Below are positions 1 through 64,000 of a DNA stretch of 64,000 nt, piece by piece. The notes beneath the pieces were generated by a model. The model was not told the DNA's origin, did no database searches, and saw only the letters and a program-made list of their open reading frames with translations. The DNA is from Ostreococcus lucimarinus (lineage: Eukaryota). Within the stretch, counting starts at the first letter, position 1, and the number at the start of each line of letters is the position of its first letter. The stretch lies in assembly GCA_000092065.1 (NCBI GenBank), contig CP000582.1; one strand, written 5' to 3'. A program made the position numbers and the translations under genes.

Positions 1-1130
1 CAAATTTACATCTCTCCATGTGTGTCCCATCTTCTCTGCGGTTGTGCACGCATGTTGCCCTAGTAGTAGATTGTTCAATTTTCTAAAATGAACCAATGGT
101 GATGTCAATAAAGCGTGACTCATGAGGGCAGACTTGATCAGTGAAATCATACCAGATGCACCATCGAGGTGCCCTAAATTGGTATGTAAACTACCAAATC
201 CTATGTTTGAAGTGCGAGATGGGTCTTCAAAACAGAATATACGCTGGTATGCACCGATTTCTATTGCGTCGCCAAGTGGCTCACCTAGTCCAGATGCTTC
301 TACGAATGCAACGTCTGCTGGTAGTATGTTAGCATCAAGCAGTGCACGGTGCACTTTGTACTCAATTGCCGGTCCTCGAAGCGCTCTGAGCGAAGCGCCG
401 CCGCCTTTATGTATACACGAGGACCCCAGGAGCGTGACAAGCATAAATTTGCTACTGGTGGCTTTGTATGTACAGATCATGACTGCACCGACGCCTTCAC
501 CTCGCTCAAATCCGTCCGCTTGAGCATCAAATGTTTTGCATCGACCATCAGCTGGAAACATCTGACGTGCAATATGTAAATCTGATAATTGTCTGTGAAG
601 TATGATATTCGAACTCGCCGCTATGGAGGAGTTAGCATATTCAGGATCTGATGGCACATTCACTTTAGAAGAACTCGTAGCGAGATGAATACAAACTAAT
701 CCTGACGCAGACGCGCAGTCGATAGAGATAGATTCGCCTTGAAACCCAAATGTGTGACTTATTCGATTCGACGCAAAAGCATACGTCGATTCGGACATAC
801 CATGCGCAATATTTGATAGCTTATCGTGGGCAGAGCAGCCTGAATCTGTGAACATCACACGGAACGCTTCGTCCCTTGCCACAGAATCACTGTCATTCGT
901 ACATATACCTACGTATACTGATATTTTTTGCTCGTAAACGCGCGTACTCTTGTCTGAATATGGTACATCGGTAACTTCATGGCACGCTTTCAGCAACTCG
1001 CGCTGTTGCGGTTCAAGAAGTGATCGAACATCAGATCGGCCAATTCCAAAAAAGTTTGAGTCGAAAACGTCAAGCTGTCTTAGGAACGAGCCGTGCCTAC
1101 TATATTCGTGATAGACAAAATCCCGCTTTC
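1..1130 (-). other. Terminal KS (module 14) at the window edge; active-site-deficient, KS0-like
   Basis: The N-terminus IDRWDVERIFS...FDSNFFGIG and the NLGHLDGASGMISLIKSAL motif are normal. The active site reads GESISIDCASASGLV instead of DTACSSSL, with Ser at the Cys position. The HGTGT position reads VEASGLGEPLGDAIE, with the His lost. The C-terminus lies off the window. Confidence 0.6.
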
Positions 1131-4100
1131 TACTAATACCGGTGAAAGAAAATATACGTTCAACATCCCAGCGATCTATGGGGATCTTCCTAATTGCATC
1201 TATACCGTTTGCGATTGCGCCACAAAATTGTACCGGATGCATGATATGTTTGCAATCTGCGTCACCCGTGTGCACTGCGATACATGCCACCGAGCTTATG
1301 ATACCATCCTGAACGACGATACGCATGGGCTCTTTGGCAGATGGTTTGCAATCATCTATTTTTTGCCGAAGAGTCGTCTTATGGATAAATTTTGATAACG
1401 ATGTGATTGTTGGATGGTCAAACGCAACTGTTGACGGCAATGGTACGTCAAAGCATATTTCTATGGAACGGGATAGCTCCGTGAGATACATGCTGTCTAA
1501 TCCAGCGTCTATGAATGGCATATTAGCGTCAATAGTGTGTCCGAGAACCCGGCGAACATGATCAGACACAAGGGATTGTGTCTCTGATAACGTGCTGGGA
1601 TGTGTACGATCTGTACACAATAACGTTCGCTTTGAATCCGTTGAAACACCTTGCGACAGTAACGGGATGGACAATTTATCCCAAAGAAACATGTTTGCCA
1701 CTATGGTCGCATCTTGTATCATAACGCTGTTCAAAATCGACAGTATATGTATCCCAACCTTTGTGGGCACTGACCCAATACCAAATCGAGTCAGACTGTC
1801 AAGCTGCAATGCGCTTTGCTTCATCATTCCTGTCAAGTTTACCCACGCTCCCCATTGAACACTAACTTTATCGAGACCTTGATGGTGTGCGTAGTTGCAA
1901 TGTGCATCTAACGAAGAATTGGCAGCGACATAGTTCACTTGCCCAAACGTTCCTAGCAGCACAGAGATCGAGGAGTAATAATCAGTTTGAACTGATAACG
2001 AAGTCGGATCGCGAATACTCGCTAGAGATCCGATTAGTTTCGGAGACACGACGACACGAATCGTATAGGCTGTCTGTTTCGTCGCGATAGCGTCACGAAG
2101 AACACCGGATGCAAAGAATGAACGATTAACTTGAACTCGAGAATTGTGCCATGTATTGTCTGAGTAGTGGCAGTTATCAACGGAATCAACAGTTACTGAA
2201 TGGGATGAGGATCCGTTCCAAACGACAACAGAGTATGAACATCGACCACTTCGGTTCGTCAAGCGAATCAATCGCTGTCCATTCAGCAGTGCTGTGATGT
2301 ACACAAGTTTACCAATTTCACCAGCACCGTGTACTTCTGTTTGATTATTTTTACATTGATTGTTGCGACGCATGTTAGCCGGCGATGAATGAGTCGAACA
2401 TAGATTCGGCGTAAACGCAAGATGACCAACGGCACTGACGTGGCGAAGACGCGCTGTGGTGTTTGAGATACCCGACGGATGTATGCGAGCTGAATCTCCC
2501 GTACATACGGCATATGTTGTATTTTTATTTTCGACACAAAACACTCTTGGTAGTGTCGATAGTGTCAGGTCGGATATATGTTTATGTATACTCGATATTG
2601 GCGATGGAAATATGCGTTTTGTGACGGGTGCTGATTTGCTGAGTACACATAGGTGCTTAGATTCGCTCGAAGTTGTGAGCGCACAAATTGAATGCAAAAT
2701 ATTCACAACGGTTGGCAGTGATCCGCATCTGTGGACGCTGCGGCGGTAGTTGCACAATGTATGCCGAACAGTAGTTGTAGCACAAGTGTCGCCATTGGGT
2801 GCAACATTAACTCGAAGCGGGCTCGCCTCCCAGCGAAGAGCATACAAATATTCAACATTTGGAACACTTGAGCGAGATGAAGACGGCGATGTGGATGTGC
2901 ACAATACAGAGTCAGTTGAAATGTGCAAGAACACCTCTGGTGTAAACGTTGACCAATTTTGACGTGAATAATTGTACTTGAACCTGTGATCACTCAGTAT
3001 AATGCAACACATGAGCGTGTCGTGTTGCGCATATTGAACGGTACATGAACGTCGATATAGCTCAACAGTCCGTACATACGCGACGGAGTTACCGCCGGTG
3101 AACGTATCGAGCAAAGTACATCGCAAACGATGTTGAGGCTTTTCATGGTATTCATTGGATTCAACATGAATATCTGCAGAAGACAAGCCGCCATGCATTT
3201 CGCGAAATTTAACAAACCCTTGTTCTGCATCAGCGTATGCTGCCACTGTGTTCGCATTTAACCCGACGCCGTGTTCACCAGCTCGCACAGTAGCATGTGT
3301 GCTAGCGATAGCGTTGGATTGAGCATCAATTACTTTATATCCCGACCCGTACACGAGAACTTTATTTGATTTTAGATATGCATCTAAAACTTTCGAGGCA
3401 TACACAGTTGAAAGTACTACATTTTTTAGTGAGAGTTCTGTGGTACGATCATCCAAAATCAAACATGTGGCATCAGATGCAACTTGCAACGGTGATGAAG
3501 TAAGAGCATTTACGGTAGCGTTGAAGCGAATCGAAACACAAGCCATAGTGAGTGTCGATAAAGCGACTGTTGCACGCGAGCTTAGCTGTGATATCCAACA
3601 CTCGATGCTGTGTTGCATGACAGAAGCATCTGGCAAGTATTTCATCACGTAATCGCGTCGAACAGATACGTGTGCGTTCGTTCCTTGAAATGCAAACGCG
3701 CTCACTCCTCGGTTTACGGCGTGTGCATCACATTGCCACGCACTTTGCGTTGCCTGGCGTGGAAGAGCGATTCCGCATCGCTCAGCCGTATCTTGATTCA
3801 GAATACTCTGAATGTGGGTGCTGAGCTGGCATAGGTGCACGAGCGCAGGAGTGTTCAAGCGAAATATGCAATCAACAATGCCACACAGACCCATACCGCC
3901 CGAAGCTGGCTCGGTGTGTCCGCAGCGAGTCTTCATTGCTGAAAAAGTAACGACTGGCAATCTTTTGAGGCTGCTAAGTACGGTGCGCGCTGCGCCAACT
4001 TCTATAGGATCCCCCAGAGACGTGCCAGTACCATGAAGCTCTATACCACCAGAAGAGCTGTTATCATTACCAGACTGGAGCATGGTGTGCAAAATCACGC

Positions 4101-7100
4101 TCTGCTGCGATGGGCCATGGGGGGCTGTGAGAGAGCTTGAGCGTCCATCTTGGTTGACAGAAGATGCAGAAGCGTAAAACATGCAGTAGTCGTCGCGCAC
4201 GCCGTCGCTGTGCGGTGTCAAGAGCAGCAAAGTTGATCCTTCTCCTCGAACGTAGCCGTTTGCAGCCATGTCCAGAGTCTTACATCGCCCATCATCTGCC
4301 AGCATCCCCGCAGTTCTAAAAACAATAGTCGTCGTCGGGTTCAGGGTGATGTTCACGCCGCAACATATCATGCTGTCGCATTCTCCCGTGAGCACTGCGT
4401 TACGCGCTACATGTGATCCAACTAAAGACGACGAGCACGCTGTGTCGATGCTTGCACACGTTCCGCGCAGATTGTATGTGAAAGAAATCCGTCCACACGC
4501 AACACTGAGTGAGCCACCAGTTGCTTGAAGCTTGCCGGCACGAGAGGTGATCGCGCTGTAATCAGTGCTAGATATACCGACAACAACGCCACATCCCTCG
4601 CTATATTGGCCGTTTACTGCATGTGCGCGCCCATCTAAGGCGCGCGCTAGAAGGATGCGCTGCTGTGGGTCCACGGCAGTAGCTTCTGCACGTCGCATTG
4701 AAAACAGGGCAATATCAAAATATTCAATGTTATGGAGAAATCTACCAAACCGTATCAGGGCGTAATCGTCGGCTCTAATATCCCACCGATTTTCAGGCAC
4801 ACCACTTACGTCATCCAGTGCGTGCTGATACTGCCCGGGGCTGCTGACTGATGATATGCACACTTGAGCTGAGTATGTGACATCAATAGTACTATTACGG
4901 AGCACCTGTGCACTTCCGTAATTCGATTTTCCATGCGACAGTTCACCCGCCACGGCTTCTGCAAGTGCATATACGCTAGGATGATCAAATACAACCGTCG
5001 ACGGGAGCTGCACAGCGAATTCATCGTTCAGTCTGCTTCGCAATTCAACGGCGCCGAGTGAGTCAAGACCCGCATCCAACAGTGGCTCCTTTGCATCCAA
5101 TGGTCTACCAACCGCATCATTCACTATACTCGCTACACGTCCCGCAATTTCGTCGCCGTGGATCACGCATGATGGTACGCCACGTTCTCCGGCTGATATC
5201 TTGATCTTGAGTTGTGTGCTATTTTGATCGACGTATGGTGCATTTGGCGGGGAAACCGCACTGTGTGATGTAGGTACACTCCATGCATGTAAGCCGGTTG
5301 CACGCAGTGGGCAAACGGCGTAGATTGAGAACATATTTGGAGGTTGAATGAGAGTGCGTAGCGTTCTCAGCGCAGTGTGTGGGTCAATCACTTCTATCCC
5401 TAGAGATCCAAAGTTTCTGGGTGTACCCACTGCAGAACGCACAGCCATGCCATAGGATCCACCCCAGGGTCCCCACTGGAGACTCATGCACCGCCATCCC
5501 ATCGTCGTGCCGAGTTGAGCGAGTGTGTCGAGCAGTGCGTTAGCACCTGCATAGTTAGTTTGACCCGGCGAGCCGAGCAATGCAGCTATGGACGAGAAGA
5601 AAACATGTGTCAAAGACATTTGAGGGAGATTTTCATGACACACCGCTTGTGCACCTTGTGTTTTGTTTGCAAACGCAATCGAGACTGTGGAAAACGTTTG
5701 CTTCATTAGGATTGAATCTTTGAGAACACCGCTCATGTGCAATACCCGACCGACATTTCGCACACTACACGAAACCAAGCGTTCTGTTTCGCTTCTGACA
5801 CAAAGGTTTACACGTTGGATGGTAAGCAGGGATGTAAATTTTGCCGGCGCGATATGTTTTCCTCTTCCGGAACGCCCCACGAGTACGAAGGGTCTATCAC
5901 AGATGGATGCATTCCATTCATAGATAAGCGCTCCGATGCCACCGACACCACCGGTGTAAATGTCGCTGCACGGGTGTAGAAGCGCATTAGAGTCGCACTG
6001 TGCGATGTGCTTTGCCATCGCTCGACGTGGGTCTCGCCACAACATTTTTGCGTGTAAATTCGGACAGACCTTCGATAACGTCGGCGTGCGGACATGGCGA
6101 TTCGATATTGATTTGGCATGCACCTCGTTCGAATCAGAATTTGAATGAAGAAAGTCGGTTGCTTTTGCGTGCACAATACTTGATGCGCCCAAATCAACGC
6201 ACACTAAACGCTGTGACATCTCATGTGCGCCACTCCTGAAGATACCCCACATGGCACCAGCGACCGGAATACATCGACCGATAGAGCTCTGCGTGTCAGC
6301 ACATAGGCGTGGACAGGCTGACACCAGCTCTGTTGCTGTCGTGCGAATCACGCATAGATTGGAACTTGCATGTAAACTCTGCACGGCAAGAGAAGCCACG
6401 CGTGATGCACTTTGCCTCCCCGCAGCTAAATGCGAGTATACGTTCGTGACACCTTCTGTACGGAGAAGCGGTCCTCTGTATGTGTTCTCGGTTTTCCACG
6501 TGGCGCGATATATCATATCGATGGCGTGTCTTCCTTGCCTCCCACCATAATAGCGCTCTGATCCCATCGCTGCAGGCTCTGAGTGAGACGCAACCTTTTT
6601 GCCCAGTAGTTCGTGCATCGCAAGTTGATTTTCCGTCGCTTGCTGTGCTATATGGTCACTCTGCATCTTTTGCGGCGAGAAGCGTGATAGTGCGTGGTCT
6701 CGGGACCGTGCCAACGAAGTTTGGTGTGTGCAGATTTCGAGACTCACTGGCAAGTGCAATTCAAAGCTATCATCACTGAAAGTATTTAGCCTGAGAGCTG
6801 ATAAGCTCTGCACGTGCGCATCGAGCTCTGCGGCAAACGACTGATCTAGTGTTTGCACCTTTTTACTATGAACTTTGAAGTGCAAATCAAGGCTGGATTT
6901 GGAGACGTTTGCGTAATACACTTTCGGCGATGGAGTTCGTTGCGTGAGCATGGTCTGCACTACTTTACAAGACGTGTGCCCTGCTCGTTGTGACGATACG
7001 GAAATACTGCCGGTAGTTTGCGATATTTTGAACGATAATGCATCGTTGCGCCAAGTATCCAACAAACAGGCAGCATGTATTTGCGTGCGACGCACCACGT

Positions 7101-10100
7101 TAACAGTCATTGTGTGGAGTTGCTTTACACAAGTGAGGGTCAGCTCCAGAAAGCTGGTAGCGGGGAGAACCAAGCGGCCACGAACGCAGTGATCGCGATC
7201 TATATGTCGTGTTTTTAATGGTGGGAGTTGAATCCGTAGGCATTCGCTCGTCTCGACTGCGTGCACGAGCCGCAGGCCAAAGGCAGCATGTGATATCCAA
7301 CACTCGATGCTGTGTTGCATGACAGAAGCATCTGGCAAGTATTTCATCACGTAATCGCGTCGAACAGATACGTGTGCGTTCGTTCCTTGAAATGCAAACG
7401 CGCTCACTCCTCGGTTTACGGCGTGTGCATCACATTGCCACGCACTTTGCGTTGCCTGGCGTGGAAGAGCGATTCCGCATCGCTCAGCCGTATCTTGATT
7501 CAGAATACTCTGAATGTGGGTGCTGAGCTGGCATAGGTGCACGAGCGCAGGAGTGTTCAAGCGAAATATGCAATCAACAATGCCACACAGACCCATACCG
7601 CCCGAAGCTGGCTCGGTGTGTCCGCAGCGAGTCTTCATTGCTGAAAAAGTAACGACTGGCAATCTTTTGAGGCTGCTAAGTACGGTGCGCGCTGCGCCAA
7701 CTTCTATAGGATCCCCCAGAGACGTGCCAGTACCATGAAGCTCTATACCACCAGAAGAGCTGTTATCATTACCAGACTGGAGCATGGTGTGCAAAATCAC
7801 GCTCTGCTGCGATGGGCCATGGGGGGCTGTGAGAGAGCTTGAGCGTCCATCTTGGTTGACAGAAGATGCAGAAGCGTAAAACATGCAGTAGTCGTCGCGC
7901 ACGCCGTCGCTGTGCGGTGTCAAGAGCAGCAACGTTGATCCTTCTCCTCGAACGTAGCCGTTTGCAGCCATGTCCAGAGTCTTACATCGCCCATCATCTG
8001 CCAGCATCCCCGCAGTTCTAAAAACAATAGTCGTCGTCGGGTTCAGGGTGATGTTCACGCCGCAACATATCATGCTGTCGCATTCTCCCGTGAGCACTGC
8101 GTTACGCGCTACATGTGATCCAACTAAAGACGACGAGCACGCTGTGTCGATGCTTGCACACGTTCCGCGCAGATTGTATGTGAAAGAAATCCGTCCACAC
8201 GCAACACTGAGTGAGCCACCAGTTGCTTGAAGCTTGCCGGCACGAGAGGTGATCGCGCTGTAATCAGTGCTAGATATACCGACAACAACGCCACATCCCT
8301 CGCTATATTGGCCGTTTACTGCATGTGCGCGCCCATCTAAGGCGCGCGCTAGAAGGATGCGCTGCTGTGGGTCCACGGCAGTAGCTTCTGCACGTCGCAT
8401 TGAAAACAGGGCAATATCAAAATATTCAATGTTATGGAGAAATCTACCAAACCGTATCAGGGCGTAATCGTCGGCTCTAATATCCCACCGATTTTCAGGC
8501 ACACCACTTACGTCATCCAGTGCGTGCTGATACTGCCCGGGGCTGCTGACTGATGATATGCACACTTGAGCTGAGTACGTGACATCAATAGTACTATTAC
8601 GGAGCACCTGTGCACTTCCGTAATTCGATTTTCCATGCGACAGTTCACCCGCCACGGCTTCTGCAAGTGCATATACGCTAGGATGATCAAATACAACCGT
8701 CGACGGGAGCTGCACAGCGAATTCATCGTTCAGTCTGCTTCGCAATTCAACGGCGCCGAGTGAGTCAAGACCCGCATCCAACAGTGGCTCCTTTGCATCC
8801 AATGGTCTACCAACCGCATCATTCACTATACTCGCTACACGTCCCGCAATTTCGTCGCCGTGGATCACGCATGATGGTACGCCACGTTCTCCGGCTGATA
8901 TCTTGATCTTGAGTTGTGTGCTATTTTGATCGACGTATGGTGCATTTGGCGGGGAAACCGCACTGTGTGATGTAGATACACTCCATGCATGTAAGCCGGT
9001 TGCACGCAGTGGGCAAACGGCGTAGATTGAGAACATATTTGGAGGTTGAATGAGAGTGCGTAGCGTTCTCAGCGCAGTGTGTGGGTCAATCACTTCTATC
9101 CCTAGAGATCCAAAGTTTCTGGGTGTACCCACTGCAGAACGCACAGCCATGCCATAGGATCCACCCCAGGGTCCCCACTGGAGACTCATGCACCGCCATC
9201 CCATCGTCGTGCCGAGTTGAGCGAGTGTGTCGAGCAGTGCGTTAGCACCTGCATAGTTAGTTTGACCCGGCGAGCCGAGCAATGCAGCTATGGACGAGAA
9301 GAAAACATGTGTCAAAGACATTTGAGGGAGATTTTCATGACACACCGCTTGTGCACCTTGTGTTTTGTTTGCAAACGCAATCGAGACTGTGGAAAACGTT
9401 TGCTTCATTAGGATTGAATCTTTGAGAACACCGCTCATGTGCAATACCCGACCGACATTTCGCACACTACACGAAACCAAGCGTTCTGTTTCGCTTCTGA
9501 CACAAAGGTTTACACGTTGGATGGTAAGCAGGGATGTAAATTTTGCCGGCGCGATATGTTTTCCTCTTCCGGAACGCCCCACGAGTACGAAGGGTCTATC
9601 ACAGATGGATGCATTCCATTCATAGATAAGCGCTCCGATGCCACCGACACCACCGGTGTAAATGTCGCTGCACGGGTGTAGAAGCGCATTAGAGTCGCAC
9701 TGTGCGATGTGCTTTGCCATCGCTCGACGTGGGTCTCGCCACAACATTTTTGCGTGTAAATTCGGACAGACCTTCGATAACGTCGGCGTGCGGACATGGC
9801 GATTCGATATTGATTTGGCATGCACCTCGTTCGAATCAGAATTTGAATGAAGAAAGTCGGTTGCTTTTGCGTGCACAATACTTGATGCGCCCAAATCAAC
9901 GCACACTAAACGCTGTGACATCTCATGTGCGCCACTCCTGAAGATACCCCACATGGCACCAGCGACCGGAATACATCGACCGATAGAGCTCTGCGTGTCA
10001 GCACATAGGCGTGGACAGGCTGACACCAGCTCTGTTGCTGTCGTGCGAATCACGCATAGATTGGAACTTGCATGTAAACTCTGCACGGCAAGAGAAGCCA

Positions 10101-13100
10101 CGCGTGATGCACTTTGCCTCCCCGCAGCTAAATGCGAGTATACGTTCGTGACACCTTCTGTACGGAGAAGCGGTCCTCTGTATGTGTTCTCGGTTTTCCA
10201 CGTGGCGCGATATATCATATCGATGGCGTGTCTTCCTTGCCTCCCACCATAATAGCGCTCTGATCCCATCGCTGCAGGCTCTGAGTGAGACGCAACCTTT
10301 TTGCCCAGTAGTTCGTGCATCGCAAGTTGATTTTCCGTCGCTTGCTGTGCTATATGGTCACTCTGCATCTTTTGCGGCGAGAAGCGTGATAGTGCGTGGT
10401 CTCGGGACCGTGCCAACGAAGTTTGGTGTGTGCAGATTTCGAGACTCACTGGCAAGTGCAATTCAAAGCTATCATCACTGAAAGTATTTAGCCTGAGAGC
10501 TGATAAGCTCTGCACGTGCGCATCGAGCTCTGCGGCAAACGACTGATCTAGTGTTTGCACCTTTTTACTATGAACTTTGAAGTGCAAATCAAGGCTGGAT
10601 TTGGAGACGTTTGCGTAATACACTTTCGGCGATGGAGTTCGTTGCGTGAGCATGGTCTGCACTACTTTACAAGACGTGTGCCCTGCTCGTTGTGACGATA
10701 CGGAAATACTGCCGGTAGTTTGCGATATTTTGAACGATAATGCATCGTTGCGCCAAGTATCCAACAAACAGGCAGCATGTATTTGCGTGCGACGCACCAC
10801 GTTAACAGTCATTGTGTGGAGTTGCTTTACACAAGTGAGGGTCAGCTCCAGAAAGCTGGTAGCGGGGAGAACCAAGCGGCCACGAACGCAGTGATCGCGA
10901 TCTATATGTCGTGTTTTTAATGGTGGGAGTTGAATCCGTAGGCATTCGCTCGTCTCGACTGCGTGCACGAGCCGCAGGCCAAAGGCAGCATGTGATATCC
11001 AACACTCGATGCTGTGTTGCATGACAGAAGCATCTGGCAAGGATTTCATCACGTAATCGCGTCGAACAGATACGTGTGCGTTCGTTCCTTGAAATGCAAA
11101 CGCGCTCACTCCTCGGTTTACGGCGTGTGCATCACATTGCCACGCACTTTGCGTTGCCTGGCGTGGAAGAGCGATTCCGCATCGCTCAGCCGTATCTTGA
11201 TTCAGAATACTCTGAATGTGGGTGCTGAGCTGGCATAGGTGCACGAGCGCAGGAGTGTTCAAGCGAAATATGCAATCAACAATGCCACACAGACCCATAC
11301 CGCCCGAAGCTGGCTCGGTGTGTCCGCAGCGAGTCTTCATTGCTGAAAAAGTAACGACTGGCAATCTTTTGAGGCTGCTAAGTACGGTGCGCGCTGCGCC
11401 AACTTCTATAGGATCCCCCAGAGACGTGCCAGTACCATGAAGCTCTATACCACCAGAAGAGCTGTTATCATTACCAGACTGGAGCATGGTGTGCAAAATC
11501 ACGCTCTGCTGCGATGGGCCATGGGGGGCTGTGAGAGAGCTTGAGCGTCCATCTTGGTTGACAGAAGATGCAGAAGCGTAAAACATGCAGTAGTCGTCGC
11601 GCACGCCGTCGCTGTGCGGTGTCAAGAGCAGCAACGTTGATCCTTCTCCTCGAACGTAGCCGTTTGCAGCCATGTCCAGAGTCTTACATCGCCCATCATC
11701 TGCCAGCATCCCCGCAGTTCTAAAAACAATAGTCGTCGTCGGGTTCAGGGTGATGTTCACGCCGCAACATATCATGCTGTCGCATTCTCCCGTGAGCACT
11801 GCGTTACGCGCTACATGTGATCCAACTAAAGACGACGAGCACGCTGTGTCGATGCTTGCACACGTTCCGCGCAGATTGTATGTGAAAGAAATCCGTCCAC
11901 ACGCAACACTGAGTGAGCCACCAGTTGCTTGAAGCTTGCCGGCACGAGAGGTGATCGCGCTGTAATCAGTGCTAGATATACCGACAACAACGCCACATCC
12001 CTCGCTATATTGGCCGTTTACTGCATGTGCGCGCCCATCTAAGGCGCGCGCTAGAAGGATGCGCTGCTGTGGGTCCACGGCAGTAGCTTCTGCACGTCGC
12101 ATTGAAAACAGGGCAATATCAAAATATTCAATGTTATGGAGAAATCTACCAAACCGTATCAGGGCGTAATCGTCGGCTCTAATATCCCACCGATTTTCAG
12201 GCACACCACTTACGTCATCCAGTGCGTGCTGATACTGCCCGGGGCTGCTGACTGATGATATGCGTACTTCAATCGAACGAGTTGGGCTGTCAATTGGCAG
12301 TTCTGTTTCTGTTCTTTTTATTTCGTTCTCAGCCCCTAGGATCAATCCTGCTATACTCTTGACCGTGGGGTAATCGAATATGAGGGTACTCGGAAGGTCG
12401 GTAATTGTAAAAGCATCTGCTATCGCGTTACGACTCTCAACGGCACCAAGCGAATCAACACCGGCCTCCATTATCGCGGAGTCAGCAGTGAGTTCATGAC
12501 CAGAGACTTCCTTGAAAATTTGCAATAGTTTTTGTACTACCAGTACTTCTGTGTCTTTGGCAGAGGCCGTATTCTTGCTGTCTACGTTCCCCGCTTGATT
12601 GAAGTTTTGCTTCTTTCCGTACAGGAAGCGATTTTTCACTGCGAATGACATGAACCTACTCCAGTTTAGTCCGGTCGCTATCAACTGCTGCGATAATAGT
12701 GTAAAATTGTGATGTAGTATGGAGTGATCGAGACGCGTCTGGATTATAGACATAGCAACTGATGGTTGTATGTATTGAAGACCAACTCGTTCCATACGAC
12801 GAGAAATACCGTCAGAATTAGCCATTCCATCACCAGCGAGCCATGCACCCCATTGAATTGACTCGTTTACCATGCCACGTTCTTTGCAAGTTGAACTCCA
12901 TTGATCTAACCAACTGTTTGCATACGTATAGTTACTTTGACCAATTGAAGCAATGGTCGCCGCCAGGGATGAGAAATTTAGAAATGTTTTCACCAGGTAG
13001 GCATCTTTTAGCGCACTATGCAATCGTTTTACCCCACTCACTTTCGGTGCAGACACTTCAGCCAAGTGAGCTGATGTCTGATCGCAGATCAACGCATCTC

Positions 13101-16100
13101 TTAGAACTCCACTAGTGTGAAATATTCCCACAGAGTCAGACAAAGACAACGATCTGAAAATTGTCGAGAATTCGGAGCATGATATGTCTGCGTTCTCCAG
13201 TGTGAAGTGCAAGCGGCTATCCCTTGGCAATCTCATTATTCCATTATTATGACCATTACGTGATAGAAGTATAACACTATTTGCACCAATACCCAGCAAC
13301 CACCGTGTGAGCAGTATTCCAATCGCTCCAGTTCCACCCGTGACTAATTGATGACCAGACATCACAGTTTTGTGATACACGACGACTTTTCCAATGTGGG
13401 ACGCTCTCGTCATTTCCCTCATGCTTTGACGGATGAACCGAAATTCGTTGCTCAAACATATCGATGGCTGTATCAAACCAGCACACATAAACAACCCCAG
13501 TAATGATAAACGAAAACTGAGTTCAGCAATAGACTGGTGATCAATAGCCTTGACTTCATAAGTTGCTTTATAGTTTTCTTTTTCGAACGCGTCGGCTGAC
13601 CAAATACCGCGCTTTGATAGCTCTAAAAATGTAGCGTGTACATTCAATATCGACAAGGAGGCCGCAATCATGCCAGGTGATGTAAGCGTATTTAAGACTA
13701 CGTCGACGGGACAACTTCGTGATAAAGAGCTTAAAAATACTGACTGCGAAAACTTAGTCGATCGTGAGTTGCTCATGCATGGAATACCAAGGTATCGCAT
13801 CAAATGCCGTTTCTTCACATTACTCGATGTTCCAGAGAGCGAGTCACCCATCATAGAACATATCGATTTTATCGCAAGTCCAACGCCACCCGTCGTCCCA
13901 TGTACGAGAAGATGAGCTGGAGTGGTTTTAAGTCGACGAATGGAGCTAAAACATTCGTCGACGGTGAGAAAAACTGTCGGAATCGCCGAAGCTTCGATAA
14001 AATTTACTCGCGGCGGTTTTATGCTAAATAATGAACGGTGTACGTAAGCTACGTCACCGAGACAACCAGTCGTCAAGCCAAATATAGCATCTCCGTGTGA
14101 ATGAGAGTACACATCGTCAATTATGCCTGAAAAGTCTGTACCCGGTGGTTCTGTCACCCCAGGGTACATATCTAGAATATTCAAAACGTCCCTGAAGTTC
14201 AGCCCTACGGCAAGAATCCGCGTTCTAACAAATGGCTTTGATACTGTGATTCCACTATCCAAAGCTATACTCGGTACGGGAGTCAGATCTTTTATCGCAC
14301 CTCTGGGACTTGGTTGAAGTACAAAGTTATTCAATGGTACTTTTCGGCATCCGTGTATCATTGGAACATATCTAGCTCGAGCCAAATATTGAGACTGAAT
14401 TGGTTCTGCACGACTTTCACATTCTGCCTTCTTAAAGTGGCTCGACGCTCGCTTTAGCGATAGTGGAGAGTCGCTGTGCACGTCCAAGTGATAAGTTTGA
14501 TTGAGATCAGCTACAGAGACCATCGATATTGTGTGTATCACAGATGCTGAAATGACATTTGACATATTTTCTCCCGCGCGACCAACTGGTGTGCTTGATG
14601 TGGCGAGCCCAACAAGCCGTATTGACGCATGCACATTTTGCATCATCGCAGCGTAAGACGGGGCATATCGGTATGAAGTCGATGTGTTAGTATCCATACT
14701 GCGTCCCAGATTGTATGAGTGTGGGGTTTGCGGACAAACGTGCTTGATATGATGCACTGCGCACCACATTAGTGCATATAGCACACTTGATTGCACTTTC
14801 TTGTTCAAGTTTTCTCTTTCGAAAGCACGATTCATAGTACTCAAAGGTTTGCATTGTAAACGGCGCAATAGTGCAAGATTTGATGTCGTATGATTACTCT
14901 CGGGTGCATCTTTCTTCTTTGCTGAGGACGAGCTCTCAAACTGGTGCTCTAAAGGCAGCTGCTGCAGTTGAAATATATGTATCACTGCTGGTACGTGAAC
15001 CACGTCGTTATTTTCTTTGTCCATCAAGCAATACAAAATGTGCATGGAGCAATCAATCAGATGTGCTGCTCCGACGGTCGCGCATGCTGAGCCGACGTAC
15101 TTTGACATCTTTGTCTTAAGAGCACCACGCCGTGAACGAATGCAATGCCCAAGCTGCTGGAAAGGTTCCCTGATATTGGAACCATCATTTGTTTTTCGGA
15201 ATTTGGAGGTTGTTGCGCTCTCGCCAGAACGCAACATGAGTCGCATAGTGCTATCTCGATATGTTACCACTGATATCGTATCAAGCTGCTTCAGTACGAT
15301 TGGAATCAGCAAGATTGTCTTCATTTGAAGCACGCTATCAATGAGCAAGTCGTCCAAGGGAATTATCGGAATAATCAATGATGCAGCTGCGGGTAGAACG
15401 GGCGTGTGGTTCACGCTGTGGTCGTGTAAGCTAGACCAAGCAGGTCTACATATATTGACGGTGAAAACCGCTCTCGACGCTGATTTAAAGACACTTATAA
15501 GTTGCACATTTGAATACAAAGTACCAACACCAGCATGGAACATTTGCGAACAAAGTAAACGCGCTCTTGTCGAGCAACAACGATGCGTCAACTTCGATGG
15601 AATCGCGCGGATAATTGTGTGCGCATTAACGCCACTCATTCCAAAAGAAGAAGAAGCCGTAAGCTCGATTTGCGGCGCTGTTGTCATCGCTCGTGCAATG
15701 TGAACATTCCCTTCGCTGGCCACGTGTGTGAATACACTAAGATGTGGATTCAGATTACGACAAAGGCGCATTCCAAAATTAACAGCGTGCGTTGAGCAGA
15801 CTATAGAATCGAGAATGCCAACTACTCCCGCGCTACCTTCGGTATGGCCTAGTGAACTTTTACTGGTTCCAATGAGAAGAAATGAAAAGCATGATTGAAG
15901 TTGCATTAGGCTACTGAGCTCGATCGAGTCTCCAAGCGAGGTTCCAGTTCCATGGAGTGAAAGATAGCAGCTACGACTCGACGCATTTTCAATGCGTAGC
16001 AACGCGACTTGGATCAACTTCTGCTGGCTTGGTCCGTTGGGAGCCGTGAACGAACTTGAGCGCCCATCTTGGTTCACAGTGCACGCCGATAACACAAAAT

Positions 16101-19100
16101 CGTGTCGGCTTTCATATCTATGGGCTGGCTGGACTGGTTCTAAATGTAAAAGACCAAATGCTTCTCCTCTTCCATATCCGTCCGCTCCAGCATCTAAGGT
16201 TTTGCATCGGCCATCGTAAGCAATAGCACCGAGAGATGACAAAGTCACGAAGGTATCCGGAATCAGTATACATTGCGTGCCGCCAGACAACGTAGACGAA
16301 GCATGTGAGCCATCCATACTTGCACACGCTAAGTGCGCCGCTACCATTGACGAGGAGCATGCCGTATCTATCGCGATGCTCGGCCCATTCATTCCGAAGG
16401 TGAACGATGGTCTGCTAGCGAGGAACGAAATACCATTACCTGTACCTGCGTACGCATAGAACGCCCATTTTGTCGATCTCAGAATGAACTGGTAGTCATT
16501 CCACATTACGCCAATAAATACCCCCATATGATGATATATTTTCGTGTCAGATACACCATGCAAGCATTCGATGCAACAATTCAACAAATGACGTTGCTGC
16601 GGGTCCATGCATATCGTTTCTTGAGGTGTCAAGTGGAATATAGTGTTGTCAAAGTAAAAGATGTCGCGCAACAACACAGCAAATCGCGTAGATCCACTGA
16701 GAAGCTCAACGTCAAAACGAGTAGAAAGCCGTCTTTGCAATTCAGCACCAGTGACCAGTGACGTCCGCAAGCTTTGCAAATTCTTTATGTTGTTTGGATA
16801 TCGAAGTGAAATGTTTGATATTTTGTGAACATTCGATCCTGTTCCTTCGTGAGGATTCAATCCCAGTGATTTCGATTTCAAATCGAGTGAAATCACTGAA
16901 TCTGAAGTTGTACGCGCGTCCGTGAATGAGAAGATTGCTTTGCTTAGCTCATGCACTGTTGGATAATCGAACATTGATATAATTGGCAAGTCTATCTGGA
17001 ATTTGGCGTTTATAGACGATCGAAGGTCAGCAAGCGCCAAGCTGTCAAGTCCAAGCTGCATAATAGGCTGCGCATCATCAATATATGTATACGTTTCCAT
17101 GTCGATCGATGACATTATCGCGTGTCGTAGAAAATCGGCAATCGTATCAAAAGAATATGAACTAGTTTTTGTCTGAATTGAATCTGATACGATATTCGGT
17201 GTGGAAGGGCTAGTGAGCGCAGGCAGACGCGACGCTATGTATGTGGGTACCGTACAGGCATTCAACATAGAAAGGTTTAGCATAAACAAGCCGTGGGCGA
17301 CGTTTATAGATGCTAATAAGCGCTTCTCCAAATGTGCGTCCAGGCGGGCCATTCCAAAGACGGCGTCCGTCCATGCACCAAATTGGACACTGGAACTAGA
17401 GAATCCGCTGTTGAACATCAACTTCACACATTCATCTAACACGTTATTTGATATTGAATAATTCATTTGACCGAATGAATAAATAAAGCCAGTTATTGAC
17501 GAGCACGCGATTGATCGTTGAGCTTGTATATTTGCTAAGGCGTGGTCACGAACATATCCTAGTACTTTTGCAGAGGTTACAGTAGACATCGTTTCTGGAG
17601 TCTGTCGGAGCACAACAGCATCACACAATGACCCACTGGCGTACACAAATGTATTTATTCTATTGCGATCGATTGAAGTCAAGCCTTCTCGTGCAATTCC
17701 GCGATCACTCTTAAATGATCGAACTATGCTCTGTCCAAACCTCGAATGCACTCGGAGTTTTGCAATATGAGCGCTCCAACCACGACGACTCGAGAGGGAA
17801 AGATTGCTAGCGTCGGAGTGTAGAAGAAATAACGAAAGACACGACCCGATAGCGCCAGTCGCACCGGATATCGAAACGCCATTTCTTAAACTAGTCCCGT
17901 AATATGAATTATTTTCACAAATAAAAATATTTGGAATTCGACTAGGAATCACGTGTACCTCGTCATCATTTTGCAACTTGCCGATACCTGGGAGGTGTTT
18001 TGTGGCACTGATACCCATAGCTTCAATTTTTAGATACGTGGCGGCGATTTCACACGTCTTCATTTTCGAGTAAATGTTGGAATTTTTTGGTAACGGTGAG
18101 CTGTACATTGACCATGAATATGTGTGACGCGGTATGTGAGTGTCAATCCGATATGAACGCGCCGAAACATGAGATATGACTGCCAAAGCTGTTCGATTGA
18201 GACAAGATGAATCGGCTGACGCCCACGGAAAGTACTGAAAACTATGCCCATGTAAGTCACTAAGATGTTTGCTTGCGCGATAACGCACAAGGTTCCACAG
18301 AGTGTTTTTATGCACCTTGTGGATGGAAGCGCGGATACGAGAGCTTTTCATTCGAAACTTGATCACCGAGCCAATGCTAAAATTATCTGCATACATGGAG
18401 TAATCTGCTTCGGACAGTGGCTCTCGTGATATTTTAGTAGTCAATGGGATCTTTACGTACGTTGTCCTGTCTATGACATCTGTAAAGGCATTTGACAAAT
18501 ACAGCTCTCGCAAACCAGTAGGTATGTACGATGAAAATGACTTGGGTGAGTGCAGAGCGGCGCAGGATTGAAAGGTGTTATCAAGCGACGAGCTGTGGTA
18601 ATCGTGGAAGAAATCTATTTTGATTGAACTACGGCTAGTGCACACCATAGTATTATTATCGAATACCAGTGGGTTAGCATATTCGTGTGTTTGATATACT
18701 TTTGTACTTCGTGTACATTTCCAAAGGCATTTAAAAAACAAGATACTTTCGGAGTACATTTCCAGTGCGCTAGACGTCGTATCTATACGAATATCATTGA
18801 TTTGTGCCTTTCCGTTGGCCGGCAAAATGACCCGCGCAGTTGGGATAGTCACGTCACACATATTGCGAATTTTGGTTTCAACGAACATGCGAACTGCAGA
18901 TGAGCAGAGTAACAACATACTCGCAGCTGGTAAGATTGCTTTCCCGTGAACAGAGTGATCAAATAACCCGGTATTATTAGTGCTGATGATGTTACCTTGC
19001 ATGACAACATGTGTGCTCTTTGCAACGGTCAATGAATGAAGACGTTGAGGCAAAGTCGGAGTTATCCAAATACGATCTCTCTGCAGCAAACGCATGGACC

Positions 19101-22100
19101 ATCGGATCGGGAGATTCGTCGCGCGTTTTATCCGATTCTGCAATATGGCGTGCGCGTTTGTGCCTTGGAATGCAAACGCGCTGACAGATGCATGAGTTTC
19201 TGATGAAAAATGTGCGTTCAACAACGGGACGATTGCACGAGGTGAACGCATGGAGTTCTTATGTGCTTGGTTGAATGTCTCGGATATATGTGTGTTGATA
19301 CACCTCAACAATCGGATTGAGATGCACTTACTAGATGAGACACTCTCAGAAGCTTTCAAGATATTGATGGAACCTGATGCTGGTTCCGCATGCCCGCAGT
19401 GTGACTTATTCGCCTGTAAGGCGACAGTATATGAACTATATGAGTATGCACTCATAGTAGCACTCAACTCAATCGGATCACCTAGAATTGTACCAGTGCC
19501 GTGCAGTTGAATAGTTTCGACCGAAACGTCCCTGCGTTGTGTCGCTAATTTCATCACGGCTTCCTGTGCTAGCCCACTGGGAGCAGTGAGCGAACTAGAG
19601 CGACCATCTTGATTCGCTGCGCTACCGTGGAGGATTATCGAGTTTGATACCAACGTATGCCTCCACAATAGAATATGCATCATACCCGCTTCTGCCCGTA
19701 CGTATCCATCTGCAGACGCATCAAGGGTTTTACAATGGCCGTCTGCTGAAAGCATTTTGGACATCTCAAATATCAAGGAAGAACGTTCCAGTAGCGTGAG
19801 ATTTATCCCCCCTAGGCAACACCCACGCATGTGAGTGTCCAACGTTCGATGAAACATGGTGACACAAATCAAAGCTGACGAGCAAGCTGTATCGACACAT
19901 ACACTTCTACCACTTAGCGCAAAGGTGTATGAAATACGTCCACTTGCAACACTGGCGATAGTACCGGTACCAAGGAAATTACTTTCTGAGTACGCACACA
20001 GAGTTGCATACTCGGCGCTTGAAATTCCAACACCTACCCCCCAGCTGTTGTCCATGTCTTTCACGACTGATACACAATTATCCACCAACATCAGCACAAT
20101 GCGATGTTGTGGATCGATGTAAAGAGCTTCCTGTCGACCAACATTGAAATAACTACAATCGAATCGATCAGGAGATTCGATAGTGACTCCGCATCGTACT
20201 GACTTTCCTATTGTGTGGTCGACATCAGTAGACCATCTTGTTCCCATATGATTGTCAGAGTTTGGCAAGAGAGAGCTAAGAATAGGAATGCTGTGAATTG
20301 AATCGTCGTTGCTCGCGGCTTCAAGCATGAGATTCGATTGCAAACTCGGAACTGAATCCTGGTAAGACAACAATGTAGCGAGGTATGCTGAAATGTCTCG
20401 AACGGTTGGATAGTTGAATACCAACGTCACTGGCAAATCCGAATTGAGGGCGCTTGAGATTTGATCACGAATGTCCACGGACACTATAGAATCTATACCC
20501 ATTTCCACCAGCGATACGTCGTCTTGTACACGCATTCCCATTACGGATGAAACAATCGCACTCACACTTAGACGTATGTCCTCGAAACTTCTCATTGGCA
20601 TTTTCACTGGGATGTCTTTGCCAGCGTCGCGCTCAACAAAGCCCCTTTCATTTTTAGAAAGATTCGTGTGCTCATGGAGTTTTCGAGCACGTGGACGTCT
20701 TTGATGCGGTAGCTCCTTGAACTTGTTGACTAGAACGATCGATAGCCCTTTCGATGAGAGAATCTTATCCAGCATACAAAGTGCCGATTTTTCATCCACG
20801 CTACCAACGCCTAAATCGTGGAGTCTTTGCAATACTGTGGGCGTCGACATACCGTCAGTACAATCCCAAGCACCCCATTGTATACTTTTCCACACATTAC
20901 CACACTGTGTCTGGTTTTGTGCGAATGAATCAGTCATGGCATTAGCTGCAGCATAATTTGCTTGTCCGGTGGATTTTAGGACATGTGATGTCGATGAAAA
21001 GACCAACCATGCCCGTAAAGCAGTGAGACTGAAGGCGCATTGAAGTTTTTCAGCGGCTCGGTGCTTGGGCGCGCAGACAGTTCTAATCTTATTCGGATTT
21101 TGGTGTACACTCAAGCCATCATATAACAAACCCGAAGCATGTAGCACATACTCGCACGCAAGATTTGGTGCTGCAAAAGTTGCCGAAAAGTCAGCCCAAC
21201 TCGCGACATCAATTTTGTGCACAGATATCTCCATAAAGGGACATGAATGGTTGAGATCAAATCGTGCGCTCCGACCGCTTCTCGATGCACATATGAGCTC
21301 ACCCGTGCGTGGCTTGTTAGTGTATATGTGGCGAGCAATAATGGTGGAGAGTGCGCCTAGTCCTCCGCTCATCAAGATGCCGCCATCGAACTGCATCGTA
21401 TCAGTGGAGAATGTACTATCTAGTATTCTTGGGAGGTAACGCGAAGATATTGTCGCTTTTACGCGCTGCGCCTCAAGAAAGCGCACAGATACTACTTTGT
21501 GTGAAATTGTCGTTTGTTCCGTGCCCAAACTGTCGATGTATGAGCACTGCGGGATAGTATGGTCTCTACAACCCATATTTCTTGTAATGTCGTAAGACCC
21601 CATTGATTTGATGTAGTACGGAGTACTTATTTCTTCGCACGCAATCTTGCATACTGTCTCAACTGCAGAAGATATACACGGGGTATGTGTGGTACTTAGG
21701 CCCAATTCGGCAACCTGAACATGTGTCGCTACATTCTGTAAAGCACAAAAAGACGATGAAATCAGTTGCGTCGTGTTCACACCGCTTTCGAATTTGAGCG
21801 ATGCGCGCTGAATTGGATTGGTACAGAGTATAGTAGAGAAGTTTATAGCATCTTTTCTTCCCATGGTGTCCTTTCGATAAAGCGAGTTGGTATAGATAAC
21901 TTTTATTTTTGCTTGACGCTTAAGCTTAATATCTGCGTCGAACCTCGCTCGTCGAAAACTCGCGCATGAAAGGCTTACGGTGAAATTACGAGTCGCGTTC
22001 TGCATGCAATGGTCTGATTCACCGCAATTTTTCAATGAGATACGACAACTCAACATTGAATTGCCAGAACAGTTCGAAATTGTGGCCATTTTGACACCTA

Positions 22101-25100
22101 CTGGCAAAAGAAGCACGTTGGGTGTGTCCACGACGGACGTGCAAGCTCGTAGCTGTAAAGAGCAATCCATCACGTTCGGCTCGAAAGCGAACATTTGCTC
22201 AATGTGCATCCATCTAGGAATGCGGGCTGTTCGGCTATATACATATTTAGAAGCTGCGAAAGTGTTTTTGCTCTCTATCGAACAGCGCGTATGCGCTCGA
22301 TTAGGAACATCTGCGATGTGTGCACATGCATGCATGGTATGCTGAATGACTATTCGACTTTTGTAATCTTCAATCCGTAAATGAATTTTTCTGTGCCTTT
22401 GCTTACTTGATAGAGGAATGGGAGCACATGTTAGCTGATTTGCAGCCCCAGCAACACGACAAGTTGAAAAGAGACCAGCATGAGCGGAAAGAAATATCTC
22501 TAAAATCGCGGTGTTTGGCAAAATGCATGTGTCTTTGACAGTGTGATCCAGCAAGTAGTTCGAATGTAAATGTTTGAACTGTAGCTCAATTAATCCTTTT
22601 GCCGGAATATACTGTATTTGGGGGTGCGGAGTAAATATATCTACGTTCCATTGTACTTTCAAGTTCTTCAAGACAGACGTCACATTATGCGATTCAAATC
22701 CAAGTGTGAGTGCAATCATACAATTTGTCCCTTGGAACGCAAACGCACTCGTGGTGACAAATTTTGGACAATCTGCCAAAAACTCCATTTGGTGACACTG
22801 TCGGTTTATGACGATTGCTGCGTGAGTGCAAACTCGATCTTCTACCAATGGATTCATTACTCGAAGCGAGACATTTCCAGTGTTGGATGAAATCAAACTT
22901 TTTGCGACTTGAGATAGTGTCAACACCCCAGATGCGGGCTCGCCGTGCCCCACACGACATTTGACAGCTTCCAGTTGTACGGCATGAGAGTGTGACTCAA
23001 AGTGAACTAATCCACCTAAGTAGGCTCCGATTTCGATTGGATCGCCCAACGGTGTCCCCGTGCTGTGTAAGTACGAGCATTCTACATGCCCGGCGCGGGA
23101 TCCATGCAATAGTTCAACAAGCGCACGCTGCTGCGCTTGGCCATTTGGTGCCGTGAGCGCGGAAGAACGCCCGTCCTGATTGATAATTGAGTGCAAAATA
23201 CTACAGACATATCCAGAAGTTTTGGTCGGTAATTTCTGTTTAGCACCAGAGTGCAATAAACAAGCGTGCGAGGCTTCAGCGCGACTGTATCCATCAGCAC
23301 ATACATCAAGCGATTTACAACGCCCATCATCTGCGAGCATTCCAGTGACTGCAAATAAAGACATCGTTGATTGTAAAAGAATGACGTTCACACCGTAAAC
23401 AATTATGTGATTCCCTTCATCACGCAGATACCTACGCGCCACATCAACTGCAACGAGAGAGGACGAACACGCTGTATCTATCGCAATCGACACACCTCCC
23501 AGATTGTGATGAAATGAAACGCGTCCTGGTACAACTGAAAATGCAGCATCCGTGGCGAACCCCGTCTTTGAAATATCGAGGCCACAGTGATCCATGCTCG
23601 AAATTGCAACAAGTATACCTGAGAGGTTCGCATCATCGATCATATGAACGCACTTGAGAGTATCATTCAAAGCAAGGCGTTGCTGAACGTCTATTCGCCG
23701 GGATTCTGCTTGAGAAATCTGAAAGAGTTCGAAGTCAAAAAAGCTTGTTTGTGGAAATAAGAAAGATCCAAAGATCGACGATGTCTTCCATTTCGGACCA
23801 TCAACCAAAATGTCCCATTTAGCAAATGGCACGTGAGATATTAAGTCTGCCGCTTCATTTTGAACATCCGGATAAGATCCCGTAACATACGAAAGTATTA
23901 TCGTTTCTTTTGAGCTAATTTTCGATGTTTGAAGTGGCCCCATAGTGATCACGTTATCATGCATTTTGTCAAATATATAATGGGCGACATCGACATATGA
24001 TACGAAATCAAAAGCAAGAGTAAGAGGCAGTTTGATGTCGAATGATGCCGAAAGTATTTCGCTGAATTCGATCGCAGAAAATGAATCAAAATCCCATCGA
24101 ATTGATGCATCCATCACATCTTGACAATTCGTTACTGATTTTAAAATTTTGAGCACATCGGCTTCGATATGGTTTCTTGTCCGGAGAACCCTCGATGAAC
24201 TATTAATTTGATACGATGAGTTCTCTGCTTTTGAATATTTCCCTGGATTTGAAGTTAATTTCAAATTTCCTGAGCAGAAATAGACGCCGCACGTGGAGCT
24301 GTAGCCAATATTAAAGTGATTCATTCCTATATGACAGAGTAGTAACGTGCAATTTATGTCGATGTTTTGGACCAAAAGACGAACAGCATCAGTGGGGAGC
24401 AGCATACTGATGCCTGACTTGATGTAGCGACTTGAAACGACCTCATCAACCATCCCACCATTTGACCAAGCACCCCACTGGATGCTAATGATAGAAGAAC
24501 CAACATTTCTGCACATATTTGAAGACGAATCCATGAAAGCGTTTGCGGCTACGTAACCCAGCTGTCCTCGTGTTGCGAATAAGCAAGATATTGATGAACA
24601 GAGTGTTAGCCTTCGGAAATCCAAGCAGGCATATTTGTTATATAGTTCGCTCGTTATAGATATTTTGGGAGCCAAGACTTTTGAGCACGTGAAAAAATTT
24701 TGAAATTGTATTAATGCGTCGTGTAATACGCCTGCGCAGTGATACATGTGCAGATCGACGCAAGAGTTTGGCTCAATACCGTGTCGTGATACACGGATGA
24801 ATGCACTGTCCAAACTCCGATTTGTGTGGAGGAATCTGCCTGAGCGCCCGTGTAAGATCGCCATCACTTGAAACTTTGAGCAATACCATTGGAGGATATT
24901 CGACGCAATGTGACCAGTTCCACCTGTCAAGTACAGTGAGATTTGCTTTAATGGGCTGTCGAAGTCTCTTCGGATGAGTGATCCTGATACATGGTTTCGT
25001 ACTCCTTGTACGTTTTGTCGTGAAACTTCCGTGATACTCTTCAAGTAAGCATGTTTATTTTGAATAACCACAACAGAATTATTTACATTTGGTGATTCCC

Positions 25101-28100
25101 ACGGAACAATAACGTGTCTCACAGACGCTGAAGATGGATGTGAGACTGAATCAACAATTGATATCATACCTTCAGATAAAGCCACACGCATCATAGAACT
25201 CGCATCCAGCTGTTCCATTTCTCGAGTGGTGTGGACACTCACTTTCGTCGCTCGACGCAGAGCATGAGCTAATTGTAGGAAATCTGAAACACCCCTTACG
25301 TTTGTAAACGTACTGTGCTTTCTCAACTCGGATGCGATAATATTCGATCTCAAGCCATGCCCCAAGAGAAGCGGTTGAAACGCGATTATTGAGTATTTGA
25401 ATGCAGATGGTTTGGTATGGGACATTCCCGTGGGGTTTGAAAATTGATCCGTCCTCATCCGTCGAGATACAATATGGAACAAAATCGTACTGTACGCTTT
25501 ATTGGACGCAAAATGGTCACTTAATATATCGCTTCGGTCATTTAAGTTCAGTGATGGAAGTGTTGACACGATGGCTCTCGTACGAATCTCGGATTTTCTG
25601 TGAGTGTACGAAGTCACTCCGGACGGTAGGAAGAGATGGAGAGGCGGATCCTGTGATCTGATGGAGCCCACAAAGCCCAGTTGCAGACTACAATCTTCGT
25701 GTTTAGCGCGATTGTGTCCACAAAATACATCGGAGGTCGTCCTTCCTACCGATCCTACGCCTCCAAACGACTGATACAAGCTTGGGGCACCGTAGTCACT
25801 CAATCTCAGCATGCCAGAGATTTGCGCATAACACACGTGCAACCCTTTTGAAACCGTGTTGGATGTGGTAAAACTTGTACTCGTACCTGAGGAGAGGGTG
25901 CAGTATCCGCTTTCATCGAGTTTCAATGATAGATCTACATTGGGTTTGTCCAAGTAGAGTGACGTCGAAATAATTACGCTTTGCACAGCGTGACGTATTG
26001 GATGGTACAGCATGGTGTGCTGCTCAGGATGTCCGACCAAGAACATGACGCGATACAGAACTGTCGCTGGGCATATCGTTCTATTACGAACTCGGTGATG
26101 CTTGTATAAGACGCTATCAATTTTTAGGATAAAGGACTGCGAGGTCTTTCCGGTGGACATTGAGCAGGCCCATCTCAACGACGACGATAATTGCGATAAT
26201 TGACCATGTCTACCAGCGATCTGTAGAGTGGACCAGCGAACCGAATAGTGATGCGAGGCCAAAAGCCGTGATATTGTATGCGCATTTGTTCCTTGAAAAG
26301 CAAATGCACTCGTACCGAAATAACGTAACGATGAGTTCTCCACCAAAGATACATTCTCCCTCGGTAACGAAACCAAAGATCCACTGCTGTCAATATCACA
26401 CACGATATGCGTGTTCAATCGTCTTAGATGTAAAATTTGAGAGAATAAATGATTCGTTGACTCTTGAATTGTAAAGACAAGGTTGATCATACCTGAAGCT
26501 GCTTCAGCATGCCCCGCGATTGACTTGCTAGCATTAATATTCACGAGTTTTGCTGATTGAATTGCCTCAAGAATGGCATTTATTTCGATTGGGTCGCCGA
26601 GGGCAGTGCCGGTTCCATGCATAGAAATATTAAATGAGTTTGAACACTTGTGACAGCTTCGTAGTGCTTGACGCAATAGGCTGACTTGACTTGTACCATT
26701 CGGCGTCGTAAGCGCGCTCGATCGACCGTCTTGATTAATTTGCGTTGCGCAGACTTGCACTACTCGGGCCGGCGAGAAATCGCTTTTTGATAAATCTACC
26801 ACAGCCAGCAGGCAAGTATACTCAGATCGTACGTAGCCATCAGCAGAAATATCCAAAGTTTTACATCGACCTTCGAGCGACAACATACCGAGTCTGTAAA
26901 GCGCATCAGTCACATTTTCACATATGATATGATTCACTGCCGCAGGCAGGCCGAATGTACACTTTGTGAGGGCGAAGAAGGTCGAAACCAAGTGCAATGC
27001 CACGAGTGAAGACGAACAGGCGGTATCCACGGATACACACGGACCATGAATGTCGAAGAAGAATGCAATTCTGCCACTTGCTACACTATGGGCCTGACCC
27101 ATGACGGATTGATCATTCACAGAGAGCGATACATCGCCAAACTGTGAAATACCCAACGCCAAGCTAGTGTTTTTCGTCTTTTGGTACGATGAGGTCGACG
27201 ATAGCAGTTTCTGCGCATAAAACAGAAGATTCTGCTGCTGTGAGTCCATCGAAATGATTTCTTGCAGTGTTAGGCGAAAACATGATGAGTCGAAGCCACG
27301 AAGATCGTGATGATTACCAAAATTGTATGATAATCCGTCGTCGTGAAGTGTAGTGTTCAAATCTTTTGCAACATCAAATTTTGAAACCTGATGACACGAT
27401 ATAGCATCCGACGTTTGCAATATGTTCCCGCTTGTGGCAACTATACCAATCTCAATTGGCGAAATACTATGCGAAATACTTCGAACATCTTGATTTGGCG
27501 AAAATTGTACTTTCTCAGACGATATATCATCCGCTGAGTTATGCAGTGCTGAATTACTCTTAAGACGAAACACATCTACTGGTTTTCGACTCGGAGTAAC
27601 AGACTTACTACCGTCGTGTGCAATTATAAGCAAATCCAATGTGCGAAACCAGTCGTCGTCGGTCCATTCCGTTCTCCTGAAACACTCGTGCTGGTTTAGT
27701 AGACATTGAATCTCGCCCACAAACCCAGAGCGCAGCAGTGCAAGTTCACCATTATTGGTCACCGCTCTCATCACACACAGTGGGTGTTGGGTTCTTGTCG
27801 TATGCCATCGTAACTCGTGCGCCATCGATGTCGTATTATAGAAAATCTCACTGCCGTAAATTGTTGGAGATCGTGCGTTGTATGAATCGTACGTAGGATT
27901 ATCATAGCTCATTATCTGACAGCCAAATTTTGAGAAAAGACTTTTCAGCAAATATTGATATCTTTGTTTGCTCAAGTTTTCCACGACGAGTAGGCGAAGA
28001 CTCGAAGCATCAAAGCTAGATGAGAACTCGCTGCGCACCATGGACGCACCGATAGATTCCGGCGCTATAAGAATAGTTACGCGCTCTCTAGCGATTGAAC

Positions 28101-31100
28101 GATGAATTGTCCCAGAATCGGATTCATTTATGACAATTGAGCCTTTTGCATTTAAGACCGCAGTCGCCGTTGTGATGTTCAACAATCCCGCTTTATTTGC
28201 AAAGTGTAACGAAATATCAGTACAGTTAATGCTCAAACTCAGCTGCAAGTTTCTGATAAATGAATAGTGCATGTGAGTGCTGAAAAGTGTCAGTTTTGTA
28301 TGACCTGTAGCGTGCATGTGCACTACAAAGGGTGAAGTATCGACAGGCATAATACATGGATAATCTAATCCTTTCCCGGGGACTTTTTGAGAATATTGTA
28401 GTCTAATATTCGAGATGTTCTTTCCTAGTGCAGTGGGAGGCCTTGTGAAAACATACTTTCTCAAGAGCGTAGTAGAACCAAATATTACATGCGGTGAAAA
28501 CGACAAAACTTCTGCATCAGGAATGCTATCTGAGTCTCTGTGAACCAGCAGTACACCATCCAGCGAAGCAACGACGTAGTGGAGAAGAAGTCGAAGGTAA
28601 AAGTTTGACGTCACTGCATACACGCGCAGGCGAGAGTGTCTGACTTCCGGAATTAGGTTGAATATGTATTCGCGGTACGTGGTCATATGTTGGTCAATAT
28701 CCAAGTATATGCATACATTGCTCGAAGTAACATATAAAGGTTGGGAAATATAGATCGTCTTCACATTTGTGTTCGTCTGTGCGCTTTCATTCCGTGATTT
28801 TTGGATTGATTGCGACAGTCTAGCTCGCATTAGCCGAGAAGTGTGGGAATGTTGGAGAGAAGTACCTCTTTCCATACGTATGCTGCTTTTTAGAATGAGG
28901 CTCTTCAACAGAGTTTTCCCACTATGTAACTGCTCTTCACACGAAGACCGGCAGGTATGTTCAAGACAGGCAATCAAATTGTCGACTGTGCCTCTGCAAA
29001 ATTTGCTTTCGTCATACATCAGGGTGCCGCTAATGTCGGCATGAGAATCTTGAAGTCCCAACCAGAGCGAAAAAACGGCTTGTTGAAAATGCTCTACTCT
29101 GGACTCCATACATTTTGATCGACGCAGATTGCTGACAAAGCTGAAGCATGTCTCAAACATAGGATTGTTAGCATGAAAGTCACATCCATGTCGAGTGCAA
29201 AGCAAATGGATGATATCGTTGATGGGGACTAGAGGGCATTCACGAGCAGCGTTTATCATGTGGTGCACATTCGCGACAATATGTGAGAAATTGATGTTCA
29301 TGTCGACCACACATCGGCCTGGTACAACGGCAGCGTAACACCCTATGGTTGATTGTTGTGAAAGTGAACTTGCGCATCGTAAATCGAATGAGTTTCCGAG
29401 AGTGATTCTTGCCAGACGTGATGCCTGAACCTGGCGTTCAGTTATGGTGGCGATCACAATTAGCCAGCAAGAAAGCAAAATGGTGCAAGTAGTAGTACCT
29501 AAGATTCTTGCGGTAGACTTCAATAAACGCGTTGCGCTTGCACTGAGTTTGAAAGGAACTCCAGCGCCTCGCAAGATGTCTGGTGAATTTAGGTCAGTCA
29601 TGAAATCATGTCGCAGCTTTGAGGCATTGAAACTACTTCGCTTATTTTCTGTGAGAACGTTCTCCCAGTGTATCAACGCTTTATTTCTCAGTTGTGCACG
29701 ACGATCTTTTTGGTCTATCAGGTGATGAAACCAGGAGGTGTACGAATCGAACGTCCCAGGTCGATCGCATGTAAGTGTGTTTGATCTACACGCATGGGCG
29801 ATGATAGCTAAAGAGAGCGCGTCACCAGCAATGTGGTGCAAAACTACCAGCAATTTTGACTCGCCCAGGCGATACAAACGAAGTGGTGCGTCGTTGAAAA
29901 TATCGAATGGATATGACTTCGCTTCAGCTATGACGATCTCTGAACGTCGGTGAACCGAACCACAATTCTTTCTATCACACCTTAAGATTGGTATGGAAGA
30001 AATTGTCTCTCCTGATTTTATGGATACACTATCATTGGGGGAAAAACGCATTCGTAGAATTGGATGGTTTAGTAACATACAGTTGAAGACCTCAATTATA
30101 TCCTTCTCCATAGAGATGTCCACGATCATTGACATATTGTAAGCACAACTTGACGGATAGAGCTTGAAGTGCAGTACAAATATTTTTTGTTCTTGGCTTG
30201 ATACCAGGACGCTGTCGTCTTTTACGTTTGCATGAGCTTCACTTTGGGAGACTGCAGTCGCGACCTGATTCATTTCGAGTCGTTTTATCAATTCCTCCAT
30301 TGATAAACTTTCAGTCAACAAGCTGGCTGGTATGCGACATCCGAGTTGCTGTTGAAGCCTAGCAAAAAATTCAGTTATCCCTAAGGAATCCATCCCACTC
30401 TCTATGAGAGTTTTGTCTTTCATAAATGAGTGGAAACTAACATCGCGGTAGCATGCGGAGACGATTTCGTACAACGATAGTTGGGCACCGTTGTGATTGA
30501 ACTCAGATGGCACATCCGGTTTCTTATGGTTTGTTTTTCTTTTGCGCAAGTGTGACCTTGATACTGACTGGTGCTCTAAATAGTGGAACTTGGAACTAGA
30601 TGAATTTCGCGCTACCAGCACATCCCAATGGCCGACTTCATTGCGATACCTCTCCATGTAGAAAAGTTCAATGTGTAGGGTAATGCATTTCATCTCACGT
30701 GAACGATGATGTATAAGTGTCTTTGAGTCTTCAAATAGCTTGCTCGGTAGAGCGAGGCCGGATTTTGACAATGTGCGCCCATACAAACTCTGTGATGAAG
30801 GACGGAAACACAATCGCCGTGCTGATTGAGATTGTCTTGTGAAATGTGATGCACATCGAGTCAAACGTGCTTCGAATGCGAGCTGTCCGCAGGCTTCTGC
30901 ACTGTTGAAAGTTCCATCGTGCGTACTTAGAGAGACAGTCCAGACATCTCGTGCGCATGTTTTCGTGCGATGAATACACTTTGTGATCAGGAAACGATCG
31001 TCATTGCCCAGCATATTAAGGGTCTGAAGATAACTCTCGATGTGTGCGCCAATTCCATGCATGTGAGCGTGGATGCACAAAATTATCTTGCAAGTCCCTT

Positions 31101-34100
31101 TCAAGTGTAGAAAATGGCCACGCATGTTTATCATCGGACTTCCACTGTCTTCAGCTTGATTAAATTCTAGTCTATGCCATAAAAATTCCATATCAGTGGT
31201 TCCCAAATGTTTACACCATTCATCTGAAGCAGCCACGATGTGTGCGTTTGTTCCAGAGTATCCAAACGAGCTTATCGATTTTAAGGCTGGGTTTAACGCG
31301 CATCGGCCTCGATTGAATCTCAATACATTCACATACTCCTTTACACTATCAAGAACAATTGGATTCATGTTGCGCAAAGACAATAGAAATCTACTTAAGC
31401 GCATATCATAAAGTGTCATCACTAACCCATGGATTCCTGAAGACGCTTCGCTGTGCCCATGTAGCGTCTTACTTGCCTGGAAGACGACGGGAGAGCGACC
31501 CACACAGTATACTCGTTGAATTGCAGCTATCTCGATGGGATCACCGAGCTGCGTACCTGTGCCATGTAACTCAGACTCATCTACGCCATTTCCTTCGACA
31601 TTAATGCCTGAGTGCGATGCACAGGATTGAATTAGCTCAAATTGAGCGTTGCCGTTCGGTGCCACCAAGGAACTAGTCCTTCCATCTTGGTTTATTTTGC
31701 TTGCTTTGAAGTATCCTACGTTTTCACTGATATCGTTCGATGCAGCGTGATCCACGCGACGTTTTGCAAGAAGCAGGCCTGCATAATTTTCGGCCCGACC
31801 ATATCCGTCGGCTTCGACGTCCATCGCTTTACATCTGCCATCTGATGATAGCATTCCTGCTGCATTGCAGACTATTGAAGTTCTTGGATCAAATATTAAG
31901 TTGACCCCGAAGGCCAGTTGTTCACAATCTCGATAATGATCATCACAAACACATGAAAAGTGCACTGCAACTAACGATGAAGAACACGCGGTATCAATAG
32001 ATATAGATTGTCCAGTAAAGTTGAAAGTGAAAGAAATCCTGCCGGCAGCAACGTTTGACACATTCGTTGCACTTTCATATCCGTTTGCAAGTGTAGACTT
32101 ATCACGCAAGATTCTTGCGTAGTCCGACGACGTGATGCCGACAAATACTGACTTTGCACATCCATTGACGCAATACTTTTTGTCGAGCAACGATGCGGCA
32201 GTGCCAAGCAGAACGCGCTGCTGTGGATCGCAGAGACGAGCTTCCATGCGTGACATATCAAAGGTATTGGCATCAAAATGATATACTTGAGCAATGAATC
32301 CACCAAAACTTGGTGGAAGTGCACCGTCTAGGGTATCAAATTTGAATAAATCTATGATCCAACGCTTCTCCAAACCTTGAATCGCATCAAACAACGGAAT
32401 CTTGTGAGTTACTGTCGACTGGCTGTGAAAAGTCTTAGCGTAGACTCGCACGTCAATACTATGACGTTTATGTTGGGTAGTCAAAGAGCAGGAAGACCTT
32501 TGTATGGAAATTTGATTTTGATGCGATTCGGACAACATACATTGGTTTTGTTGCGACAAAAAACGAATTAAAGATCGGAGTGTCGGATGCTCAAATGCTA
32601 CTAACTTTGGCACATCAATATGAAGCTTCGATGAAAGTGCATCAGCAAGTTCCAAAGCAAAAGTTGAGTCCACGCCGTTGGTCATGACGCTCTCATCCAA
32701 AGAAAATGGTCCATTTCTACATCCCCGTAAATCCGTTAGAACGCGCTGCACCACTGAAGCTACATGTGATTGTACGACATCCACGTGCATAGCTTCCAAA
32801 TAGTTGTCGTCACTCACAATCTGAGTTGATGGGTGTTTTACCCTATCAAGGAGATCGTCAAGTAGATCCCATTGCTGTAGGCTATGTTCTGTTTGGTTCA
32901 GCAGTACTCTAAATTGTGAGTCATATTTCTGCATGTCCAACTTGACTACCAAAACACCAGGAAGCGCACGAGTCAAATGACATTTTGATATTATACTGCA
33001 AAGCTTATTGGGGCAAATCGAGGTCAGGCCCAAGATGGATGAGTCCCATGTTGCATTTAACGCCATACCAACACTCGCAAATGGCCCCAAGCGGATTGAG
33101 ATAATTTCGCTTCCAAAAGAATGAAACCAAAGTGATAGCTCATCAATGTATGCATTTGACGCTGCATACGATGCCGCTCTCCCAAGACCGAAAACAGCGC
33201 TGATTGACGACAGAAATATGTCTATTTGTCGTGAGTGGGACGGAAAAAGCCAAGGCGTATTGTCTTTTTTAGCTTGTACTGAAGTTGCGACTTTTGGTAC
33301 GAAGACTGCCATCATCTGTGCAGGTGTCAGGTGTTTCACTGGAGTCATCTGAAAGACTCCTGCGGAATGTATAACTGACAGTTTTTTATTTTGATCCTTG
33401 CAGAACCGGGATTTAATGGCTGCTAACTCATCTAAATTGCACACACAAGCTCTCGATATTGTCAGATAGTCATCTTCCGTGGAAAATGTTGGATCCACGT
33501 GAAGCACGCGACTTCGCCCTGTGCGGCCAACAATACAAACATTACAATGCGAATGGCGTTTCAAATTATTTATTAAGTGAGCGGTTATGCCATGAGTTCC
33601 ACCATATGTTAAAACATTATGCGAGCAAGTCCATGCGAACTCACGCTGTCGTCCTTCGCGGAGGGTTGAACGTAAACTTACTTGCGCTAATCGCTGTGTG
33701 AAAATTTTACCAGCCTCAACTCTCATCTTGCACGAACTACAACTCAAAAACGTAAACTTTTCAAATACTGGTTTCGGAGCTAAAGCAACTTGCACATGTG
33801 GATACTCCAAATGCAATGCCTGAATTAAGCTCTCCATGGTCCCGAACGTGCAGGCGGCTTCACTTGCAGGACGTGGCTGCGTGGCCAGGTTGAAACAGGT
33901 TGATGAGCATGATCTTGAGACAATGCTTATCAACGGTAAAAACGTGAACATTGATGCGTAAATTGATGCAAATGTGTACGATGAGTCTTCTACTCTTTGA
34001 TAGGGCACTATGTCACACAAGTCCAGGTTAAAGGCACGCTTTCCAATTCGCGAAGCTTTGAAACTACCAAAATTAATACAATCTGTGCCGTCAATTCGTT

Positions 34101-37100
34101 GATGTTTTGCGGCTCCATAAACCCAATTGGCCACGTACTGATGCGTCGGTAATTTAGCACGTCTTCGTATTTGTGATGCACTTTCTTCACACTCTATCAA
34201 GTTATTGGAAGATTGAATTCGAGATTTAGTACGTGTAATTTTCCTATTTGAAACTGTACGATGCGCGCACGTGGTATTCAACAATCTTGAGAACTGAACC
34301 ATGGCGCAAGATATACGCAAAAAATGATGCATACACGACTTTAACAGTTGCTCTTTGACTCCTGTATCGCTAAAAAGTGTGTGTTCCATTGCACGACATG
34401 TAGAAATTGAATTCCGGAAGAACTGACATACGCTGAGGAAGCGCCGGTCGCGTACCTGTGGAGTAACGGTCACGCAGCCTTTACCAGTGTTAACACCATT
34501 CGACCCTACAACTTTAAACACAGAAGTTCTTTCGCAGAGATGTACGACCAAATTATCCTTTACTGCATTATGAGTTGTCAGCACTACTTGTGAAAGCATC
34601 GTCAATCGTTCGTTTGTTGTTATACCAACTACGGAATGTACAGCAAAAAGTAGATCTGACATTCGTGCGATATCATTATCCATATTATTTCTTTGCTTGA
34701 ATGTTAGCCATTGTGACGAATCTAGGTAATAGGCTTTACACTCCACTGTCATGTAATCGTGCAGTAAGTACTTTTCGTCGAGAAGTAGTGGGTTGCCGTC
34801 CATAGGGCGCTTATACAGAGCGCTGTAAACGGTCGCCGATAATATCGCGTGAGCGTTTGTACCTTGAAATGCAAACGAGCTCGTTCCCGTCTTCGCATTT
34901 GCTTTATGCACATGCTGGCACGAAGCAGAAGCAGATCGCGGCACAGCAACGTTTGGCTCTTGAGAGGGATTTATTGACATTGCGTGCCACGCATGTACGT
35001 TGAGTAAGCGCATGTGCATTATGCCAGTGTGTCTTTGCATTTCTACGGCACGTGATGCACTTATGAGCCCCGCCACACCGGCAGCACATTCAGCGTGCCC
35101 CATGTTCGTTTTGATTGCATGCAATCGTAAAGTTTCTGCCTGACCCAAAACAGACATCGCGCCTCCTACTTCTATGGGGTCACCAAGTGGCGTCCCAGTT
35201 CCATGCATTTCAAGGGCCCGCACTTCTAATGGCCGAGTCGAAGCGTTTGCCAGGGCTGATTTGATGACTCTGGTCTGCGATGGTCCATTTGGCGCCGTCA
35301 ACGAGCTCGTTCGACCGTCTTGATTTACTGCGGTCCCACACAGCCACACGCTCTCGCTATTGACATTCGCGGTTGGACTCAGTAATAATGTATCACAGCT
35401 TTCGGCTCGCACGTAACCATCCGCGGCCGCATCGAGCGTCTTGCAGCGGCCATCAGGCGCTAGCATACCAGCGCGTAGAAACATGGCCGTCGTAGTCTCG
35501 GTGAGGATGAGGTTCACGCCACCCGTTACAGTTGAGTCGCACTCACTCTGAAATACAGATGCCACACCGAGATGGACTGCCACAAGGGACGAGGAGCAGG
35601 CAGTGTCGATACTCATCGCCGGTCCTGTGAGATCGAATGTGAAGCATATCCGTCCAGAAGCGACACTGGAAACGCTCGAAGCGGGCACATCTCTGAAATT
35701 GAGTGGGAATATTAGTCGAAGTGCCCCGTACTCATCGGCACTGACACCAATGAAACAGCCTGTTTGACCATCGATTACACCTTGGTCGTCGTAGATGCAG
35801 CCGAAAGTGCACTTGAGTAACGTCCGTTGTCTTGGATCCATTTGCGCAGTTGTGCGTTCATTGAGGTCGAAAATGTGTGCGTCAAAATTGTTTACATTAT
35901 TCATATGAAATGCAAATGGTGGGTTGCCTGATTCAAAGAAAGAATCGAACCGGCTGTCGACGAGCGTCACTTCGTCGTCGTAGGTTGCAGTAGACATATT
36001 GCCGTAGAAAGACGCAAGTGTGATACTTCTATTGCCCAGATTCTCCGCAGAACTGCCTTCCAATACCCGCAAGCTTTGTCGTGATTGAATTGATGATGAA
36101 CTTGAACTTTGTAAACGGTCTGCAAGATGACGAGCTAGTGATTTTACCGTCGGGTAATCAAAACCGAGTGTATGTGGCAGATTGAGAGACGTCTCTACAG
36201 CCAAGCTCATCGCTAACTGCGACATACCGATAGAATCCAGACCTAACGATGTAAGTGGTGTATTTATTGACTTCTCATCTTGATTGATTCCAGTAATAGA
36301 AGACAAATTTCTGAAAATGAGTCCCTCTAGAGATATAAGATCATCGTGAGTTTCATCTTCGGCCCCAGCTTTGGTGGAATAAATGGTAGCGTCATCTTTC
36401 GATGATAATTCGTGTGAATTAAACCCTGAACCCAGATGCGCTTGATTATGTAGTTTTTGCCCTATCACAGAATAACATGGAGCAGAGAAAATATCGCTCG
36501 AAAGTACGTACAGATTTTTCAAGATATCCAAAGCAAGGTGTGGATTTATTGAGGGCATAAAAGCAGTGTTTGCGGAAATTCTACGCGTATCAATAGCCAT
36601 TCCAACTGCACTCCACGCTCCCCATCGAGTACTCACAATGTTCATGCCTGAAGCCTTCTTATGTGCCGACATCATATCAAGTGTTGCATTCGCAGAGGAA
36701 TAGTTGGCTTGTCCTATAGAACCGAAGACGGCGAGGGAAGAAAATACTATTGAAACAAGCATTGCATGGTGTAAGTGCGTTTTAGAACAAGAGAAAGATC
36801 CCGTCTTTGGAGCAAATGTAGACCTAATGGAATGAGGATTTTGTGAAGCATGCAAAGCGTCTTTCGTTACGCCACTCATGTGGACAATTCCAAAGGTGTT
36901 TGTGTCTCCTTCGTATGGTAATACGGTGGTAGAGGCGCACGAGTCATCTTGCCTAAGTTTTAAACTGATTCGCCAATGGTTAAAGAGTTTTGGTTTTGCG
37001 GACTTTCCACTTCTACATGATACACAAATGCCTAGTACATTGTGGTTGTGTGCTAACCAACCAACGTTCATCACCCCAATGCCACCTGTGCCACCTGTAA

Positions 37101-40100
37101 TTCCCCAATACTCGCACCTGTTCGAAATGAAGTGTTCCGATGGTAAGTTGTATCGTAGATGTTTCAGGAACGCAATAATGTTTTGGTTTAGTTCTTCATC
37201 AGATACTGAACACTGAGTGTGGTGATTTGACATTGTGCGAAAGCGTTCGCGTTCAATTCTTTCTTCTGTCTGTGTTCGTACTAGCGAAAGAAGGCAAGAG
37301 TAATGCACGAAGTGCATTTGTGACATCTCTATCCAAATATACTGCGACGAGTTTTGTAGCTGCTCATAGGATGCTGTGCAGAGAATCACATCACCAGCAT
37401 TCAGGCTTGACTTGGACAATTTTGTAGCGACTACCCCTATGAAGGGTATATGTGCAACTTTCGCATTCATTAACATACTTTTGACGCTCGATCCCGATGC
37501 GAATGAACGCTTTATTTCAACGAGAATAGACTGGTTAGAATCGGTTGCCACTTGCATCTTGGGGTACAAGAACTGTTGTTGCACTGATATGCGAAGTTGA
37601 CACGGCATTTTGACCTTCCGAAATGTTGAGTTTGTCACGCGTTTTTGCTTTCCTTCCTCATACATAATGCATCGTAAGACAGCCTCCAAGTGTGAATGTC
37701 CGACACTACTTAGCGCCGGTGATTGAACTTTTACATATTTTGACTGCATGAAGCACATCATGCTGGCAGTCTCCACGCCGAAGAGTGCAGGCCTCGATGG
37801 CCACTCAGGTGCATGGATAGATCTTGAATTTTCGGTTTCGTAGTACACACTGTGAACGAAATCTAGCGCACCGCAAGATTTTCTTTCAGTCGTCATCAAA
37901 CTAGATAAGTGACGCATTCTGATGATTGAAGCAGTGCAACCATGCATGGTCATCATGGCAGAAGTTTTGTTCCCCGCGCTATATAAAATGAACGAAGCAT
38001 GTACTTCTCCTGCAGATGCGGTTTGCATCATGCACTTGGAGTCCATCACATCCATACTATGCGATGCCATGCAGTTTTGTCTTATTGACTCAACAGCTTT
38101 TGGTAGGTATCCTGCAGTTATTGAATAAGTCTGACAGATTTGTAGACATGCATCACAAGTTGCCGACATCGTGAAAGGTGATGGCCGGTGTTGTGAATCA
38201 ACTCTACCTAGTATTTTGCTTTGTTTTTCGCAATGTTTTTTTGTGTATGTATGAACGCGTTGTTGAGTGTGAGTCAGAGACGTCAACGCAAATGAAAATG
38301 TGCAATTAATGGCACTTCCTGCATTCGAAAGTATTCCCGTCCGTTGCCAAATTTTAATTTGTACATTTCCAAAATGTGCTGGTTTTATGAAAACCACATC
38401 TCGAAGCAAGAGTAATGTTTGGTTTTTCGTAATGTTTTTCATACTCTCTCGCAAAATCTGCGCGAGCAAAGTCCCTGGTAGGCATGTTCTGTTCAAAACT
38501 TGATGGTCAGTGAGGAATTGGTTTTCAACATGGTTGAGCAAAAAAACAGTCTCAAGAACTCTATTGGTTACGTGCGCTCTGAATGGTGCCATGATTTGAA
38601 GACCCCAGCAATCAATTGGAGTGTACATGATGGATTTGCACGCAAGTTGTCGTCTGATTTGAAACTCATCATGTGCTACTGATACAATTGCGTGAGCATT
38701 TGTTCCCTGGAAAGCGAACGAGCTTATCGCCTGTGTCCGTGAAAGAGACTGCATGTTTTCCCTCGTAAATAATGCTAATTGAATTTTCGAGTTCAATGAT
38801 AACACGTCACTCACATGTGCATTTAAATGGCGCAAATGAACGATTGCGATAGCGGCTGATTCTGATAAAGAGTGGACGAGATGGGCAAATGAAGCACAGC
38901 CAGATGCCGGCTCAGCATGACCAGACCTTGATTTAACGGCCTGAGCCATCAATGGAGCATGGCTAACCTTCATCGGCGGTCTGAGGGCCTTGAACGTTGA
39001 TGAGACTTCAATCGGATCGCCAAGGATAGTTCCTGTACCGTGCAATTGTATGGCACCTATGTGATCAACTTCGACAGTTGCGGCGTGTGCAGTCGTTGAA
39101 ATCAATATCACTTGAGCGATTCCATTGGGTGCTGTGAGTGAACTCGTTCGTCCGTCTTGAGCGACAGTGCAAGCCATGAGTACACAGCGCTGTGTATGGG
39201 ATTTACAACGACTGAGTATCTGTAATTCGCAACACTCACCTCTGACATACCCATCTGCATGCATATCTAACACTTTACAACGACCTTCTGCAGATAACAT
39301 ACCCGCCAAGTAGCAAAGATACGAATTCCTGGGACTTATGATATGAACGCCTCCACAAAGCATATCATGCACGGCGTCGAATGTGTTCCGACATCCCAAG
39401 GTTTCCCGGCGAGCGATATACATCGCCACTAGCGCTGAAGAACATGCTGTATCCACGCTGACGGCTGGGCCTTGCATATCAAATATATATGCAAGACGAC
39501 CGGATGCTACGCTGATATGTTGACCGGATGCACTATATGCACAGGAATGCTCGCGTGCGCCTAAGGACACTTCGGGATAAGATGAAATACCAAGCGAGAT
39601 ACCGGTGTAAATGCTGAATAGATGGCTATGGAATAGACGTTGAGAATGTTCCAACAGCAGACGCTGCTGTGGGTCCATGCTGATCGCCTCTGCTTTTCCA
39701 ATTCGGAAACCTTGCCAGTCGAACATCACGATGCTTTCAACGAAGCAGCCCACTTTTAAACGTGGGTCGCTTTCTCCAAGTTCATCCGACAAAATGCGCC
39801 GTGCTGTTGGCATGAGGGCAATACTGTCGCAGTTTGCGACGCCCGCTGCCCCATGTGAAGTTCCAGATGACACAGCAAGCACACACTGAAGGTTGGGTTG
39901 CACAAATGGTGCGTTTTGTGGTGAACGACACAGTGCTTCTATCCCGTGCGCTTCGTCACAGCTGTGTTCAACATTTTGCATTAAATATGTGCACAATTTT
40001 GAAATGGTGGGGAAGTCAAATACCAAAGATGGTGCTACTTGCCTGTCGAAGTGTGTCGATATTTTACTGGCTAACTCAATCGCAGATAAAGAATCCAAGC

Positions 40101-43100
40101 CGGCGTCGTGGAGGGGGATATCAGGGTCAACATCGAAACCAATCAATGTGCAAACCATCTTATGAAGTAAACTCAGACAGTCCTGGGTGGTGTGACACCG
40201 CACGCCTGACGTAGTAAACTTTTTCTGACGCTCTAGCGTTGTTTGTTTATCAGCAATTTTCCGAGTGTGCACACTTTGCAAGCCGGTCGTATGTTTCTCA
40301 AGTAGCCAATCAGCCTTCGTCGAGTCACTGGTGAATGCGTTCTGGCATACGACGAGCACTGCGCCACATGATAGAGGTGCATTTTCTATTCTGCGCATGG
40401 TACTTTTCAGCGCAGCGAGGGCAGTCTTTGGGTCCATGAAGCCAACTCCTAGACGCGACATATTTCGTTCTATGTACTTATTACGGATCGCCATTCCGAC
40501 CTTCCCCCAGGCGCCCCATTGAACGCTGCACACAGGGCGACCAGCTGTGTGCTCAAATTGAGCGAGAGTATCCAAGGCAGAATTTGCGCATGAATAATTT
40601 GCCTGTCCTGGTGAACCTATTCGTGCCGTTATGGAAGAAAAGAAAATGGCGCTTAAAAGCGGTTTGCTTGAGTATAGATCAGCGTCAATGGTGAGAACTT
40701 TAGGAGCAAAGACTTCACGAATGCGTGCTGGCGTTTGTCGCAGAAGCAAGGCATCCGATGTACAACCTGCCGCATGCACGAGTCGAATTGAAGAGCACTT
40801 ATCAGTGAGCATGCAGTTATGGTTATGTGTTCGCCAGACATACATGAAACACTCAATGTAAAACGTCCGCTCATGCACGTAAATCTGAGATTTGCCTGAA
40901 CGATTCGGTAACTTGATGCATTGCATCTTCGTACGGATCAGCCTTCCAATGCCCCCGGACCCTCCTATTATCGTAAGTTGCTCTGTTTTTTTACCTTTCT
41001 CGTCACTTAAGCGCAGATATAAGGCTGAAGGTACGGTTTTATCGAAAAATTTGTGTTGATCTACGTATGAGTTTGACGGAACTATATTCTCTTGCACCGC
41101 TACCTTGCAAATTTGATGCAGCTGTTTGGTAGCGTTTGTACAATGAATGAGCTCGATGTGTCGACGCATTAGGCTTGTAAGTAAGGCGATATCGGCTGCA
41201 ACCTGCATCACTGAACATGCTTGTATTTTCCTTGGAACGGGTTCAAAGTCTGCATCTTGACATTCATAGAAAATTGTGATATTCTGGATTTTGCAGGGCG
41301 CTTTGCACGTTAAGCTACTAGCTTTGAACTGGGAATCGAAACCTAAAAGTTTGTCTAAACTCATACTGCAACCTGAGATTGTGTAACTTCCGACTGTTTT
41401 CACCTTGGAAACAGACTCAAAGATGGAGACACCACAACTAGCAAACCAACGCAATCCCTTGATCGCAATCTTCTGTGATACTGCGTCACCGATTACAGCA
41501 TTGACTGCTATTATGAAGGCTGCGGATGTGTTCGAAAGACTAGCTGCATTGTGATGAAGATCATAGGAACTGATAGAATGCGTGACGACATGCACATTTG
41601 AGCGGAGAAGAGGCGCGATTGTGGGCGAATCGAACTGCTTCATACTTGTATCGCACTTCTTGGATGCATGCTTTATCCTTGCACGACAATGCTCACCTTG
41701 TGAAGTTTCCACTTTGATCGCACCGGTTATGGCGCGGACAGAAACTTCTATACGTTGGTGGTACTGCAAAAGTAATGGCCTCACAATCGCAAGATCTTGA
41801 ACCATTGCAGTGTGTAAATCAAATGTACCGCACGCTTGAGCCATGTAATCTATGTACCCAGCCGCTGGAAATAACGGTTTTCCATGGATGCAATGGTCCG
41901 ACAGCGCTGGTGTCGGCTGATGGAGGCGCGAAACAATCGAATTGTGGCACACTTTTATCGACGCACCCGAGCTGTGCACTGGAGATGCAAACCAGCACTG
42001 ATTGCAGGAGAATAGCTTGGATGCGACACTATTGCAAGAACAGCCAGAATTTCGTGCTGTCGCCGATAATATCGCGTGAGCGTTTGTACCTTGAAATGCA
42101 AACGAGCTCGTTCCCGTCTTCGCATTTGCTTTATGCACATGCTGGCACGAAGCAGAAGCAGATCGCGGCACAGCAACGTTTGGCTCTTGAGAGGGATTTA
42201 TTGACATTGCGTGCCACGCATGTACGTTGAGTAAGCGCATGTGCATTATGCCAGTGTGTCTTTGCATTTCTACGGCACGTGATGCACTTATGAGCCCCGC
42301 CATACCGGCAGCACATTCAGCGTGCCCCATGTTCGTTTTGATTGCATGCAATCGTAAAGTTTCTGCCTGACCCAAAACAGACATCGCGCCTCCTACTTCT
42401 ATGGGGTCACCAAGTGGCGTCCCAGTTCCATGCATTTCAAGGGCCCGCACTTCTAATGGCCGAGTCGAAGCGTTTGCCAGGGCTGATTTGATGACTCTGG
42501 TCTGCGATGGTCCATTTGGCGCCGTCAACGAGCTCGTTCGACCGTCTTGATTTACTGCGGTCCCACACAGCCACACGCTCTCGCTATTGACATTCGCGGT
42601 TGGACTCAGTAATAATGTATCACAGCTTTCGGCTCGCACGTAACCATCCGCGGCCGCATCGAGCGTCTTGCAGCGGCCATCAGGCGCTAGCATACCAGCG
42701 CGTAGAAACATGGCCGTCGTAGTCTCGGTGAGGATGAGGTTCACGCCACCCGTTACAGTTGAGTCGCACTCACTCTGAAATACAGATGCCACACCGAGAT
42801 GGACTGCCACAAGGGACGAGGAGCAGGCAGTGTCGATACTCATCGCCGATCCTGTGAGATCGAATGTGAAGCATATCCGTCCAGAAGCGACACTCAACGC
42901 TTGTGATGTAGCATCTAGTGCACTTGCGGGGACACTTGTGGTTGTGCGCATGACCTCACCATACTCCATCCAAGCGATTCCAATAAACACAGAAGTGTGA
43001 GATATTGTGTATTTCGGTAGACATAGCGAGCTCACGCAGTGTAGTAGCAGACGCTGCTGTGGGTCCATGCTGATCGCCTCTGCTTTTCCAATTCGGAAAC

Positions 43101-46100
43101 CTTGCCAGTCGAACATCACGATGCTTTCAACGAAGCAGCCCACTTTTAAACGTGGGTCGCTTTCTCCAAGTTCATCCGACAAAATGCGCCGTGCTGTTGG
43201 CATGAGGGCAATACTGTCGCAGTTTGCGACGCCCGCTGCCCCATGTGAAGTTCCAGATGACACAGCAAGCACACACTGAAGGTTGGGTTGCACAAATGGT
43301 GCGTTTTGTGGTGAACGACACAGTGCTTCTATCCCGTGCGCTTCGTCACAGCTGTGTTCAACATTTTGCATTAAATATGTGCACAATTTTGAAATGGTGG
43401 GGAAGTCAAATACCAAAGATGGTGCTACTTGCCTGTCGAAGTGTGTCGATATTTTACTGGCTAACTCAATCGCAGATAAAGAATCCAAGCCGGCGTCGTG
43501 GAGGGGGATATCAGGGTCAACATCGAAACCAATCAATGTGCAAACCATCTTATGAAGTAAACTCAGACAGTCCTGGGTGGTGTGACACCGCACGCCTGAC
43601 GTAGTAAACTTTTTCTGACGCTCTAGCGTTGTTTGTTTATCAGCAATTTTCCGAGTGTGCACACTTTGCAAGCCGGTCGTATGTTTCTCAAGTAGCCAAT
43701 CAGCCTTCGTCGAGTCACTGGTGAATGCGTTCTGGCATACGACGAGCACTGCGCCACATGATAGAGGTGCATTTTCTATTCTGCGCATGGTACTTTTCAG
43801 CGCAGCGAGGGCAGTCTTTGGGTCCATGAAGCCAACTCCTAGACGCGACATATTTCGTTCTATGTACTTATTACGGATCGCCATTCCGACCTTCCCCCAG
43901 GCGCCCCATTGAACGCTGCACACAGGGCGACCAGCTGTGTGCTCAAATTGAGCGAGAGTATCCAAGGCAGAATTTGCGCATGAATAATTTGCCTGTCCTG
44001 GTGAACCTATTCGTGCCGTTATGGAAGAAAAGAAAATGGCGCTTAAAAGCGGTTTGCTTGAGTATAGATCAGCGTCAATGGTGAGAACTTTAGGAGCAAA
44101 GACTTCACGAATGCGTGCTGGCGTTTGTCGCAGAAGCAAGGCATCCGATGTACAACCTGCCGCATGAATAAAGCATAATGAATCCACAGCGTATCGATTT
44201 ATCTGTATATTAGTGTGTACGTAGGATTGTACAAACGACACAACGCTGTCACTGTACTGATGCTGTCTTAGCATACAGTTTGTTCGTCCAAAGCGACTCA
44301 TTAGTGTATGTGGTGAGCTGTACCTCATTAGGAAAGTACTAGTGAGTTGCCCTGTAGCTCCTGTTCCTCCCATGATGAAGTAAGACCGATTAAGATCGCA
44401 GGAGGCTATGAATTCACTTTTGTTACGATCGAGCTTGATCTTATGTATTTTGCGATTAGAGCACGCCAACTGTTGAGCAAGAGATTCTTTTAGGCACCGG
44501 TGCAATACATGAAATTTTCTCAGACTTTTGTATTGCGTAAAAGCCTGTAGTAGGATGCTAGAGTGTTGAAACGGCGCATCTTCACCCCGTACAACTAGGG
44601 AAACATTTTCTTTGATGCATTCAGTCTCAGCGCATCGGAACAGTGATGCAAGATACTTGATGGAATTCGTCTCACATAGCTCAACTCGACCTTCCATTTG
44701 CAGCACATAGGCGTGCAATACCATCACCGCATGAGCGACTATTTTTTCACGCATCAGTGATATAAATCGCGCGTGTGCTTGAGTGGTACAAGGTCTTAAG
44801 CTTGTGCTTGGTGAAAATCTTGACACGTACTTGACAATATTGATTCCATTGCTCAAATTATTTTTATGTGGATACCCATTTGCCTTTGTGCGTAGCATTT
44901 TGCATTTCACTTTGAATAACACCACGCAGCCAACCAGATGATTGCCAAGACTCTCACCATGGCTGTCCAATTCAATGTTACAGCGCGTACTTATGCGCCG
45001 CACTGACGTGATCTCAGGAGGAGATGTGCTACAAAACTTTATTATGGTCGGCAGCATCGTCACACACTTTGATACTTTCTGTCCATCTATGACTCCCACA
45101 CTGATCTGCAGAGTCGCGTCAATAATTGAGGGCACATGGCCTGATGTGAAGTTTGTTGATGCAGTCTCAACATGAGCGAGTGCAATGTTCAACCGACGCC
45201 CACTGTCGAAGATCGGGCTCAATGTCTGCGAAGAGAAAACATAAAGTGTGTTGTGTCTATCGCACTTCTTGGATGCATGCTTTATCCTTGCACGACAATG
45301 CTCACCTTGTGAAGTTTCCACTTTGATCGCACCGGTTATGGCGCGGACAGAAACTTCTATACGTTGGTGGTACTGCAAAAGTAATGGCCTCACAATCGCA
45401 AGATCTTGAACCATTGCAGTGTGTAAATCAAATGTACCGCACGCTTGAGCCATGTAATCTATGTACCCAGCCGCTGGAAATAACGGTTTTCCATGGATGC
45501 AATGGTCCGACAGCGCTGGTGTCGGCTGATGGAGGCGCGAAACAATCGAATTGTGGCACACTTTTATCGACGCACCCGAGCTGTGCACTGGAGATGCAAA
45601 CCAGCACTGATTGCAGGAGAATAGCTTGGATGCGACACTATTGCAAGAACAGCCAGAATTTCGTGCTGTCGCCGATAATATCGCGTGAGCGTTTGTACCT
45701 TGAAATGCAAACGAGCTCGTTCCCGTCTTCGCATTTGCTTTATGCACATGCTGGCACGAAGCAGAAGCAGATCGCGGCACAGCAACGTTTGGCTCTTGAG
45801 AGGGATTTATTGACATTGCGTGCCACGCATGTACGTTGAGTAAGCGCATGTGCATTATGCCAGTGTGTCTTTGCATTTCTACGGCACGTGATGCACTTAT
45901 GAGCCCCGCCATACCGGCAGCACATTCAGCGTGCCCCATGTTCGTTTTGATTGCATGCAATCGTAAAGTTTCTGCCTGACCCAAAACAGACATCGCGCCT
46001 CCTACTTCTATGGGGTCACCAAGTGGCGTCCCAGTTCCATGCATTTCAAGGGCCCGCACTTCTAATGGCCGAGTCGAAGCGTTTGCCAGGGCTGATTTGA

Positions 46101-49100
46101 TGACTCTGGTCTGCGATGGTCCATTTGGCGCCGTCAACGAGCTCGTTCGACCGTCTTGATTTACTGCGGTCCCACACAGCCACACGCTCTCGCTATTGAC
46201 ATTCGCGGTTGGACTCAGTAATAATGTATCACAGCTTTCGGCTCGCACGTAACCATCCGCGGCCGCATCGAGCGTCTTGCAGCGGCCATCAGGCGCTAGC
46301 ATACCAGCGCGTAGAAACATGGCCGTCGTAGTCTCGGTGAGGATGAGGTTCACGCCACCCGTTACAGTTGAGTCGCACTCACTCTGAAATACAGATGCCA
46401 CACCGAGATGGACTGCCACAAGGGACGAGGAGCAGGCAGTGTCGATACTCATCGCCGATCCTGTGAGATCGAATGTGAAGCATATCCGTCCAGAAGCGAC
46501 ACTCAACGCTTGTGATGTAGCATCTAGTGCACTTGCGGGGACACTTGTGGTTGTGCGCATGACCTCACCATACTCCATCCAAGCGATTCCAATAAACACA
46601 GAAGTGTGAGATATTGTGTATTTCGGTAGACATAGCGAGCTCACGCAGTGTAGTAGCAGACGCTGCTGTGGGTCCATGCTGATCGCCTCTGCTTTTCCAA
46701 TTCGGAAACCTTGCCAGTCGAACATCACGATGCTTTCAACGAAGCAGCCCACTTTTAAACGTGGGTCGCTTTCTCCAAGTTCATCCGACAAAATGCGCCG
46801 TGCTGTTGGCATGAGGGCAATACTGTCGCAGTTTGCGACGCCCGCTGCCCCATGTGAAGTTCCAGATGACACAGCAAGCACACACTGAAGGTTGGGTTGC
46901 ACAAATGGTGCGTTTTGTGGTGAACGACACAGTGCTTCTATCCCGTGCGCTTCGTCACAGCTGTGTTCAACATTTTGCATTAAATATGTGCACAATTTTG
47001 AAATGGTGGGGAAGTCAAATACCAAAGATGGTGCTACTTGCCTGTCGAAGTGTGTCGATATTTTACTGGCTAACTCAATCGCAGATAAAGAATCCAAGCC
47101 GGCGTCGTGGAGGGGGATATCAGGGTCAACATCGAAACCAATCAATGTGCAAACCATCTTATGAAGTAAACTCAGACAGTCCTGGGTGGTGTGACACCGC
47201 ACGCCTGACGTAGTAAACTTTTTCTGACGCTCTAGCGTTGTTTGTTTATCAGCAATTTTCCGAGTGTGCACACTTTGCAAGCCGGTCGTATGTTTCTCAA
47301 GTAGCCAATCAGCCTTCGTCGAGTCACTGGTGAATGCGTTCTGGCATACGACGAGCACTGCGCCACATGATAGAGGTGCATTTTCTATTCTGCGCATGGT
47401 ACTTTTCAGCGCAGCGAGGGCAGTCTTTGGGTCCATGAAGCCAACTCCTAGACGCGACATATTTCGTTCTATGTACTTATTACGGATCGCCATTCCGACC
47501 TTCCCCCAGGCGCCCCATTGAACGCTGCACACAGGGCGACCAGCTGTGTGCTCAAATTGAGCGAGAGTATCCAAGGCAGAATTTGCGCATGAATAATTTG
47601 CCTGTCCTGGTGAACCTATTCGTGCCGTTATGGAAGAAAAGAAAATGGCGCTTAAAAGCGGTTTGCTTGAGTATAGATCAGCGTCAATGGTGAGAACTTT
47701 AGGAGCAAAGACTTCACGAATGCGTGCTGGCGTTTGTCGCAGAAGCAAGGCATCCGATGTACAACCTGCCGCATGAATAAAGCATAATGAATCCACAGCG
47801 TATCGATTTATCTGTATATTAGTGTGTACGTAGGATTGTACAAACGACACAACGCTGTCACTGTACTGATGCTGTCTTAGCATACAGTTTGTTCGTCCAA
47901 AGCGACTCATTAGTGTATGTGGTGAGCTGTACCTCATTAGGAAAGTACTAGTGAGTTGCCCTGTAGCTCCTGTTCCTCCCATGATGAAGTAAGACCGATT
48001 AAGATCGCAGGAGGCTATGAATTCACTTTTGTTACGATCGAGCTTGATCTTATGTATTTTGCGATTAGAGCACGCCAACTGTTGAGCAAGAGATTCTTTC
48101 AGGCACCGGTGCAATACATGAAATTTTCTCAGACTTTTGTATTGCGTAAAAGCCTGTAGTAGGATGCTAGAGTGTTGAAACGGCGCATCTTCACCCCGTA
48201 CAACTAGGGAAACATTTTCTTTGATGCATTCAGTCTCAGCGCATCGGAACAGTGATGCAAGATACTTGATGGAATTCGTCTCACATAGCTCAACTCGACC
48301 TTCCATTTGCAGCACATAGGCGTGCAATACCATCACCGCATGAGCGACTATTTTTTCACGCATCAGTGATATAAATCGCGCGTGTGCTTGAGTGGTACAA
48401 GGTCTTAAGCTTGTGCTTGGTGAAAATCTTGACACGTACTTGACAATATTGATTCCATTGCTCAAATTATTTTTATGTGGATACCCATTTGCCTTTGTGC
48501 GTAGCATTTTGCATTTCACTTTGAATAACACCACGCAGCCAACCAGATGATTGCCAAGACTCTCACCATGGCTGTCCAATTCAATGTTACAGCGCGTACT
48601 TATGCGCCGCACTGACGTGATCTCAGGAGGAGATGTGCTACAAAACTTTATTATGGTCGGCAGCATCGTCACACACTTTGATACTTTCTGTCCATCTATG
48701 ACTCCCACACTGATCTGCAGAGTCGCGTCAATAATTGAGGGCACATGGCCTGATGTGAAGTTTGTTGATGCAGTCTCAACATGAGCGAGTGCAATGTTCA
48801 ACCGACGCCCACTGTCGAAGATCGGGCTCAATGTCTGCGAAGAGAAAACATAAAGTGTGTTGTGTCTATCGCACTTCTTGGATGCATGCTTTATCCTTGC
48901 ACGACAATGCTCACCTTGTGAAGTTTCCACTTTGATCGCACCGGTTATGGCGCGGACAGAAACTTCTATACGTTGGTGGTACTGCAAAAGTAATGGCCTC
49001 ACAATCGCAAGATCTTGAACCATTGCAGTGTGTAAATCAAATGTACCGCACGCTTGAGCCATGTAATCTATGTACCCAGCCGCTGGAAATAACGGTTTTC

Positions 49101-52100
49101 CATGGATGCAATGGTCCGACAGCACTGGTGTCGGCTGATGGAGGCGCGAAACAATCGAATTGTGGCACACTTTTATCGACGCACCCGAGCTGTGCACTGG
49201 AGATGCAAACCAGCACTGATTGCAGGAGAATAGCTTGGATGCGACACTATTGCAAGAACAGCCAGAATTTCGTGCTGTCGCCGATAATATCGCGTGAGCG
49301 TTTGTACCTTGAAATGCAAACGAGCTCGTTCCCGTCTTCGCATTTGCTTTATGCACATGCTGGCACGAAGCAGAAGCAGATCGCGGCACAGCAACGTTTG
49401 GCTCTTGAGAGGGATTTATTGACATTGCGTGCCACGCATGTACGTTGAGTAAGCGCATGTGCATTATGCCAGTGTGTCTTTGCATTTCTACGGCACGTGA
49501 TGCACTTATGAGCCCCGCCATACCGGCAGCACATTCAGCGTGCCCCATGTTCGTTTTGATTGCATGCAATCGTAAAGTTTCTGCCTGACCCAAAACAGAC
49601 ATCGCGCCTCCTACTTCTATGGGGTCACCAAGTGGCGTCCCAGTTCCATGCATTTCAAGGGCCCGCACTTCTAATGGCCGAGTCGAAGCGTTTGCCAGGG
49701 CTGATTTGATGACTCTGGTCTGCGATGGTCCATTTGGCGCCGTCAACGAGCTCGTTCGACCGTCTTGATTTACTGCGGTCCCACACAGCCACACGCTCTC
49801 GCTATTGACATTCGCGGTTGGACTCAGTAATAATGTATCACAGCTTTCGGCTCGCACGTAACCATCCGCGGCCGCATCGAGCGTCTTGCAGCGGCCATCA
49901 GGCGCTAGCATACCAGCGCGTAGAAACATGGCCGTCGTAGTCTCGGTGAGGATGAGGTTCACGCCACCCGTTACAGTTGAGTCGCACTCACTCTGAAATA
50001 CAGATGCCACACCGAGATGGACTGCCACAAGGGACGAGGAGCAGGCAGTGTCGATACTCATCGCCGGTCCTGTGAGATCGAATGTGAAGCATATCCGTCC
50101 AGAAGCGACACTCAACGCTTGTGATGTAGCATCTAGTGCACTTGCGGGGACACTTGTGGTTGTGCGCATGACCTCACCATACTCCATCCAAGCGATTCCA
50201 ATAAACACAGAAGTGTGAGATATTGTGTATTTCGGTAGACATAGCGAGCTCACGCAGTGTAGTAGCAGACGCTGCTGTGGGTCCATGCTGATCGCTTCTG
50301 CTTTTCCAATTCGGAAACCTTGCCAATCAAAGTTCGACACGTTTCTCAGTTTCCACATCGCGCACGACAAGTTTTCATCAAAGTGATAATAATGATCTGT
50401 TTCGAGAAGCTGTGTCAATTGAGTAGAAACCAGCACGTGTGTTCGCGTAGCTAACAAAAATAGATGATTCTCAGAGTGTTGACGCAATTCGTGTTCAACT
50501 GTCGCGTTCTGTGTCGTCTCCGTAGACTGTCTATATGTTGACTGATCCGTGTTCGTAATAAACGCTGTGATGTCATTGACCGTAGGATAGTCATACAGAA
50601 ATGTTGTCGGTAAGTCAATCTGGAAATACTCACTCATTTCAGCGATTATCACTACTGTCTGTGCTGAAGAAAGTCCCAGTGAATGTATAATCGGCTCATA
50701 CACACATTCAAGTGGAGAAAGTGAATGTGCGCAGCTTTGCAAAGCCTGTAGAACAAGCCATTTATCGTGCTTCTCAACACACTTTTTGGGATGTTTGCCG
50801 GAGAAAGCGCATGTCTGGTTATTTTGATTCGAAGACAGTCGATGTGACGATGGCATTCCAAACAGAAGCACGTCACAAAGAGACGTGACCTGCTCTTTTG
50901 CAATATTGTTATCTTCAACAGTTGGTGCGAGGTCTATATCGCTTCGATATCTTTGTTCGGCAAGCCGAGCACACGGGTACAGTATCGTACCATCGAAAGT
51001 ATCATGCATGTTAGTAACATCTCGTGAATCACTTTTTACGAGTTGGTATGGAGTTCCCGAACAGTTGAAAAAATCCGTCCTCTGTTGAAAGTCTCGCATT
51101 AATGCAAACTTGGAAGCGACTAGCATTTTACCATAATGAAATGGGAGGGTAACAAGTATTGGGCACAGTTTATTGATTTTGGTTTTCGTATCAATCAAGT
51201 CAGTTTGTCTCTCTGCTTCAGCCTCGGCGACGAGAAAAAATATCGAAATACCAGTTGTTGACCCTCCCAGTATGAAACTATCATTATCATTCTCGAGAAG
51301 GAGTCTTATGCGCTCAGCTGGATAAAGCTGTGTATTCAGTCGTTCCACGAATTCAGCCACTTTTGCACGAGTCCATCCACGAAACGCGAACATGTGCACG
51401 CGATTGCAAAGTGACTGATTTCTCAAATCGTTGTCACAAAATACAGTCATATGCCTGACCGTGGACTTTGCCCGAATGGATAACCATAGAAGAAACTTTG
51501 CAATTAATATAGGATACGCCCAGTGCATCCAAGAGTAAGTGAACTTTGCACCAGTCGAAAAAATATTTGAAGAAACTTCCTGTGAGATCCAGCCTTGCGA
51601 GTGCCCGATACTATGGTAGAAAGGTTGAATCTTTCGAAAGAGCAACTTGGAGCTTTTGAGAAACGTACTGAAGTGTACTATGTAGGTCAGTGAAGATGAT
51701 ATCGACGACTCCGCAAATTTATCAATCAATCTTACTTTCATCGGAATTGATTTTGAATAGCATTGTATTCGAATGTGATAGGCATCTGAATTATCGATCG
51801 AGGTTTCATCCAACGCACTGAGACCTTGGCCAGCAAAATTGAATGCATATTCCGTTGACCGTGGCGCAATCTTCGAAACATTATACGAAAAATGCGGTCT
51901 GCGAAGAAGCAGAGATCCATGTCGATAAACTGTTGGATCAAACCGTCTTCTACTCCGCGCCTGTTGAAATAGTTTTGCAGTATGCAAGGTTTCCTCAGGG
52001 CACTTTCCATAACTTTGCATTGAAGCAAAGTAATAGAAGGAGCTCAAATCAACGTCATGATCGAATGCGTCAGTCTGAACACTAAAAAGCTCATCGAAAA

Positions 52101-52257: not shown

Positions 52258-52513
52258 GACCGCCTGTTGATAATCGTAGGAAATTTTTTACACAAGTGAC
52301 GCGATATGGTGCGATGCGATCTGGCGCGCATAGTACGTTTCTGTACTTGTGTAGCATAACGATGTGACAACTGTGCTACTTGATAGGAAATACTTCGGAA
52401 GTACGTAAGCGGGCGAAACTTTTATAGTTCGTGTGTGCCTTAGGAAGCATATTGTCTGCAAGGAAATGATTTAATGTGCTCGTTTTACACTATCTATACC
52501 AAGTAAATGCTAT

Positions 52514-55258
52514 CTAGTCGTAGGTCTTCTTCAGATAGCTGATGATATCGACACTCTCGAATAACGAGATCCCGGTGTTCGGATCTTCAAGATAAGGTAC
52601 TTGAAATATACCGGTGCGATTGAGAAGCAAACTCCTTCTTGGGCTACCGCGTGCACATGGACGAAAAACATAAGAAATTCCCCGCTCGTTCAGAGCTTTT
52701 CGCACTAGAGCGCAAAATGGAGAAGCTTCGTAACCCCAAAAAATCAAAGGCTGCTCACCTGCACGTGAAGTACGCCGATGCGAAGCATCATTGATCTTTG
52801 ACGCTTGAGCGAACCTCTGAAACAATGAGACAAGAGAAGCTGGTTCTTCGCCATCCAGATACTCCTGATAGAGATACTGAATGATGCCGTCAGCACCTTT
52901 CACAGCGATGTCGTCGTTTCGATCATCTCGTAGGAAAGGGACTACTTCAGACCCAAGTTCAACACCCTGTAGAATCGCTAACTCGGAGCTATTCGAACAC
53001 GACGCGGTAGGACACGGTTTGCACAAGTAACTCACGTCACAAATACTCAAAACCTCTCGTACAAGCCGACAGGAGTCGTCATCCTCGACGTCATAAAGTG
53101 TCAGCGTTGGTGGAGCTGGCGTAGCGTCGGCACGTTCTTTGACTGCCTCTCTCAGACGGTGGCTACCAAGCTTGCTGACCTCCAAAAACCGTAGTCCAGC
53201 GCCTCTCACGAAAGCGTACTCTGTAACGTTTTCACGCGCGATGCGTGGGGACCAACCGTGTACAAACAGACCCAAAGCAACTCGAGAGAGCCCTTTCCAA
53301 ACAGCCTCGAGAAGCTCTCCTCGCTGCGACTGTTCGAAGGCAAACATCTTTGGCTCATTAACTTGAAAATTCGCACTGAGTGCTTCAAATGCTACTGCTG
53401 TGTCTTCAAATGTTGCACCTGGGTATTTTAGATCCGCCCGCCACATGCAATGAGCCCCATATGGCACTCTTTCGGGCAGAAGAATTGTTGCTACGGGACC
53501 AGCCTCTACATCTTGTGCATCAATTATGACGCACTCGGTGCGCCCATTAACGTCTGTTGCTGTATAGCTCTCATCATGAACGTACATAACTAACCAGCCA
53601 TCATCTTCATCTACACCTCCTGGTCTTCCAACAAACTGGGCTTCCATACCGTAACGGTTTGGACCATGCTCATAAGTGACCGTCTTCTGCTCTTGCATAT
53701 CAATTTTCACGACTGCGTCAAACTTGAGCTGAGTGGTCGATTCCAACTCTGACAAAAGGACTCGCCCGGCGTAGGCGTACCTGTTTCGCCTTCCAACAAA
53801 TGCGTCGTTGATGCGTGGGGTTTCTAAAGGAATACTAAATAGATATCTTTCTGTGACCTTTCCAGTGACAAGATTTATTCTCCATTCATGAACTTTTGGA
53901 ATCTTGCCAACTCGCACGGCCTCTTTGATCCACTCACTTGAACCGTTAGCGCGCATCGCCTCTTGGAAAAAGCCGTCTTCACGAATTCCAGTAATGACTA
54001 TCAACTGCTCATTCCTTTCATTTTTTTCCTCCCACGAATTGATGAAGTGGTATACCATTTGTGACGAGCTACAATTAAACCAAGTCACGCTTGTTGACTG
54101 TGCATCTCTATTCAACACTCCAAAACGCGCCCGCTTGTCTTCGTTATACTGAAGAGGGTGTTTCCCTAGCAACTGTCGAACAGGCTTGATATCCATGCTG
54201 CCTTCAAAAAGAACCGTAAAATGCTCAGTTACACAGAAATCGTGCATGAAAATGCTACCAACAAACGGGATAGACCAAAGCGAGTTGATGCTCGAGATTG
54301 TACCATCTGGCTTCAACGTACCCACAGAGCAATGTGGCGGTGAGACTGGATTGAAACCAAAGAAAATAAGTTCACCGGTTGACGGTAACACTTTTGGATG
54401 CGCAGTGAAAGGAACGTAAGGAGGTAGTTTGCCATCAAACGTACATGCTGAAATTGTTTCGAGGGTATCTGGATCAAGTTCCCAAGGCGGACAGGTATCC
54501 TGTAGCGCGAACGTCCTACCAGCAAAATGGAGAAGCGCCGTATTTGCACTGTCTTTCATAAACATTCCACCCGTGATGAGGTTGGAAAGTGCATTTGCCA
54601 GAAATGTTCCACCGTCAGCATTCATGAGTGGTCTAAATATGCGTTTTCCGCTTTCAATCTCACGCTTCCAGCTAGACGTCCGAATAAAACGATTTCTAAA
54701 TTTAACTCTGTTGCCAGTGCAAAAGTCTACAGCGTAGATCATACCATCACCCTCGAACCAATGATGCCAGCCTGATCCTAAACCAAAATCTACTTGCCCT
54801 GGACCTGCACCCCAACGCTTGTAGTGATCAACAGCAAACTTTGGATTGGGGCCTACGTACGCGTACTGACCGAGTGGAAAATCGCTTGGAATTTTACCGT
54901 TAATTTTCATCGTCGAAGAATCATCACCAGCTTGCGCATCATAATCGCAACAGGCCGTGACTTCCTGTCCTACCGGATAATAGTTTCCAGAAAGAAAAGC
55001 GGCACCATGTTCGCCGTATTCCACTGGATCTAGAAGTTGATACGACGTAGAAGCGGCGGCAGAAATATAGCCTGTATCCTCATCACTCGAAGGCTGAATT
55101 GAATCTATTTCTTGGATCGTTCTCGTAGACAAATCTGTTTCCGTTTGTACTCGAAGTATAGAGGACACACGCCTTGTCTGCAAACTAAGAAGACAGCTCT
55201 TGCGGCGGTATGTTTTATAGTAGCGCACAGGAGCGTTGTGTGCCGATAGTGAGCCCAT
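52514..55258 (-). CDS. Carotenoid cleavage dioxygenase (RPE65/CCD family) fused to two C-terminal glutaredoxin/GST-N-like thioredoxin-fold domains; 914 aa, intronless
   Basis: Single ORF in the track. CCD His motifs: HWFEGDGMIYAVDF, FTAHPKVLPSTGELIFFG, FMHDFCVTEHFTV, PYGAHCMW. The C-terminus reads ASPFCALVRKALNERGISYVF...IFQVPYLEDPNTGISLFESVDIISYL, a CPFC-type site plus a cis-Pro and ES..I..YL. The N-terminus is basic and hydroxyl-rich, consistent with a transit peptide. Confidence 0.8.
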   Translation of the reverse strand: MGSLSAHNAPVRYYKTYRRKSCLLSLQTRRVSSILRVQTETDLSTRTIQEIDSIQPSSDEDTGYISAAASTSYQLLDPVEYGEHGAAFLSGNYYPVGQEVTACCDYDAQAGDDSSTMKINGKIPSDFPLGQYAYVGPNPKFAVDHYKRWGAGPGQVDFGLGSGWHHWFEGDGMIYAVDFCTGNRVKFRNRFIRTSSWKREIESGKRIFRPLMNADGGTFLANALSNLITGGMFMKDSANTALLHFAGRTFALQDTCPPWELDPDTLETISACTFDGKLPPYVPFTAHPKVLPSTGELIFFGFNPVSPPHCSVGTLKPDGTISSINSLWSIPFVGSIFMHDFCVTEHFTVLFEGSMDIKPVRQLLGKHPLQYNEDKRARFGVLNRDAQSTSVTWFNCSSSQMVYHFINSWEEKNERNEQLIVITGIREDGFFQEAMRANGSSEWIKEAVRVGKIPKVHEWRINLVTGKVTERYLFSIPLETPRINDAFVGRRNRYAYAGRVLLSELESTTQLKFDAVVKIDMQEQKTVTYEHGPNRYGMEAQFVGRPGGVDEDDGWLVMYVHDESYTATDVNGRTECVIIDAQDVEAGPVATILLPERVPYGAHCMWRADLKYPGATFEDTAVAFEALSANFQVNEPKMFAFEQSQRGELLEAVWKGLSRVALGLFVHGWSPRIARENVTEYAFVRGAGLRFLEVSKLGSHRLREAVKERADATPAPPTLTLYDVEDDDSCRLVREVLSICDVSYLCKPCPTASCSNSSELAILQGVELGSEVVPFLRDDRNDDIAVKGADGIIQYLYQEYLDGEEPASLVSLFQRFAQASKINDASHRRTSRAGEQPLIFWGYEASPFCALVRKALNERGISYVFRPCARGSPRRSLLLNRTGIFQVPYLEDPNTGISLFESVDIISYLKKTYD

Positions 55259-55513
55259 GTTGCGCTATTACCTGATGCAGGTAGTAGTCGAACGCTGTGG
55301 ACGTTTTTTGCGTGATAATCAGTACACAGAGCAGCCACTATCTTGAGTTGCACGATCCACGTGTTCCAAAGACTTTCGAGAGAGAGTCTGAGCGAACAGG
55401 TTATACCGGATGCTTCGTAGATTGAGGCACCAAATGTTGGATTCTAGCTCAAGCGATACTCTATGGTAGACCGACAAAAAGAGGCCGACAAAAGTGATAA
55501 GATGCAATCAGCC

Positions 55514-55548
55514 AACACTCACCACTCACCACTCACCACTCACCACTC
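55514..55548. repeat. (CACTCAC)n microsatellite, ~4.6 copies, in the divergent intergenic region
   Basis: Visible directly in the sequence. Confidence 0.9.
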
Positions 55549-56016
55549 GGGCTTCGAACGTACCGCGAGTTTGAAGATCCAAGGATGTTTTTACTACGGT
55601 GTCACAAGACGACTGATCACCGTCGCCCACACGACTGCCCGACTTCCACGCGACGTCGTCGTGTGCAAACGTGAACTCGCGCCGTGAGCAAGCCTATCCC
55701 CAGCGATTGGATATCACATCATTTTCGAACAAGCGCACAAGCAGCGATCTATCACTTTTATCTCATCGCCGTATTTAACTTCTACTAAGTATATCATATC
55801 TCGGCACAAAATCTGAATCTTTCCGTCTTTCCAGTCTTTCTTGTTCGTAAACGGACGTGCTTACTAACACGAGCCACGCTACGATACAACCGAACGCGTA
55901 TCCGCGATGCTCCGAATGGTATACTCTAACAAGCACCATACTCTCCGGTAATCGCTTCAAAGCCGCTCCTGACGTGCACCGAGCTCACCGAGCTCACCGA
56001 AGCGGAGCGCGTCAAC

Positions 56017-56862
56017 ATGCGTCCTTGCTCCTCCCAGCCACTTTCGAAACCGCCGTTTGGGAAGGACGGCTTTTCGAAATATTGGACAAAACATCGACCT
56101 TTGAAACTTCCAAAACGTGCTCGGCATGCATGTAGAGTGCTCAGCCCACTGGAGCGCTTAGAAGAACTCGGAACTCGACGTTTTGGTGTCATCTTTGAAC
56201 TTGAAGGTATTATAGTGCCCAGTTGTGCAAAAGCAGACCGAGAAGAGTGGCAACAGATAGCGCGTGAGGAAGGCCTCGAACAACCTGCTGAGTATCAACT
56301 CCGGGCGGCTCTTCGGAAGAAGACAGATCATGCGGTCTCTCGCGTATTCAACTGGGCATCCGAGCCACAGCAAGTGCGGTTCTTGACTCAGCGCAAAAGC
56401 GCACTTTTCTGCAAAAGAACGGAAACCACTGATCACAGAGCCCATGAGCATGTTCTAGCATTTTTGCGGCTACTCGATGGCTTCGACGTGCCCTGTGCTA
56501 TTTATTCTTCACAACTCTCGAGCGAAGAGCTAACAGTTTTGTTGCGTCGTTTGCAACTGACAGGGTACTTCAAGACGGAATCAGTGATAGGTCGTGACGA
56601 CGTACAAAGTGGCTTACCAGACACTGAATACTATTTAGTTGCAGCGCGTGCGCTTTTTCGACCGATCTCCAAATGTATTGTCATAAGTGACCACCACCTC
56701 GCAATCGAAGCTACGACTGAAATAGGAATGAAGTGTGTAATTGTCAATGGCGTCGACTCTACCTGGGAGTTGAGAGGTGCAAACATGGTTGTGCCGTCGT
56801 TAGAGTGGATATCGTTTAGGAACTTACAAAATATTTTTAGCTTAGATGTATACGAAAGTTAG
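56017..56862 (+). CDS. HAD-superfamily hydrolase-like protein (CbbY/beta-phosphoglucomutase-like); motif I is degenerate (FELEG rather than FDxDG)
   Basis: 281-aa ORF. GVIFELEGIIV at the motif I position and KCIVISDHHLAIEATTEIGMKCVIV resembling motif IV. Possible N-terminal presequence. Confidence 0.5.
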   Translation: MRPCSSQPLSKPPFGKDGFSKYWTKHRPLKLPKRARHACRVLSPLERLEELGTRRFGVIFELEGIIVPSCAKADREEWQQIAREEGLEQPAEYQLRAALRKKTDHAVSRVFNWASEPQQVRFLTQRKSALFCKRTETTDHRAHEHVLAFLRLLDGFDVPCAIYSSQLSSEELTVLLRRLQLTGYFKTESVIGRDDVQSGLPDTEYYLVAARALFRPISKCIVISDHHLAIEATTEIGMKCVIVNGVDSTWELRGANMVVPSLEWISFRNLQNIFSLDVYES

Positions 56863-56885
56863 TGCCCTTGCGAAATATAACACTA

Positions 56886-58480
56886 TCAATCACCCAGCTG
56901 ACGTTTCGCCAGCACCTTCAGTTGGTGTGTATTAGTCGCGAGAGCACGACAACCGTAGCAACATACCTTTGCACCAAGAAGACCAACGTTTGGAGTTTTT
57001 ACGGCGATCAAGGGGAATGAGGCGACGACATTGCGCATGGAGGGATTGCAGTTTTCGAACGCAGTAGTTAGTGAACCATCCATGAGCAGAGGTAAAATCT
57101 TGGGGGGAATACCACCAGCTATGTACACTCCACCGGTTGCGAGAACGCGTAGGGCAGCACTTGAACACTCCGAACCCTGAATAGAGTCAGATGAAGTCAT
57201 ATTGATGGAGCTTATCGCTTACCAGGATTTCAAGAAACATTTTCAAAGTCGTGCGGCAAGTTTTGCAACTATTTGCAAGTGCCCTTGTTGCAATCTTCAG
57301 CAGTGTTCAGCACGATTGTACTTCAAAGATGCTAAAGAAACTTCACCTCCGCGGGTTCTATGTCATCGGGTTTCGTATGAATTGATTTGCAAAGAAACTC
57401 ATAAATCCTCCTTAGTCCTGGACCACTGCAAACTTGCTCTACTTCACAGACCTACGCAGACACTCAGGTACAAACGCAAAGCTTGAAGCGTACTTTTGAA
57501 TTTTCATACCTTGTAATTTTTTGCCCACATATACTTAAGAAGCTACGACATAATCAGCATGGGATAAATATCATTGTCATCATGCGCAAACCTCGATTTG
57601 AACTTCATTTTTTGGTGCAAACGGTGCATGTGAACCCTGAACACGAGTAAGTGAGTCCCTCTTCGAACTTTTTAGAGACGCACTTCAGTTGAAATAATAG
57701 AATACGCTTCATTTGCGTCGTTCCAGATAAGAAAAGCCTCCTTCGAGATAACAGTTGGTATTTTAATATGCGCTGAAAAGGTACAACACTCACCCCTAGA
57801 CCTGTTCCTGGTCCTACGATGGCTATGGGCCCGTGTTGTCTGTAAGATTGTCATGAGATCATTTATGCGACTGTAGCACCGCATCGTACACTGGTTCGAT
57901 GTCATTCAACTTCGCAAGCTGGGACGGGTCTAAGCCTGTGATTCCGTGACCAACCGCGGCAAAGTCGTTCAGAACAGAAACTTTTGGAATATTAAACGAC
58001 TGCTGTACTTGAGCACCGTTCACTTGCCACTTTAAATTTGTCATCTATGACGAAGCTATTTAGACGAAACTGGTTGATACTTAGACTCAATTTACCTCGC
58101 AGCAGTTGTTTTCTACTGGACCCGCAACGGCGAAACAAGAAGAGTCGAAGTGGTCAAGTCCAGAGTCCTGTGAATGCGTAGTGAGCTTACGACGAAAAGA
58201 GCAGTGTGTTGTCGTACGTGACAGAATACATTTAAACATTTGTCAAACGCGTCGAAGGAATTAGTGCTGTACGTCTAATATCGCGGTGTGAGGCAGCGCA
58301 TTACCAATTATACGACTAAAAAGTACCTTCTCGAACAGTAACTCATCGTCGACGCCTTCCATAGATATTGCCCAAGCCTGTTGGTTGACACGTCTTTCTC
58401 AGCGTAAAGCACTTACGAAACGACAAACCTGGAACCGAGCATTCGTGCCACCGATATCAGCTGCGATTATCGTATAGCTC
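56886..58480 (-). CDS. Glucokinase of the bacterial Glk family (PF02685-like); multi-exon with >=7 short GT-AG introns. Exon boundaries are approximate.
   Basis: Exon peptides match E. coli Glk in order: IIAADIGGTNARFQV (~58440-58480), CFAVAGPVENNCCE, MTNLKW...VLNDFAAVGHGI (57859-58044), IAIVGPGTGLGV (~57795-57840), GSHAPFAPKNEVQIE (~57585-57630), VCEVEQVCSGPGLRRIYEFLCKS...AEVK (~57341-57451), IATRALANSCKTCRTTLKMFLEIL (~57223-57294), and GSECSSAALRVLATGGVYIAGGIPPKILP...GLLGAK (56886-57176). Introns of 46 and 47 nt carry gtaagc..cag and gtttct..aag. The first ATG was not located. Confidence 0.75.
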
Positions 58481-59528
58481 TATTCTATTGGCTTAGTGGC
58501 ATGATTTAAGGGCATATTAAACGTACGTGGCTCATCGTCAACCGTCTACCGGGTTTGTTTGTTTGCGTTCGGTGCGCGAAAGAGACTTGTTTGCAGTTTT
58601 GTAAACGTGAGATGAACTTTCTATGCGTCGACACGTTCGTCCACATGCCGAATTGTCGAAGACGTGCACTTCTGTGAGCGTCGAACGGGTACGCCGCACG
58701 TTTTTGAGCGCGCGGTTTTTTCCGCTAGGCCTGCAGCACTGGGTACAGGAATTTCTGTACCCTTGTACCCTTGTACCTTAAGTTTTGTATGGGCAAACAG
58801 TCTAAAACCAGAGGTTTTGGGTACGTACCAGAAAATTCCTGGTACAGGTCATCTTGAGCCCTCAATATTGTAGCTCGCGCTTCGCGGCGCGAAACGGGGC
58901 GACGGCGGGTGAAATTCACGTCAAGACCGCAAAAAACGCGACGAGCGACGCGCGCGCGAACGCGAGGGCGCGACCGGGGTTTACGAGCGCGGGTTTGCGC
59001 GCGACGTGTTTGAAATTTGAAATGATGATTGAGCAAGCGGCAGACGTCCACGCTCGATGTCGACGTCGAATACCGACGACGCGGGCGCCGCGCCGAGGCG
59101 CGTGGATGACGGTGCGGAAGATAACGCGCTGCGCCCGTGGTGGACGTGCGGCGCGCAGATCCCGTGATAGATGCTGACAGCGATGGTGATGGAATTGGAG
59201 ACGTTGAAATCCTCTCGTCAGACGACGAGAATTTGGATGAGTACGTAAAAGGCCCAGACGAGCTCGTCATGCTACCACGTGTAAACGTTTCGGATCAAAT
59301 GGAAGTACTGCTTCTGGGCAGCCTTGGTGCAAACGTGCCGGTGCGTGATGATGATTCACGTCCCGCTCGGGACAAGACAAAGGAAACTTTTGCACACAAG
59401 GCAGCTTACAAGGTATTAGGACGTCAGGAGAAGGAGCGACGAAGTAAGAGTAGAAAGTTGAATTAATAGATAGACTGTGCGCGCGAAGTGCGTCGGTTCT
59501 CGCGCGGCTCTCGTCGATTCGTCACCTC

Positions 59529-59567
59529 CGTACCAGCTCGTACCAGCTCGTACCAGCTCGTACCAGA
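59529..59567. repeat. (CGTACCAGCT)4 minisatellite within a GTAC-rich spacer
   Basis: Seen directly. Related GTAC-rich inverted repeats lie at 58735-58855. Confidence 0.85.
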
Positions 59568-59744
59568 CGATTCATACTGTTTACCCATACGACTGGCGCG
59601 TTCGGACATTCGGACAGGTACGTGGGTACGTACCGGGAAATCGCGGGTACGGGATTGCTGCACCACTATTTTCCGCGCAAGCGATCGTGCACCACCTTTG
59701 CTTGACACGATTACATATACGCGTAGCGCGTCACCACACGCCAT

Positions 59745-59816
59745 GCACCATTAGTCCAACGGTTAGGATATGAGCCTTCCAAGCTCGAGACCCGGGTTCG
59801 ACTCCCGGATGGTGCA
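59745..59816 (+). tRNA. tRNA-Gly (anticodon UCC)
   Basis: 72-nt cloverleaf. Acceptor stem gcaccat/atggtgc. D-arm gtcc/ggat. Anticodon stem tgagc/gctcg with loop cTTCCaa (TCC at 59778-59780). T-arm ccggg-ttcgact-cccgg. Discriminator a. No encoded CCA. Confidence 0.85.
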
Positions 59817-59890
59817 CTACTCACCATCGGTGGTTCACGACTCACCAACCTTGAGGGGCACTGACATGCTCAGGGAGGTTATATATTTTA

Positions 59891-62800
59891 GTTGTACTAG
59901 GGATTTCGAAAATAATGTATGAGGGTAAAATAGTGAATTTAATTAACCTCGACGTCTTGTCGCGCCGCTTCGCGCCGCGCGCGCGTCCGGGCGGCGCGGA
60001 GTCTACCGATCTTTCCGCGTATCGTGATATCCGACCGTTTAAGTTTGAATTCTGTGCGTGGGTGTTGACGGAACACGACCGTTGGAGCTCGATGGGCACG
60101 TTAACTTTTGGGCCAGATTCTGTCGCGTATGACGCCCCCTCGCGCGCGCCGAAGCGCGTCTCCGACCGTGTCGACGGCACGGAAAGGTTGTAAGAAGGCT
60201 TCTCAGCGATCTTCAGCCTCGCTGGGAGGAGCAGGGTCAACGACGGCTCCCGCTTGCGACGACGAAGATGGGCGCGCTCAAGTGGCCAAAGATGCTCGTG
60301 AGGTCGCCGTTTCTTTGCTCGCGAACAAACGTCGCCGGGAGGTTTCTGGCCAGGTAATGGCAAAAGTGACAGCTACGACGTTATTCCTCGACACCGTGAG
60401 CTTCAAAACAGAGTTGATAAAACAACACGCGTTCCTGAACCGCGTGAGGAAGCTGCTGAAAGACAAGGATGTGAAGCGAGACGCGCGCGCGTTGGTCACT
60501 GAAGAGTGCGCTTCGACATCAGATCAGTCCGAAAACACTGTGCACGTCACCGCTGATGTCGCACGCACACGCCGTGAAGAGCGGAGCCGAAATCCGCACC
60601 CCTTCTACGTCGAAGTAGTGCATGCATTAAGTCGCGGGGACATCTCGGCGACGCAGGCTGTCCATGAGTTGCAGCAGGTTGGCGTACGAGTCACCAAAGC
60701 GTTTTTGAAACGCGTGTGCACGGCTCAGTCGTTCCGGGATGACATTCCCCATTACTCCGAGTGCGAAGACGGCCGCGGCAGACCAAGTGCACTCAGCAAC
60801 GCATACTTGGACCAGCTCGCAAAAATTGTGAAGCATTACATTCGAGTTGGGATATCACTGAGTCAAGAGACGATTTTGTCGATGGCTAAAAACTTCTATC
60901 GCGACGAGCATCACGCAGATCCTTCTGATAAAACGTTCGGATCCGCGTGGTTCTATCGATTTCTCAATCGCCATGGCATTGACACTTCTCTGTACAATCC
61001 CCAGGATGCCTTGAGACTCAACGCCGCAACGGAGCACAACGTCAGCAATTACTACCAGCGCGTGGCCCAAACAGCAGTCAGTAATGGCTTCGCGACATGG
61101 AATGCCGACTTCGACGCGAACGATAGGAGTAGTGAGATGATCATTTGGAACGAAGAAAAGAAGAGCCGCGTGTTCACGTTCGACGAGGCGAAGGTGATGC
61201 TTGCCTATGAGAAAGGCGTGCGCGGAGTGAGAATGTTGGTCATCAAGGGCGAAGACAACCGCAGATCGGCTGTCACAGCGAACGATGCATTCGCAGCATC
61301 CGTCATGGGATGTAGAAACCTCGCTGGCGAGTCCTTGGCGCCTTACTTTGTGTGCACGACGCAGCCAAATGTCGAAGATGGTTTTGAAATCCCTGGAACT
61401 ATCACCGATACGACGACGGGTGCGTGCCAACAAGCCCAATGGATACGAGGAACGAAGAAGGGTTCATTCGACGGATTCGCATTCGCGACTTGGCTGAAGG
61501 ATCATCTCGCGCCGTGTGTTCCCGATTTGTCGCCGGAGAATCCGGCCATGGTGATTTGTGACGGATGTTATGCTCACACAGTCGACGAGGTGCTTGAGAT
61601 TTGTGCAGCAATGGGGATTCTCATGGTCATTCTGCCGCCTCATTGCACGCATATCCTGCAAGGCGAAGATTTGTACCACTTTGGTGTGTTTAAAGGTGCG
61701 TTTCGCGTCGAGCGTGCTGAAATCGAAGCGATGAAACAACTCGCCGCCGCGTGGTTCATCAAGCTCTTCGAGAACGGCGTCGCTACTTCTTTCGGACAGC
61801 GAGAGTTTTGGTACGCGGTTAAGGAGGCATGGAAAGGCGCTTGGACGAAACAGGCTGTCGAGAAAGGATTTAAAATGCAAGGATTGGTCCCTTTTAATCG
61901 AGCTCCACTCTGGAAAAACTTCCCGAACCATGAACGCAAGGAGCCGCAGCGCTCGACACCGGACAAGGAATCTCAAGTTGAAGCTGCCGAGCGGTGCGTT
62001 GAGCGCATGTCCATACCAGGAGCGCCCGGACTGCGAGTTATCGCACAATCTAGCGACTCGACATTCGATGTGACGTTTGATGGTAGTCCAGAGTCGTTCG
62101 CACGGGCGCCCCTGAACATGATGAAGCTGGACGAAGTGTACAAGAGCCTTGTTGAAAATCCGAGTAACCATAGTATGAACGACGAGCACTTGAACGTTAT
62201 GAAGCAGCTCATTCTCGAAAAGCAAGAAAACATCACAAAGAACATCGTGACGACGACCCGGAAACAGAGAAGTACACGCAGACACGATCGCTATGATGAA
62301 GCGACTGCTCCAGCCATGGCCCGCCTGCTCGCCGCTCGACAGAAGAGAGAGAAAACGAAGAAGAGAACGCACGACGCAGCTCAAGATGGATGCGACGCTC
62401 GGTTCAAGGACAACACGGATGATATTCAATTTCTTGCGGCGCTTCATAAACGCCTGGACGACAACGGATCACTCGAGAAATCTCTTACAAGAGCTGAACT
62501 CATGAAGGTGATGCGCGCGAAGCGAATTCCACTGCCACAAGGACCGACCGCTGATATCTTGAGAGATAAGTTGAAAGAGGTTGACGAGCGGCTCTATGAA
62601 GCAAACATAGAATGTACAAGAGTTGCGAACGCGCGGTGGCCCAAAAGAGCACGTCACGCGTCGTCAGTCGACGATGCAAACGTAAGGTGCGAGGTGAAGT
62701 ACCATCCAAGTGGCGTCCGAGTACAACTTATAACGGACTAAAAGAACACGTGAAAGACTCGAACACACAACCGGGCTGCAAATATCGATAGAAAACACTA

Positions 62801-63150
62801 TTCCCATCATTCGTGCGAGATTTAAGCGCACATCGCATCCGCGCGCCGTCGGTATCGACGCACAAAGTTTGTAATTCTAGACCCTGAGCAACTTGAAAAT
62901 TACCTCATCACCGTTTTCATTATTTTTGATAAAATTAACCTCAAAATTCAAAAATTTCGTCGGAACCTCGACGTCGCGATACTTAACGCGAGACAACGAA
63001 CAATGGCGCGTTGGAAAGCTCTAACGTTTTTACAAAATATATCCGCGAATCAGCGCGATCGGATTCCGCGTCGCGACGCTAGACGCGCGCAAACGCGAAA
63101 ATTAACGTTTTTCATATTTTTTTTCGAAATCACTTTGTACTGTACTCTTT
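59891..63150 (+). mobile_element. Putative pogo/Tigger-like DNA transposon (~3.26 kb) with imperfect ~30-bp terminal inverted repeats (TIRs)
   Basis: Left end ttgtactagg-gatttcgaaaa-taatgtatga (59891-59921). Right end, reverse-complemented, gtacagtacaaagt-gatttcgaaaa-aaaatatgaaaa (63110-63147). They share an 11-bp perfect core. The transposase ORF lies inside. There are GC-rich subterminal direct repeats (aacctcgacgtc at ~59937 and ~62957). TIR and target-site-duplication assignment is tentative. Confidence 0.4.
60129..62741 (+). CDS. pogo/Tigger-type DDE transposase (HTH CENP-B/Tc5 DNA-binding domains plus DDE_1 catalytic domain) with a long basic C-terminal extension
   Basis: 877-aa ORF in the track, which starts at TTG 60108; the first ATG is at 60129. 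SAWFYRFLNRHGI (HTH_Tnp_Tc5-like). MVICDGCYAHTVDEV...MVILPPHCTHILQGEDL matches the DDE_1 consensus LLLDNxSAH...LPPNTTSxLQPLD. An upstream Asp is in FTFDEAKVM. Confidence 0.75.
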   Translation: MTPPRARRSASPTVSTARKGCKKASQRSSASLGGAGSTTAPACDDEDGRAQVAKDAREVAVSLLANKRRREVSGQVMAKVTATTLFLDTVSFKTELIKQHAFLNRVRKLLKDKDVKRDARALVTEECASTSDQSENTVHVTADVARTRREERSRNPHPFYVEVVHALSRGDISATQAVHELQQVGVRVTKAFLKRVCTAQSFRDDIPHYSECEDGRGRPSALSNAYLDQLAKIVKHYIRVGISLSQETILSMAKNFYRDEHHADPSDKTFGSAWFYRFLNRHGIDTSLYNPQDALRLNAATEHNVSNYYQRVAQTAVSNGFATWNADFDANDRSSEMIIWNEEKKSRVFTFDEAKVMLAYEKGVRGVRMLVIKGEDNRRSAVTANDAFAASVMGCRNLAGESLAPYFVCTTQPNVEDGFEIPGTITDTTTGACQQAQWIRGTKKGSFDGFAFATWLKDHLAPCVPDLSPENPAMVICDGCYAHTVDEVLEICAAMGILMVILPPHCTHILQGEDLYHFGVFKGAFRVERAEIEAMKQLAAAWFIKLFENGVATSFGQREFWYAVKEAWKGAWTKQAVEKGFKMQGLVPFNRAPLWKNFPNHERKEPQRSTPDKESQVEAAERCVERMSIPGAPGLRVIAQSSDSTFDVTFDGSPESFARAPLNMMKLDEVYKSLVENPSNHSMNDEHLNVMKQLILEKQENITKNIVTTTRKQRSTRRHDRYDEATAPAMARLLAARQKREKTKKRTHDAAQDGCDARFKDNTDDIQFLAALHKRLDDNGSLEKSLTRAELMKVMRAKRIPLPQGPTADILRDKLKEVDERLYEANIECTRVANARWPKRARHASSVDDANVRCEVKYHPSGVRVQLITD

Positions 63151-64000
63151 TCGTACAGCTTAGATAACACCGTGCGTCTAAGGCTACACGTTCGAAGAAT
63201 CAGCCACACACAATTCTAAACTTCGTTTTAATCTCGACTTGGTCCTGCTTCGCACACCCTGTACTCCTCCACGAGATTCTCAACGGCTTCCTGACTATCA
63301 GCAAATTCTCCCAAGTCCTGATACCATTGTAACTCTCATCAACTAATCGAGGAAACGCGACTCACCGAAAATAAATCAAACTGTTCATACTGATCGAGGA
63401 ATGCCCGACGCCTTATTAGCTTATCGTACTGCTCCAAACTTCGTGAGAACCAGTGACGTATGCTGGTGTGAAAGGTGTCAGCAGGACGACGCAAAGAGCT
63501 GCATTATAGCTCACCTTGTGTGATTTGCGAGCATGAGTCCGTTCAGACTTGCCGTTTTCGCGATATACGGAGAACTCCTCGCTAAAGCAACTTGATAGTT
63601 GACAGGTGCCCAAGTGATAAAATTTGCCAGTTTCCGTTCTCGTATACGCTGTAAGCTTTTGTGTATCTGTTTTGATGTGAGTGTACAAGTGCGGAACACC
63701 TTGGAATATGAATACCTGCATGGGTTCAATATTTCCTTGAACGATGTTCAAAATGGATATGAATTTGCCCTAAAGTTGGCTTTAAGCAAAAGAAAGGCGG
63801 GAAGCACGGAAAGGGATGGACCTCTTTGACACCTGTGCCCGCATACGAGGAACACATCACATTTTTGCTTTGTAGGAGTCTTCGCATGACATCAAGGGTA
63901 GAAGTTTTGCGTGTACTGTACAATAAATACATGAGAACATATGAATATTGAAGTTGTGCCGCATGGACCTGCTTTCCGTTGCGGAAACACCAGCGAGAGG

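Follow-up and report, generated by a model that had tools for sequence, protein, structure and literature searches.

The AT-less multimodular polyketide synthases (PKSs) of the Mamiellales include OtaPKS1 and OtaPKS4 of O. tauri and MicPKS2 of Micromonas commoda, which are encoded in the BOC1 outlier regions (bioRxiv 10.1101/2025.04.21.649811), and their giant orthologue OluPKS3 of Ostreococcus lucimarinus. OluPKS3 (JGI protein 30000) was described by Shelest et al. (2015, BMC Genomics 16:1015) as an enzyme of trans-AT type with 14 KS domains. In their account, modules 1-3 and 11-13 are duplicated, a C domain stands in the centre with no A domain predicted for it, and the last KS is a KS0 (DCASASG/SGLGE), after which comes a 'P-loop' domain. 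The trans-ATs were inferred in that study and none was named. In the published phylogeny, chlorophyte KSs fall into clades of their own, and AT loss is inferred to have been independent. Like OluPKS3, the enzymes OtaPKS1, OtaPKS4 and MicPKS2 are encoded in a low-GC outlier region of the chromosome and carry a terminal KS0 together with a P-loop domain; modules are duplicated within them, and their structure varies strongly from strain to strain. They differ in how many modules they have and in what order, OtaPKS1 and MicPKS2 having 9 KS. The OluPKS3 locus is also treated in a 2026 preprint (bioRxiv 10.1101/2025.04.21.649811), which presents transcript tracks over the PKS region and considers the link of these PKS genes to any metabolite still unproven.

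We analysed a 64,000-nucleotide stretch of DNA from the marine green picoalga O. lucimarinus (GenBank assembly GCA_000092065.1, contig CP000582.1), hereafter called the window. The stretch belongs to chromosome 2 of strain CCE9901, where it falls in the low-GC outlier region. A sequence-only reading of the window had proposed a giant trans-AT-like PKS gene on the minus strand. The novelty implied by that reading is unjustified, as the gene is in RefSeq and was dissected as OluPKS3 in 2015.

Reading frame and identity of the PKS gene

Six-frame translation showed the minus strand to be stop-free from window position 52287 to 1, an interval of 17,429 codons. Since about 5% of random codons are stops, the open frame is not due to chance. 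Its first ATG lies at 52257-52255. Thus, the sequence-only reading was right in describing an intronless frame of more than 17,000 codons starting at 52257, and the in-frame stops splitting the ORF, which it had named as possible counterevidence, were absent from all 17,429 codons. The PKS coding sequence (1..52257, minus strand, as are all features below) corresponds to residues 1 to 17,419 of the 18,193-aa protein XP_001416378.1 and is a single exon. The gene had been said to run past the window edge; it does so by 774 codons, to a stop present on two metagenome contigs (L006 and L007) that are identical to window positions 1-840 (L006 being 100% identical there). The full frame rebuilt with these contigs comprises 18,203 open codons, giving 18,193 aa from the ATG and a mass of approximately 2 MDa. 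The silence of the supplied ORF track, also pointed out earlier, is explained by the lister, which omits ORFs running off the window end; just two of the ORFs that it reports reach 600 aa, and neither is the PKS gene.

We identify the 52-kb minus-strand ORF as OluPKS3 (RefSeq XP_001416378.1, "polyketide synthase", 18,193 aa), a gene already annotated and published. The assignment is based on the flanking ORFs, which match O. lucimarinus XP_001416379.1 and XP_001416137.1 exactly, on the equal length (18,193 aa as quoted in PMC6681478) and on the same domain order, the domain string and KS14 motifs of the window gene agreeing with those published for OluPKS3. The neighbours of the gene include split exons for glucokinase and for tubulin as well as a pogo-like transposase, and intron-containing genes do indeed lie beside it. 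The locus recurs, in the same arrangement, on many marine metagenome contigs.

As a discovery the gene is minor: its annotation dates from the publication of the genome, and the 2015 study already covered its architecture, its duplications, the C domain and the KS0. To the published annotation we would add an N-terminal GHSQG domain, probably SAT/FAS-AT-like, before the first ACP; putative DH-like regions in modules 4, 7, 8 and 10, omitted from the published string; and a re-reading of the 'P-loop hydrolase' as a predicted CurM-type sulfotransferase. Neither a sulfotransferase nor a loading domain was found named in the literature on this gene. Few known proteins of the green lineage are as large as OluPKS3, and its host is an abundant marine picoeukaryote.

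Module architecture and acyltransferase content

Pfam scans of module-sized pieces identified 14 KS domains (PF00109/PF02801), KR domains in 12 modules (catalytic Tyr kept in 12/12), PKS_DH_N in 8 modules, with scores at or close to the threshold, and weak ER matches in module 10 only. Carrier domains gave PP-binding matches in the same scan, and a sensitive local HMM counted 14 ACP-like domains. With repeated KS domains, each accompanied by a carrier, and KR, DH and ER located inside modules, OluPKS3 is classed as a modular (assembly-line) type I PKS. The domain order is the GHSQG domain and an ACP, 13 KS-led modules with an NRPS relic between modules 6 and 7, and KS0. KS1-13 all carry the full Cys/His/His triad (DTACSS, H(G/S)TGT, xGH). 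KS8, which has GTNCM for GTNAH, was considered as a dead KS and rejected, the true second catalytic His (xGH) being present in KS1-13. KS14, cut by the window edge (1..1245), reads DCASASG for DTACSS and SGLGE for HGTGT; Table S3 of Shelest 2015 gives these motifs for OluPKS3-KS14 as well. We classify it as a non-elongating KS0, which leaves 13 elongating KS. Hence the 14 KS domains of the sequence-only reading stand, while its count of 14 KS modules comes down to 13 elongating ones.

The mixture of reduction states that had been predicted was seen, with DH-KR, DH-ER-KR, KR-only and non-reducing modules. DH-KR sets were assigned to modules 1-3, 9, 11 and 12. Module 1 (46951..50577) has KS at 3.9e-43, PKS_DH_N at 2.7e-9, KR at 2.9e-22 and PP-binding at 5e-12, with Cys/His/His intact. 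Module 2 (43342..46968) is nearly identical to it (3,609-bp tandem unit, 99.88% identity), and module 3 (39952..43359) is identical to module 2 in its KS and KR-ACP parts, with a diverged middle in which the second DH motif is unrecognisable. Module 9 (16903..20418) has the motif HSVHGKAILP; module 11 (8623..12375) was called by Pfam, and module 12 (4921..8673) nearly repeats it (3,702-bp tandem unit, 99.88% identity). All six read KS-DH-KR-ACP. DH-like-KR sets are found in module 4 (36094..39978; PKS_DH_N at 26.6 bits against a cutoff of 27, motifs HQVLNRTCLP and DACLQ), module 7 (23959..27552; DH-like motif only, the module being called from Pfam, the local ACP HMM and this motif) and module 8 (20353..24003; PKS_DH_N at 26.5 bits, Cys/His/His intact). 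Module 10 (12328..16893) would be the DH-ER-KR module, with ADH_zinc_N_2 at 2.4e-4 and ADH_zinc_N at 5.6e-4 (ER at approximately 13378-13887), KR at 4e-32 and a weak DH (PKS_DH_N E 0.035, motif DHSVNHTPVLP). For modules 4, 7, 8 and 10, no DH call exceeds the Pfam threshold. KR is the only reducing domain in module 5 (32542..36132; no recognisable DH, and an 836-nt KS patch 99.8% identical to KS1-3) and in module 13 (1354..4971; no DH motif), the last elongating module, whose KS is identical to KS12. Module 6 (30247..32520; KS at 8e-38, PP-binding, ACP codons 7260-7347) has no reducing domain.

No module gave a match to the acyltransferase family PF00698 at E 0.01 or better, so that the HMM check on which the reading of AT-less modules could have failed came out in its favour. 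GHSxG, said to be confined to the loading region, occurs once in the whole protein, as GHSQG at ORF codon 228 (window 51592-51606). The KS-end motif GTNAH (codon 994) lies 61 residues ahead of the DH histidine motif (codon 1059), which is consistent with the KS-to-DH linker of about 50 aa given earlier. With a size of approximately 1,200 aa, the modules have no room for an AT. The extension modules of OluPKS3 are accordingly classed as AT-less, that is, as functionally trans-AT-like. A stand-alone AT was not found in the 64-kb window, and the literature on algal AT-less PKSs was not found to name a trans-AT for them.

The resemblance to bacterial trans-AT assembly lines that the sequence-only reading had put forward is one of function rather than of demonstrated phylogenetic kinship. 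Among the matches listed, other algal AT-less PKSs come closest, with bacterial cis-AT PKSs next. The green algae Bathycoccus, Picochlorum, Ostreobium and Elliptochloris are named near the top of the list, which also includes many bacterial PKSs. In PDB matches, KS1 resembles the KS structures of cis-AT (CurL, DEBS) and of trans-AT enzymes to much the same degree, and the region after the KS contains only a 25-aa fragment of the KS C-terminal linker family PF16197.

Two tandem repeats cover the duplicated modules. Repeat A (modules 1-3, 41649..50331) consists of about 2.4 copies of a 3,609-bp unit, with 99.88% identity over 5,074 nt in self-BLAST; repeat B (modules 11-13, 3587..12269) consists of about 2.35 copies of a 3,702-bp unit, with 99.88% identity over 4,981 nt. 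We interpret modules 1-3 and 11-13 as very recent tandem duplications or gene-conversion tracts. An independent metagenome contig (L001) is collinear across repeat A at 99.97% identity. Contigs L002, L003 and L005 pass straight from module 1 to module 3, and L006, L007 and, judged by product length, L001 carry one 3,702-bp unit fewer; such copy-number differences are indistinguishable from short-read collapse of 99.9%-identical repeats. In a relative (L009), the syntenic site is occupied by no more than a truncated AT-like-ACP-KS stub. Another locus from the metagenome scan, with a 36%-identical KS (L008), was rejected as a relative: it is a fragment of an unrelated PKS that has an AT-like region inside the module.

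Probable loading region, putative central NRPS remnant and predicted release end

The loading ACP (50539..50748) has GLSS in place of GxDS; an HMM made locally from the remaining ACPs recognised it (E 3.7e-10). It is the first element of the published string, which lacks the domain of approximately 490 aa that precedes it (50788..52257; GHSQG at 51592-51606). As a single sequence, this domain gave no Pfam or PDB match. Two homologues (P0017 and P0147), approximately 35% identical, are its only detectable relatives among 1.84 billion representative proteins. The first was picked up by phmmer in a local protein set, a word-indexed protein search with the N-terminus having been empty; since none of the matches listed from that database is much longer than about 2,100 aa, it may lack the giant orthologues, and an empty result does not amount to orphan status. 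The GHSQG motif, within GHSQGWISQEV, is invariant in all three sequences. A profile made from the three matches only the AT region of fungal FAS beta in the PDB (E 0.058-0.67 over about 160 columns), and the N-terminus of P0017, alone of the three, resembles PF16073 (SAT) with E 7e-4 and 19.7 bits, under the cutoff of 22.8. Together, these sub-threshold matches suggest that the domain is probably a starter-loading acyltransferase of the SAT/fungal-FAS-acetyltransferase kind. Its earlier designation as a "loading AT" thus gains weak but convergent support from the conserved GHSQG and the borderline profile matches. A canonical malonyl-AT was rejected: hhalign against 62 modular-PKS malonyl-ATs aligned GHSxG only, with a probability of 6%. 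The AlphaFold2 model from the three-sequence alignment had a pLDDT of 31.

The sequence-only reading had noted a KS-ACP-only module, correctly as regards module 6, the sole one without reducing domains; what it overlooked is that the module is followed directly, on its 3′ side, by a C domain and an adenylation-like remnant. The NRPS-type condensation (C) domain (28954..30207) matches PF00668 at E 1.4e-22 and has HHIAGD at 29821-29838 (ORF codon 7484); the Txo1 C domain in the PDB aligned at E 6e-4, with the HHI..D motif included. The region of about 470 aa between the C domain and KS7 (27553..28953) had no Pfam or PDB match. Its C-terminal half (27553-28236) has the look of an adenylate-forming (ANL) domain that is truncated and degenerate. 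This stub of about 240 aa is collinear with the AMP-binding domain of protein P0027 (phmmer 11.5 bits; the best of 200 shuffles reached 2.2), its WFRTLD being in register with WFKTGD; the C-terminal adenylation subdomain is absent. The sensitive local HMM found no carrier (ACP/PCP) between codons 7347 and 9371. A word-indexed search with the C domain plus the following region was also empty, in the database whose listed matches are of about 2,100 aa or shorter, and a single-sequence AlphaFold model of the post-C region had a pLDDT of 32. The C domain and the stub, unaccompanied by a carrier, are best described as a putative remnant of an NRPS module, a complete C-A-T not being present.

On the 3′ continuation of the gene (L006), the domain published as a "P-loop hydrolase" matched the sulfotransferase (ST) family PF13469 at 5.6e-29, the CurM ST (4gbm) at E 3.6e-53 and the OLS ST (4gox) at 5.8e-49, with PRSGST and DKSP motifs aligned. 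These scores identify it as a close homologue of the CurM/OLS activating sulfotransferase. As ACP13 and the ST are separated by the KS0 (about 440 aa), the ST does not directly follow the last KR-ACP. The ST is followed by a domain of about 290 aa to which Pfam and PDB gave no assignment. In the last 300 aa there was no Pfam match of any kind at E 10 or better, and hence none to a thioesterase, no relevant PDB match and no GxSxG; a C-terminal thioesterase with a replaced nucleophile (LVTRGLGVY, spacing judged by eye) was considered and dropped, the Pfam and PDB searches being empty.

Proposed assembly line, alternatives and known systems

The locus as a whole is, with high confidence, best explained by the combination of OluPKS3 identity, the domain order, the inferred assembly line and recent duplications. 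In the mechanism that we propose, the SAT/FAS-AT-like domain would prime the first ACP, and a malonyl transferase encoded elsewhere would charge the 13 module ACPs in trans. Assuming collinearity, 13 extensions would yield a chain of about C28 with an acetyl starter, linear and mostly olefinic or hydroxylated, with one keto and one saturated position. The sulfotransferase might then sulfonate the beta-hydroxyl left by module 13, the outcome being a sulfate ester or, by decarboxylative elimination of the curacin and olefin synthase kind, a terminal alkene. That this 2-MDa picoalgal enzyme makes a SAT-like-primed linear polyene/polyol of about C27-C28, finished in CurM fashion as a long-chain sulfate ester or terminal alkene, we advance tentatively, as a possibility that may well prove wrong.

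A different use of the central C domain would leave no single 13-extension product: the C domain would hand off or release the chain of modules 1-6 as an ester or amide with a free or tethered nucleophile, and modules 7-13 would build a second chain or process the conjugate. Retention of the catalytic HHxxxD (as HHIAGD), the position right after the only non-reducing KS-ACP module, the missing carrier before KS7 and the seemingly truncated and degenerate adenylation-like stub all agree with two such functional halves. We regard both parts of this proposal, the release and the second chain, as unlikely, because the ORF is unbroken and KS7 has a normal triad, making direct transfer from ACP6 to KS7 the simplest reading; moreover, the C domain may be a conserved structural relic, and no acceptor substrate could be identified. 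It is improbable, too, that the enzyme dispenses with a separate trans-AT and that the N-terminal domain loads both malonyl and starter units on all 14 carriers of a homodimeric megasynthase. No other GHSxG domain occurs in the 18,193 residues, relatives conserve this one, and the literature was not found to name a trans-AT for the algal AT-less PKSs; its profile similarity, however, is only to starter/acetyl transacylases (fungal FAS AT, SAT), as opposed to the 6% hhalign probability for malonyl-AT, its oxyanion GQG is not kept among the three homologues, and its reach to ACPs along a 2-MDa chain seems implausible.

The contigs that skip from module 1 to module 3 (L002, L003, L005) or have one 3,702-bp unit fewer (L006, L007, L001), the truncated stub in L009 and the degenerate domains (the A-like stub and the DH of modules 5 and 13) could suggest a decaying relic or pseudogene, or near-identical modules created by the assembly, the real enzyme being shorter or non-functional. 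We consider this very improbable: 54.6 kb free of any stop or frameshift cannot persist in the absence of selection, 13/13 elongating KS and all KR domains keep their catalytic residues, and L001 independently reproduces the repeat structure of modules 1-3 at 99.97% identity. Short-read collapse of 99.9%-identical repeats is expected in metagenome contigs, not in the reference, and transcript tracks cover the PKS region (10.1101/2025.04.21.649811). A bacterial origin by contamination or very recent transfer is scarcely credible. The intronless gene has an assembly-line architecture typical of bacteria, and many of the listed matches are bacterial PKSs; yet it lies between eukaryotic genes on a finished chromosome, its arrangement is the same on many independent marine metagenome contigs, green algae are among the top named matches listed, and orthologues are reported in O. 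tauri and Micromonas.

The assembly line proposed above invites comparison with several known systems. The gene had been likened to giant PKSs of toxic microalgae. By description, the PKZILLA-type and other giant PKSs of toxic haptophytes and dinoflagellates are, like OluPKS3, AT-less, megadalton-sized and microalgal, and they make long linear chains, as predicted for OluPKS3; OluPKS3, by contrast, has no introns and only 13 elongating modules. Nor is Ostreococcus known as a toxic alga. Bacterial trans-AT PKSs (bacillaene PksJ/L, the K3DAK4-type bimodule 7ZMA) have AT-less modules, KS0 and embedded NRPS elements in common with OluPKS3, which differs from them in having no beta-branching cassette or methyltransferase, a short KS-to-DH spacer and the 25-aa trace of PF16197. 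At the N-terminus, the starter-unit:ACP transacylase (SAT, PF16073) of fungal non-reducing PKSs and the fungal FAS beta AT likewise stand directly before an ACP, and the fungal FAS AT shares the GHSQG nucleophile motif along about 160 collinear profile columns, the similarity being sub-threshold (E 0.058 in PDB; 19.7 vs 22.8 bits).

The release end finds its counterpart in the ACP-ST-TE of CurM (curacin A) and of OLS, the olefin synthase of Synechococcus PCC 7002. The ST is a close homologue with aligned PAPS-binding motifs and, as in CurM/OLS, the preceding module of OluPKS3 ends in KR-ACP, so that a beta-hydroxyl would be available. Unlike CurM and OLS, OluPKS3 has a KS0 between ACP and ST and no TE match after the ST; because of this intervening KS0, alkene-forming release is an analogy only. 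The probable loading domain, the putative NRPS remnant and the CurM-type ST nonetheless lead to a prediction for metabolomics, namely a sulfated or terminal-alkene long chain; we know of no such product from Ostreococcus. If the prediction is true, OluPKS3 would be a eukaryotic counterpart of the off-loading of cyanobacterial olefin synthase and curacin, with KS0 and a C-terminal domain in place of the canonical thioesterase.

An uninterrupted reading frame for OluPKS3

A six-frame scan showed the minus strand to be free of stop codons for 17,429 codons, from window position 52287 to position 1, the second-longest open stretch anywhere in the window being 916 codons. The earliest ATG of the PKS frame lies at 52257, exactly where the sequence-only reading had placed the start, and its claims that the strand stays open wherever it had been translated and that the gene runs past the window edge were also borne out. 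The 3′ end was sought by a metagenome scan using the last 280 residues of the window-encoded PKS as query. Two metagenome contigs, 100% identical to window 1-840, add 774 codons followed by a stop. The full frame thus comprises 18,203 open codons, or 18,193 aa from the ATG, which is precisely the RefSeq length of XP_001416378.1. The silence of the ORF track about this gene, also remarked on earlier, arises because the listing omits ORFs that leave the window.

XP_001416378.1 is on record as a "polyketide synthase" of 18,193 aa and 1,995 kDa (PMC6681478). Shelest et al. 2015 named the gene OluPKS3, classed it as trans-AT and gave its domain string as ACP-(KS-DH-KR-ACP)x3-KS-KR-ACP-KS-KR-ACP-KS-ACP-C-KS-KR-ACP-KS-KR-ACP-KS-DH-KR-ACP-KS-ER-KR-ACP-(KS-DH-KR-ACP)x2-KS-KR-ACP-KS-P-loop (PMC4661987). 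The same study noted that modules 1-3 and 11-13 are duplicated, that a centrally placed C domain carries HHxxxD but has no accompanying A domain, and that the last KS is a KS0 bearing the motifs DCASASG/SGLGE. Our independent annotation reproduces all of these features: string, trans-AT class, duplications, C domain and KS0. The giant PKS reading is therefore correct, but the gene was already known. The remaining value lies in a refined annotation (loading domain, NRPS remnant and CurM-type sulfotransferase) that leads to a concrete, testable product hypothesis.

Modules, a probable NRPS remnant and a probable loading domain

The PKS translation was split at its 13 DTACSS motifs and the pieces were scanned against Pfam. 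The scan returned 14 KS, KR in 12 modules, PKS_DH_N, one weak ER and PP-binding domains; no module matched the acyltransferase family, in agreement with the proposed lack of in-module ATs. GHSxG occurs once in the window-encoded PKS, close to the N-terminus, and is indeed confined to the proposed loading region. The count of 14 KS modules stood as regards the domains, but only 13 modules are elongating: KS1-13 all retain the catalytic Cys and both catalytic His residues, that of HGTGT and that of the xGH motif further on, and KS14 is a KS0 because its Cys is shifted and SGLGE replaces HGTGT. A local HMM identified 14 carrier domains, made up of the loading ACP (GLSS) and a single carrier in each module. 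The catalytic Tyr is kept in 12 of 12 KRs and the Asp of the LDD-type motif in every KR except KR5. In modules 1-3, 11 and 12 the DH match exceeds the Pfam cutoff; in modules 4, 8 and 9 it falls within 1-3 bits of it, and in module 10 it is weak. Modules 1-4 and 7-12 have a recognisable HxxxGxxxxP-type histidine, and modules 5 and 13 do not. KS and DH lie close together, GTNAH preceding the DH histidine by 61 residues, and of the KS C-terminal linker family just 25 aa can still be traced after the KS.

Module 6, originally described as KS-ACP only, does lack reducing domains, but a bona fide condensation domain comes next (PF00668 at 1.4e-22, HHIAGD). The ~470 residues after this domain had no match in Pfam or PDB. 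The final ~240 of them can be aligned in collinear order to the AMP-binding domain in P0027, a PKS fragment, with WFRTLD in register with WFKTGD (phmmer 11.5 bits; maximum 2.2 in 200 shuffles). The local carrier HMM found no carrier domain downstream. We interpret the C domain and the region following it as what is left of an NRPS module, in which a degenerate A domain would have been truncated and the T domain lost.

Taken as a single sequence, the first ~500 PKS residues matched nothing in Pfam or PDB; the published string begins at the ACP, without this region (PMC4661987). Even so, the region is conserved. One homologue, the metagenomic P0017, has the same upstream RPE65-GST neighbour as the PKS, and another, P0147, came from a search of 1.84 billion proteins. 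Each is ~35% identical to the window sequence, GHSQGWISQEV being invariant. In the PDB, a profile of the three sequences matched one target alone, the region of the fungal FAS beta subunit that holds the acetyltransferase; ten sequences matched, with a best E of 0.058 and ~160 columns aligned collinearly, GHSQG among them. In Pfam, the P0017 N-terminus matched the starter-unit:ACP transacylase family SAT (E 7e-4; 19.7 bits, below the 22.8 cutoff) and FAS_AT_central (E 0.31). These similarities suggest that the domain is probably a divergent starter-type acyltransferase. It is not a canonical extender AT; a profile of canonical malonyl-ATs aligns at GHSxG only. The "loading AT" call, with borderline support from sub-threshold SAT and fungal FAS similarity, is probable.

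Module duplications and chromosomal setting

A 3,609-bp unit is repeated ~2.4 times at 41649-50331 and a 3,702-bp unit ~2.4 times at 3587-12269, both with 99.88% identity. Additional patches are 100% identical in the KR-ACP of modules 1-3 and 99.8% identical in KS5. The duplicated or homogenised tracts have a GC content of 0.49-0.52, against 0.45 in unique modules and 0.43 at the 5′ end, a difference that would be compatible with GC-biased gene conversion among the repeat copies. Metagenome contigs L006 and L007 (1-10840, against window 1-14542) carry one 3,702-bp module unit fewer; the called product of contig L001 falls 1,234 aa short of the reference, implying the same difference. The lower copy number may reflect a natural allele with 13 KS or a collapse of the repeats in assembly.

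The ORFs at 52517-55258 (minus) and 56017-56859 (plus) exactly match XP_001416379.1 and XP_001416137.1 of O. lucimarinus CCE9901. Many contigs from marine metagenomes show the same arrangement, and one aligns collinearly with the window across 20.6 kb at 99.97%. The window's GC content of ~0.47, a pogo-like transposase and short-exon neighbours are in keeping with the "big outlier" region of low GC on chromosome 2, of which giant PKS genes are a conserved feature according to a 2026 preprint (bioRxiv 10.1101/2025.04.21.649811). Glucokinase fragments (PF02685; 56886-58044, minus) and tubulin fragments (PF00091; ~63.3-64.0 kb), all short ORFs with non-coding gaps, are intron-rich housekeeping genes typical of that region.

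XP_001416379.1, directly upstream of the PKS (gene at 52514-55258), is a 914-aa protein in which a carotenoid-cleavage dioxygenase (RPE65, E 1e-107) is fused at its C-terminal side to a thioredoxin-like domain of the GST N-terminal type. The pairing is conserved, since the same fusion precedes a PKS-start homologue in a related metagenomic organism (contig L009, 2849-5458). The syntenic site there (5835-8891) holds only a 1,018-aa AT-like-ACP-KS stub ending in a weak transposase HTH match, with unrelated genes (Toc75) next; it looks like a truncated remnant of a giant PKS.

The pogo/Tc5-type transposase (877 aa; 60108-62741, plus; HTH_Tnp_Tc5 and DDE_1) lies in a context of ~59.9-63.1 kb. On metagenome contig L003, the sequence adjoining window 59922 is the reverse complement of 62510-63140; thus, some members of the natural population either lack the element region or carry it rearranged. 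L001, otherwise 99.97%-100% identical, lacks the 244 bp at 63136-63379, an indel polymorphism near tubulin-like exon fragments.

Release end, predicted product and known systems

The "P-loop NTP hydrolase" following KS0 in the published string, which lies beyond window position 1, is a sulfotransferase (ST; PF13469 at 5.6e-29), its nearest solved relatives being the activating STs of the curacin A PKS CurM (4gbm, E 3.6e-53) and the Synechococcus olefin synthase OLS (4gox, E 5.8e-49). In the curacin and OLS pathways, the final intermediate on the ACP is sulfonated at its beta-hydroxyl by the ST, after which a thioesterase hydrolyses and decarboxylates it to a terminal alkene. In OluPKS3 a substrate hydroxyl should exist, since module 13 ends in KR-ACP, and sulfation is likely. 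Unlike CurM and OLS, OluPKS3 has KS0 between the last ACP and the ST, and its final ~290 residues (L006 12290-13162) gave no Pfam or PDB match and no thioesterase signature; alkene-forming release would for these reasons be only an analogy. By eye, motif spacing in this C-terminal stretch recalls a thioesterase with the nucleophile serine replaced (LVTRGLGVY). The literature searched did not name an ST in Ostreococcus PKSs; an ST-containing PKS is mentioned for Emiliania (PMC7073580).

What is observed is the order of the domains, their catalytic motifs and the lack of any AT inside the modules; in the scheme we propose, the N-terminal domain would load the starter and an AT encoded elsewhere would supply malonyl to the ACPs. 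Thirteen collinear extensions would yield a chain of ~C28 with an acetyl starter, mostly olefinic or hydroxylated, in which module 6 would leave a single keto position and module 10 a single saturated one, and the chain would be terminally sulfonated.

Other algal AT-less PKSs are among the top named relatives, as are many bacterial cis-AT PKSs; the PDB matches mix cis-AT and trans-AT types, and the published phylogeny favours the view that algae lost the AT independently (Shelest et al. 2015, PMC4661987). Because of this mixture and this phylogeny, the resemblance to bacterial trans-AT lines proposed at the outset does not establish membership of the bacterial clade. It holds at the level of working mode: like trans-AT assembly lines, OluPKS3 works without an AT in its modules.

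What the first reader, a model, noticed from the sequence alone, without database searches (positions are those of the whole stretch)
1..1130. Edge KS domain lacks the catalytic Cys and the HGTGT His (KS0-like)
By alignment, DTACSSSL reads DCASASGL (Ser in the Cys position) and HGTGT reads ASGLG, while NIGH, DPQQR and the overall fold motifs are kept.

Non-elongating KS0 domains are a hallmark of trans-AT systems, where they hand intermediates to modifying or offloading domains. This one may mark the approach to the C-terminal processing end of the synthase.
Basis: seen in the sequence. Interest (0 to 1): 0.6.

Follow-up and report, generated by a model that had tools for sequence, protein, structure and literature searches.

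The report
Known inactive terminal ketosynthase, Ostreococcus PKS
The window edge encodes the last ketosynthase domain of a giant polyketide synthase of the green picoalga Ostreococcus lucimarinus; it really has lost its catalytic cysteine and histidine, but this domain in this gene was already described as non-elongating in 2015.

Summary
Window 1-1233 (minus strand) encodes KS14, the last of 14 ketosynthase domains in one stop-free frame of 17,429 codons (window 1-52287). KS1-13 have the canonical Cys/His/Lys/His. KS14 has Ser (DCASASGL), Ser (EASGLGE), His (SLHTNLGH) and His.

It is not a sequencing error. Two independent metagenome contigs carry the same residues, and every orthologue found in Bathycoccus and other relatives shares them.

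A flanking gene matches XP_001416379.1 exactly, so the source is Ostreococcus lucimarinus. The gene is OluPKS3. Shelest et al. [quoted passage not shown] The finding is therefore already known.

What I add:
- The gene ends 774 codons past the window edge.
- The P-loop domain is a CurM/Ols-type sulfotransferase (E=1e-52 to PDB 4GBM).
- That domain is followed by a thioesterase-like region without its nucleophile serine.
- No carrier domain is detectable after KS14.
- The "shifted cysteine" proposed in 2015 is not conserved.
- The S-S-H-H site is remodelled but strongly conserved, and was found only in this algal clade among 682 KS domains checked.

KS14 most likely acts as a non-condensing adaptor for sulfonation and offloading. 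Its exact role is inferred, not shown.

The parts
1..1233 (-). KS14, the terminal non-elongating ketosynthase (KS0) domain of OluPKS3. About 45 further residues of the fold lie beyond window position 1.
   Evidence: PF00109 at window 466-1233 (E=2e-32) and PF02801 at 85-432 (E=2e-18). The remainder ('GTSSFGYGGSMAHV') was read in L006.
709..711 (-). Ser codon (TCT) at the position of the catalytic Cys (I-D-C-A-S-A-S-G-L, window 697-723).
   Evidence: Alignments; codons. Ser is present in 8 of 8 clade members that cover the site.
715..717 (-). Cys codon (TGC) two residues upstream of the catalytic position. This is the 'shifted cysteine' of Shelest et al.
   Evidence: It is Thr in P0004 and P0010, so it is not conserved in the clade.
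292..294 (-). Ser codon (TCT) at the position of the HGTGT His (E-A-S-G-L-G-E).
   Evidence: Ser is present in 11 of 11 clade members that cover the site.
169..186 (-). H-T-N-L-G-H. The conserved Lys is replaced by His (CAT 184-186) and the second catalytic His is retained (CAC 169-171).
367..414 (-). Clade-specific loop IHKGGGASLRALRGPA, which replaces the canonical VNQDGRSSSLTAPNGP.
   Evidence: It is nearly invariant in the KS0 clade.
1..39 (-). Clade-specific insertion AEKMGHTWRDVNL, absent from canonical KS domains.
1384..1557 (-). ACP13, the last detectable carrier domain (motif DAGLDSM). It is the presumed carrier of the final beta-hydroxyacyl chain.
   Evidence: PF00550, E=1e-9.
1228..4872 (-). 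Module 13: KS-KR-ACP without a dehydratase. KS13 is at 3847-4800 and KR13 at 1843-2325.
   Evidence: Pfam. The DH motif HCVRGRLVLP of modules 11 and 12 is absent.
1..52287 (-). The OluPKS3 open frame within the window: 17,429 codons, first Met at 52255-52257, 14 KS domains and no AT domain.
   Evidence: The architecture is identical to Shelest et al. supplementary file 2.

Best explanation
Window 1-1233 (minus strand) encodes KS14, the last ketosynthase domain of OluPKS3. OluPKS3 is an AT-less polyketide synthase of about 18,200 residues in Ostreococcus lucimarinus.

Shown:
- KS14 has the KS family signature but carries Ser/Ser/His/His where KS domains have Cys/His/Lys/His.
- The substitutions are conserved across genera.
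- KS14 follows a KS-KR-ACP module that has no dehydratase.
- It is followed, beyond the window edge, by about 150 residues with no detectable carrier domain, then a CurM/Ols-type sulfotransferase, then a thioesterase-like region that lacks the nucleophile Ser.

Inferred:
- KS14 cannot perform decarboxylative condensation, because the His and Lys are missing.
- It cannot hold the chain as a thioester, because the Cys is missing.
- It therefore most likely works as a non-condensing adaptor. It would dock ACP13 and bind or position the beta-hydroxyacyl chain for sulfonation by the adjacent sulfotransferase and for offloading. It would not relay the chain to a further carrier.
- The remodelled pocket is conserved, which suggests it still binds a ligand.
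For: - Identity of the gene. The flanking ORF is an exact match to O. lucimarinus XP_001416379.1. The domain order equals OluPKS3 in Shelest et al. supplementary file 2, and Table S3 lists KS14 as DCASASG/SGLGE.
- Substitutions.
- Conservation. All clade members (Bathycoccus L001, P0002-P0010, P0045, P0185, P0264) share S/S/H/H. Within +-6 residues of the four catalytic positions, 63% of columns are at least 90% conserved, against 29% elsewhere. Twenty sites are fixed differently from canonical KS domains.
- Independent assemblies carry the same sequence.
- No AT domain is present.
- Module 13 lacks the DH motif.
- Tail. The stop is 774 codons past the edge. The sulfotransferase matches CurM ST 4GBM at E=1.4e-52 and Ols ST 4GOX at 2.8e-48. 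No PP-binding hit is found even at E<=1. Bathycoccus has the same layout.
- Precedent for KS0 domains as obligatory partners of modifying enzymes: the oocydin-type case cited in PMC9600693.
Against: - No experiment bears on the function.
- The region between KS14 and the sulfotransferase shows a weak, in-register resemblance to an ACP in one comparison (hhalign E=0.017; P0007 scores 11 bits). A cryptic carrier is therefore not excluded, although a broader profile gave no signal.
- Strong conservation of polar residues (Ser, Ser, His, His, and the loop IHKGGG) could equally mean a new catalytic activity rather than binding.
- The structure predictions were too poor to examine the pocket.
Confidence: 0.55

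Rival explanations
1. KS14 has acquired a new function as a Ser/His acyl-enzyme, either a hydrolase or an acyltransferase. It would take the finished, possibly sulfated, chain from ACP13 onto the Ser at the former Cys position and release it. This would replace the dead thioesterase-like domain.
For: - The active-site loops are remodelled to a new consensus and then frozen across genera.
- A new His replaces the Lys next to the retained His.
- The C-terminal thioesterase-like region has lost its nucleophile Ser in all six algal sequences: G, G, D, G, P and A at that position.
- The tetrad S-S-H-H occurs only in this clade among 682 KS domains scanned.
Against: - No KS of the elongating (KAS I/II-like) type is known, to my knowledge, to act as a serine hydrolase.
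- The pocket geometry could not be examined (AF2 mean pLDDT 39).
- The assignment of the C-terminal region as a thioesterase is itself weak (hhalign E=0.003, probability 10%).
Confidence: 0.2
2. KS14 is a classical KS0 transacylase that uses the Cys displaced two residues upstream (DCASASG). It would pass the chain to a downstream carrier or to another PKS subunit. This is the suggestion of Shelest et al. 2015.
For: [quoted passage not shown]
- It is also present in Bathycoccus, P0002, P0006, P0185 and P0264.
Against: - Two clade members have Thr there (P0004 DTASASSL, P0010 DTASSSSL). The Ser at the true catalytic position is invariant.
- No carrier domain is detectable downstream.
- The position two residues before the nucleophile precedes the nucleophile elbow. 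From general knowledge of the fold it is not expected to point into the pocket; this was not tested here.
Confidence: 0.1
3. KS14 is a decayed relic with no function beyond filling space, that is, a linker or dimerisation scaffold.
For: - Every catalytic residue needed for condensation is gone.
- The neighbouring ACP-like and thioesterase-like regions also look degenerate.
Against: - Former active-site loops are the best conserved parts of the domain across Ostreococcus, Bathycoccus and GC-rich relatives (63% against 29% of columns).
- The two metagenome variants differ by one synonymous and one conservative change only.
Confidence: 0.12
4. The substitutions are a sequencing or assembly error, or the gene copy is a pseudogene.
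For: A single C-to-G change would turn TCT into TGT (Cys).
Against: - The His-to-Ser change needs two substitutions.
- At least 20 further clade-specific fixed differences exist.
- Independent metagenome contigs carry identical residues.
- The same residues occur in other genera and in the published genome models.
- The frame is open for 18,203 codons.
Confidence: 0.01
5. KS14 is a KSS/KSQ-type decarboxylating loading domain, like the KSS of the nystatin loading module.
For: Ser replaces the catalytic Cys, as in KSS domains. Six S-H-K-H domains were seen among 682 KS domains, most of them at protein N-termini.
Against: - Those domains keep both His residues and the Lys needed for decarboxylation; KS14 lacks the first His and the Lys.
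- KS14 is the last KS of the synthase, not the first.
Confidence: 0.02

Closest known systems
'Clade 6' terminal KS0 domains of prasinophyte PKSs: OluPKS3-KS14, OtaPKS1-KS9 and MicPKS2-KS9 (Shelest et al. 2015, BMC Genomics 16:1015, PMC4661987)
   Same: It is the same domain of the same gene. The motifs DCASASG/SGLGE, the terminal position, and the architecture '...KS-KR-ACP-KS-P-loop NTP hydrolase' all match.
   Different: Nothing differs in the object itself. My analysis refines the description in five ways.
- The 'hydrolase-like' IPR027417 domain is a CurM-type sulfotransferase.
- The shifted Cys is not conserved.
- The Lys is also replaced, by His.
- A thioesterase-like tail without its Ser follows.
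- The clade also includes Bathycoccus, which that paper's table listed without a type I PKS.
Non-elongating KS0 domains of bacterial trans-AT PKSs
   Same: Both are KS-fold domains in an AT-less assembly line. Both lack the HGTGT His and sit next to modifying or offloading functions.
   Different: - Bacterial KS0 domains keep the Cys and the Lys; about 27 C-x-K-H domains were seen among 682.
- They pass the chain to a following ACP.
- KS14 has Ser and His at those positions and no detectable following ACP.
- It forms its own long-branched algal clade.
CurM / olefin synthase (Ols) terminal module KS-AT-KR-ACP-ST-TE of cyanobacteria
   Same: - The sulfotransferase is 36-47% identical, with the PAPS-binding loop SSPRSGSTLL and the VDKSP motif intact.
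- The preceding module delivers a beta-hydroxyacyl-ACP.
- A region aligning with the N-terminal third of the thioesterase follows.
   Different: - An inactive KS and about 150 residues without a recognisable ACP lie between the last ACP and the sulfotransferase.
- The thioesterase-like part lacks the GxSxG Ser, and its C-terminal His region cannot be aligned.
- CurM His62 (numbering from memory) is Tyr or Asn in the algal sequences.
- An en-bloc origin of KS14 from such a module is not supported by the tree.
KSQ / KSS loading-module domains (for example the nystatin NysA KSS)
   Same: The nucleophile Cys is replaced, by Ser in KSS domains.
   Different: Loaders keep His, Lys and His and sit at the N-terminus. 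KS14 lacks the first His and the Lys and sits at the C-terminal end.

Membership tests
Shelest et al. 2015 'clade 6' terminal KS0 of chlorophyte PKSs | The same gene and organism (OluPKS3 of O. lucimarinus), and the terminal KS of the synthase. | tested here: met
   The neighbouring ORF is an exact match to XP_001416379.1. There are 14 KS domains, and the domain order is identical to supplementary file 2. KS14 is the last KS before the stop.
Shelest et al. 2015 'clade 6' terminal KS0 of chlorophyte PKSs | Motifs DCASAS[GA] and SGLGE in place of DTACSSS and HGTGT. | tested here: met
   Table S3.
Shelest et al. 2015 'clade 6' terminal KS0 of chlorophyte PKSs | Followed by a P-loop (IPR027417) domain. 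| tested here: met
   The L006 tail contains Sulfotransfer_3 (E=2e-29) and matches CurM ST (E=1e-52). Sulfotransferases belong to the P-loop NTPase superfamily (general knowledge).
Bacterial trans-AT KS0 (non-elongating KS) | A KS-fold domain within an AT-less modular PKS. | tested here: met
   PF00109 and PF02801 are found. No AT hit occurs in any of the 15 segments.
Bacterial trans-AT KS0 (non-elongating KS) | Loss of the HGTGT His. | tested here: met
   Ser is at that position.
Bacterial trans-AT KS0 (non-elongating KS) | Retention of the catalytic Cys for transthioesterification. | tested here: not met
   Ser is present in all clade members.
Bacterial trans-AT KS0 (non-elongating KS) | A downstream ACP that receives the chain. 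| tested here: inconclusive
   There is no PP-binding hit at E<=1. hhalign gave E=0.017 in one profile and 0.25-0.45 in another. AF2 confidence in this region was below 50.
Bacterial trans-AT KS0 (non-elongating KS) | Phylogenetic placement among bacterial trans-AT KS clades. | not tested
   No reference set of bacterial trans-AT KS0 domains was included. In my NJ tree KS14 forms a separate long branch.
CurM/Ols-type sulfotransferase-thioesterase offloading module | A sulfotransferase homologous to CurM ST with the PAPS-binding loop. | tested here: met
   4GBM E=1.4e-52 and 4GOX E=2.8e-48; SSPRSGSTLL and VDKSP are conserved. This lies outside the window, in L005/L006.
CurM/Ols-type sulfotransferase-thioesterase offloading module | A beta-hydroxyacyl-ACP substrate made by a KR-containing module without a DH. 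| tested here: met
   Module 13 has KS, KR and ACP only, and the DH His motif is absent.
CurM/Ols-type sulfotransferase-thioesterase offloading module | An ACP directly upstream of the sulfotransferase. | tested here: not met
   KS14 and about 150 residues without a carrier signature lie between ACP13 and the sulfotransferase.
CurM/Ols-type sulfotransferase-thioesterase offloading module | A C-terminal thioesterase with a nucleophile Ser and a catalytic His. | tested here: not met
   The homology is only weak (hhalign E=0.003, 82 columns). The GHSxG Ser is replaced in all six algal sequences, and the His region cannot be aligned. There is no Pfam hit.
KSQ/KSS loading decarboxylase | An N-terminal (loading) position, with both His residues and the Lys retained. 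| tested here: not met
   KS14 is terminal and its tetrad is S-S-H-H.

The most novel reading that the evidence does not exclude
The S-S-H-H ketosynthase clade of Mamiellophyceae may be a re-purposed thiolase-fold serine enzyme rather than a dead KS0. It would release or transfer the sulfated polyketide chain, taking over from a thioesterase that has lost its nucleophile. That would be a new chain-release logic, KS*-ST-pseudoTE, derived from the CurM/Ols terminal-alkene machinery.
Probability: 0.15. Interest if true: 0.65.

Novelty: already known. Interest (0 to 1): 0.27.

Why it matters
As given, the finding re-discovers a published annotation. Its value is as confirmation that the first-stage reader can spot catalytic-residue loss from raw sequence.

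The context has some residual interest. The products of the giant prasinophyte PKSs are unknown. Recognising the terminal 'P-loop' domain as a CurM/Ols-type sulfotransferase, preceded by a KR-only module, predicts a beta-sulfated intermediate or product, or a terminal alkene. That gives a concrete handle for metabolomics in Ostreococcus and Bathycoccus, which are abundant marine phytoplankton.

KS14 has a strongly conserved but re-wired active site, and the thioesterase-like domain lacks its serine. How the chain is released is therefore an open and testable question.

Tried and rejected
1. AlphaFold2 on KS14 with a 15-sequence alignment gave mean pLDDT 39. The model was unusable and no fold search was run on it.
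2. AlphaFold2 on orthologue P0043 (linker + sulfotransferase + C-terminus, 28 sequences) was confident only in the sulfotransferase. The linker and the C-terminal region scored below 50, so there is no verdict on ACP-like or thioesterase-like folds.
3. I tested the hypothesis that KS14 came en bloc with the sulfotransferase from a cyanobacterial CurM-like module.
   - KS14 scores 152-205 bits against the KS domains of 12 CurM-type proteins that were fetched through their sulfotransferase, against 53-106 bits for its own sibling KS domains.
   - A bootstrapped NJ tree nevertheless groups KS14 with the CurM-like KS domains in only 1 of 200 replicates, and with the algal siblings against all bacterial KS domains in 174 of 200.
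   - The hypothesis is not supported. Long-branch attraction is possible, so the question stays open.
4. ACP-likeness of the KS14-to-sulfotransferase linker gave one weak in-register signal. The signal disappeared with a broader profile. The result is inconclusive.
5. I looked for accessory PKS genes downstream of the stop in L006. I found a Toc75/Omp85 gene and two ORFs without Pfam hits.
6. Literature searches for a link between Ostreococcus or Micromonas PKSs and CurM or sulfotransferases found none in the library.
7. The first NJ script timed out.

Full report
WHAT IS THERE

The minus strand of window 1-52287 is a single stop-free frame of 17,429 codons that runs off the left edge. A phmmer search with the last 429 residues finds 14 KS domains in it.

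Pfam on module-sized pieces shows repeated KS-(DH)-KR-ACP modules, one KS-ACP-C module and one module with weak ER-like hits. No acyltransferase domain appears anywhere.

The last piece (window 1-1560, minus strand) contains an ACP (window 1384-1557) and a KS. PF00109 covers 466-1233 and PF02801 covers 85-432. It begins about 100 nt right of the stated 1130 and continues beyond position 1.

THE OBSERVATION

I aligned KS14 with the 13 sibling KS domains, with bacterial KS domains and with solved structures, CurL 4MZ0 and 7ZMA.
- Ser stands at the catalytic Cys (IDCASASGL; TCT at 709-711).
- Ser stands at the HGTGT His (EASGLGE; TCT at 292-294).
- The second His is retained (NLGH).

KS1-13 are all canonical. 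KS8 reads HSTGT.

- HGTGT corresponds to SGLGE, not ASGLG.
- 'DPQQR' reads EPQQR.
- The Ser codon is TCT, not TCG.

NOT AN ERROR

- His to Ser needs two base changes.
- Two metagenome contigs from different samples (L005, L006) encode the same KS14. They differ by one synonymous and one Ala/Val difference only, and both differences lie away from the motifs.
- Orthologues share D[CT]AS[AS]S, EASGLGEP, IHKGGGAS[LM]RA and HTNxGHLDG. They come from Bathycoccus prasinos (L001, 47% identity), from two longer representatives (P0185 at 62%, P0264 at 56%) and from about ten environmental fragments.
- Twenty sites are fixed to one residue in this clade and to a different residue in canonical KS domains.
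- Within +-6 residues of the four catalytic positions, 63% of columns are at least 90% conserved, against 29% elsewhere.
- Among 682 KS domains in the 150 best-scoring proteins of a 1.84-billion-protein search, 633 have C-H-K-H. About 27 have C-x-K-H (classical KS0). Eleven have S/Q-H-K-H, mostly N-terminal loaders. S-S-H-H occurs only in the two algal clade members.

SOURCE AND PRIOR KNOWLEDGE

The neighbouring 914-residue RPE65-GST ORF (window 52517-55258, minus strand) is an exact match to XP_001416379.1 of Ostreococcus lucimarinus CCE9901.

Shelest et al. 2015 (BMC Genomics 16:1015, PMC4661987) describe OluPKS3 with exactly the domain order I found. [quoted passage not shown] Their text states the following:
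[quoted passage not shown] - The domains precede a hydrolase-like domain and may serve in release or transfer.

The finding and its interpretation are therefore already published for this very domain.

WHAT FOLLOWS LEFTWARDS

L005 and L006 are nearly identical to the window over the last 8 kb (4-9 mismatches). They continue the frame for 2,322 nt to a stop. The protein is thus about 18,193 residues from the first Met.

The 774-residue tail contains four parts:
- the rest of the KS fold (GTSSFGYGGSMAHV);
- about 150 residues with no Pfam carrier hit, even at E<=1;
- a sulfotransferase that matches CurM ST (4GBM, E=1.4e-52) and the Synechococcus olefin synthase ST (4GOX, E=2.8e-48), with the PAPS loop SSPRSGSTLL and VDKSP intact;
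- about 290 residues without any Pfam hit.

Bathycoccus has the same layout.

About one hundred bacterial homologues of the sulfotransferase are ACP-ST-TE proteins. In a joint alignment the algal C-terminal region lines up with the first third of their alpha/beta-hydrolase thioesterase. The GHSLG nucleophile Ser is replaced in all six algal sequences (TRGLG, GVGIG, TRDSG, TTGFG, ARPST, ADAFG), and the C-terminal His region cannot be aligned. Profile-profile support for this is weak but in register (hhalign E=0.003, 82 columns).

Module 13, just upstream of KS14, shares its KS with modules 11 and 12 but lacks their DH motif. It keeps KR and ACP. The last extension should therefore leave a beta-hydroxyacyl-ACP, which is the substrate type of CurM-like sulfotransferases (established knowledge of CurM/Ols).

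HOW IT MOST LIKELY WORKS

Shown:
- KS14 lacks every residue needed for decarboxylative condensation and for thioester acylation.
- It is conserved.
- It sits between the last ACP and a sulfotransferase.

Inferred:
- KS14 is a non-condensing adaptor. It docks ACP13 and binds or positions the chain for sulfonation and offloading.
- Bacterial KS0 domains that are required partners of on-line modifying enzymes are a precedent (cited in PMC9600693).

Rivals:
- KS14 is a re-purposed Ser/His acyl-enzyme that releases the chain. This is attractive because the thioesterase-like domain has no nucleophile and the KS14 pocket residues are frozen.
- KS14 is a transacylase that uses the displaced Cys. This is weakened because that Cys is Thr in two clade members, P0004 and P0010, and because no downstream carrier is detectable.
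- KS14 is a functionless relic. This is weakened by the conservation pattern.
- Sequencing error and a KSS/KSQ-type loader are excluded.

ORIGIN

KS14 scores higher against the KS domains of cyanobacterial CurM-type proteins (152-205 bits) than against its own siblings (53-106 bits). A bootstrapped NJ tree nevertheless does not join KS14 to them (1 of 200 replicates). It places KS14 as a long branch on the algal side (174 of 200). An en-bloc bacterial origin of the KS-ST cassette is therefore not supported. Long-branch artefacts are possible, so the question remains open.

FAILED ATTEMPTS

- Both AlphaFold2 runs were uninformative for the regions of interest. KS14 gave pLDDT 39. In the tail only the sulfotransferase was confident.
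- The ACP-likeness of the linker is inconclusive.
- No accessory PKS genes lie downstream.
- No paper in the searchable library links these algal PKSs to CurM-type sulfotransferases.

VERDICT

What I add:
- the sulfotransferase identity of the 'P-loop' domain;
- the pseudo-thioesterase tail;
- the non-conservation of the shifted Cys;
- the Lys-to-His change;
- membership of Bathycoccus in the clade;
- the uniqueness and conservation of the S-S-H-H tetrad.

Interest is low to moderate.

Noticed in passing
L006:11783-12700 (+); outside the window, about 550-1500 nt beyond window position 1: The domain annotated in 2015 as 'P-loop NTP hydrolase / hydrolase-like' at the end of OluPKS3 is a CurM/Ols-type sulfotransferase (E=1e-52 to PDB 4GBM). 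I found no paper in the library that says so for prasinophyte PKSs. It predicts a sulfated or terminal-alkene polyketide.
   Followed up: yes
L006:12700-13549 (+); also L001:13130-14116: The last ~290 residues align weakly with the thioesterase of bacterial ACP-ST-TE proteins. The GxSxG serine is replaced in all six algal sequences (G, G, D, G, P and A). There is no Pfam hit and the AF2 confidence is low.
   Followed up: partly
window 39886-50493 (-) and 4873-12276 (-): The gene contains near-identical tandem module duplications. Modules 1-3 repeat with a 3,609-nt period (modules 1 and 2 are 95.6% identical). Modules 11 and 12 are 99.6% identical, and module 13 shares only their KS. A 360-kb metagenome contig calls a product of only 16,671 residues, consistent with one collapsed repeat in that assembly.
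   Followed up: partly
window 4001-12000 versus the rest of the gene: G+C is 51-52% over the duplicated modules 11 and 12, against about 44-46% in most of the gene. Similar bumps occur at 42-44 kb and 46-48 kb within the duplicated modules 1-3.
   Followed up: no
window 28954-30207 (-): An NRPS-type condensation domain (PF00668, E=1e-22) sits in a KS-ACP-C module, with no adenylation domain anywhere in the window. It is also listed in the published architecture.
   Followed up: no
window 23053-23067 (-): KS8 reads HSTGT instead of HGTGT. Its Cys and both His residues are retained.
   Followed up: no
window 52517-55258 (-): A carotenoid-cleavage dioxygenase (RPE65) is fused to an N-terminal-type GST domain at its C-terminus. 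The ORF ends only about 260 nt upstream of the first Met of the PKS frame, on the same strand. It is annotated as 'carotenoid dioxygenase plastidic fusion protein' in O. lucimarinus.
   Followed up: partly
window 60105-62738 (+): An 877-residue ORF carries Tc5-transposase HTH and DDE_1 domains (a pogo-like transposon). Its length differs between metagenome contigs of the same region (819 and 711 residues).
   Followed up: no
L001 (Bathycoccus prasinos OZ116933.1), locus 2-14116 (+): In this Bathycoccus assembly the PKS is split into several short gene models (3092, 507 and 552 residues), although one frame is open for at least 4,705 codons. The table in Shelest et al. 2015 listed Bathycoccus without a type I PKS, so that species' PKS appears to have been missed or fragmented by annotation.
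   Followed up: partly
L006:11840-11860 (+), the sulfotransferase motif QELYLLNF: The residue aligned with CurM ST His62 (numbering recalled from the CurM ST literature) is Tyr or Asn in all algal sulfotransferases. The Glu two residues before it is kept. The consequence for activity is unknown.
   Followed up: no

Follow-up and report, generated by a model that had tools for sequence, protein, structure and literature searches.

A central condensation domain and a probable eroded adenylation-type core in the AT-less polyketide synthase OluPKS3 of Ostreococcus lucimarinus

Introduction

In bacterial trans-AT hybrids, the junction that leads from PKS to NRPS and back to PKS has the order ACP / C-A-T / KS, as for example in bacillaene PksJ/PksN.

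Among algal proteins, OluPKS3 of Ostreococcus lucimarinus was assigned to the trans-AT class by Shelest, Heimerl, Fichtner and Sasso (BMC Genomics 2015, PMC4661987), who reported the domain string ...KS-KR-ACP-KS-ACP-C-KS-KR-ACP... with “a central C domain (HHxxxD) but no A domain predicted”. The C domain in the middle of this protein has thus been known since 2015, while about 500 aa downstream of it were left without annotation; KS7 is given as DTACSSS/HGTGT in Table S3 of that paper. The same authors and their supplement describe several related assembly lines. MicPKS2 of Micromonas sp. RCC299 reads C?-A?-PCP2-KS-KR-ACP2-...-KS-P-loop NTPase, OtaPKS1 of Ostreococcus tauri contains …KR-ACP-KS-ACP-KS-DH-KR-ACP…, and OtaPKS4, also of O. 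tauri, resembles OluPKS3 modules 1-5 only. In the KS trees, MicPKS2-KS4 pairs with OluPKS3-KS10, and duplicated modules pair together. Many PKSs of the Mamiellales begin with an AMP-dependent ligase, and two proteins of Emiliania huxleyi, EhuPKS1 and EhuPKS2, carry C domains without A domains (PMC4661987).

Here we analyse the stretch between ACP6 and KS7 of OluPKS3. The gene is the published one, and the published string agrees with our map module for module; motif coordinates, the missing carrier and a tentative eroded core of the adenylate-forming (ANL) type are added.

Results

The window, i.e. the whole stretch of 64,000 nucleotides of contig CP000582.1 that was analysed, contains a giant stop-free frame on its minus strand (Table 1). 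According to a Pfam domain map of all modules the frame encodes 14 KS and zero AT domains, and a Pfam profile search gave no match to Acyl_transf_1 in any module. With multiple KS-...-ACP modules and no integrated acyltransferase, the predicted protein classifies as an AT-less modular type I PKS. We identify it as OluPKS3 of O. lucimarinus CCE9901 (JGI protein 30000), because the protein of the neighbouring gene is an exact match to XP_001416379.1, and because of the domain order and the odd motifs DCASASG/SGLGE of the terminal KS. Modules 7-14 look intact, and recently duplicated modules are found among them.

Table 1. Coordinates of the OluPKS3 frame and of the features from KS6 to KS7
Feature	Window position	Strand	Protein position and remarks
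Giant stop-free frame, OluPKS3	1-52287	(-)	17,429 codons; continues past the left window end
KS6	31228..32400	(-)	aa ~6630-7020; Pfam ketoacyl-synt N-terminal E 8e-38, C-terminal E 7e-22
KS6-ACP6 linker	30463..31227	(-)	aa 7021-7275, 255 aa; without DH or KR
ACP6	30268..30462	(-)	aa 7276-7340; Pfam PP-binding E 1.4e-8
NRPS-type condensation (C) domain	28954..30207	(-)	aa 7361-7778, 418 aa; Pfam PF00668
Predicted catalytic C3 motif HHIAGDA	29818..29838	(-)	aa 7484-7490; aligned with solved C domains
NVHHMINAAR	29242..29271	(-)	aa 7673-7682; helix just N-terminal to core motif C6
Polar low-complexity linker, C domain to orphan region	28774..28953	(-)	aa 7779-7838, 60 aa
Orphan region	27556..28773	(-)	aa 7839-8244, 406 aa; probable degenerate ANL N-terminal core
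Linker to KS7	27433..27555	(-)	aa 8245-8285, 41 aa
KS7	26218..27432	(-)	aa ~8286-8690; Pfam matches

The two KS domains that flank the stretch have intact Cys-His-His triads, formed by DTACSS (Cys at aa 6765), HGTGT and GHSE in KS6 and by DTACSS (Cys at aa 8424), HGTGT and GHAE in KS7. The linker between KS6 and ACP6 returned zero Pfam families at E≤10 and just one weak, irrelevant match in NCBIfam; its final 70 aa show a weak likeness to the post-KS region of module 10 (BLASTP E 0.018). In ACP6, the phosphopantetheine-attachment residue is Ser 7301 in GMDSLG (window 30379-30396), and the domain is matched with E 5.8e-7 by an HMM made from the other ACPs of the protein. The gap from ACP6 to KS7 amounts to about 945 aa (2.8 kb) and contains no KS, KR, ER or ACP signature. 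A preliminary description of positions 27700-31200, which correspond to aa 7030-8196 of the minus-strand frame, had already recognized this architecture: one open frame across the region, in which our check found no stops, about 260 aa without DH or KR between the KS and ACP of module 6, and a long signature-free segment with no ACP directly before KS7. An ordinary DH+KR pair, which would have spoken against that description, was searched for with Pfam in aa 7020-8290, and none was found at E≤10.

Between the C domain and KS7, no PP-binding domain was found by Pfam at E≤10. When the HMM of the protein's own ACPs was run with filters off (--max), ACP6 was the only match between KS6 and KS7. The linker preceding KS7 is too short for a C-terminal subdomain of an A domain or for a carrier domain. 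As judged from the sequence, a complete NRPS elongation module (C-A-T) with a cis acceptor carrier is not present between ACP6 and KS7.

The C domain begins 20 aa downstream of ACP6, its putative donor carrier. It matches PF00668 with 85 bits (cut-off 30.6, E 6e-24) over profile positions 7-429 of 456 and an NRPS/PKS subfamily of NCBIfam with E 1.2e-11. Its relatives in the PDB are exclusively NRPS C domains, and strings corresponding to the core motifs C1-C7 are all present in the expected order. In the alignment, HHIAGDA lies opposite HHIVSDG of Txo1 and HHIAADE of a PCP-C didomain; compared to HHxxxDG, both histidines and the aspartate are kept, while the last glycine is exchanged for alanine. 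We conclude that this is a well-formed NRPS condensation domain with an intact catalytic motif, and the full-length coverage of the profile suggests the two-lobed chloramphenicol-acetyltransferase-like fold.

Could the stretch nevertheless be a single new catalytic domain of about 870 aa with its active site at NVHHMINAAR? The preliminary description had treated it as one unidentified domain and had pointed to this string, which does exist, and half of the stretch is indeed without family assignment. On the other hand, Pfam splits the stretch, since its first 418 aa are the Condensation domain with an HHxxxD motif of its own, 189 residues upstream of NVHHMINAAR. The latter lies opposite a non-conserved helix in solved C domains (QVRERVLAAQ in Txo1), and we therefore read it as a chance HH pair and not as an active site; the predicted catalytic motif, HHIAGDA, carries the aspartate that NVHHMINAAR lacks. 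The single-domain explanation has next to no probability left and is ruled out by the Pfam Condensation match together with the PDB alignment. The guess of an ester- or amide-forming, condensation-type domain was correct as far as the first half is concerned, although it had been drawn from the wrong motif. The wax-synthase profile WES_acyltransf gave no match at E≤10, and Condensation alone was returned for aa 7340-7800.

Downstream of the C domain, the polar linker belongs neither to the Pfam envelope of that domain nor to the ANL alignment of the orphan region. This region has no significant match in Pfam, NCBIfam, the PDB or 1.84e9 representative proteins (exhaustive HMMER), and AMP-binding (PF00501) is absent at E≤10 when Pfam is searched with the whole region or with six fragments of it. 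The lone match among 18,950 NCBIfam models is the acyl-CoA ligase FadD3, which is colinear with an E of 0.081; its 11.5 bits fall far below the cut-off of 657. Scores of hmmsearch --max and local hhalign against ANL enzymes lie inside the range of shuffles, and single-sequence AlphaFold gave no usable fold (pLDDT 32).

In semi-global alignment, the mean scores of the orphan region were compared with those of shuffles for three separate sets of ANL templates. The resulting z was 3.0 (4/1500) for NRPS A cores, 4.0 (0/1500) for acyl-CoA synthetases and, for cores of fatty-acyl-AMP ligases (FAAL), 2.9 (8/1500) in pairwise mode and 4.4 (2/3000) with a profile; for an NRPS-A profile it was just 1.7. 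Control templates of C, KS and RPE65 gave z near 0, and 37 further 501-aa windows taken from OluPKS3 all fell well short of the ANL score of the orphan region. These values bear on the idea that the 406 aa are not derived from an ANL enzyme at all, being instead a domain or spacer peculiar to this lineage, which might serve for dimerisation or for the docking of trans-acting enzymes such as the trans-AT. AT-less PKSs need docking sites for trans enzymes, and the idea is in line with the database searches, with their one insignificant NCBIfam match, and with the shuffle-level scores of the local profile methods. However, the semi-global likeness, weak but reproducible from end to end, is specific to ANL in all three sets, with three negative families and the 37 internal windows as controls, and a length of about 400 aa and a place directly after the C domain suit an A core. 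Moreover, an A domain is predicted at the matching place in the colinear Micromonas orthologue. We consider a non-ANL origin unlikely.

In ANL enzymes, the expected motifs are the A3 P-loop (T/S)SG(S/T)TGxPKG, the A5 glutamate and the A7 aspartate. Motif-like strings in the orphan region are FVVHMHATGHTK (A3), PTYDSYN (A5), GFVGEI (A6) and WFRTLDL (A7). The best ANL alignment places A3 on HATGHTKLTL and A5 on PTYDSYN without the glutamate, and A7 falls on FRTLD in 14/20 and 19/20 templates. The A7 aspartate in FRTLD is the sole catalytic residue left; the P-loop and the A5 glutamate are gone. At the hinge (aa 8244) the alignment stops, and the C-terminal subdomain with the A10 lysine is missing because just 41 aa are left before KS7. 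The orphan region is therefore probably what erosion has left of the N-terminal core of an ANL (A-type) enzyme, a stump predicted to be unable to adenylate because the P-loop, the A5 glutamate and the C-terminal subdomain with A10 are missing. With the C domain published and the remaining 406 aa read in this way, the notion of something new, also raised in the preliminary description, is unsupported.

The higher score of the FAAL-type profile compared to the NRPS-A profile, as well as the acyl-CoA ligase match in NCBIfam, would fit a fusion scar, in which an upstream PKS ending in ACP-C, where C served for release or transfer, was joined to a formerly separate downstream PKS starting with a FAAL loading domain that later became redundant and decayed. 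The AMP-dependent ligases at the start of many Mamiellales PKSs, the resemblance of OtaPKS4 to modules 1-5 only and the long polar linker between C domain and stump point the same way. However, NRPS A and FAAL templates are equal in pairwise mode, and the FAAL profile drew on a larger and more varied set of sequences. In addition, C and A move together as one NRPS unit in MicPKS2, whose beginning reads C?-A?-PCP2, and OtaPKS1 spans the junction with KS-ACP-KS. A fusion scar is thus quite improbable.

Over the 406 codons of the orphan region, the other five frames contain 16-27 stops each, compared to 0 in the coding frame. This lack of stops is not due to chance; it shows only selection for read-through to modules 7-14 and not a function of the region itself. 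A metagenome contig has 8 non-synonymous differences to OluPKS3, of which 2 lie in the stump and 0 in the C domain, tiny numbers in each case.

Discussion

We hypothesize that the 2.8 kb from ACP6 to KS7 are what is left of an NRPS elongation module (C-A-PCP) in an AT-less PKS, with a dead A domain and a lost PCP, and give this reading about an even chance of being right. With A inactive and no cis acceptor carrier, the module would no longer insert an amino acid, and the beta-ketoacyl chain from the minimal KS6-ACP6 module would pass straight from ACP6 to KS7. Together, C domain and A stump would be mere passengers, an in-frame spacer kept open solely since modules 7-14 need translation. The C domain, far less eroded than the stump, may have lost its job later or may keep a residual role. 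MicPKS2, OluPKS3 and OtaPKS1 may then form a decay series; no C domain is predicted at the junction in OtaPKS1, and transfer from ACP to KS should therefore work without the insert. Against the relic reading stand the failure of the ANL assignment in every standard test, the intact motif and much better preservation of the C domain, which are unexpected for a long-dead relic, and the linker between C domain and stump, which at 60 aa exceeds the usual packed C-A linker.

Could the C domain still be at work, coupling the chain on ACP6 to a nucleophile that arrives in trans, with the dead A core as a structural platform or as a docking site for the trans partner? Either a free amine or alcohol might serve as this nucleophile, or a stand-alone A enzyme might charge a discrete carrier protein with an aminoacyl group. 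Enacyloxin and fumonisin biosynthesis are established examples of C domains whose nucleophiles are soluble or bound to a trans carrier. HHIAGDA and the C1-C7 strings are preserved, the donor ACP6 is close by, and the contrast between a readily detected C domain and a stump below detection suggests a stronger constraint on C; A-less C domains also recur in the algal AT-less EhuPKS1 and EhuPKS2. On the other hand, a cis acceptor carrier is absent, and neither an A-T nor a carrier gene occurs in the window. With a free nucleophile, the chain would come off ahead of the intact-looking modules 7-14; in the orthologue of O. tauri a C domain is not predicted at the junction, and the C motif of Micromonas deviates. 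We regard a working C domain as less probable than the relic. Its more specific form is doubtful: here the C domain would act mid-line on the beta-ketoacyl chain of ACP6 and an amine or alcohol supplied in trans, and the dead A core would be a pseudo-enzyme serving as scaffold or docking site. If true, a eukaryotic AT-less PKS would contain a peptide module of a 'trans-A/T' kind, and O. lucimarinus would make a nitrogen- or ester-branched polyketide that is absent from O. tauri.

For the favoured explanation, a decaying C-A-PCP module, the related assembly lines provide the frame of comparison. In the published domain strings, MicPKS2 and OluPKS3 are colinear from the C domain onward, up to the KS-P-loop NTPase at their ends, and the orphan region occupies the place of A?-PCP2; from these strings we infer that the C-A units of Micromonas and O. 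lucimarinus are orthologous. In MicPKS2 an A domain is still predicted, two PCPs are kept and the polypeptide begins at the C domain, whereas in OluPKS3 the A domain is undetectable, no PCP is left and six upstream modules are fused to the line. The C motif, on the other hand, is canonical in OluPKS3 and deviates in MicPKS2 (HHIVCE). OtaPKS1 is an orthologous line that shares the minimal KS-ACP module ahead of the junction and the KS-P-loop NTPase at the end, but its domain string leads from ACP to the next KS without the C domain seen in OluPKS3.

EhuPKS1 and EhuPKS2 share with OluPKS3 one HHxxxD-bearing C domain in an algal AT-less PKS for which no A domain is predicted. In the listed E. huxleyi proteins it lies at the C-terminal end, and is therefore a plausible release or hand-over domain, whereas in OluPKS3 it lies mid-line. 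Unlike the bacterial trans-AT junctions, the A core of OluPKS3 has only the A7 aspartate, no C-terminal subdomain and no T domain; therefore the standard mechanism should not be able to run in cis. The order of donor ACP, C domain, adenylation-type core and KS in an AT-less line is nevertheless the same as in those bacterial junctions.

The giant reading frame

A frame without stops on the minus strand extends over 17,429 codons and continues past the left end of the window. Its KS active sites comprise 13 of the DTACSS type and one last, aberrant KS, and no acyltransferase was matched in any of its modules. By its domain order this frame is OluPKS3, the giant AT-less PKS of Shelest et al. 2015 (PMC4661987), because the published string, ACP-(KS-DH-KR-ACP)x3-(KS-KR-ACP)x2-KS-ACP-C-KS-KR-ACP-...-KS-P-loop NTPase, agrees with the domain map obtained here, as do the duplicated modules 1-3/5 and 11-13 and the terminal KS with DCASASG and SGLGE.

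Two pairs of tandem module copies are nearly identical (99.92% over 5.07 kb and 99.9% over 4.98 kb), and at the protein level KS11-13 are 100% identical and KS2 equals KS3. These copies agree with the module duplications reported for OluPKS3 and also carry a risk of assembly collapse or expansion. ACP7 is divergent, with WDFDSF replacing GxDS; it escapes the Pfam PP-binding profile and is recognisable by eye against the other ACPs of OluPKS3, and an ACP also stands at this place in the published architecture. The N-terminal stretch has no Pfam or NCBIfam match and no signal resembling the adenylate-forming (ANL) superfamily (z -0.05), and a weak PP-binding match follows it. The first ATG of the frame lies at window position 52257.

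Coordinates of features in the window (aa, residues of the giant frame)
Feature	aa	Window	Strand	Remark
Giant frame		1-52287	-	OluPKS3
N-terminal stretch	1-555	50623-52287	-
PP-binding match	535-577			weak
First tandem module pair		41649-46716 and 45258-50325
Segment of the preliminary description	7030-8196	27700-31200
ACP6 motif GMDS	Ser 7301
C domain	7361-7778			Pfam Condensation
HHIAGDA	7484-7490	29818-29838	-	aligns with HHIVSDG of Txo1
NVHHMINAAR	7673-7682		-	aligns with QVRERVLAAQ of Txo1
Orphan region	7839-8244			406 aa
Match of P0121	7869-7963	about 28399-28683
ACP7	about 9370-9440	about 24080-24290	-	WDFDSF
Second tandem module pair		3584-8561 and 7285-12263
RPE65-GST fusion gene		52517-55264	-
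HAD hydrolase gene		56017-56862	+
Glucokinase ORFs		about 56886-57200 and 57859-58044	-	transferred from L006 gene calls
Transposase ORF		60105-62738	+	878 aa

The condensation domain behind ACP6

The preliminary description had proposed a single unidentified domain of about 870 aa between ACP6 and KS7. The domain found there measures 418 aa and is a Condensation (C) domain in Pfam (score 85 bits, cut-off 30.6; E 6e-24; profile positions 7-429 of 456 covered), with an NCBIfam match to an NRPS/PKS subfamily. Its relatives in the PDB are NRPS C domains only (Txo1/Txo2, PCP-C didomains, tyrocidine, surfactin and AmbB). Strings resembling the core motifs C1-C7 follow each other in the expected order and include the catalytic motif HHIAGDA. 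BLASTP found no paralogue of the domain within the rest of OluPKS3. The suspicion of a condensation-type fold was correct, but the motif behind it was the wrong one: NVHHMINAAR is present, but it aligns with a non-conserved helix immediately before C6, which leaves it no active-site role.

The surroundings of the C domain were as described. The roughly 255 aa between KS6 and ACP6 gave no DH or KR match at E<=10, and the stretch of about 945 aa from ACP6 to KS7 holds no KS, KR, ER or ACP signature. An ACP directly before KS7 is likewise missing, as an unfiltered HMM built from the other ACPs of OluPKS3 finds only ACP6 between KS6 and KS7. The original observation is real but was mis-described, and its interpretation is partly right. 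The domain map shows an apparently intact C domain directly behind its predicted donor ACP and lacking an acceptor carrier domain in cis.

C-like domains also end two bacterial PKS proteins in the searched collection, P0142 (aa 3168-3659; named as a Legionella MAG) and P0151 (aa 2467-2951). They carry PHIIADG and PHIIAEG in place of HHxxxDG, and neither protein has an A domain.

The orphan region before KS7

A polar linker of 60 aa separates the C domain from the orphan region. Pfam returned nothing relevant for this region, whether it was searched whole or as six fragments, and no PDB entry matched at E<=10. The sole NCBIfam match was to an acyl-CoA ligase (E 0.081), with colinear positions. 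A homologue search with aa 7340-8290 gave zero results, its word prefilter being too coarse for so divergent a sequence, and an exhaustive HMMER search among 1.84 billion representative proteins matched only a fragment of the region itself and the artefact P0121. When compared with the rest of OluPKS3 by BLASTP, neither the orphan region nor the KS6-ACP6 linker nor the N-terminus showed an internal paralogue. Single-sequence AlphaFold2 modelling of the orphan region reached a pLDDT of 32.5, which is too low for a fold assignment.

P0121, a database protein of 96 aa with 62% identity, was rejected as a homologue of the orphan region. All of its differences are substitutions expected of C-to-T conversion (T>I, P>L, H>Y, S>F, A>V and R>C); its source is evidently an O. 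lucimarinus assembly made from bisulfite-converted reads.

By eye, the orphan region presents a colinear series of degenerate motifs of an NRPS adenylation (A) domain. Local profile tests against A and fatty-acyl-AMP ligase (FAAL) cores (hmmsearch --max, hhalign -loc) gave scores within the range of shuffled sequences, and pairwise BLASTP with a single A domain yielded nothing above noise. We also used semi-global pairwise alignment, in which the template has to align over its full length while the query ends are free, and judged significance against shuffles. The resulting signal was reproducible across ANL template sets: 20 NRPS A cores gave z 3.0 (4 of 1500 shuffles reaching the real score), 20 FAAL cores z 2.9 (8 of 1500) and 8 unrelated acyl-CoA synthetases z 4.0 (0 of 1500), while control templates (C domain, KS and RPE65) stayed near z 0. 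Of 37 further 501-aa windows taken from OluPKS3, none scored above -87, compared to -34.8 for the orphan region. A FAAL profile reached z 4.4 (a score attained by 2 of 3000 shuffles of the full kind and by 0 of 1000 that kept local composition) and an NRPS-A profile only z 1.7, the two profiles being of unequal quality.

The ANL alignment covers the entire core and ends at the hinge. KS7 begins 41 aa later, too close for a carrier domain or a C-terminal subdomain (A8-A10) to fit in between. Only the A7 Asp (FRTLD) survives, with the P-loop, the A5 Glu and the A6 glycine motif all lost. An eroded ANL core is the probable, though not proven, identity of the orphan region, and the evidence supports a truncated A core that is predicted to be catalytically dead. 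This stump contains no stops, compared to 16-27 in the other frames; because modules 7-14 need translating, its open frame is no evidence for a working stump.

Natural variation and neighbouring genes

In Mamiellales, these giant PKS genes lie on the big outlier chromosome, within its low-GC outlier region, and their structural variability and rapid structural change have been stressed (2026 preprint, 10.1101/2025.04.21.649811). The locus is abundant in the metagenome population, with 151 collection blocks carrying it. A metagenome scan yielded only a contig with 99.93% identity (L001). Over 17.5 kb (window 17418-34958) it shows 13 single-base differences, 8 non-synonymous and 5 synonymous, a ratio that suggests that constraint across the whole PKS is fairly relaxed. 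The stump holds two of the 8 non-synonymous sites and the C domain holds none, numbers too few for a test.

A 360 kb metagenome contig (L006, Ga0494219_00130), compared over window 1-51393, carries a PKS gene call of 16,671 aa that begins at the equivalent of about window 51393. Its colinear end would lie at about window 1378, though the window frame stays open to base 1; therefore module copy number differs between the assemblies, or repeats were collapsed.

Beside the PKS lies a fusion gene that joins a carotenoid-cleavage dioxygenase (RPE65) with a C-terminal GST_N domain. Its sequence is identical to XP_001416379.1 of O. lucimarinus CCE9901, annotated as 'plastidic fusion protein', and the fusion is retained in Mamiellophyceae-like sequences with identities as low as about 42%. 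Two short Pfam Glucokinase ORFs, about 660 bp apart, are probably exons of one spliced gene beside a HAD hydrolase gene. A Tc5/pogo-type DDE transposase ORF (HTH_Tnp_Tc5 and DDE_1) is present in the metagenome contigs L006, L007, L009 and L010 and absent from L008 and L011, which points to an insertion that is polymorphic in the natural population.

Consequences and comparison with related synthases

How the junction is read decides the predicted product of OluPKS3. We infer that the module after ACP6 would no longer be able to insert an amino acid in cis, and because of this the chain would most simply be handed from ACP6 to KS7, as must happen in O. tauri. A module that is a dead relic would make the product polyketide throughout; with a working C domain, an amide or ester would be present at the module-6 position. 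The C domain is far better conserved than the stump; it may still work on a nucleophile that is provided in trans, or it may have been orphaned more recently. Activity in trans seems to us the less likely reading, even with this better preservation and the retained catalytic motif in its favour, and we prefer direct transfer from ACP6 to KS7.

The published string of MicPKS2 from Micromonas (JGI 107347) is C?-A?-PCP2-KS-KR-ACP2-KS-DH-KR-ACP-...-KS-P-loop NTPase (PMC4661987 supplement). By the published strings, MicPKS2 and OluPKS3 are colinear from the C domain onward, and the place of the orphan region is taken in MicPKS2 by a predicted A domain together with two PCPs. MicPKS2-KS4 has been paired with OluPKS3-KS10, and the duplicated modules are paired too (PMC4661987). 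A fusion scar, consisting of a terminal C domain and a dead FAAL loader, would fit the better FAAL score, but is weakened both by this C-A-PCP unit in Micromonas and by the unequal quality of the profiles behind that score. The internal KS identity matrix of the giant frame gives no hint of a two-part origin. In OtaPKS1 of O. tauri (Ot02g01210; ...KR-ACP-KS-ACP-KS-DH-KR-ACP...), no C domain is predicted at the equivalent junction (PMC4661987).

Taken from the published strings, the three synthases suggest a decay series from C-A-PCP2 in Micromonas, through C and an A stump in O. lucimarinus, to nothing in O. tauri, in which the carrier and A domains appear to have been lost first and the C domain last. 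The core of the finding, an orphan C domain in OluPKS3, is already published (PMC4661987), and this is no new kind of system; our analysis locates the motifs exactly, proves the absence of a carrier domain and, tentatively, adds the eroded adenylation core. Together, the three orthologues offer a compact natural example of the loss of a peptide module from a hybrid assembly line.

Follow-up and report, generated by a model that had tools for sequence, protein, structure and literature searches.

The first modules of OluPKS3, a giant polyketide synthase (PKS) gene of Ostreococcus lucimarinus CCE9901, are best read as the product of very recent ectopic recombination inside that gene, which rebuilt them (probability about 0.7). 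Recombination at conserved-motif microhomologies, through unequal crossover combined with patch conversion, is probably ongoing. The window, i.e., the whole 64-kb stretch of DNA that was analyzed, comprises the 5' 52 kb of this gene of 14 modules. The gene lies on the minus strand, a correction to an earlier note on this DNA, and the following features are referred to below.

1..52287, minus strand: 5' part of OluPKS3, an AT-less modular PKS; 17,429 codons without a stop, the frame continuing beyond the start of the window
3584..12263, minus strand: Repeat A, covering modules M11-M13; 2.3 units of 3,702 bp in tandem, with 99.9% identity
34832..35667, minus strand: Tract 1, 836 bp, catalytic core of KS5, codons 5541-5818
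35668..39655, minus strand: unique sequence between the tracts, comprising the remainder of KS4, module M4 (DH-like, KR) and the N-terminal ~167 codons of KS5
39656..39717, minus strand: 62-nt segment common to KS1 (50264-50325), KS2, KS3 and KS4, with a single mismatch at 39688
39656..40776, minus strand: Tract 2, 1121 bp, C-terminal half of KR, ACP3 and N-terminus of KS4
40777..41648, minus strand: M3 patch, 872 bp, standing in for 1,091 bp of the B unit (C-terminal half of DH and N-terminal half of KR)
41649..50325, minus strand: Repeat B, covering M1, M2 and the KS/DH N-terminal part of M3; a 3,609-bp unit (KS-DH-KR-ACP) present 2.4 times in tandem, with 99.9% identity

OluPKS3 is an AT-less (trans-AT type) modular type I PKS by its repeated KS...ACP modules without integrated AT. 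A frame scan placed the likely start Met at 52257, and domain maps revealed 14 KS domains in this part of the gene, together with KR, DH, ER-like and ACP domains and one C domain. No acyltransferase family was found among the Pfam matches of any of 15 OluPKS3 segments, and no free-standing AT gene within the 64-kb window. The domain order agrees with Table S2 of Shelest et al. (2015, BMC Genomics 16:1015, PMC4661987), where the enzyme is called trans-AT by prediction only. The flanking protein was an exact match to XP_001416379.1. The region belongs to the low-GC part of one O. lucimarinus chromosome. An inverted-repeat scan around the neighboring transposon found no terminal repeats. A homologous-protein search with OluPKS3 codons 3400-5900, in an index that seems to be without giant proteins, gave identities no higher than 42% and no match from Mamiellales. 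The unique M4 segment matched Bathycoccus models among representative proteins; the matches listed included no O. tauri protein and no entry above ~7,900 aa.

Nucleotide similarity between the modules was all-or-none. When the window was compared with itself by sensitive blastn (word size 11), only snippets of 55–68 nt were shared between modules beyond the repeats and tracts, and the contrast is thus far beyond chance. In the megablast comparison of the window with itself, Tract 1 matched 49277-50112 with one mismatch (35076) and both 42059-42894 and 45668-46503 with two mismatches each (35076 and 35622), i.e., with 99.8–99.9% DNA identity to the cores of KS1-3. Tract 2 matched 43046-44166 and 46655-47775, the same part of M1 and M2, with no mismatch. 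The earlier note had put the identity of both tracts to Repeat B at about 99.9%, which was right, and its coordinates (34838-35678 and 39657-40786) were off by no more than about 11 nt. The same domains in other modules share 34–43% protein identity and no nucleotide similarity. Since the tracts are identical at synonymous sites and the flanks within the same domains share only 20–40% at the protein level, the tracts are recent copies at the DNA level. Selective constraint alone, i.e., purifying selection on protein or RNA keeping ordinary paralogues identical, would suit tracts that cover the functionally important KS core and KR/ACP. It is, however, contradicted by synonymous positions that are fully identical over 836–1121 nt, by the low protein identity of the same domains elsewhere and by identity that runs in Tract 2 also through the poorly conserved KR-ACP and ACP-KS linkers; this explanation is almost certainly wrong.

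Tract 1 is a true transfer between non-adjacent modules. It extends from SVASGR, which precedes the active-site Cys of KS5 by 20 codons, to a point beyond GTNAH, and is flanked by the unique KS5 N-terminus on one side and by the unique post-KS5 linker on the other. The two parts of KS5 disagree in their relationships to KS1-3, with 20–22% protein identity for the N-terminus and 99–100% for the core. KS5 is a two-junction chimera of a unique N-terminus and a B-type catalytic core, and therefore a non-reciprocal (conversion-like) transfer is needed. At 35622, the only site informative on the direction of transfer, KS5 carries the KS1 allele. The sequence between the tracts (35668..39655) has no nucleotide similarity to any other OluPKS3 module.

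The M3 patch, or its flanks, showed the same two-junction geometry as Tract 1. By blastp, the patch has no detectable similarity to B or elsewhere in OluPKS3, and none was found in the Bathycoccus orthologue either. Because it nevertheless keeps the DH and KR motifs DxxxQ (DAVSQ) and GGxGxxG (GGSGGIG), it is an old homologue and not junk.

Module duplications have been reported at the protein level for OluPKS3, OtaPKS1 and MicPKS2 (PMC4661987). In that study, modules 1-3 and 11-13 of the same gene were near-identical in protein (89–100%), KS1-3 and KS5 clustered in the KS tree, and all of this was read as duplication; nucleotide tracts, breakpoints, a chimeric KS5 and the M3 patch do not feature, and neither gene conversion nor recombination is mentioned. 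Plain recent module duplication followed by divergence, without conversion, fits the head-to-tail units with their constant period of 3,609 bp, the duplicated modules 1-3 and the grouping of KS5 with KS1-3. However, it cannot leave 836 bp at 99.9% identity in a KS whose 167 N-terminal codons are at 20–22% and whose downstream module is unrelated, nor a dissimilar 872-bp segment of different length between flanks of M3 that are 100% identical. At least two patch-type replacements would be needed besides. Thus, plain duplication is contradicted for KS5 and the M3 patch and is improbable as an explanation of the whole.

Copying between non-adjacent modules, which the earlier note had proposed for both tracts, does not apply to Tract 2. 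This tract had been assigned to module 4 with its counterpart several kb away, but occupies part of module 3 together with the KS4 N-terminus, at an offset of 3390. The offset equals 3609 - 219, i.e., Tract 2 directly continues the tandem array B as the last part of the third B unit (M3), beyond the unrelated 872-bp patch. The first codon of the tract is the H of HAAG, and its end follows directly on MDPQQR of KS4. M2 and M3 are identical across their shared 2,580 nt, and M1 differs at four sites. Around the 62-nt segment, 39656-39723 and 50264-50331 share 95.6% identity (blastn). Since the segment is common to KS1-KS4, array B comprises three units plus 62 nt, which is what unequal crossover at short homologies would be expected to leave. 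The units lie head-to-tail with a constant period of 3,609 bp and form n units plus a short overlap, allowing for the 219-bp-shorter patch. Tandem amplification via unequal crossover explains much of Tract 2. Repeat A is a second, independent homogenized array in OluPKS3.

At every tract edge, identity dropped to random within one base. Over the 150 nt beyond each edge, ungapped identity was 25–28%, as expected for random sequence and in line with the earlier claim of unrelated flanks. Three junctions lie exactly on codons of conserved motifs (SVASGR, HAAG and DPQQR) and the fourth lies 6 codons after GTNAH; the boundary previously said to fall exactly at DPQQR does so, 39656 following directly after the MDPQQR codons of KS4. 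The exact match available at the junctions amounts to only 5–16 nt, and outside the conserved motifs, modules that are otherwise unrelated have no exact identity of this length; flanking homology sufficient for strand invasion was not found at the junctions. Since the flanks are without nucleotide homology, classical homology-driven gene conversion cannot have made the junctions and could only maintain them. Of the gene conversion or recombination at conserved motifs suggested at the outset, the junctions at motif edges and the non-reciprocal transfer into KS5 thus hold, but classical conversion as the founding event does not. GC3 was 0.51–0.52 in the homogenized KS cores and 0.37–0.45 in unique KS cores; the raised values, which come from just two repeat families, are a possible trace of biased conversion.

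Under the preferred reading of ectopic recombination within the gene, three steps can be proposed. First, tandem amplification would have raised a 3,609-bp KS-DH-KR-ACP unit to three copies (M1-M3); the simplest route to this is unequal crossover at short homologies around the DPQQR-coding part of the KS domains. Second, the 872-bp DH-C/KR-N segment in the third copy would belong to a lineage that is old and unrelated, and may be either a relic of an ancestral module overwritten on both sides or an imported patch. Third, a B-type KS core of 836 bp would have replaced the core of KS5, two modules downstream, in a non-reciprocal, two-junction event such as gene conversion or replicative template switching. 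Candidates for the founding junctions are a microhomology-mediated template switch, an NHEJ-type replacement or a crossover in the motif. Once identical, the copies would be open to ordinary homologous conversion, and this probably maintains their homogeneity.

Near-perfect 3.6-kb repeats are hard to assemble and might be mis-joined, giving false chimeras at repeat edges. Short-read contigs indeed stopped 127–152 nt inside the repeats or collapsed, with L006 and L007 reducing the array to one unit, and are uninformative on copy number. However, every junction between unique and repeated sequence recurred in independent contigs. The junction at 50325 was crossed by many metagenome contigs, both M3-patch junctions (41649 and 40776) by L009, the junctions at 39656 and 35667 by L006 and L007, and the junction at 34832 by L014. 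The contigs reproducing the junctions (L005, L006, L007, L009 and L014) stem from other samples and other assemblers. Thus, the tracts are not an assembly artefact, and the boundaries do not coincide with assembly joins, the circumstance that the earlier note had named as speaking against it. In addition, the frame is open for 52 kb, the copies carry consistent private variants, and the uncollapsed 360-kb contig L005 is colinear over M1-M2 into KS3, with 6 mismatches in 20.6 kb. Mis-assembly is therefore very unlikely. Within the gene, all three differences between L005 and the reference fall on paralogue-variant sites and show the allele of the other copy (chance ~2e-11), a pattern that repeat cross-talk in assembly or polishing could also produce. 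This shuffling of alleles suggests, but does not prove, that domains are being homogenized, as had been claimed.

A KS-core tract with the same edges as Tract 1 was present in the Bathycoccus prasinos orthologue. In strain OZ116911, BpKS1 and BpKS3 have in common 820 bp at 99.5% identity, limited by (V/I)ASGR and GTNCH. This internal repeat was found by direct string comparison and then confirmed on DNA, while self-BLASTP of the model gave the identity match only. The relationships conflict here as in KS5, with 23% identity between the N-termini of BpKS1 and BpKS3 and 99% between their cores. The tract was present in one of the two strains; in the second B. prasinos assembly, the BpKS3 module is absent, 4.8 kb being replaced by 8.5 kb of unrelated sequence. 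The absence of the BpKS3 chimera from the second strain argues for turnover and not for conserved maintenance.

These data bear on whether the KS core is an ancient cassette, present at both KS1-type and KS5-type positions in the common ancestor of Ostreococcus and Bathycoccus and kept identical by continuous concerted evolution, with edges that are frozen limits of homology and flanks that are saturated. Such a cassette would explain the knife-sharp edges without flanking homology and their recurrence in both genera. Consistent with it, the KS cores share 99–100% identity inside each genome, O. lucimarinus or OZ116911, and 52% across the two (best cross-species pairing), and the two genes are colinear (BpKS5 = OluKS10, BpKS6/7 = OluKS11-13, BpKS8 = OluKS14; the module after BpKS3 matches Olu M5 best). 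[quoted passage not shown] On the other hand, the BpKS3 module is missing from the second assembly, and the N-termini of OluKS5 and BpKS3, at 17%, show no orthology signal; the published O. tauri domain string points neither way. An ancient cassette is thus rather unlikely. Recent ectopic recombination remains the preferred reading, and a bolder form of it is put forward tentatively, as a possibility more doubtful than not. Here, the KS core, from xASGR ~20 codons before the active-site Cys to GTNxH, might be a natural recurrent exchange cassette in the giant AT-less PKSs of Mamiellales, where ongoing ectopic recombination in wild haploid populations would move it between non-adjacent modules and then keep the copies identical.

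In bacteria, it is accepted that polyketide diversity is driven by inter-module recombination and gene conversion, which now also guide PKS engineering. The giant modular mycolactone PKS of Mycobacterium ulcerans, which is bacterial, cis-AT and plasmid-borne, has domains with ~97–100% nucleotide identity between modules, attributed to very recent duplication and recombination. There, identity extends over almost all domains, whereas in OluPKS3 just two arrays and one dispersed core are homogenized, with saturated divergence elsewhere.

In bacterial assembly-line PKSs, inter-module gene conversion has been described for GRINS (Nivina et al. 2021, PMC8256042), and in the cinnamomycin cluster 100%-identical KS-C/AT regions are bounded at GTNAH (PMC12391348). 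As in these cases, near-identical DNA of more than 500 bp occurs here in non-adjacent modules, with edges at motifs such as GTNAH, and part of a module is recoded. Unlike them, OluPKS3 is eukaryotic and AT-less, and the tract is the KS catalytic core, not an AT or a reductive loop; neither trans-AT PKSs nor KS domains (11%) commonly carry GRINS (PMC8256042). GRINS are defined by DNA identity above 80% over more than 500 bp to another region of the same PKS cluster and by both skews above 0.15 in 150-nt windows (PMC8256042). With 836 bp and 1121 bp at 99.8–100% identity, the tracts are sufficiently long and similar. Their mean absolute GC/TA skews were 0.084/0.120 (Tract 1) and 0.097/0.092 (Tract 2), compared with 0.075/0.093 for Repeat B and 0.091/0.091 for the whole OluPKS3 gene. 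With skews of 0.08–0.12, which are below 0.15 and do not differ from those elsewhere in the gene, the tracts are not GRINS.

In Mamiellales, the low-GC outlier region (BOC1) contains giant PKS genes that are structurally variable (bioRxiv 10.1101/2025.04.21.649811). Module number and arrangement differ between species, strains and even laboratory cultures, which the difference between the Bathycoccus strains fits. The variation described there is at the scale of domains and modules, with nearby MULE transposons; motif-edge breakpoints are not reported, and neither gene conversion nor tandem repeats are mentioned.

For eukaryotic giant PKSs, prior reports were limited to 'module duplication' and coarse structural variation. 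The OluPKS3 locus provides base-resolution breakpoints in an algal trans-AT-type synthase, and with them a process known from bacteria in a eukaryote. Judged by its sequence, KS5 appears to be a functional chimeric KS, split ~20 codons before the active-site cysteine. A segment of ACP and KS N-terminus travels with the upstream module and ends at DPQQR, and the KS-core cassette also occurs in a second genus. Provided that such junctions are tolerated in vivo, they would be candidate fusion points for swaps of KS cores or modules. OluPKS3 sits in a poorly understood low-GC outlier chromosome region of picoalgae, and O. lucimarinus, being haploid, small in genome and abundant in ocean metagenomes, makes concerted evolution and copy-number change tractable. 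If the KS core is indeed an exchange cassette, these algae would reprogram their assembly line in real time and supply KS-core fusion points validated by evolution.

On the minus strand of the window (G+C content of 47%), a frame scan yielded a stop-free frame of 17,429 codons (1-52287) that continues beyond the window start. Pfam and within-gene profile scans identified 14 ketosynthase (KS) domains in this frame together with DH, KR and ACP domains, one ER-like domain and one condensation domain, and none of its segments matched an acyltransferase family. The domain string agrees with that of 'OluPKS3' (JGI protein 30000), a 14-module predicted trans-AT PKS (Shelest et al. 2015, PMC4661987). 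The adjoining 914-aa RPE65/GST protein (52514-55258, minus strand) matched XP_001416379.1 of Ostreococcus lucimarinus CCE9901 exactly. Modules are numbered in the gene direction, i.e., from high to low window coordinates. Modules M1, M2 and M3 are each composed of KS-DH-KR-ACP, M4 of KS-(DH-like)-KR, M5 of KS-KR-ACP and M6 of KS-ACP-C. They are preceded by about 560 codons of unknown function that include a loading ACP. These first codons (50608-52287, minus strand) gave no Pfam match at E≤0.001; only a weak ACP-like match was seen at codons 534-579, and the N-terminal sequence of the orthologue in Bathycoccus was weakly similar (27.7% over 191 aa).

The condensation (NRPS C) domain of M6 is located at 28933-30222 (minus strand). 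No adenylation domain was found anywhere in the window, as was likewise commented on by Shelest et al. (PMC4661987). KS14 (73-1083, minus strand) carries DCASASG where DTACSSS is expected and, according to the literature, SGLGE instead of HGTGT; it is presumably a non-elongating terminal KS. KS14 is conserved in the Bathycoccus orthologue (BpKS8, 39% core identity).

Comparison of the window with itself by megablast revealed two tandem families and two further near-identical tracts.

Repeat arrays and copied tracts in OluPKS3
3584-12263, minus strand: repeat A, modules M11-M13, period 3,702 bp, 99.9% identity (megablast)
41649-50325, minus strand: repeat B, period 3,609 bp (megablast)
34832-35667: tract 1, 836 bp, one mismatch to the KS1 copy and two to the KS2 and KS3 copies
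39656-40776: tract 2, 1121 bp, identical to the copies in M1 and M2
40777-41648: M3 patch, 872 bp, between tract 2 and repeat B, which ends at 41649

Beyond each tract edge, identity was 25-28% in ungapped register, and the switch from identity to random sequence takes one base. Thus, near-identical tracts with unrelated flanks, as described in the earlier note, are real, with coordinates moving by at most 11 nt. For other module pairs in the window, blastn (word size 11) detected no nucleotide similarity beyond snippets of 55-68 nt. Hence, in DNA, two modules share either at least 99.8% identity or no recognisable similarity, and the unique KS cores share 34-43% mutual identity in protein. 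Repeat A starts in the KS11 N-terminus (at ISSVSSPGQYQ) and ends 32 codons past GTNAH of KS13; its tandem counterpart in a Bathycoccus prasinos locus (L015, 31334-34008 = 35234-37911) also ends soon after the KS.

Tract 1 comprises codons 5541-5818. Its first codon is the S of SVASGRICFTFDLTG, 20 codons ahead of the active-site motif DTACSSS, and it ends 6 codons past GTNAH (after GTNAHAILSAT), so that the entire KS5 catalytic core lies within it. The first ~167 codons of KS5 share 20-22% identity with KS1-3, i.e., background level, as compared to 99-100% for the core. KS5 is a two-junction chimera. It carries the M1 allele at the sole informative site, 35622, and a private change at 35076. 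Position 35622 (the P codon in DLTGPAMS) is the only site splitting the KS1/KS5 from the KS2/KS3 core versions; the variant is non-synonymous (Pro vs. Ser) and lies 6 residues ahead of DTACSSS and 8 ahead of the catalytic Cys.

Tract 2 (codons 3838-4210) begins in KR3, at the H of HAAGCTSDALL, takes in ACP3 and the linker between ACP and KS, and stops directly past MDPQQR of KS4, so one boundary indeed falls exactly at the DPQQR-coding motif. Its offset to the M2 copy is 3,390 bp, i.e., 3,609 minus 219, and the 872-bp M3 patch takes the place of 1,091 bp in the B unit. This geometry makes M3 a third B unit whose middle is foreign; tract 2 is the tail of that unit, and not a copy transferred between non-adjacent modules as had been claimed. 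The patch codes for the C-terminal half of DH and the N-terminal half of KR; blastp matched it neither to the B version nor to any other part of the gene. It retains DAVSQ (DxxxQ) and GGSGGIG (GGxGxxG), the B counterparts being DATLQ and GGTGATG; these motifs point to an old, functional-looking homologue rather than junk. Allowing for the patch, array B consists of three units plus 62 nt, and 39656-39717 (KS4) differs from 50264-50325 (KS1) by one mismatch. Such an arrangement is the expected geometry of unequal crossover between short homologies. No difference between M2 and M3 was found over 2,580 shared nt, and M1 differed from M2/M3 at four sites.

Three junctions lie exactly where the codons of a conserved motif begin or end (SVASGR, HAAG and DPQQR-L), and a fourth lies 6 codons past GTNAH. 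The remaining two are located 14 codons ahead of DPQQR in KS1 and within DH. In unrelated KS and KR domains, exact identity to B at these motifs amounts to only 5-16 nt; thus, the founding events needed at most microhomology, and classical homologous conversion was rejected for them. Candidate founding events would be crossover in the motif, template switching, or end-joining with selection for an in-register product. Afterwards, unequal crossover and homologous conversion of the ordinary kind could readily proceed on 0.8-3.6 kb of identity. Genetic repeats of intense nucleotide skews (GRINS) were also rejected, since the mean absolute GC and TA skews of the tracts (0.08-0.12) were below the criterion of 0.15 and equalled the gene average. 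The earlier interpretation was borne out in part: recombination at conserved motifs is correct, with exchange between non-adjacent modules applying to tract 1 only and tandem amplification replacing it for tract 2, while homology-driven founding junctions had to be given up.

The flanking protein XP_001416379.1 is present on many environmental metagenome contigs, and the junctions are spanned as follows.

Junctions spanned by environmental contigs
50325, KS1 unique to B: many short-read contigs, which stop ~20-130 codons into repeat B
41649, B to M3 patch, and 40776, M3 patch to tract 2: contig L009
39656, tract 2 to KS4, and 35667, KS5 N-terminus to tract 1: contigs L006 and L007, ending 152 nt into tract 1
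34832, tract 1 to post-KS5: contig L014, beginning 127 nt inside tract 1 and picked up by a 48-nt junction probe

In addition, the 360-kb contig L005 is colinear with the window from 63135 to 42514 with six mismatches and spans M1, M2 and the start of M3. The tracts are not an assembly artefact. In L006 and L007 the array is collapsed to one B unit, so the wild copy number is not readable from them. In L005 (JGI 3300047157, Ga0494219_00130), the gene call for the giant PKS starts at the Met corresponding to window position 51393 and is 16,671 aa long. The reference frame from this Met exceeds 17,131 codons, continuing past the window start, and is longer than the L005 gene call; the L005 gene may have one repeat unit (A or B) fewer or a frame break.

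A Tc5/pogo-type DDE transposase ORF of 877 aa (HTH_Tnp_Tc5 and DDE_1; 60108-62741, plus strand) lies within surroundings of 59.9-63.1 kb, around which no terminal inverted repeats were found. Most environmental contigs (L005, L006, L008, L009, L011-L013) contain the segment, whereas it is absent or rearranged in L007 and L010; this looks like an insertion polymorphism beside the PKS.

Inside the gene, all three differences between L005 and the reference (50067 G>A, 49124 A>G and 44491 T>C) fall on paralogue-variant sites, and each carries the allele of the other copy. The probability of this occurring by chance is about 2e-11. The alleles reflect either real inter-copy conversion in wild haplotypes or repeat cross-talk in assembly/polishing. 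GC3 of the homogenised KS cores was 0.51 (B) and 0.52 (A), as compared to 0.37-0.45 in seven unique cores, and that of whole repeated modules was likewise 3-6 points higher. The higher GC3 of the repeated cores could stem from GC-biased gene conversion, although it concerns two families only.

When the unique M4 segment served as query in a full HMMER scan, two Bathycoccus prasinos gene models were recovered, and both loci were retrieved. The PKS of L015 (GCA_964199525.1) has eight KS domains and is colinear with OluPKS3. The BpKS1/3 core and the B core form the best cross-species pair (52% aa), while BpKS5 corresponds to OluKS10, the tandem repeat BpKS6/7 to OluKS11-13, and BpKS8 to OluKS14. 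Tract 2 is the best match of the KR-ACP following BpKS1, and M5 that of the module following BpKS3. In L015, 10314-11133 and 18101-18920 (820 bp, 7.8 kb apart) are 99.5% identical from (V/I)ASGR to GTNCH, with edges at most 1-6 codons from those in O. lucimarinus; the N-termini of BpKS1 and BpKS3 share 23% identity. Thus, in both genera, the first ancestral module shares one KS-core cassette with the third. This may be an old state maintained by concerted evolution, or the shared core may have originated independently in each lineage. The second locus, L016, lacks the third module: in place of 4.8 kb (L015 17021-21818), it has an unrelated sequence of 8.5 kb (L016 16611-25069), which encodes two different KS domains and also contains an AMP-binding motif (FTSGTSGNSKG). 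The flanks are 99.9% identical, and the left junction lies just ahead of the KR motif GQSNYAAAN. Since L016 is without the chimeric-KS3 module, the Bathycoccus chimera is strain-polymorphic, which supports recurrent, rapid remodelling.

At the protein level, modules 1-3 and 11-13 were reported to be near-identical and KS5 to group with KS1-3; this was interpreted as duplication, and recombination was not discussed (Shelest et al. 2015, PMC4661987). A 2025/26 preprint (bioRxiv 10.1101/2025.04.21.649811) described large structural variation of giant PKSs between and within Mamiellales species, with conversion unmentioned. Bacterial PKSs offer well-documented cases of inter-module gene conversion (PMC8256042, PMC12391348, PMC1592344), including 100%-identical tracts with a GTNAH boundary. 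The process in OluPKS3 is similar; the synthase here is eukaryotic and AT-less, and the units exchanged are a KS-core cassette and an 'ACP + KS N-terminus' segment bounded by DPQQR. The tracts thus represent a well-resolved fresh case of an already known process. That Mamiellales PKSs possess a KS-core exchange cassette which is conserved and actively homogenised is a tentative reading, to which we assign a probability of roughly 0.3.

Follow-up and report, generated by a model that had tools for sequence, protein, structure and literature searches.

A patchwork of near-identical modules, probably made by recombination, near the 5′ end of the giant PKS gene OluPKS3 of Ostreococcus lucimarinus

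Near the 5′ end of a giant gene in the marine green alga Ostreococcus lucimarinus CCE9901, the source of the 64,000-nucleotide stretch of DNA analysed here (the window), modules follow one another head to tail with almost no nucleotide differences, raising the question of what kind of recombination produced them and whether their number is changing. An initial annotation had proposed ongoing unequal crossing-over. We found that the repeat (array B, 41649-50325) is real and that at the DNA level it is a recombination-made patchwork, not three clean copies. Our main reading, to which we assign a probability of roughly 80%, is that array B arose by triplication of the first extension module (KS-DH-KR-ACP) through unequal homologous recombination together with gene conversion.

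OluPKS3 and its domain order

The gene is OluPKS3, a modular trans-AT type I PKS, as identified by its neighbours, domain order and motifs (Table 1). A minus-strand frame running from 52287 to 1 contains no stops, comprises at least 17,429 codons and runs off the window edge; its first ATG is at 52257, and the neighbouring genes match XP_001416379.1 and XP_001416137.1 of O. lucimarinus exactly. The domain string ACP-(KS-DH-KR-ACP)x3-...-C-...-KS agrees with Table S2 of Shelest, Heimerl, Fichtner & Sasso 2015 (BMC Genomics 16:1015; PMC4661987) for OluPKS3, and the motifs of KS4 (DTACSSA) and KS14 (DCASASG/SGLGE, a KS0) agree with their Table S3, as does the HHxxxD motif of the C domain with the published OluPKS3. 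Pfam placed 14 KS domains and one C domain in the frame, DTACSS being present in 13 of the 14 KS domains and HGTGT in 12.

Pfam returned no match to Acyl_transf_1 in 15 pieces spanning all 17,429 residues, indicating that there is no integrated AT, and the window holds no AT gene. The loading ACP carries the attachment motif LGLSS instead of GxDS. GQG...GHSQG motifs hinted that the N-terminal 544 aa might be an AT-like loader, a candidate that we rejected after finding no Pfam match, no PDB match and no homologue. The gene lies in the outlier part of chromosome 2, which has a low GC content. A bacterial origin of this trans-AT PKS was ruled out by a Tc5/pogo-type transposase, by tubulin fragments in related contigs and by the exact O. 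lucimarinus protein matches; a look-up of the transposase ORF returned no entry. The protein matches also excluded Bathycoccus, which the GC content had suggested.

Table 1. Features of OluPKS3 in the window
Feature	Position	Strand	Remarks
OluPKS3 (XP_001416378.1, 18,193 aa in reference), giant trans-AT type I PKS	1..52257	-	truncated at position 1
Loading ACP	50557..50685	-	Pfam PP-binding, frame residues 535-577, E = 7.8e-7
62-bp junction segment encoding (F)DWQGFRIGKAEAISMDPQQRLLL	50264..50325	-	KS1
Unit 1	46717..50325	-	3609 bp: KS1 from FDWQGFRI on, DH, KR, ACP, first ~70 residues of KS2
Unit 2	43108..46716	-	3609 bp; 4 sites differ from unit 1
Unit 3, first part	41649..43107	-	1459 bp with no difference from unit 2: KS3, N-terminal half of DH3 with HCIHGKPLFP
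Module-3-specific patch	40777..41648	-	872 bp replacing 1091 bp of units 1-2
Unit 3, second part	39656..40776	-	1121 bp: KR C-terminal part, ACP3, first ~91 residues of KS4
KS5 core tract	34832..35667	-	836 bp, 99.8-99.9% identical to KS1-3; fourth partial copy
Array A, modules 11-13	3584..12263	-	period 3702 bp, about 2.34 units, 99.9% identical

Units, borders and mosaic structure of array B

Self-megablast aligned positions 41649-46716 with 45258-50325 over 5068 bp, with four mismatches and no gaps (99.92% identity), giving a head-to-tail array with a period of 3609 bp that spans 8677 bp, or 2.40 units; a separate repeat search also returned the 3609-bp spacing. The array and partial-copy limits initially annotated (41650-50330 and 48868-50330) were right to within 1-5 bp. 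This identity is not due to chance, because the unique KS domains of OluPKS3 share a mutual protein identity of merely 21-36%. Pfam recognized KS, DH (N-terminal part), KR and ACP in each unit, in keeping with the tandem KS-DH-KR-ACP array annotated near the N-terminus of a giant PKS, and the active-site motifs are present (KS DTACSS/HGTGT, DH HxxxGxxxxP, KR GGxGxxG and YxxxN, ACP GLDS). The differences between units 1 and 2 lie at unit offsets 30, 259, 1202 and 2226, and the resulting between-unit divergence (0.08%) is similar to between-allele divergence in the PKS (0-0.1%).

Array B lies downstream of the loading ACP near the 5′ end of the frame, as annotated, although not right after that domain: it starts ~70 residues inside KS1, 77 residues past the end of the loading-ACP Pfam match, and not at a domain border. 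Both ends of the array fall within a 62-bp segment corresponding to the conserved KS motif FDxxF...MDPQQRLLL, which makes this segment the likely crossover site. Besides KS1, the segment occurs in KS2 (46655-46716), KS3 (43046-43107) and KS4 (39656-39717). The array thus has the marks of unequal recombination, namely a constant period, gap-free head-to-tail copies and junctions in sequence shared by KS1-4. No transposon is present at the junctions, and the boundaries lie in conserved KS sequence.

The identity of ~99.9% that had been ascribed to modules 1-3 applies to modules 1 and 2 throughout, whereas module 3 is a mosaic. In 150-bp bins, module 3 passes from 100% to about 33% and back to 100% identity with sharp borders, the middle section being an 872-bp patch that covers the C-terminal half of the DH, a linker and the beginning of the KR, including a GGSGGIG motif of its own. 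Aligned with the corresponding 1091 bp of units 1-2, the patch reaches 27-43% identity, which is alignment noise. Beyond it the repeat resumes, with 39656-40776 being 100% identical to 43046-44166 and 46655-47775, so that 1121 bp of the module 3 copy fall outside the interval first annotated. The label 'partial' for the copy at ~48868-50330 depends on the strand considered; read in the direction of the gene, units 1 and 2 are complete and it is unit 3 that is interrupted. Opposite the DH aspartate that is conserved in modules 1-2, the patch has no aligned aspartate, in an alignment that is itself weak. No donor of the patch was found elsewhere in OluPKS3 within the window, and the patch protein had no match in metagenomes. 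The patch is either an old duplicate that escaped conversion or a later replacement from another donor.

A further piece of the unit lies two modules away. Identity to the array across module 5, again in 150-bp bins, runs from about 40% to 100% to about 37%, and the flanks of the KS5 core tract are otherwise unalignable. Judged from this sequence pattern, the 836-bp tract is best described as a gene-conversion tract; in KS5 and in module 3 alike, short identical tracts with abrupt borders stand in diverged paralogues, the pattern by which gene conversion is recognized. At offset 259 the base in KS5 is C in all haplotypes observed, whereas in KS1-3 it is T or C and varies with the copy and the haplotype. 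This single site therefore points to a variant having passed from one copy to another at least once.

As annotated, the gene contains another such array, array A, and the KS domains form the two tight groups that a KS phylogeny had been expected to yield, KS11/12/13 and KS1/2/3, the latter joined by KS5. GC3 is about 0.49 in the repeated tracts compared with 0.40-0.44 in unique KS domains.

Origin of the patchwork and unit number

We propose that the 3609-bp unit would have been duplicated head to tail when neighbouring KS domains underwent unequal homologous recombination in their conserved N-terminal motif FDxxF...MDPQQRLLL, and that gene conversion over short tracts, or the replacement of segments, between modules would then have made and maintained the patchwork, leaving modules 1 and 2 identical, module 3 with a foreign DH-C/KR-N patch and the core of KS5 converted. 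The second step is needed because crossing-over alone, the process favoured at first, can yield neither the 100% / about 33% / 100% profile of module 3 nor the KS5 tract. Each unit is predicted to add one malonyl-derived C2 and to leave a trans double bond, and three such modules are predicted to give a short polyene at the chain start; module 3 may keep a hydroxyl if DH3 does not function. With each unit gained or lost, the chain would become longer or shorter by C2.

An alternative that we consider unlikely is a single recent tandem amplification, with copies alike only through youth and no continuing exchange. It would account for the mere four differences between units and for an array B structure that is equal, as far as visible, in CCE9901 and in L001, an independent de novo metagenome contig of 360 kb (JGI 3300047157). 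O. tauri would also fit such a lineage-specific amplification: judging by a shared DTACSSA KS in published domain strings, OtaPKS4 seems to carry a single module in place of the three of O. lucimarinus. A whole-unit protein query, among proteins of up to about 2100 aa, found its best match in a Bathycoccus fragment at 51% identity and returned no Ostreococcus orthologue. However, duplication followed by point mutation can produce neither an unalignable 872-bp patch bracketed by 100% identity nor the 836-bp island of identity in KS5, and the state at offset 259, which varies by haplotype, is shared by KS5 with only part of the array copies. Moreover, the gene lengths given below make it probable that two haplotypes with 99.97% identity differ in array A by a single unit.

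The possibility that the reference assembly expanded or mis-joined one module, the real gene having fewer units, is less probable still. Some short-read metagenome contigs would fit it: L002 and L003 contain one unit only between the N-terminal flank and module 4, L005 jumps from KS1 directly to the module-3 patch, and others stop 150 bp into the array. However, short-read assemblers are expected to collapse 3.6-kb repeats of 99.9% identity, and the path of L005 is inconsistent with that of L002 and L003; these contigs, with L004/L008 and L007, collapse or break at the array and are uninformative on copy number. Similarly, a 30-mer over the array boundary matched only two metagenome contigs, each ending at the repeat. 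L001, in contrast, is collinear with the window from 63135 to 42514 with six mismatches and no gaps, reading through two complete units and 594 bp of the third, which includes the next KS, and keeping the unit-1-specific base at offset 30. All three of its differences inside array B are at sites where the window's own units differ. An independent contig thus makes mis-assembly unlikely.

Gene lengths bear on unit number as well. The gene called in L001 is 16,671 aa long and that of the reference, with its start at 52257, is 18,193 aa; the length difference between L001 and the reference was reported as exactly 1234 aa, which equals one array A unit, whereas a missing array B unit would give 1203 aa. 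The L001 gene length is consistent with an unchanged array B, and array A probably has one unit fewer in this wild haplotype. For CCE9901, the unit number is based on the deposited assembly, the L001 contig and this length calculation. The 'ongoing' change in the unit number of array B that had been suggested was not seen, L001 having the same structure as CCE9901 as far as it can be read.

Least probable of all, to the point of being negligible, is a GRINS-type element, in which intense nucleotide skew recodes PKS regions and promotes conversion: array B does contain a duplication of the GRINS kind (>500 bp and >80% identical within one PKS) and its repeated tracts differ from the rest of the gene by their higher GC, but its mean |GC skew| of 0.076 and mean |TA skew| of 0.093 (150-nt windows) lie below the GRINS threshold of 0.15 (PMC8256042) and are no higher than in unique modules, and we rejected GRINS identity for array B on its skew.

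More tentatively, the module number and conversion tracts of OluPKS3 might be polymorphic in wild O. lucimarinus and the GC3 of the repeated tracts might be a footprint of conversion, a proposal that we regard as possible but doubtful. If polymorphic, the gene would be a eukaryotic case of 'accelerated evolution' of polyketide chain length that is natural and still going on, and if unit number varies among wild haplotypes, Ostreococcus populations would contain polyketides of differing chain length. A GC3 footprint, if true, would point to GC-biased gene conversion in a low-GC outlier region presumed to have suppressed recombination.

Comparison with known systems

The mycolactone PKS of Mycobacterium ulcerans is likewise giant and modular, with whole modules or domains that are nearly identical at the nucleotide level, an identity thought to be due to very recent duplication and recombination. 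Unlike OluPKS3, it is bacterial, plasmid-borne and cis-AT, and the near-identity there takes in many more modules.

For OluPKS3 itself, the core duplication is already known and was published for the same gene: modules 1-3 were described as an 'apparent module duplication' with 89-98% overall similarity and 98-100% in KS and ACP, modules 11-13 were also found to be duplicated, and KS1-3 clustered with KS5 (PMC4661987). That study worked at the protein level, without the DNA period and identity, the module 3 mosaic, the exact KS5 tract, the breakpoints in the KS FD...MDPQQR motif, the GC excess of the repeats or the haplotype comparison. Confirming a published duplication adds little; the present analysis provides a concrete eukaryotic trans-AT PKS case in which the crossover and conversion borders lie in the KS N-terminal motif and in mid-DH, positions that are useful when splice points are picked for PKS engineering.

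Structural variation in giant PKS genes of the Mamiellales concerns the same gene class, in the low-GC part of the big outlier chromosome, and has been documented among O. tauri strains and between species, where it was linked to Mutator-like elements (bioRxiv 10.1101/2025.04.21.649811). Unlike in that study, no junction transposon and no change of array B within O. lucimarinus was seen here. Long near-identical tracts attributed to gene conversion are likewise found in bacterial GRINS (Nivina et al. 2021, PMC8256042) and in the concerted evolution of PKS domains (Medema et al. 2014, PMC4256081); GRINS copies are bacterial and 75-95% identical, whereas those of OluPKS3 are 99.9-100% identical and belong to a eukaryotic trans-AT system. 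Bacterial trans-AT PKSs also exchange module-sized blocks by recombination (Helfrich et al. 2021, PMC7930024), at sites downstream of the KS, whereas the array borders in OluPKS3 are found about 70-91 residues into the N-terminus of the KS.

The host gene and its two arrays

Array B (modules 1-3) lies within a stop-free minus-strand frame of 17,429 codons that runs from 52287 to 1 and past the window edge. Pfam scans of 15 consecutive pieces of this frame revealed 14 KS domains, KR, ACP and DH-N domains and one condensation (C) domain, and no acyltransferase domain; the gene is a modular PKS of the trans-AT type. A PP-binding match at residues 535-577 sits directly upstream of KS1. The final KS of the window, KS14 (1-1413), carries the motifs DCASASG and SGLGE and is a KS0, that is, a non-elongating KS. 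The domain order, ACP-(KS-DH-KR-ACP)x3-KS-KR-ACP-KS-KR-ACP-KS-ACP-C-...-KS, is that of OluPKS3, with which the DTACSSA motif of KS4, the central C domain and KS14 also agree (PMC4661987); the reference protein is XP_001416378.1 (18,193 aa; PMC6681478). In module 7, the C domain (near residue 7484) has an intact HHIAGD motif and an adenylation domain is absent; this C domain and the KS0 were both already noted by Shelest et al. (PMC4661987).

The unique KS domains of the gene share only 21-36% identity with one another, versus 100% between KS2 and KS3 and 96-100% among KS11-13, which belong to a second array in the same gene (array A, modules 11-13). Duplication of modules 1-3 and of modules 11-13 and the close relationship of KS1-3 and KS5 have been described for OluPKS3 (Shelest et al. 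2015, PMC4661987), so the core finding is published and its novelty is low; the DNA-level mosaic, its breakpoints and the haplotype comparison are new, as is the hint of a copy-number difference in array A. According to a 2026 preprint (bioRxiv 10.1101/2025.04.21.649811), the extent of module repetition differs among giant PKS genes on the outlier chromosomes of Mamiellales.

Ahead of the loading ACP, about 520 stop-free residues (residues 11 to about 530; 50690-52257, minus strand) returned no Pfam or PDB match and no homologue in a search of 5.8 billion proteins, and appear to be an orphan region. GQG...GHSQG motifs in this region recall an acyltransferase or hydrolase.

Anatomy of array B

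When the window was compared with itself, 41649-46716 matched 45258-50325 over 5068 bp with 4 mismatches and 0 gaps (99.92% identity), which defines array B as a head-to-tail repeat of 2.40 units with a 3609-bp period (41649-50325); a separate repeat search of the window returned the same spacing. The coordinates in the initial annotation were thus correct to within a few bases. Its description of modules 1-3 as ~99.9% identical holds for modules 1 and 2, but module 3 contains an 872-bp patch amid identical sequence. Each repeat unit codes for KS-DH-KR-ACP (Pfam). Units 1 and 2 differ at unit offsets 30, 259, 1202 and 2226; two of these differences leave the protein unchanged (synonymous), and the other two are P/S and V/A.

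Features of array B and its flank (units numbered in gene orientation)
Feature	Position	Strand	Remark
Array B unit 1	50325 to 46717	-	Self-comparison
Array B unit 2	46716 to 43108	-	Self-comparison
Array B unit 3, first part	43107 to 41649 (1459 bp)	-	Identical to unit 2
Module-3 unique patch	41648 to 40777 (872 bp)	-	Stands in place of 1091 bp of units 1-2
Array B unit 3, second part	40776 to 39656 (1121 bp)	-	100% identical to matching parts of units 1 and 2
RPE65 carotenoid-cleavage oxygenase with C-terminal GST-N/glutaredoxin-like domain	52514-55258	-	Adjoins PKS start
Tc5/pogo-type transposase (HTH_Tnp_Tc5 + DDE_1)	59900-63140 (ORF 60108-62741)	+	5 kb from PKS start

In 150-bp bins against unit 2, identity along module 3 runs 100%, 27-40%, 100%, and along module 5 about 40%, 100%, about 37%; the matching segment of module 5 is an 836-bp KS5 tract (34832-35667) sharing 99.8% identity with KS1-3. 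In module 4, identity stays at background throughout, except for the first 62 bp. The upstream end of array B falls at the KS motif FDWQGFRI and the downstream end in KS4, directly past MDPQQRLLL, so both lie within a 62-bp stretch common to KS1-4. The duplicated block extends between equivalent points, at about residue 70, of successive KS domains, and is not a canonical KS-to-ACP module.

Within the window, the rest of the gene contains nothing related to the module-3 patch apart from a 28% protein match across the KR start. Base composition also differs among the KS domains: the repeated ones (KS1-3, KS5 and KS11-13) have a GC content of 0.51-0.53 and GC3 of 0.485-0.494, versus 0.44-0.49 and 0.40-0.44 in the seven unique ones, and the two-copy middle of the array B unit does not rise above the background of about 0.44. 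The excess covers the repeated tracts in 39656-50325, 34832-35667 and 3584-12263, and would fit either GC-biased conversion or a recent import of GC-richer DNA.

Array B in independent contigs

Array B is confirmed and well supported. The window was compared with six metagenome or genome contigs carrying the PKS-neighbour gene. One of them, L001 (from the 360-kb JGI contig Ga0494219_00130), follows the window collinearly between 63135 and 42514 (6 mismatches, 0 gaps), a stretch that takes in two complete units and the first 594 bp of unit 3. It keeps the offset-30 difference between units 1 and 2, indicating that its two units are distinct loci, and inside the array it departs from the window at exactly three positions, offsets 259, 1202 and 2226. 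Shorter contigs follow inconsistent paths: modules 1-3 are collapsed into one in L002 and L003, L005 jumps from KS1 to the module-3 patch, and L004/L008 and L007 stop about 150 bp into the array. Such behaviour is expected from repeat collapse in short-read assemblies and is uninformative on copy number.

For the L001 contig, the annotated PKS gene encodes 16,671 aa and starts at the ATG equivalent to window position 51393. If the first ATG (52257) is taken as the start of the 18,193-aa reference, that protein would measure 17,905 aa from the 51393 ATG; the difference of 1234 aa is exactly one 3702-bp array A unit, versus 1203 aa for an array B unit. From lengths only, this suggests that array B is unchanged in the L001 haplotype and that array A either has one unit fewer, so that this wild haplotype would have 13 KS domains instead of 14, or lost a unit through collapse in the assembly. 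No ongoing change of array B, of the kind suggested by the initial annotation, was observed.

PKS neighbour proteins match O. lucimarinus CCE9901 XP_001416379.1 and XP_001416137.1 exactly, and the surroundings are eukaryotic, with the RPE65-GST fusion gene, a HAD hydrolase and the transposase; in related contigs, tubulin and glucokinase occur as split fragments. The RPE65-GST protein is identical in contigs of about 150 marine-metagenome sample blocks, which shows the abundance of O. lucimarinus. The transposase is present in L001, L002, L004 and L005 and missing from L003 and L006, and 631 bp beside its position are inverted in L003; this looks like a polymorphic transposon insertion beside the PKS. 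Beyond it, 244 bp of the window (63136-63379) are missing from L001, an indel polymorphism.

Predicted function, mechanism and known systems

Judged by sequence, the array B unit has its catalytic motifs: DTACSS and HGTGT in the KS, HCIHGKPLFP in the DH, GGTGATG and YSCAN in the KR, and GLDS in the ACP. Placed behind the loading ACP, three modules of this kind would extend the chain by three C2 units with trans double bonds in conjugation, and gain or loss of one unit would shift the chain by C2. In the module-3 patch the KR motif is GGSGGIG, versus GGTGATG in modules 1-2, and the aspartate conserved in the DH of modules 1-2 (IIDATLQ) lies opposite a non-acidic residue in a weak alignment, so DH3 may be inactive. 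Module 3 may thus be functionally unlike modules 1-2, although its KS, the C-terminal part of its KR and its ACP are identical, and might leave a hydroxyl group instead if DH3 is dead.

The tandem geometry and the breakpoints in a conserved KS motif fit unequal homologous recombination between adjacent KS domains, which would have produced the tandem units. The unequal crossing-over put forward initially is supported in part, as recombination between modules, but does not suffice: the module-3 mosaic and the isolated KS5 tract cannot result from duplication with point mutation, and need short-tract gene conversion or segment replacement. At offset 259, the KS5 base is C in all of the window, L002 and L003; within the array, the window shows C in KS1 but T in both KS2 and KS3, every one of the three L001 copies shows T, and the collapsed L003 copy has C. 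At least one variant therefore moved between copies after the tract had formed. Units diverge from one another by 0.08%, which does not exceed the divergence between alleles within the PKS (0-0.1%), placing the last homogenization about as recently as the common ancestry of the population.

Array B does not fit the definition of a GRINS, the repeat with intense nucleotide skew described for bacterial assembly-line PKSs, as its mean absolute GC and TA skews (0.076 and 0.093) are under the 0.15 threshold (definition PMC8256042). In bacterial trans-AT systems the reported boundary lies 'behind the KS', whereas that of array B is inside the KS and does not match. Among algae, Bathycoccus prasinos has no type I PKS listed by Shelest et al. 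2015 (PMC4661987), yet its records include 'unnamed protein products' of 850-2000 aa that combine several KS/KR/ACP domains (P0027, P0038 and P0047); either a PKS has come to light in newer assemblies or annotation has broken up the gene. In O. tauri, published domain strings of OtaPKS4 seemingly place one module before the DTACSSA-type KS, compared with three in O. lucimarinus, and at that level of comparison a lineage-specific gain of modules fits.

Follow-up and report, generated by a model that had tools for sequence, protein, structure and literature searches.

Gene Content and Gene Model

The DNA analysed here (hereafter, the window) is a stretch of 64,000 nucleotides from Ostreococcus lucimarinus (contig CP000582.1). 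Positions 52514–55258 of its minus strand are occupied by one uninterrupted ATG-started ORF of 914 aa. Its stop codon (52514–52516) is followed by a 256-bp spacer (52258..52513, minus strand; 41% GC) that reaches to the first ATG (52257) of a giant type I polyketide synthase (PKS) gene, which lies on the same strand at 1..52257 and runs off the window. The PKS frame has no stop codon between 52287 and window base 1 (minus strand); its product is at least 17,419 aa long, its ACP and KS domains beginning at aa ~535. The original prediction placed the first gene at 52258–55258, 257 bp from the PKS; the gene is real, but the former boundary takes in the spacer, and the distance is 256 bp.

The stop-free frame of the gene spans 916 codons, and its N-terminus is bounded by an in-frame stop located two codons upstream of the ATG. 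As anticipated, both this gene and, within the window, the PKS gene are intronless uninterrupted frames, and the neighbouring glucokinase gene is intron-rich (four or more pieces, lying in different frames, at 56889–58044, minus strand). The 914-aa product matches O. lucimarinus XP_001416379.1 (“Carotenoid dioxygenase plastidic fusion protein, putative”) exactly. GenBank thus already lists it as a fusion, and both the gene model and the “fusion protein” label have been public since the annotation of the O. lucimarinus genome.

Reality and Distribution of the Fusion

The protein joins a carotenoid cleavage dioxygenase (CCD) domain to a C-terminal module of roughly 280–300 aa, composed of an N-terminal subdomain and two thioredoxin/GST-N folds. 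This architecture is colinear in 34 protein clusters (42–93% identity). It is shared by the O. tauri ortholog, XP_003074820.2, encoded in full by an O. mediterraneus transcriptome ORF marked as complete, and carried as well by dozens of independent metagenome contigs. That annotation or assembly misread two adjacent genes as one is practically inconceivable, given a stop-free frame of this length and an identical architecture in two finished Ostreococcus genomes, the transcriptome ORF and the metagenome contigs. Mis-joined genes are ruled out by the single ORF, the transcriptome ORF and the colinearity in all clusters, and the predicted fusion is therefore genuine.

An exhaustive database search for the same fusion returned this architecture in only three 50%-identity representatives and the opposite domain order in none. 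The view that a redox-domain fusion on a CCD is unusual thus holds as regards its rarity, but not as regards its recognition, since GenBank already names it a plastidic fusion protein. In a neighbour-joining tree, the fusions fall into three deep groups with 42–66% identity to the window protein, and the nearest non-fusion relatives found by exhaustive search share 35–39% identity with it. Judged from these sequences, the fusion does not extend beyond a single Mamiellophyceae-like clade.

Shorter “CCD-only” relatives look truncated. Three close relatives of this kind (P0037, P0038 and P0331), considered as proof that the fusion is optional, were rejected: they are frameshifted GC-rich fusions with Arg/Ala/Pro-rich out-of-frame tails. 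In long relatives of the dioxygenase, the additional sequence consists of two cyclic-nucleotide-binding domains or of N-termini without annotation. In the literature searched, we found no functional study of the fusion or of algal dioxygenase fusions and no biochemistry of the fusion or of any At5g03880-family member (see below).

The Dioxygenase Domain

The CCD domain, a predicted seven-bladed propeller with a four-His Fe(II) site, spans aa 78–607 (53438..55027, minus strand). The RPE65 model (PF03055) matches aa 116–607 with E=1.4e-107 and 361 bits, far above the 27-bit cutoff, as the original prediction had expected, and the match covers profile positions 13–468 of 469. Residue-by-residue alignment with Synechocystis ACO equates H287, H339, H404 and H603 of the fusion with the ACO iron ligands H183, H238, H304 and H484. 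Alignment to ACO and CCD1 further identifies D254, E479 and E539 as the second-sphere carboxylates (ACO E150, E370 and E426) and T240 as the occluding residue. The ligands, the carboxylates and T240 are invariant across the 34 homologs. The claim of an intact His tetrad and a functional-looking dioxygenase is thus borne out, every catalytic hallmark being present in the sequence. The histidine of the WHHWFEGDGM motif, which was also considered as an iron ligand, is ruled out by the ACO alignment.

In the AlphaFold model of the domain, most 10-residue blocks have a mean pLDDT of 80–96 and a few of 61–78. Foldseek matched it to solved members of the superfamily with E-values of 1e-35 to 1e-30 and target-normalised TM scores of 0.72–0.86; for CCD1, VP14, ACO and lignostilbene dioxygenases these scores are 0.74–0.86. 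The best solved relative is plant CCD1 (Osmanthus fragrans, PDB 7VUD/9LUZ; E=3.5e-55, target-normalised TM about 0.76), which shares with the fusion the four His ligands, the three second-sphere carboxylates and the propeller fold; identity is, however, only 27–30%, a level at which orthology is not established. CCD1 differs from the fusion in having no C-terminal extension and in having Glu, rather than Asp, as its first second-sphere residue; it is also a cytosolic enzyme that lacks a presequence. Synechocystis ACO (PDB 2BIW) and maize VP14/NCED (PDB 3NPE) have the same fold and iron site at 24–27% identity and, unlike the fusion, are single-domain enzymes.

The natural Asp254 of the fusion corresponds to the engineered Glu150Asp substitution of ACO (5KJB), and 5KJB scores marginally above wild-type ACO against the fusion. 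Asp254 was rejected as a sign of an inactive enzyme, since Glu or Asp is allowed at this second-sphere position in the CCD family (PMC12051055) and the residue is invariant in the fusion clade. By these sequence criteria, the domain qualifies as a full CCD1/ACO-like non-heme Fe(II) dioxygenase and as a putative carotenoid or apocarotenoid cleaver.

The dioxygenase is preceded by a presequence (aa 1–72; 55043..55258, minus strand), which AlphaFold models as disordered (pLDDT 24–29) and which differs in length and sequence across the 34 homologs. Its first 40 residues include six Arg, two Lys, one acidic residue and nine Ser/Thr (net charge +7). This composition and the modelled disorder fit a probable plastid transit peptide, and the GenBank name says “plastidic”.

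The C-Terminal Module

A flexible linker (aa 608–635; 53354..53437, minus strand), with pLDDT below 50 at aa 620–628 and with a length and sequence that vary among homologs, connects the dioxygenase to the module. The N-terminal α/β subdomain (aa 636–711; 53126..53353, minus strand) is modelled as a helix, three strands and a helix (pLDDT 75–95). It corresponds to the beginning of the mature stand-alone plant and algal proteins described below. It carries the motif R659..L664-F665..W669; none of these four residues, nor Y681 or E693, varies among the fusions.

Fold 1 (aa 716–800; 52859..53113, minus strand) is modelled as β-α-β-α-β-β-α and is degenerate. When aa 719–800 were scanned alone, GST_N_3 was matched with E=7e-4 and 20.3 bits, under the 22-bit cutoff, and the window protein has DDSC in place of CPFC and Gly-Ala in place of Glu-Ser. 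An inter-domain linker (aa 801–836; 52751..52858, minus strand) follows, with one modelled helix (aa 808–817) and pLDDT below 50 at aa 820–829. Fold 2 (aa 837–914; 52517..52750, minus strand) retains the signature of a glutathione site. Its residues 838–913 match GST_N_3 with E=3e-15 (56.7 bits against the 22-bit cutoff), Ser846 of the S846-P-F-C849 motif is placed at the N-terminus of helix 1, and the cis-Pro motif Q886-V-P888 and the pair Glu901-Ser902 are present. S846, P888 and E901-S902 are invariant, and SPFC, QVP and ES are kept in 34/34 fusions. In GSTs and glutaredoxins, a Glu-Ser pair holds the γ-glutamyl end of glutathione, and Ser-type GST N-domains activate the glutathione thiolate.

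Two thioredoxin-fold modules, one with an ASPFC motif, had been foreseen, and the GST-N-type folds, with ASPFC at aa 845–849 of domain 2, agree with this; the strong GST_N_3 match of domain 2 likewise places a thioredoxin-fold model within the last 250 aa. The Pfam expectations held in part: GST_N (PF13417) is matched by domain 2, but domain 1 stays below the cutoff, as does Glutaredoxin (PF00462), which scores 13.7–17.8 bits in the module against a cutoff of 22.9 bits. The N-terminal active-site Cys is absent from both domains (DDSC and SPFC). No GST_C match was found in the fusion at E<=1, and the polypeptide ends at aa 914, right after helix 3 of fold 2; the helical C-terminal domain of canonical GSTs (tau, phi, theta and zeta) and of E. 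coli glutaredoxin 2 is therefore absent. Of the 303 residues of the module, no solved structure spans more than about 121, which leaves the tandem arrangement without a structural precedent. By its motifs, only domain 2 looks functional, with Ser in place of Cys at the nucleophile-activating position.

The module as a whole is a full-length homolog of the stand-alone At5g03880/At4g10000 family (“putative glutaredoxin-2 / thioredoxin family protein”, GST_N_3 twice), with E about 1e-45, about 36% identity and 97–99% query coverage; the Brassicaceae proteins used in the comparison (P0130–P0133) are about 335 aa long. Fusion and family share the N-terminal subdomain, the two GST-N folds and the SPFx...QVP...ES motifs of domain 2, and a joint model of subdomain, fold 1 and fold 2 has pLDDT 88 and pTM 0.86. 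They differ in domain 1: CPFC (CP[FY]C) and Glu-Ser occur in 68/76 and 70/76 proteins of the stand-alone family alignment, respectively, and in 0/34 fusions. The predicted pair of glutaredoxin/GST-N-like domains was thus right as to the GST-N folds, but the module is not a generic glutaredoxin pair: it is an entire fused copy of a chloroplast At5g03880/At4g10000-type protein, aligned over the full mature length. This identification, the loss of the domain 1 motifs, the intact Ser-type glutathione site predicted in domain 2 and the clade limits are what sequence comparison newly adds here.

At5g03880 was found in preparations of chloroplasts and has a high connectivity in the plastoglobule co-expression network (PMC7349189; bioRxiv 10.1101/2021.02.05.430006). 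According to one paper, neither localisation nor function is clearly known for At4g10000. Searches of the literature for the function of this family and for a CPFC/SPFC two-domain glutaredoxin returned proteome and co-expression mentions only. Stand-alone homologs of the module are present in plants, Chlorella, Chloropicon, Nannochloropsis, Chromera and Vitrella; the named stand-alone matches all come from lineages other than Mamiellophyceae, and P0204 resembles a Chloropicon protein by eye.

A Possible Glutathione-Dependent Step in Carotenoid Cleavage

Products of CCDs are α,β-unsaturated carbonyls. We propose as the likeliest reading, at somewhat short of even confidence, that the fusion links a plastid CCD with a glutathione-dependent reaction. 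The protein would be imported into the plastid, where the dioxygenase would cut a carotenoid or apocarotenoid double bond, releasing conjugated aldehydes or ketones. Domain 2, tethered to the dioxygenase, would bind one glutathione, used in the Ser-type manner of the tau, phi, theta and zeta GSTs, and this glutathione would act on the electrophilic product by conjugation or by glutathione-dependent isomerisation or reduction, with domain 1 and the N-terminal subdomain serving as a scaffold. Since the motifs of domain 2 are kept in every fusion, while those of domain 1 are kept in none, as against about 90% of the stand-alone proteins, the role of the module seems to have changed once it was tethered to the dioxygenase. 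This pattern argues that it no longer keeps an independent ancestral function. We know of no hydrophobic substrate site in a GST N-domain that lacks the helical C-domain, so a conjugating activity is an assumption.

The module might instead exert redox control, as a glutaredoxin-like sensor or maintenance device that keeps the dioxygenase cysteines or the Fe(II) site reduced, or switches the enzyme with the plastid glutathione/redox state, and does not act on the product at all. The classic CPFC dithiol in domain 1 of the stand-alone family agrees with such a role, as do the CGxC or CGxS retained at this motif by Micromonas-like fusions, the invariant C849 and C868 of the module, and C396 and C576 of the dioxygenase, which are invariant in the fusion clade and have no Cys counterpart in aligned CCD1 or ACO. 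However, the window protein and all Ostreococcus-type fusions have Asp or Asn where domain 1 would carry its N-terminal active-site Cys, they have lost Glu-Ser in that domain, and the Glutaredoxin Pfam model falls below its cutoff. Classical glutaredoxin chemistry is not available to domain 2, which has Ser at the nucleophile position. We consider redox control unlikely.

A neutral origin has to be weighed as well, with two independent plastid functions (the dioxygenase and the At5g03880-type protein) joined by genome compaction and fixed by accident. Thioredoxin-fold/GST-N domains are promiscuous and frequent fusion partners, and Ostreococcus genomes are compacted, a condition in which fusions reportedly arise (Derelle et al. 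2006). Intergenic spacers of only about 250 bp fit such an origin, as do the quite different extras borne by other dioxygenase relatives (the two cyclic-nucleotide-binding domains) and the surroundings of bacterial module homologs. The module has at least 593 Myxococcota-type genomic matches; in the 80 loci examined, there was no dioxygenase within 10 kb, and no neighbour family occurred in more than 11/80 once out-of-frame ORFs overlapping the module gene were set aside, so these loci lend no independent genomic support to a dioxygenase–module link, nor do they count against one in the eukaryotic proteins. Against two unrelated functions, the fusion was kept across all three deep groups with no unfused close relative, and loss of the domain 1 motifs in all fusions, together with their retention in stand-alone proteins, is not expected of a module that kept its original independent job. 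A neutral fusion of this kind is, in our estimate, quite unlikely.

Should the glutathione-coupled reading be correct, the dioxygenase would carry a glutathione site of its own, an accessory function that none of the characterised members found here has, and the fusion would bear on the cellular handling of reactive apocarotenoid aldehydes. It also offers a clue to the function of the module itself. The At5g03880/At4g10000 family, which has no known function, is conserved in green algae, in land plants and in several algae with secondary plastids, and its lineage-wide covalent fusion to a CCD is a “Rosetta stone” hint. By this analogy, the fusion suggests that the family may act on, or together with, carotenoid breakdown. 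Ostreococcus tauri is reported to be genetically tractable.

The Polyketide Synthase Neighbour

A pairing of the fusion gene with the PKS gene had been raised as one possibility, compact gene spacing being the other. Adjacency in four Ostreococcus lineages agrees with this suggestion, but five lineages in which the fusion is not next to a PKS do not. In O. tauri and two other Ostreococcus lineages, as in O. lucimarinus, an orthologous and colinear PKS 5′ end lies directly 3′ of the fusion gene in the same orientation, with spacers of 267 bp in O. tauri and of 232 and 421 bp in the two further lineages. The pairing is constant while the upstream genes differ at all four loci, those of the window having no homolog at any other. 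Giant PKS genes are known residents of the low-GC region of chromosome 2 (bioRxiv 10.1101/2025.04.21.649811).

One could thus picture a small biosynthetic cassette, in which the dioxygenase and the glutathione module tailor or cleave what the adjacent PKS makes, a polyene or polyol; that some substrates of the dioxygenase family are alkenes other than carotenoids, such as stilbenes, would suit it. In a bolder version, the two genes would form a conserved cassette in the low-GC, mating-type-like region of Ostreococcus chromosome 2, the substrate that the enzyme cuts or trims would be a long unsaturated polyketide and not a carotenoid, and the reactive carbonyl end would be captured at the tethered glutathione site. 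We regard the former as improbable and the latter as equally so. The presequence and the ancestry of the module indicate the plastid, and the dioxygenase sequence is nearer to carotenoid/apocarotenoid cleavers than to stilbene cleavers (bit scores of 191 for CCD1, 146 for ACO and about 105–115 for the stilbene cleavers). Strains of O. tauri differ in their PKS genes and even show deletions of them (PMC5498103; bioRxiv 10.1101/2025.04.21.649811), whereas the fusion gene is stable.

A PKS N-terminal loading domain able to take an apocarotenoid was also considered and rejected, the first 540 aa having no Pfam or PDB sequence match. A spacer of 250 bp offers rearrangements only a small target, and the adjacency can therefore persist by chance, and the link between the two genes is positional only. 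In the five lineages without a downstream PKS, the fusion is just as conserved: in O. mediterraneus and one relative, it is followed by a kinase and a 2OG oxygenase gene, and in the three others by housekeeping genes or nothing.

The Fusion Gene and Its Identity

The fusion gene occupies positions 52514–55258 of the minus strand as a single ORF of 914 codons that starts with ATG. The stop-free frame reaches just two codons upstream of this ATG, which bounds the N-terminus of the protein. The stop codon lies at 52514–52516; position 52258, which the original prediction gave as the lower boundary of the gene, is the end of the spacer that separates it from the first ATG (52257) of the giant type I polyketide synthase (PKS) gene. 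The spacer (41% GC) measures 256 bp and not 257 bp, while the common orientation and closeness of the two genes were correctly described.

The protein exactly matches XP_001416379.1/ABO94672.1 of O. lucimarinus CCE9901, whose GenBank name is “Carotenoid dioxygenase plastidic fusion protein, putative”. The genome annotators had therefore already spotted the fusion. The O. tauri ortholog XP_003074820.2 is 66% identical and is annotated merely as “Thioredoxin-like fold”. A literature search found no paper analysing this fusion. The gene and the label “fusion” had thus been made public before; this analysis adds that the partner belongs to the orphan At5g03880/At4g10000 family, that its two domains decayed asymmetrically and that the fusion gene shows partial microsynteny with the PKS. 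The original observation holds: the fusion is genuine, expressed and conserved.

We take the 895,087-bp record carrying the gene for chromosome 2, in analogy to O. tauri, whose 1.07-Mb contig CAID01000002.2, carrying XP_003074820.2, was taken as chromosome 2 as well. According to a 2026 preprint, which also reports polyketide-like features, the low-GC part of this chromosome (“BOC1”) is intron-rich and houses structurally variable giant PKS genes (10.1101/2025.04.21.649811). The GC content of the window (44–54%) is compatible with a low-GC outlier region.

The Dioxygenase Domain

The profile search retrieved RPE65 (PF03055) at residues 116–607 (E = 1.4e-107), and the conserved N-terminal motif of the carotenoid cleavage dioxygenase (CCD) domain starts at about residue 78. 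Residue roles were assigned by alignment to solved structures. The iron ligands H287 (in AHP), H339 (in HDF), H404 and H603 correspond to H183, H238, H304 and H484 of the Synechocystis apocarotenoid oxygenase ACO (2BIW), the second-sphere carboxylates D254, E479 and E539 to E150, E370 and E426, and the occluding residue T240 to T136. All are invariant in 34 homologs. The His tetrad is intact, as had been proposed. Asp254 is a peculiarity of the whole clade (“LQDT” in 34/34), and the best-scoring ACO sequence is the engineered Glu150Asp chain (5KJB). We do not read Asp254 as a defect, since “second-sphere carboxylates (Glu/Asp)” are allowed in the description of the family (PMC12051055).

The AlphaFold model superposes on plant CCD1, maize VP14 (3NPE), ACO and lignostilbene dioxygenases (Foldseek E-values 1e-35 to 1e-30, target-normalised TM 0.72–0.86). 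Bit scores were 191 for CCD1, 146 for ACO, 139 for VP14 and about 105–115 for stilbene cleavers; judged by sequence, the domain is nearer to carotenoid/apocarotenoid cleavers than to stilbene cleavers. Identity to any characterised enzyme is at most 30%, which precludes assignment of a substrate or cleavage position. Two cysteines of the domain (53438–55027), C396 and C576, are invariant in 34/34 fusions, and neither position is a Cys in the CCD1 and ACO sequences aligned with them; C849 and C868 of the C-terminal module are likewise invariant in fusions.

The C-Terminal Module and Probable Plastid Targeting

The C-terminal part had been described as two thioredoxin-fold modules. When residues 838–914 were searched alone, GST_N_3 (E = 3e-15), GST_N_2 and GST_N were matched. 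Residues 716–835 alone matched GST_N_3 at E = 7e-4, slightly under the curated cutoff. The Glutaredoxin model (PF00462) never reached the Pfam threshold with the full protein or with separate segments. A structural model of the module based on 76 family members (pLDDT 88, pTM 0.86) contains an alpha/beta subdomain followed by two beta-alpha-beta-alpha-beta-beta-alpha folds. Two folds are thus modelled, with domain 2 (residues 837–914) recognised by Pfam as well and domain 1 (residues 716–800) below its cutoff.

We searched a large protein collection with the last 303 residues of the fusion protein. They are homologous over 97–99% to stand-alone proteins of ~335 aa (about 36% identity, E about 1e-45), and the homology takes in the 80 residues ahead of the first thioredoxin fold. 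Stand-alone homologs occur in land plants, Chlorella, Chloropicon, Nannochloropsis, Chromera, Vitrella, a glaucophyte and a euglenid. The Arabidopsis match, P0137 (“putative glutaredoxin-2, Thioredoxin-like superfamily”), we take to be At5g03880, with At4g10000 presumably its paralog. No function for either gene was found in the literature reached. At5g03880 has been found in chloroplast preparations (PMC7349189) and is “highly connected with seven edges” in a plastoglobule co-expression network (10.1101/2021.02.05.430006).

At the other end of the fusion protein, residues 1–72 are modelled as disordered (AlphaFold pLDDT 24–29); the first 40 residues are Ser/Thr-rich, with eight basic residues and one acidic. 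All homologs have an N-terminal extension of non-conserved sequence and similar character. Together with the chloroplast detection of the free homolog, these features fit a putative plastid transit peptide.

The two-GST-N module is also widespread among Myxococcota, whose genomes gave at least 593 matches. There it is a protein of ~230 aa, shorter than the ~335-aa eukaryotic one, and its motifs are CPFC/CPYC (domain 1) and SP[FY]C (domain 2). In 80 fetched loci out of these matches, no dioxygenase was found within 10 kb, and every neighbouring family was limited to at most 11 of the loci, not counting ORFs that overlap the module gene out of frame. The phyletic pattern is odd: photosynthetic eukaryotes and myxobacteria, with no cyanobacterium among the named matches.

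Distribution of the Fusion

A word-indexed search retrieved 34 full-length fusion clusters (42–93% identity), with O. lucimarinus, O. tauri and O. mediterraneus as named members; judging by composition and length, the others seem to include Micromonas- and Bathycoccus-like ones. Those close, seemingly CCD-only relatives whose tails were inspected proved to be frameshifted translations of GC-rich fusions, and the shorter ones look truncated. In an exhaustive phmmer search of 1.84 billion representatives, both halves were present in just three 50%-identity representatives, beyond which identity dropped to 35–39% and matches covered the dioxygenase alone. This restricts the architecture to one clade, and it is as unusual as had been supposed. 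Two of the nearest dioxygenase relatives outside this clade (P0397 and P0435, 35–39% identity) carry two N-terminal cyclic-nucleotide-binding domains before a complete RPE65 domain, which makes them a different, apparently regulatory, dioxygenase fusion.

A neighbour-joining tree divides the fusion clade into three deep groups; it contains more deep lineages than there are named Ostreococcus species. Overall GC content is near 60% in the genomes of O. mediterraneus and O. tauri. The fusion-gene loci (L001, L004, L007–L013 and L094–L098), those of the two species included, are all 45–50% GC. Since all loci are of low GC, the fusion gene may have resided in the outlier region for a long time. 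Both the low GC and the extra deep lineages would fit long residence in the low-GC region, a candidate mating-type region, if its haplotypes are divergent (PMC5498103).

Asymmetric Decay of the Two Domains

Motifs were counted in a family alignment of 76 sequences, mostly stand-alone, and in the 34 fusions. In domain 1, CP[FY]C is present in 68/76 family members and in none of the fusions (DDSC in the window protein). Ostreococcus-type fusions have D/N-x-x-C at this position, and Micromonas-like ones C-G-x-C or C-G-x-S. The Glu-Ser pair of domain 1, found in 70/76 family members, is likewise absent from all 34 fusions, most of which, the window protein among them, have Gly-Ala instead. In GSTs and glutaredoxins, this pair holds the gamma-glutamyl end of glutathione. 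Conversely, SPFC (51/76 in the family; SP[FY]x in 75/76), Glu-Ser (76/76) and Gln-Val-Pro (67/76) of domain 2 are retained in 34/34 fusions, including the window protein. The earlier description of an ASPFC active-site-like motif in one module was exactly right, since SPFC occurs just in domain 2.

By these motifs, domain 2 looks like the sole domain still resembling a glutathione site, of the Ser type known from tau, phi, theta and zeta GSTs and unlike the Cys-type sites of glutaredoxins. That domain 1 decayed uniformly in fusions while free proteins conserve it is the strongest indication that the job of the module changed once it was tethered. The most likely reading, to which we give somewhat less than even chances, is that a plastid dioxygenase would cleave a carotenoid or apocarotenoid and hand the reactive carbonyl product to the tethered Ser-type glutathione site of domain 2, with domain 1 left as a scaffold. 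Of these steps, the first two draw on knowledge of the families, and the coupling on the fusion and the motif pattern. Redox control of the dioxygenase by the module appears unlikely, and a joining of two unrelated plastid functions by compaction somewhat more so.

Association with the PKS Gene

The PKS frame is stop-free on the minus strand from 52287 to base 1 of the window (at least 17,419 aa), and an ACP and a ketosynthase begin about 535 aa from its N-terminus. The PKS is thus real and intronless within the window. Genomic surroundings were fetched for ten homologs. A co-oriented PKS 5′ end lies directly downstream of the fusion gene in O. lucimarinus (spacer 256 bp), O. tauri (267 bp) and the P0005 (232 bp) and P0006 (421 bp) lineages. 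In these four, the PKS 5′ ends, including the unannotated first ~530 aa, are colinear and 27–43% identical. Upstream neighbours of the fusion gene differ in all four loci, so the pair outlasted rearrangements on the other side; homologs of the upstream genes of the window (HAD hydrolase, glucokinase and transposase) were found in none of the related loci.

This persistence speaks for tailoring of the PKS product by the fusion protein. On the other hand, a protein kinase and a 2-oxoglutarate oxygenase take the place of the PKS in O. mediterraneus and the P0014 lineage, housekeeping genes do so in the P0009 and P0020 lineages, and no PKS start is present in 1.1 kb of sequence in the P0007 lineage, sister to P0006. 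PKS genes are structurally unstable and at times deleted (10.1101/2025.04.21.649811; PMC5498103), in contrast to the stable fusion gene, and a spacer of 250 bp offers little room for breakpoints. The two genes are adjacent in four lineages and not in five. Functional pairing, which the original prediction weighed against mere compact spacing, is possible but improbable, and we rank it last among the readings.

O. tauri and two further Ostreococcus lineages share the first ~540 aa of the PKS (50638–52257, minus strand) in conserved, colinear form. No Pfam match or sequence relative in the PDB was found for the first ~530 aa, a putative loading or docking region. Near the 5′ end of the gene, the ORF contains a near-perfect tandem repeat (41649–50295, minus strand) with a period of 3609 bp, i.e., about 2.4 copies of a 1203-aa module; 41649–46686 and 45258–50295 differ by 3 mismatches in 5038 bp. 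Either recent duplication or gene conversion gave rise to the repeat, which probably accounts for assembly breaks in metagenome contigs. In O. tauri (L013; CAID01000002.2, 166–189 kb; positions 71–1888), the fusion gene is flanked by giant genes on both sides: upstream of it lies a called gene of 11,265 aa that ends in a Sulfotransfer_3 domain (E = 5e-30), and downstream the PKS, whose frame is interrupted near 16.5–16.7 kb of this locus.

Other Neighbours

A bacterial-type glucokinase (PF02685; 56889–58044, minus strand) is broken up into at least four pieces that lie in different frames (E = 4e-40 when joined), so the predicted intron contrast with the intronless fusion gene and PKS is real. 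Dense small introns of this kind have been reported from the low-GC region of chromosome 2. A 281-aa HAD-family hydrolase (56017–56862, plus strand; HAD_2, E = 6e-10) is divergent from the fusion gene, 758 bp apart. Further upstream, a pogo/Tc5-type transposase of 877 aa, listed from a TTG (60108–62741, plus strand), has Tc5 transposase DNA-binding and DDE_1 endonuclease domains, and its ORF is overlapped by an antisense ORF of 327 aa.
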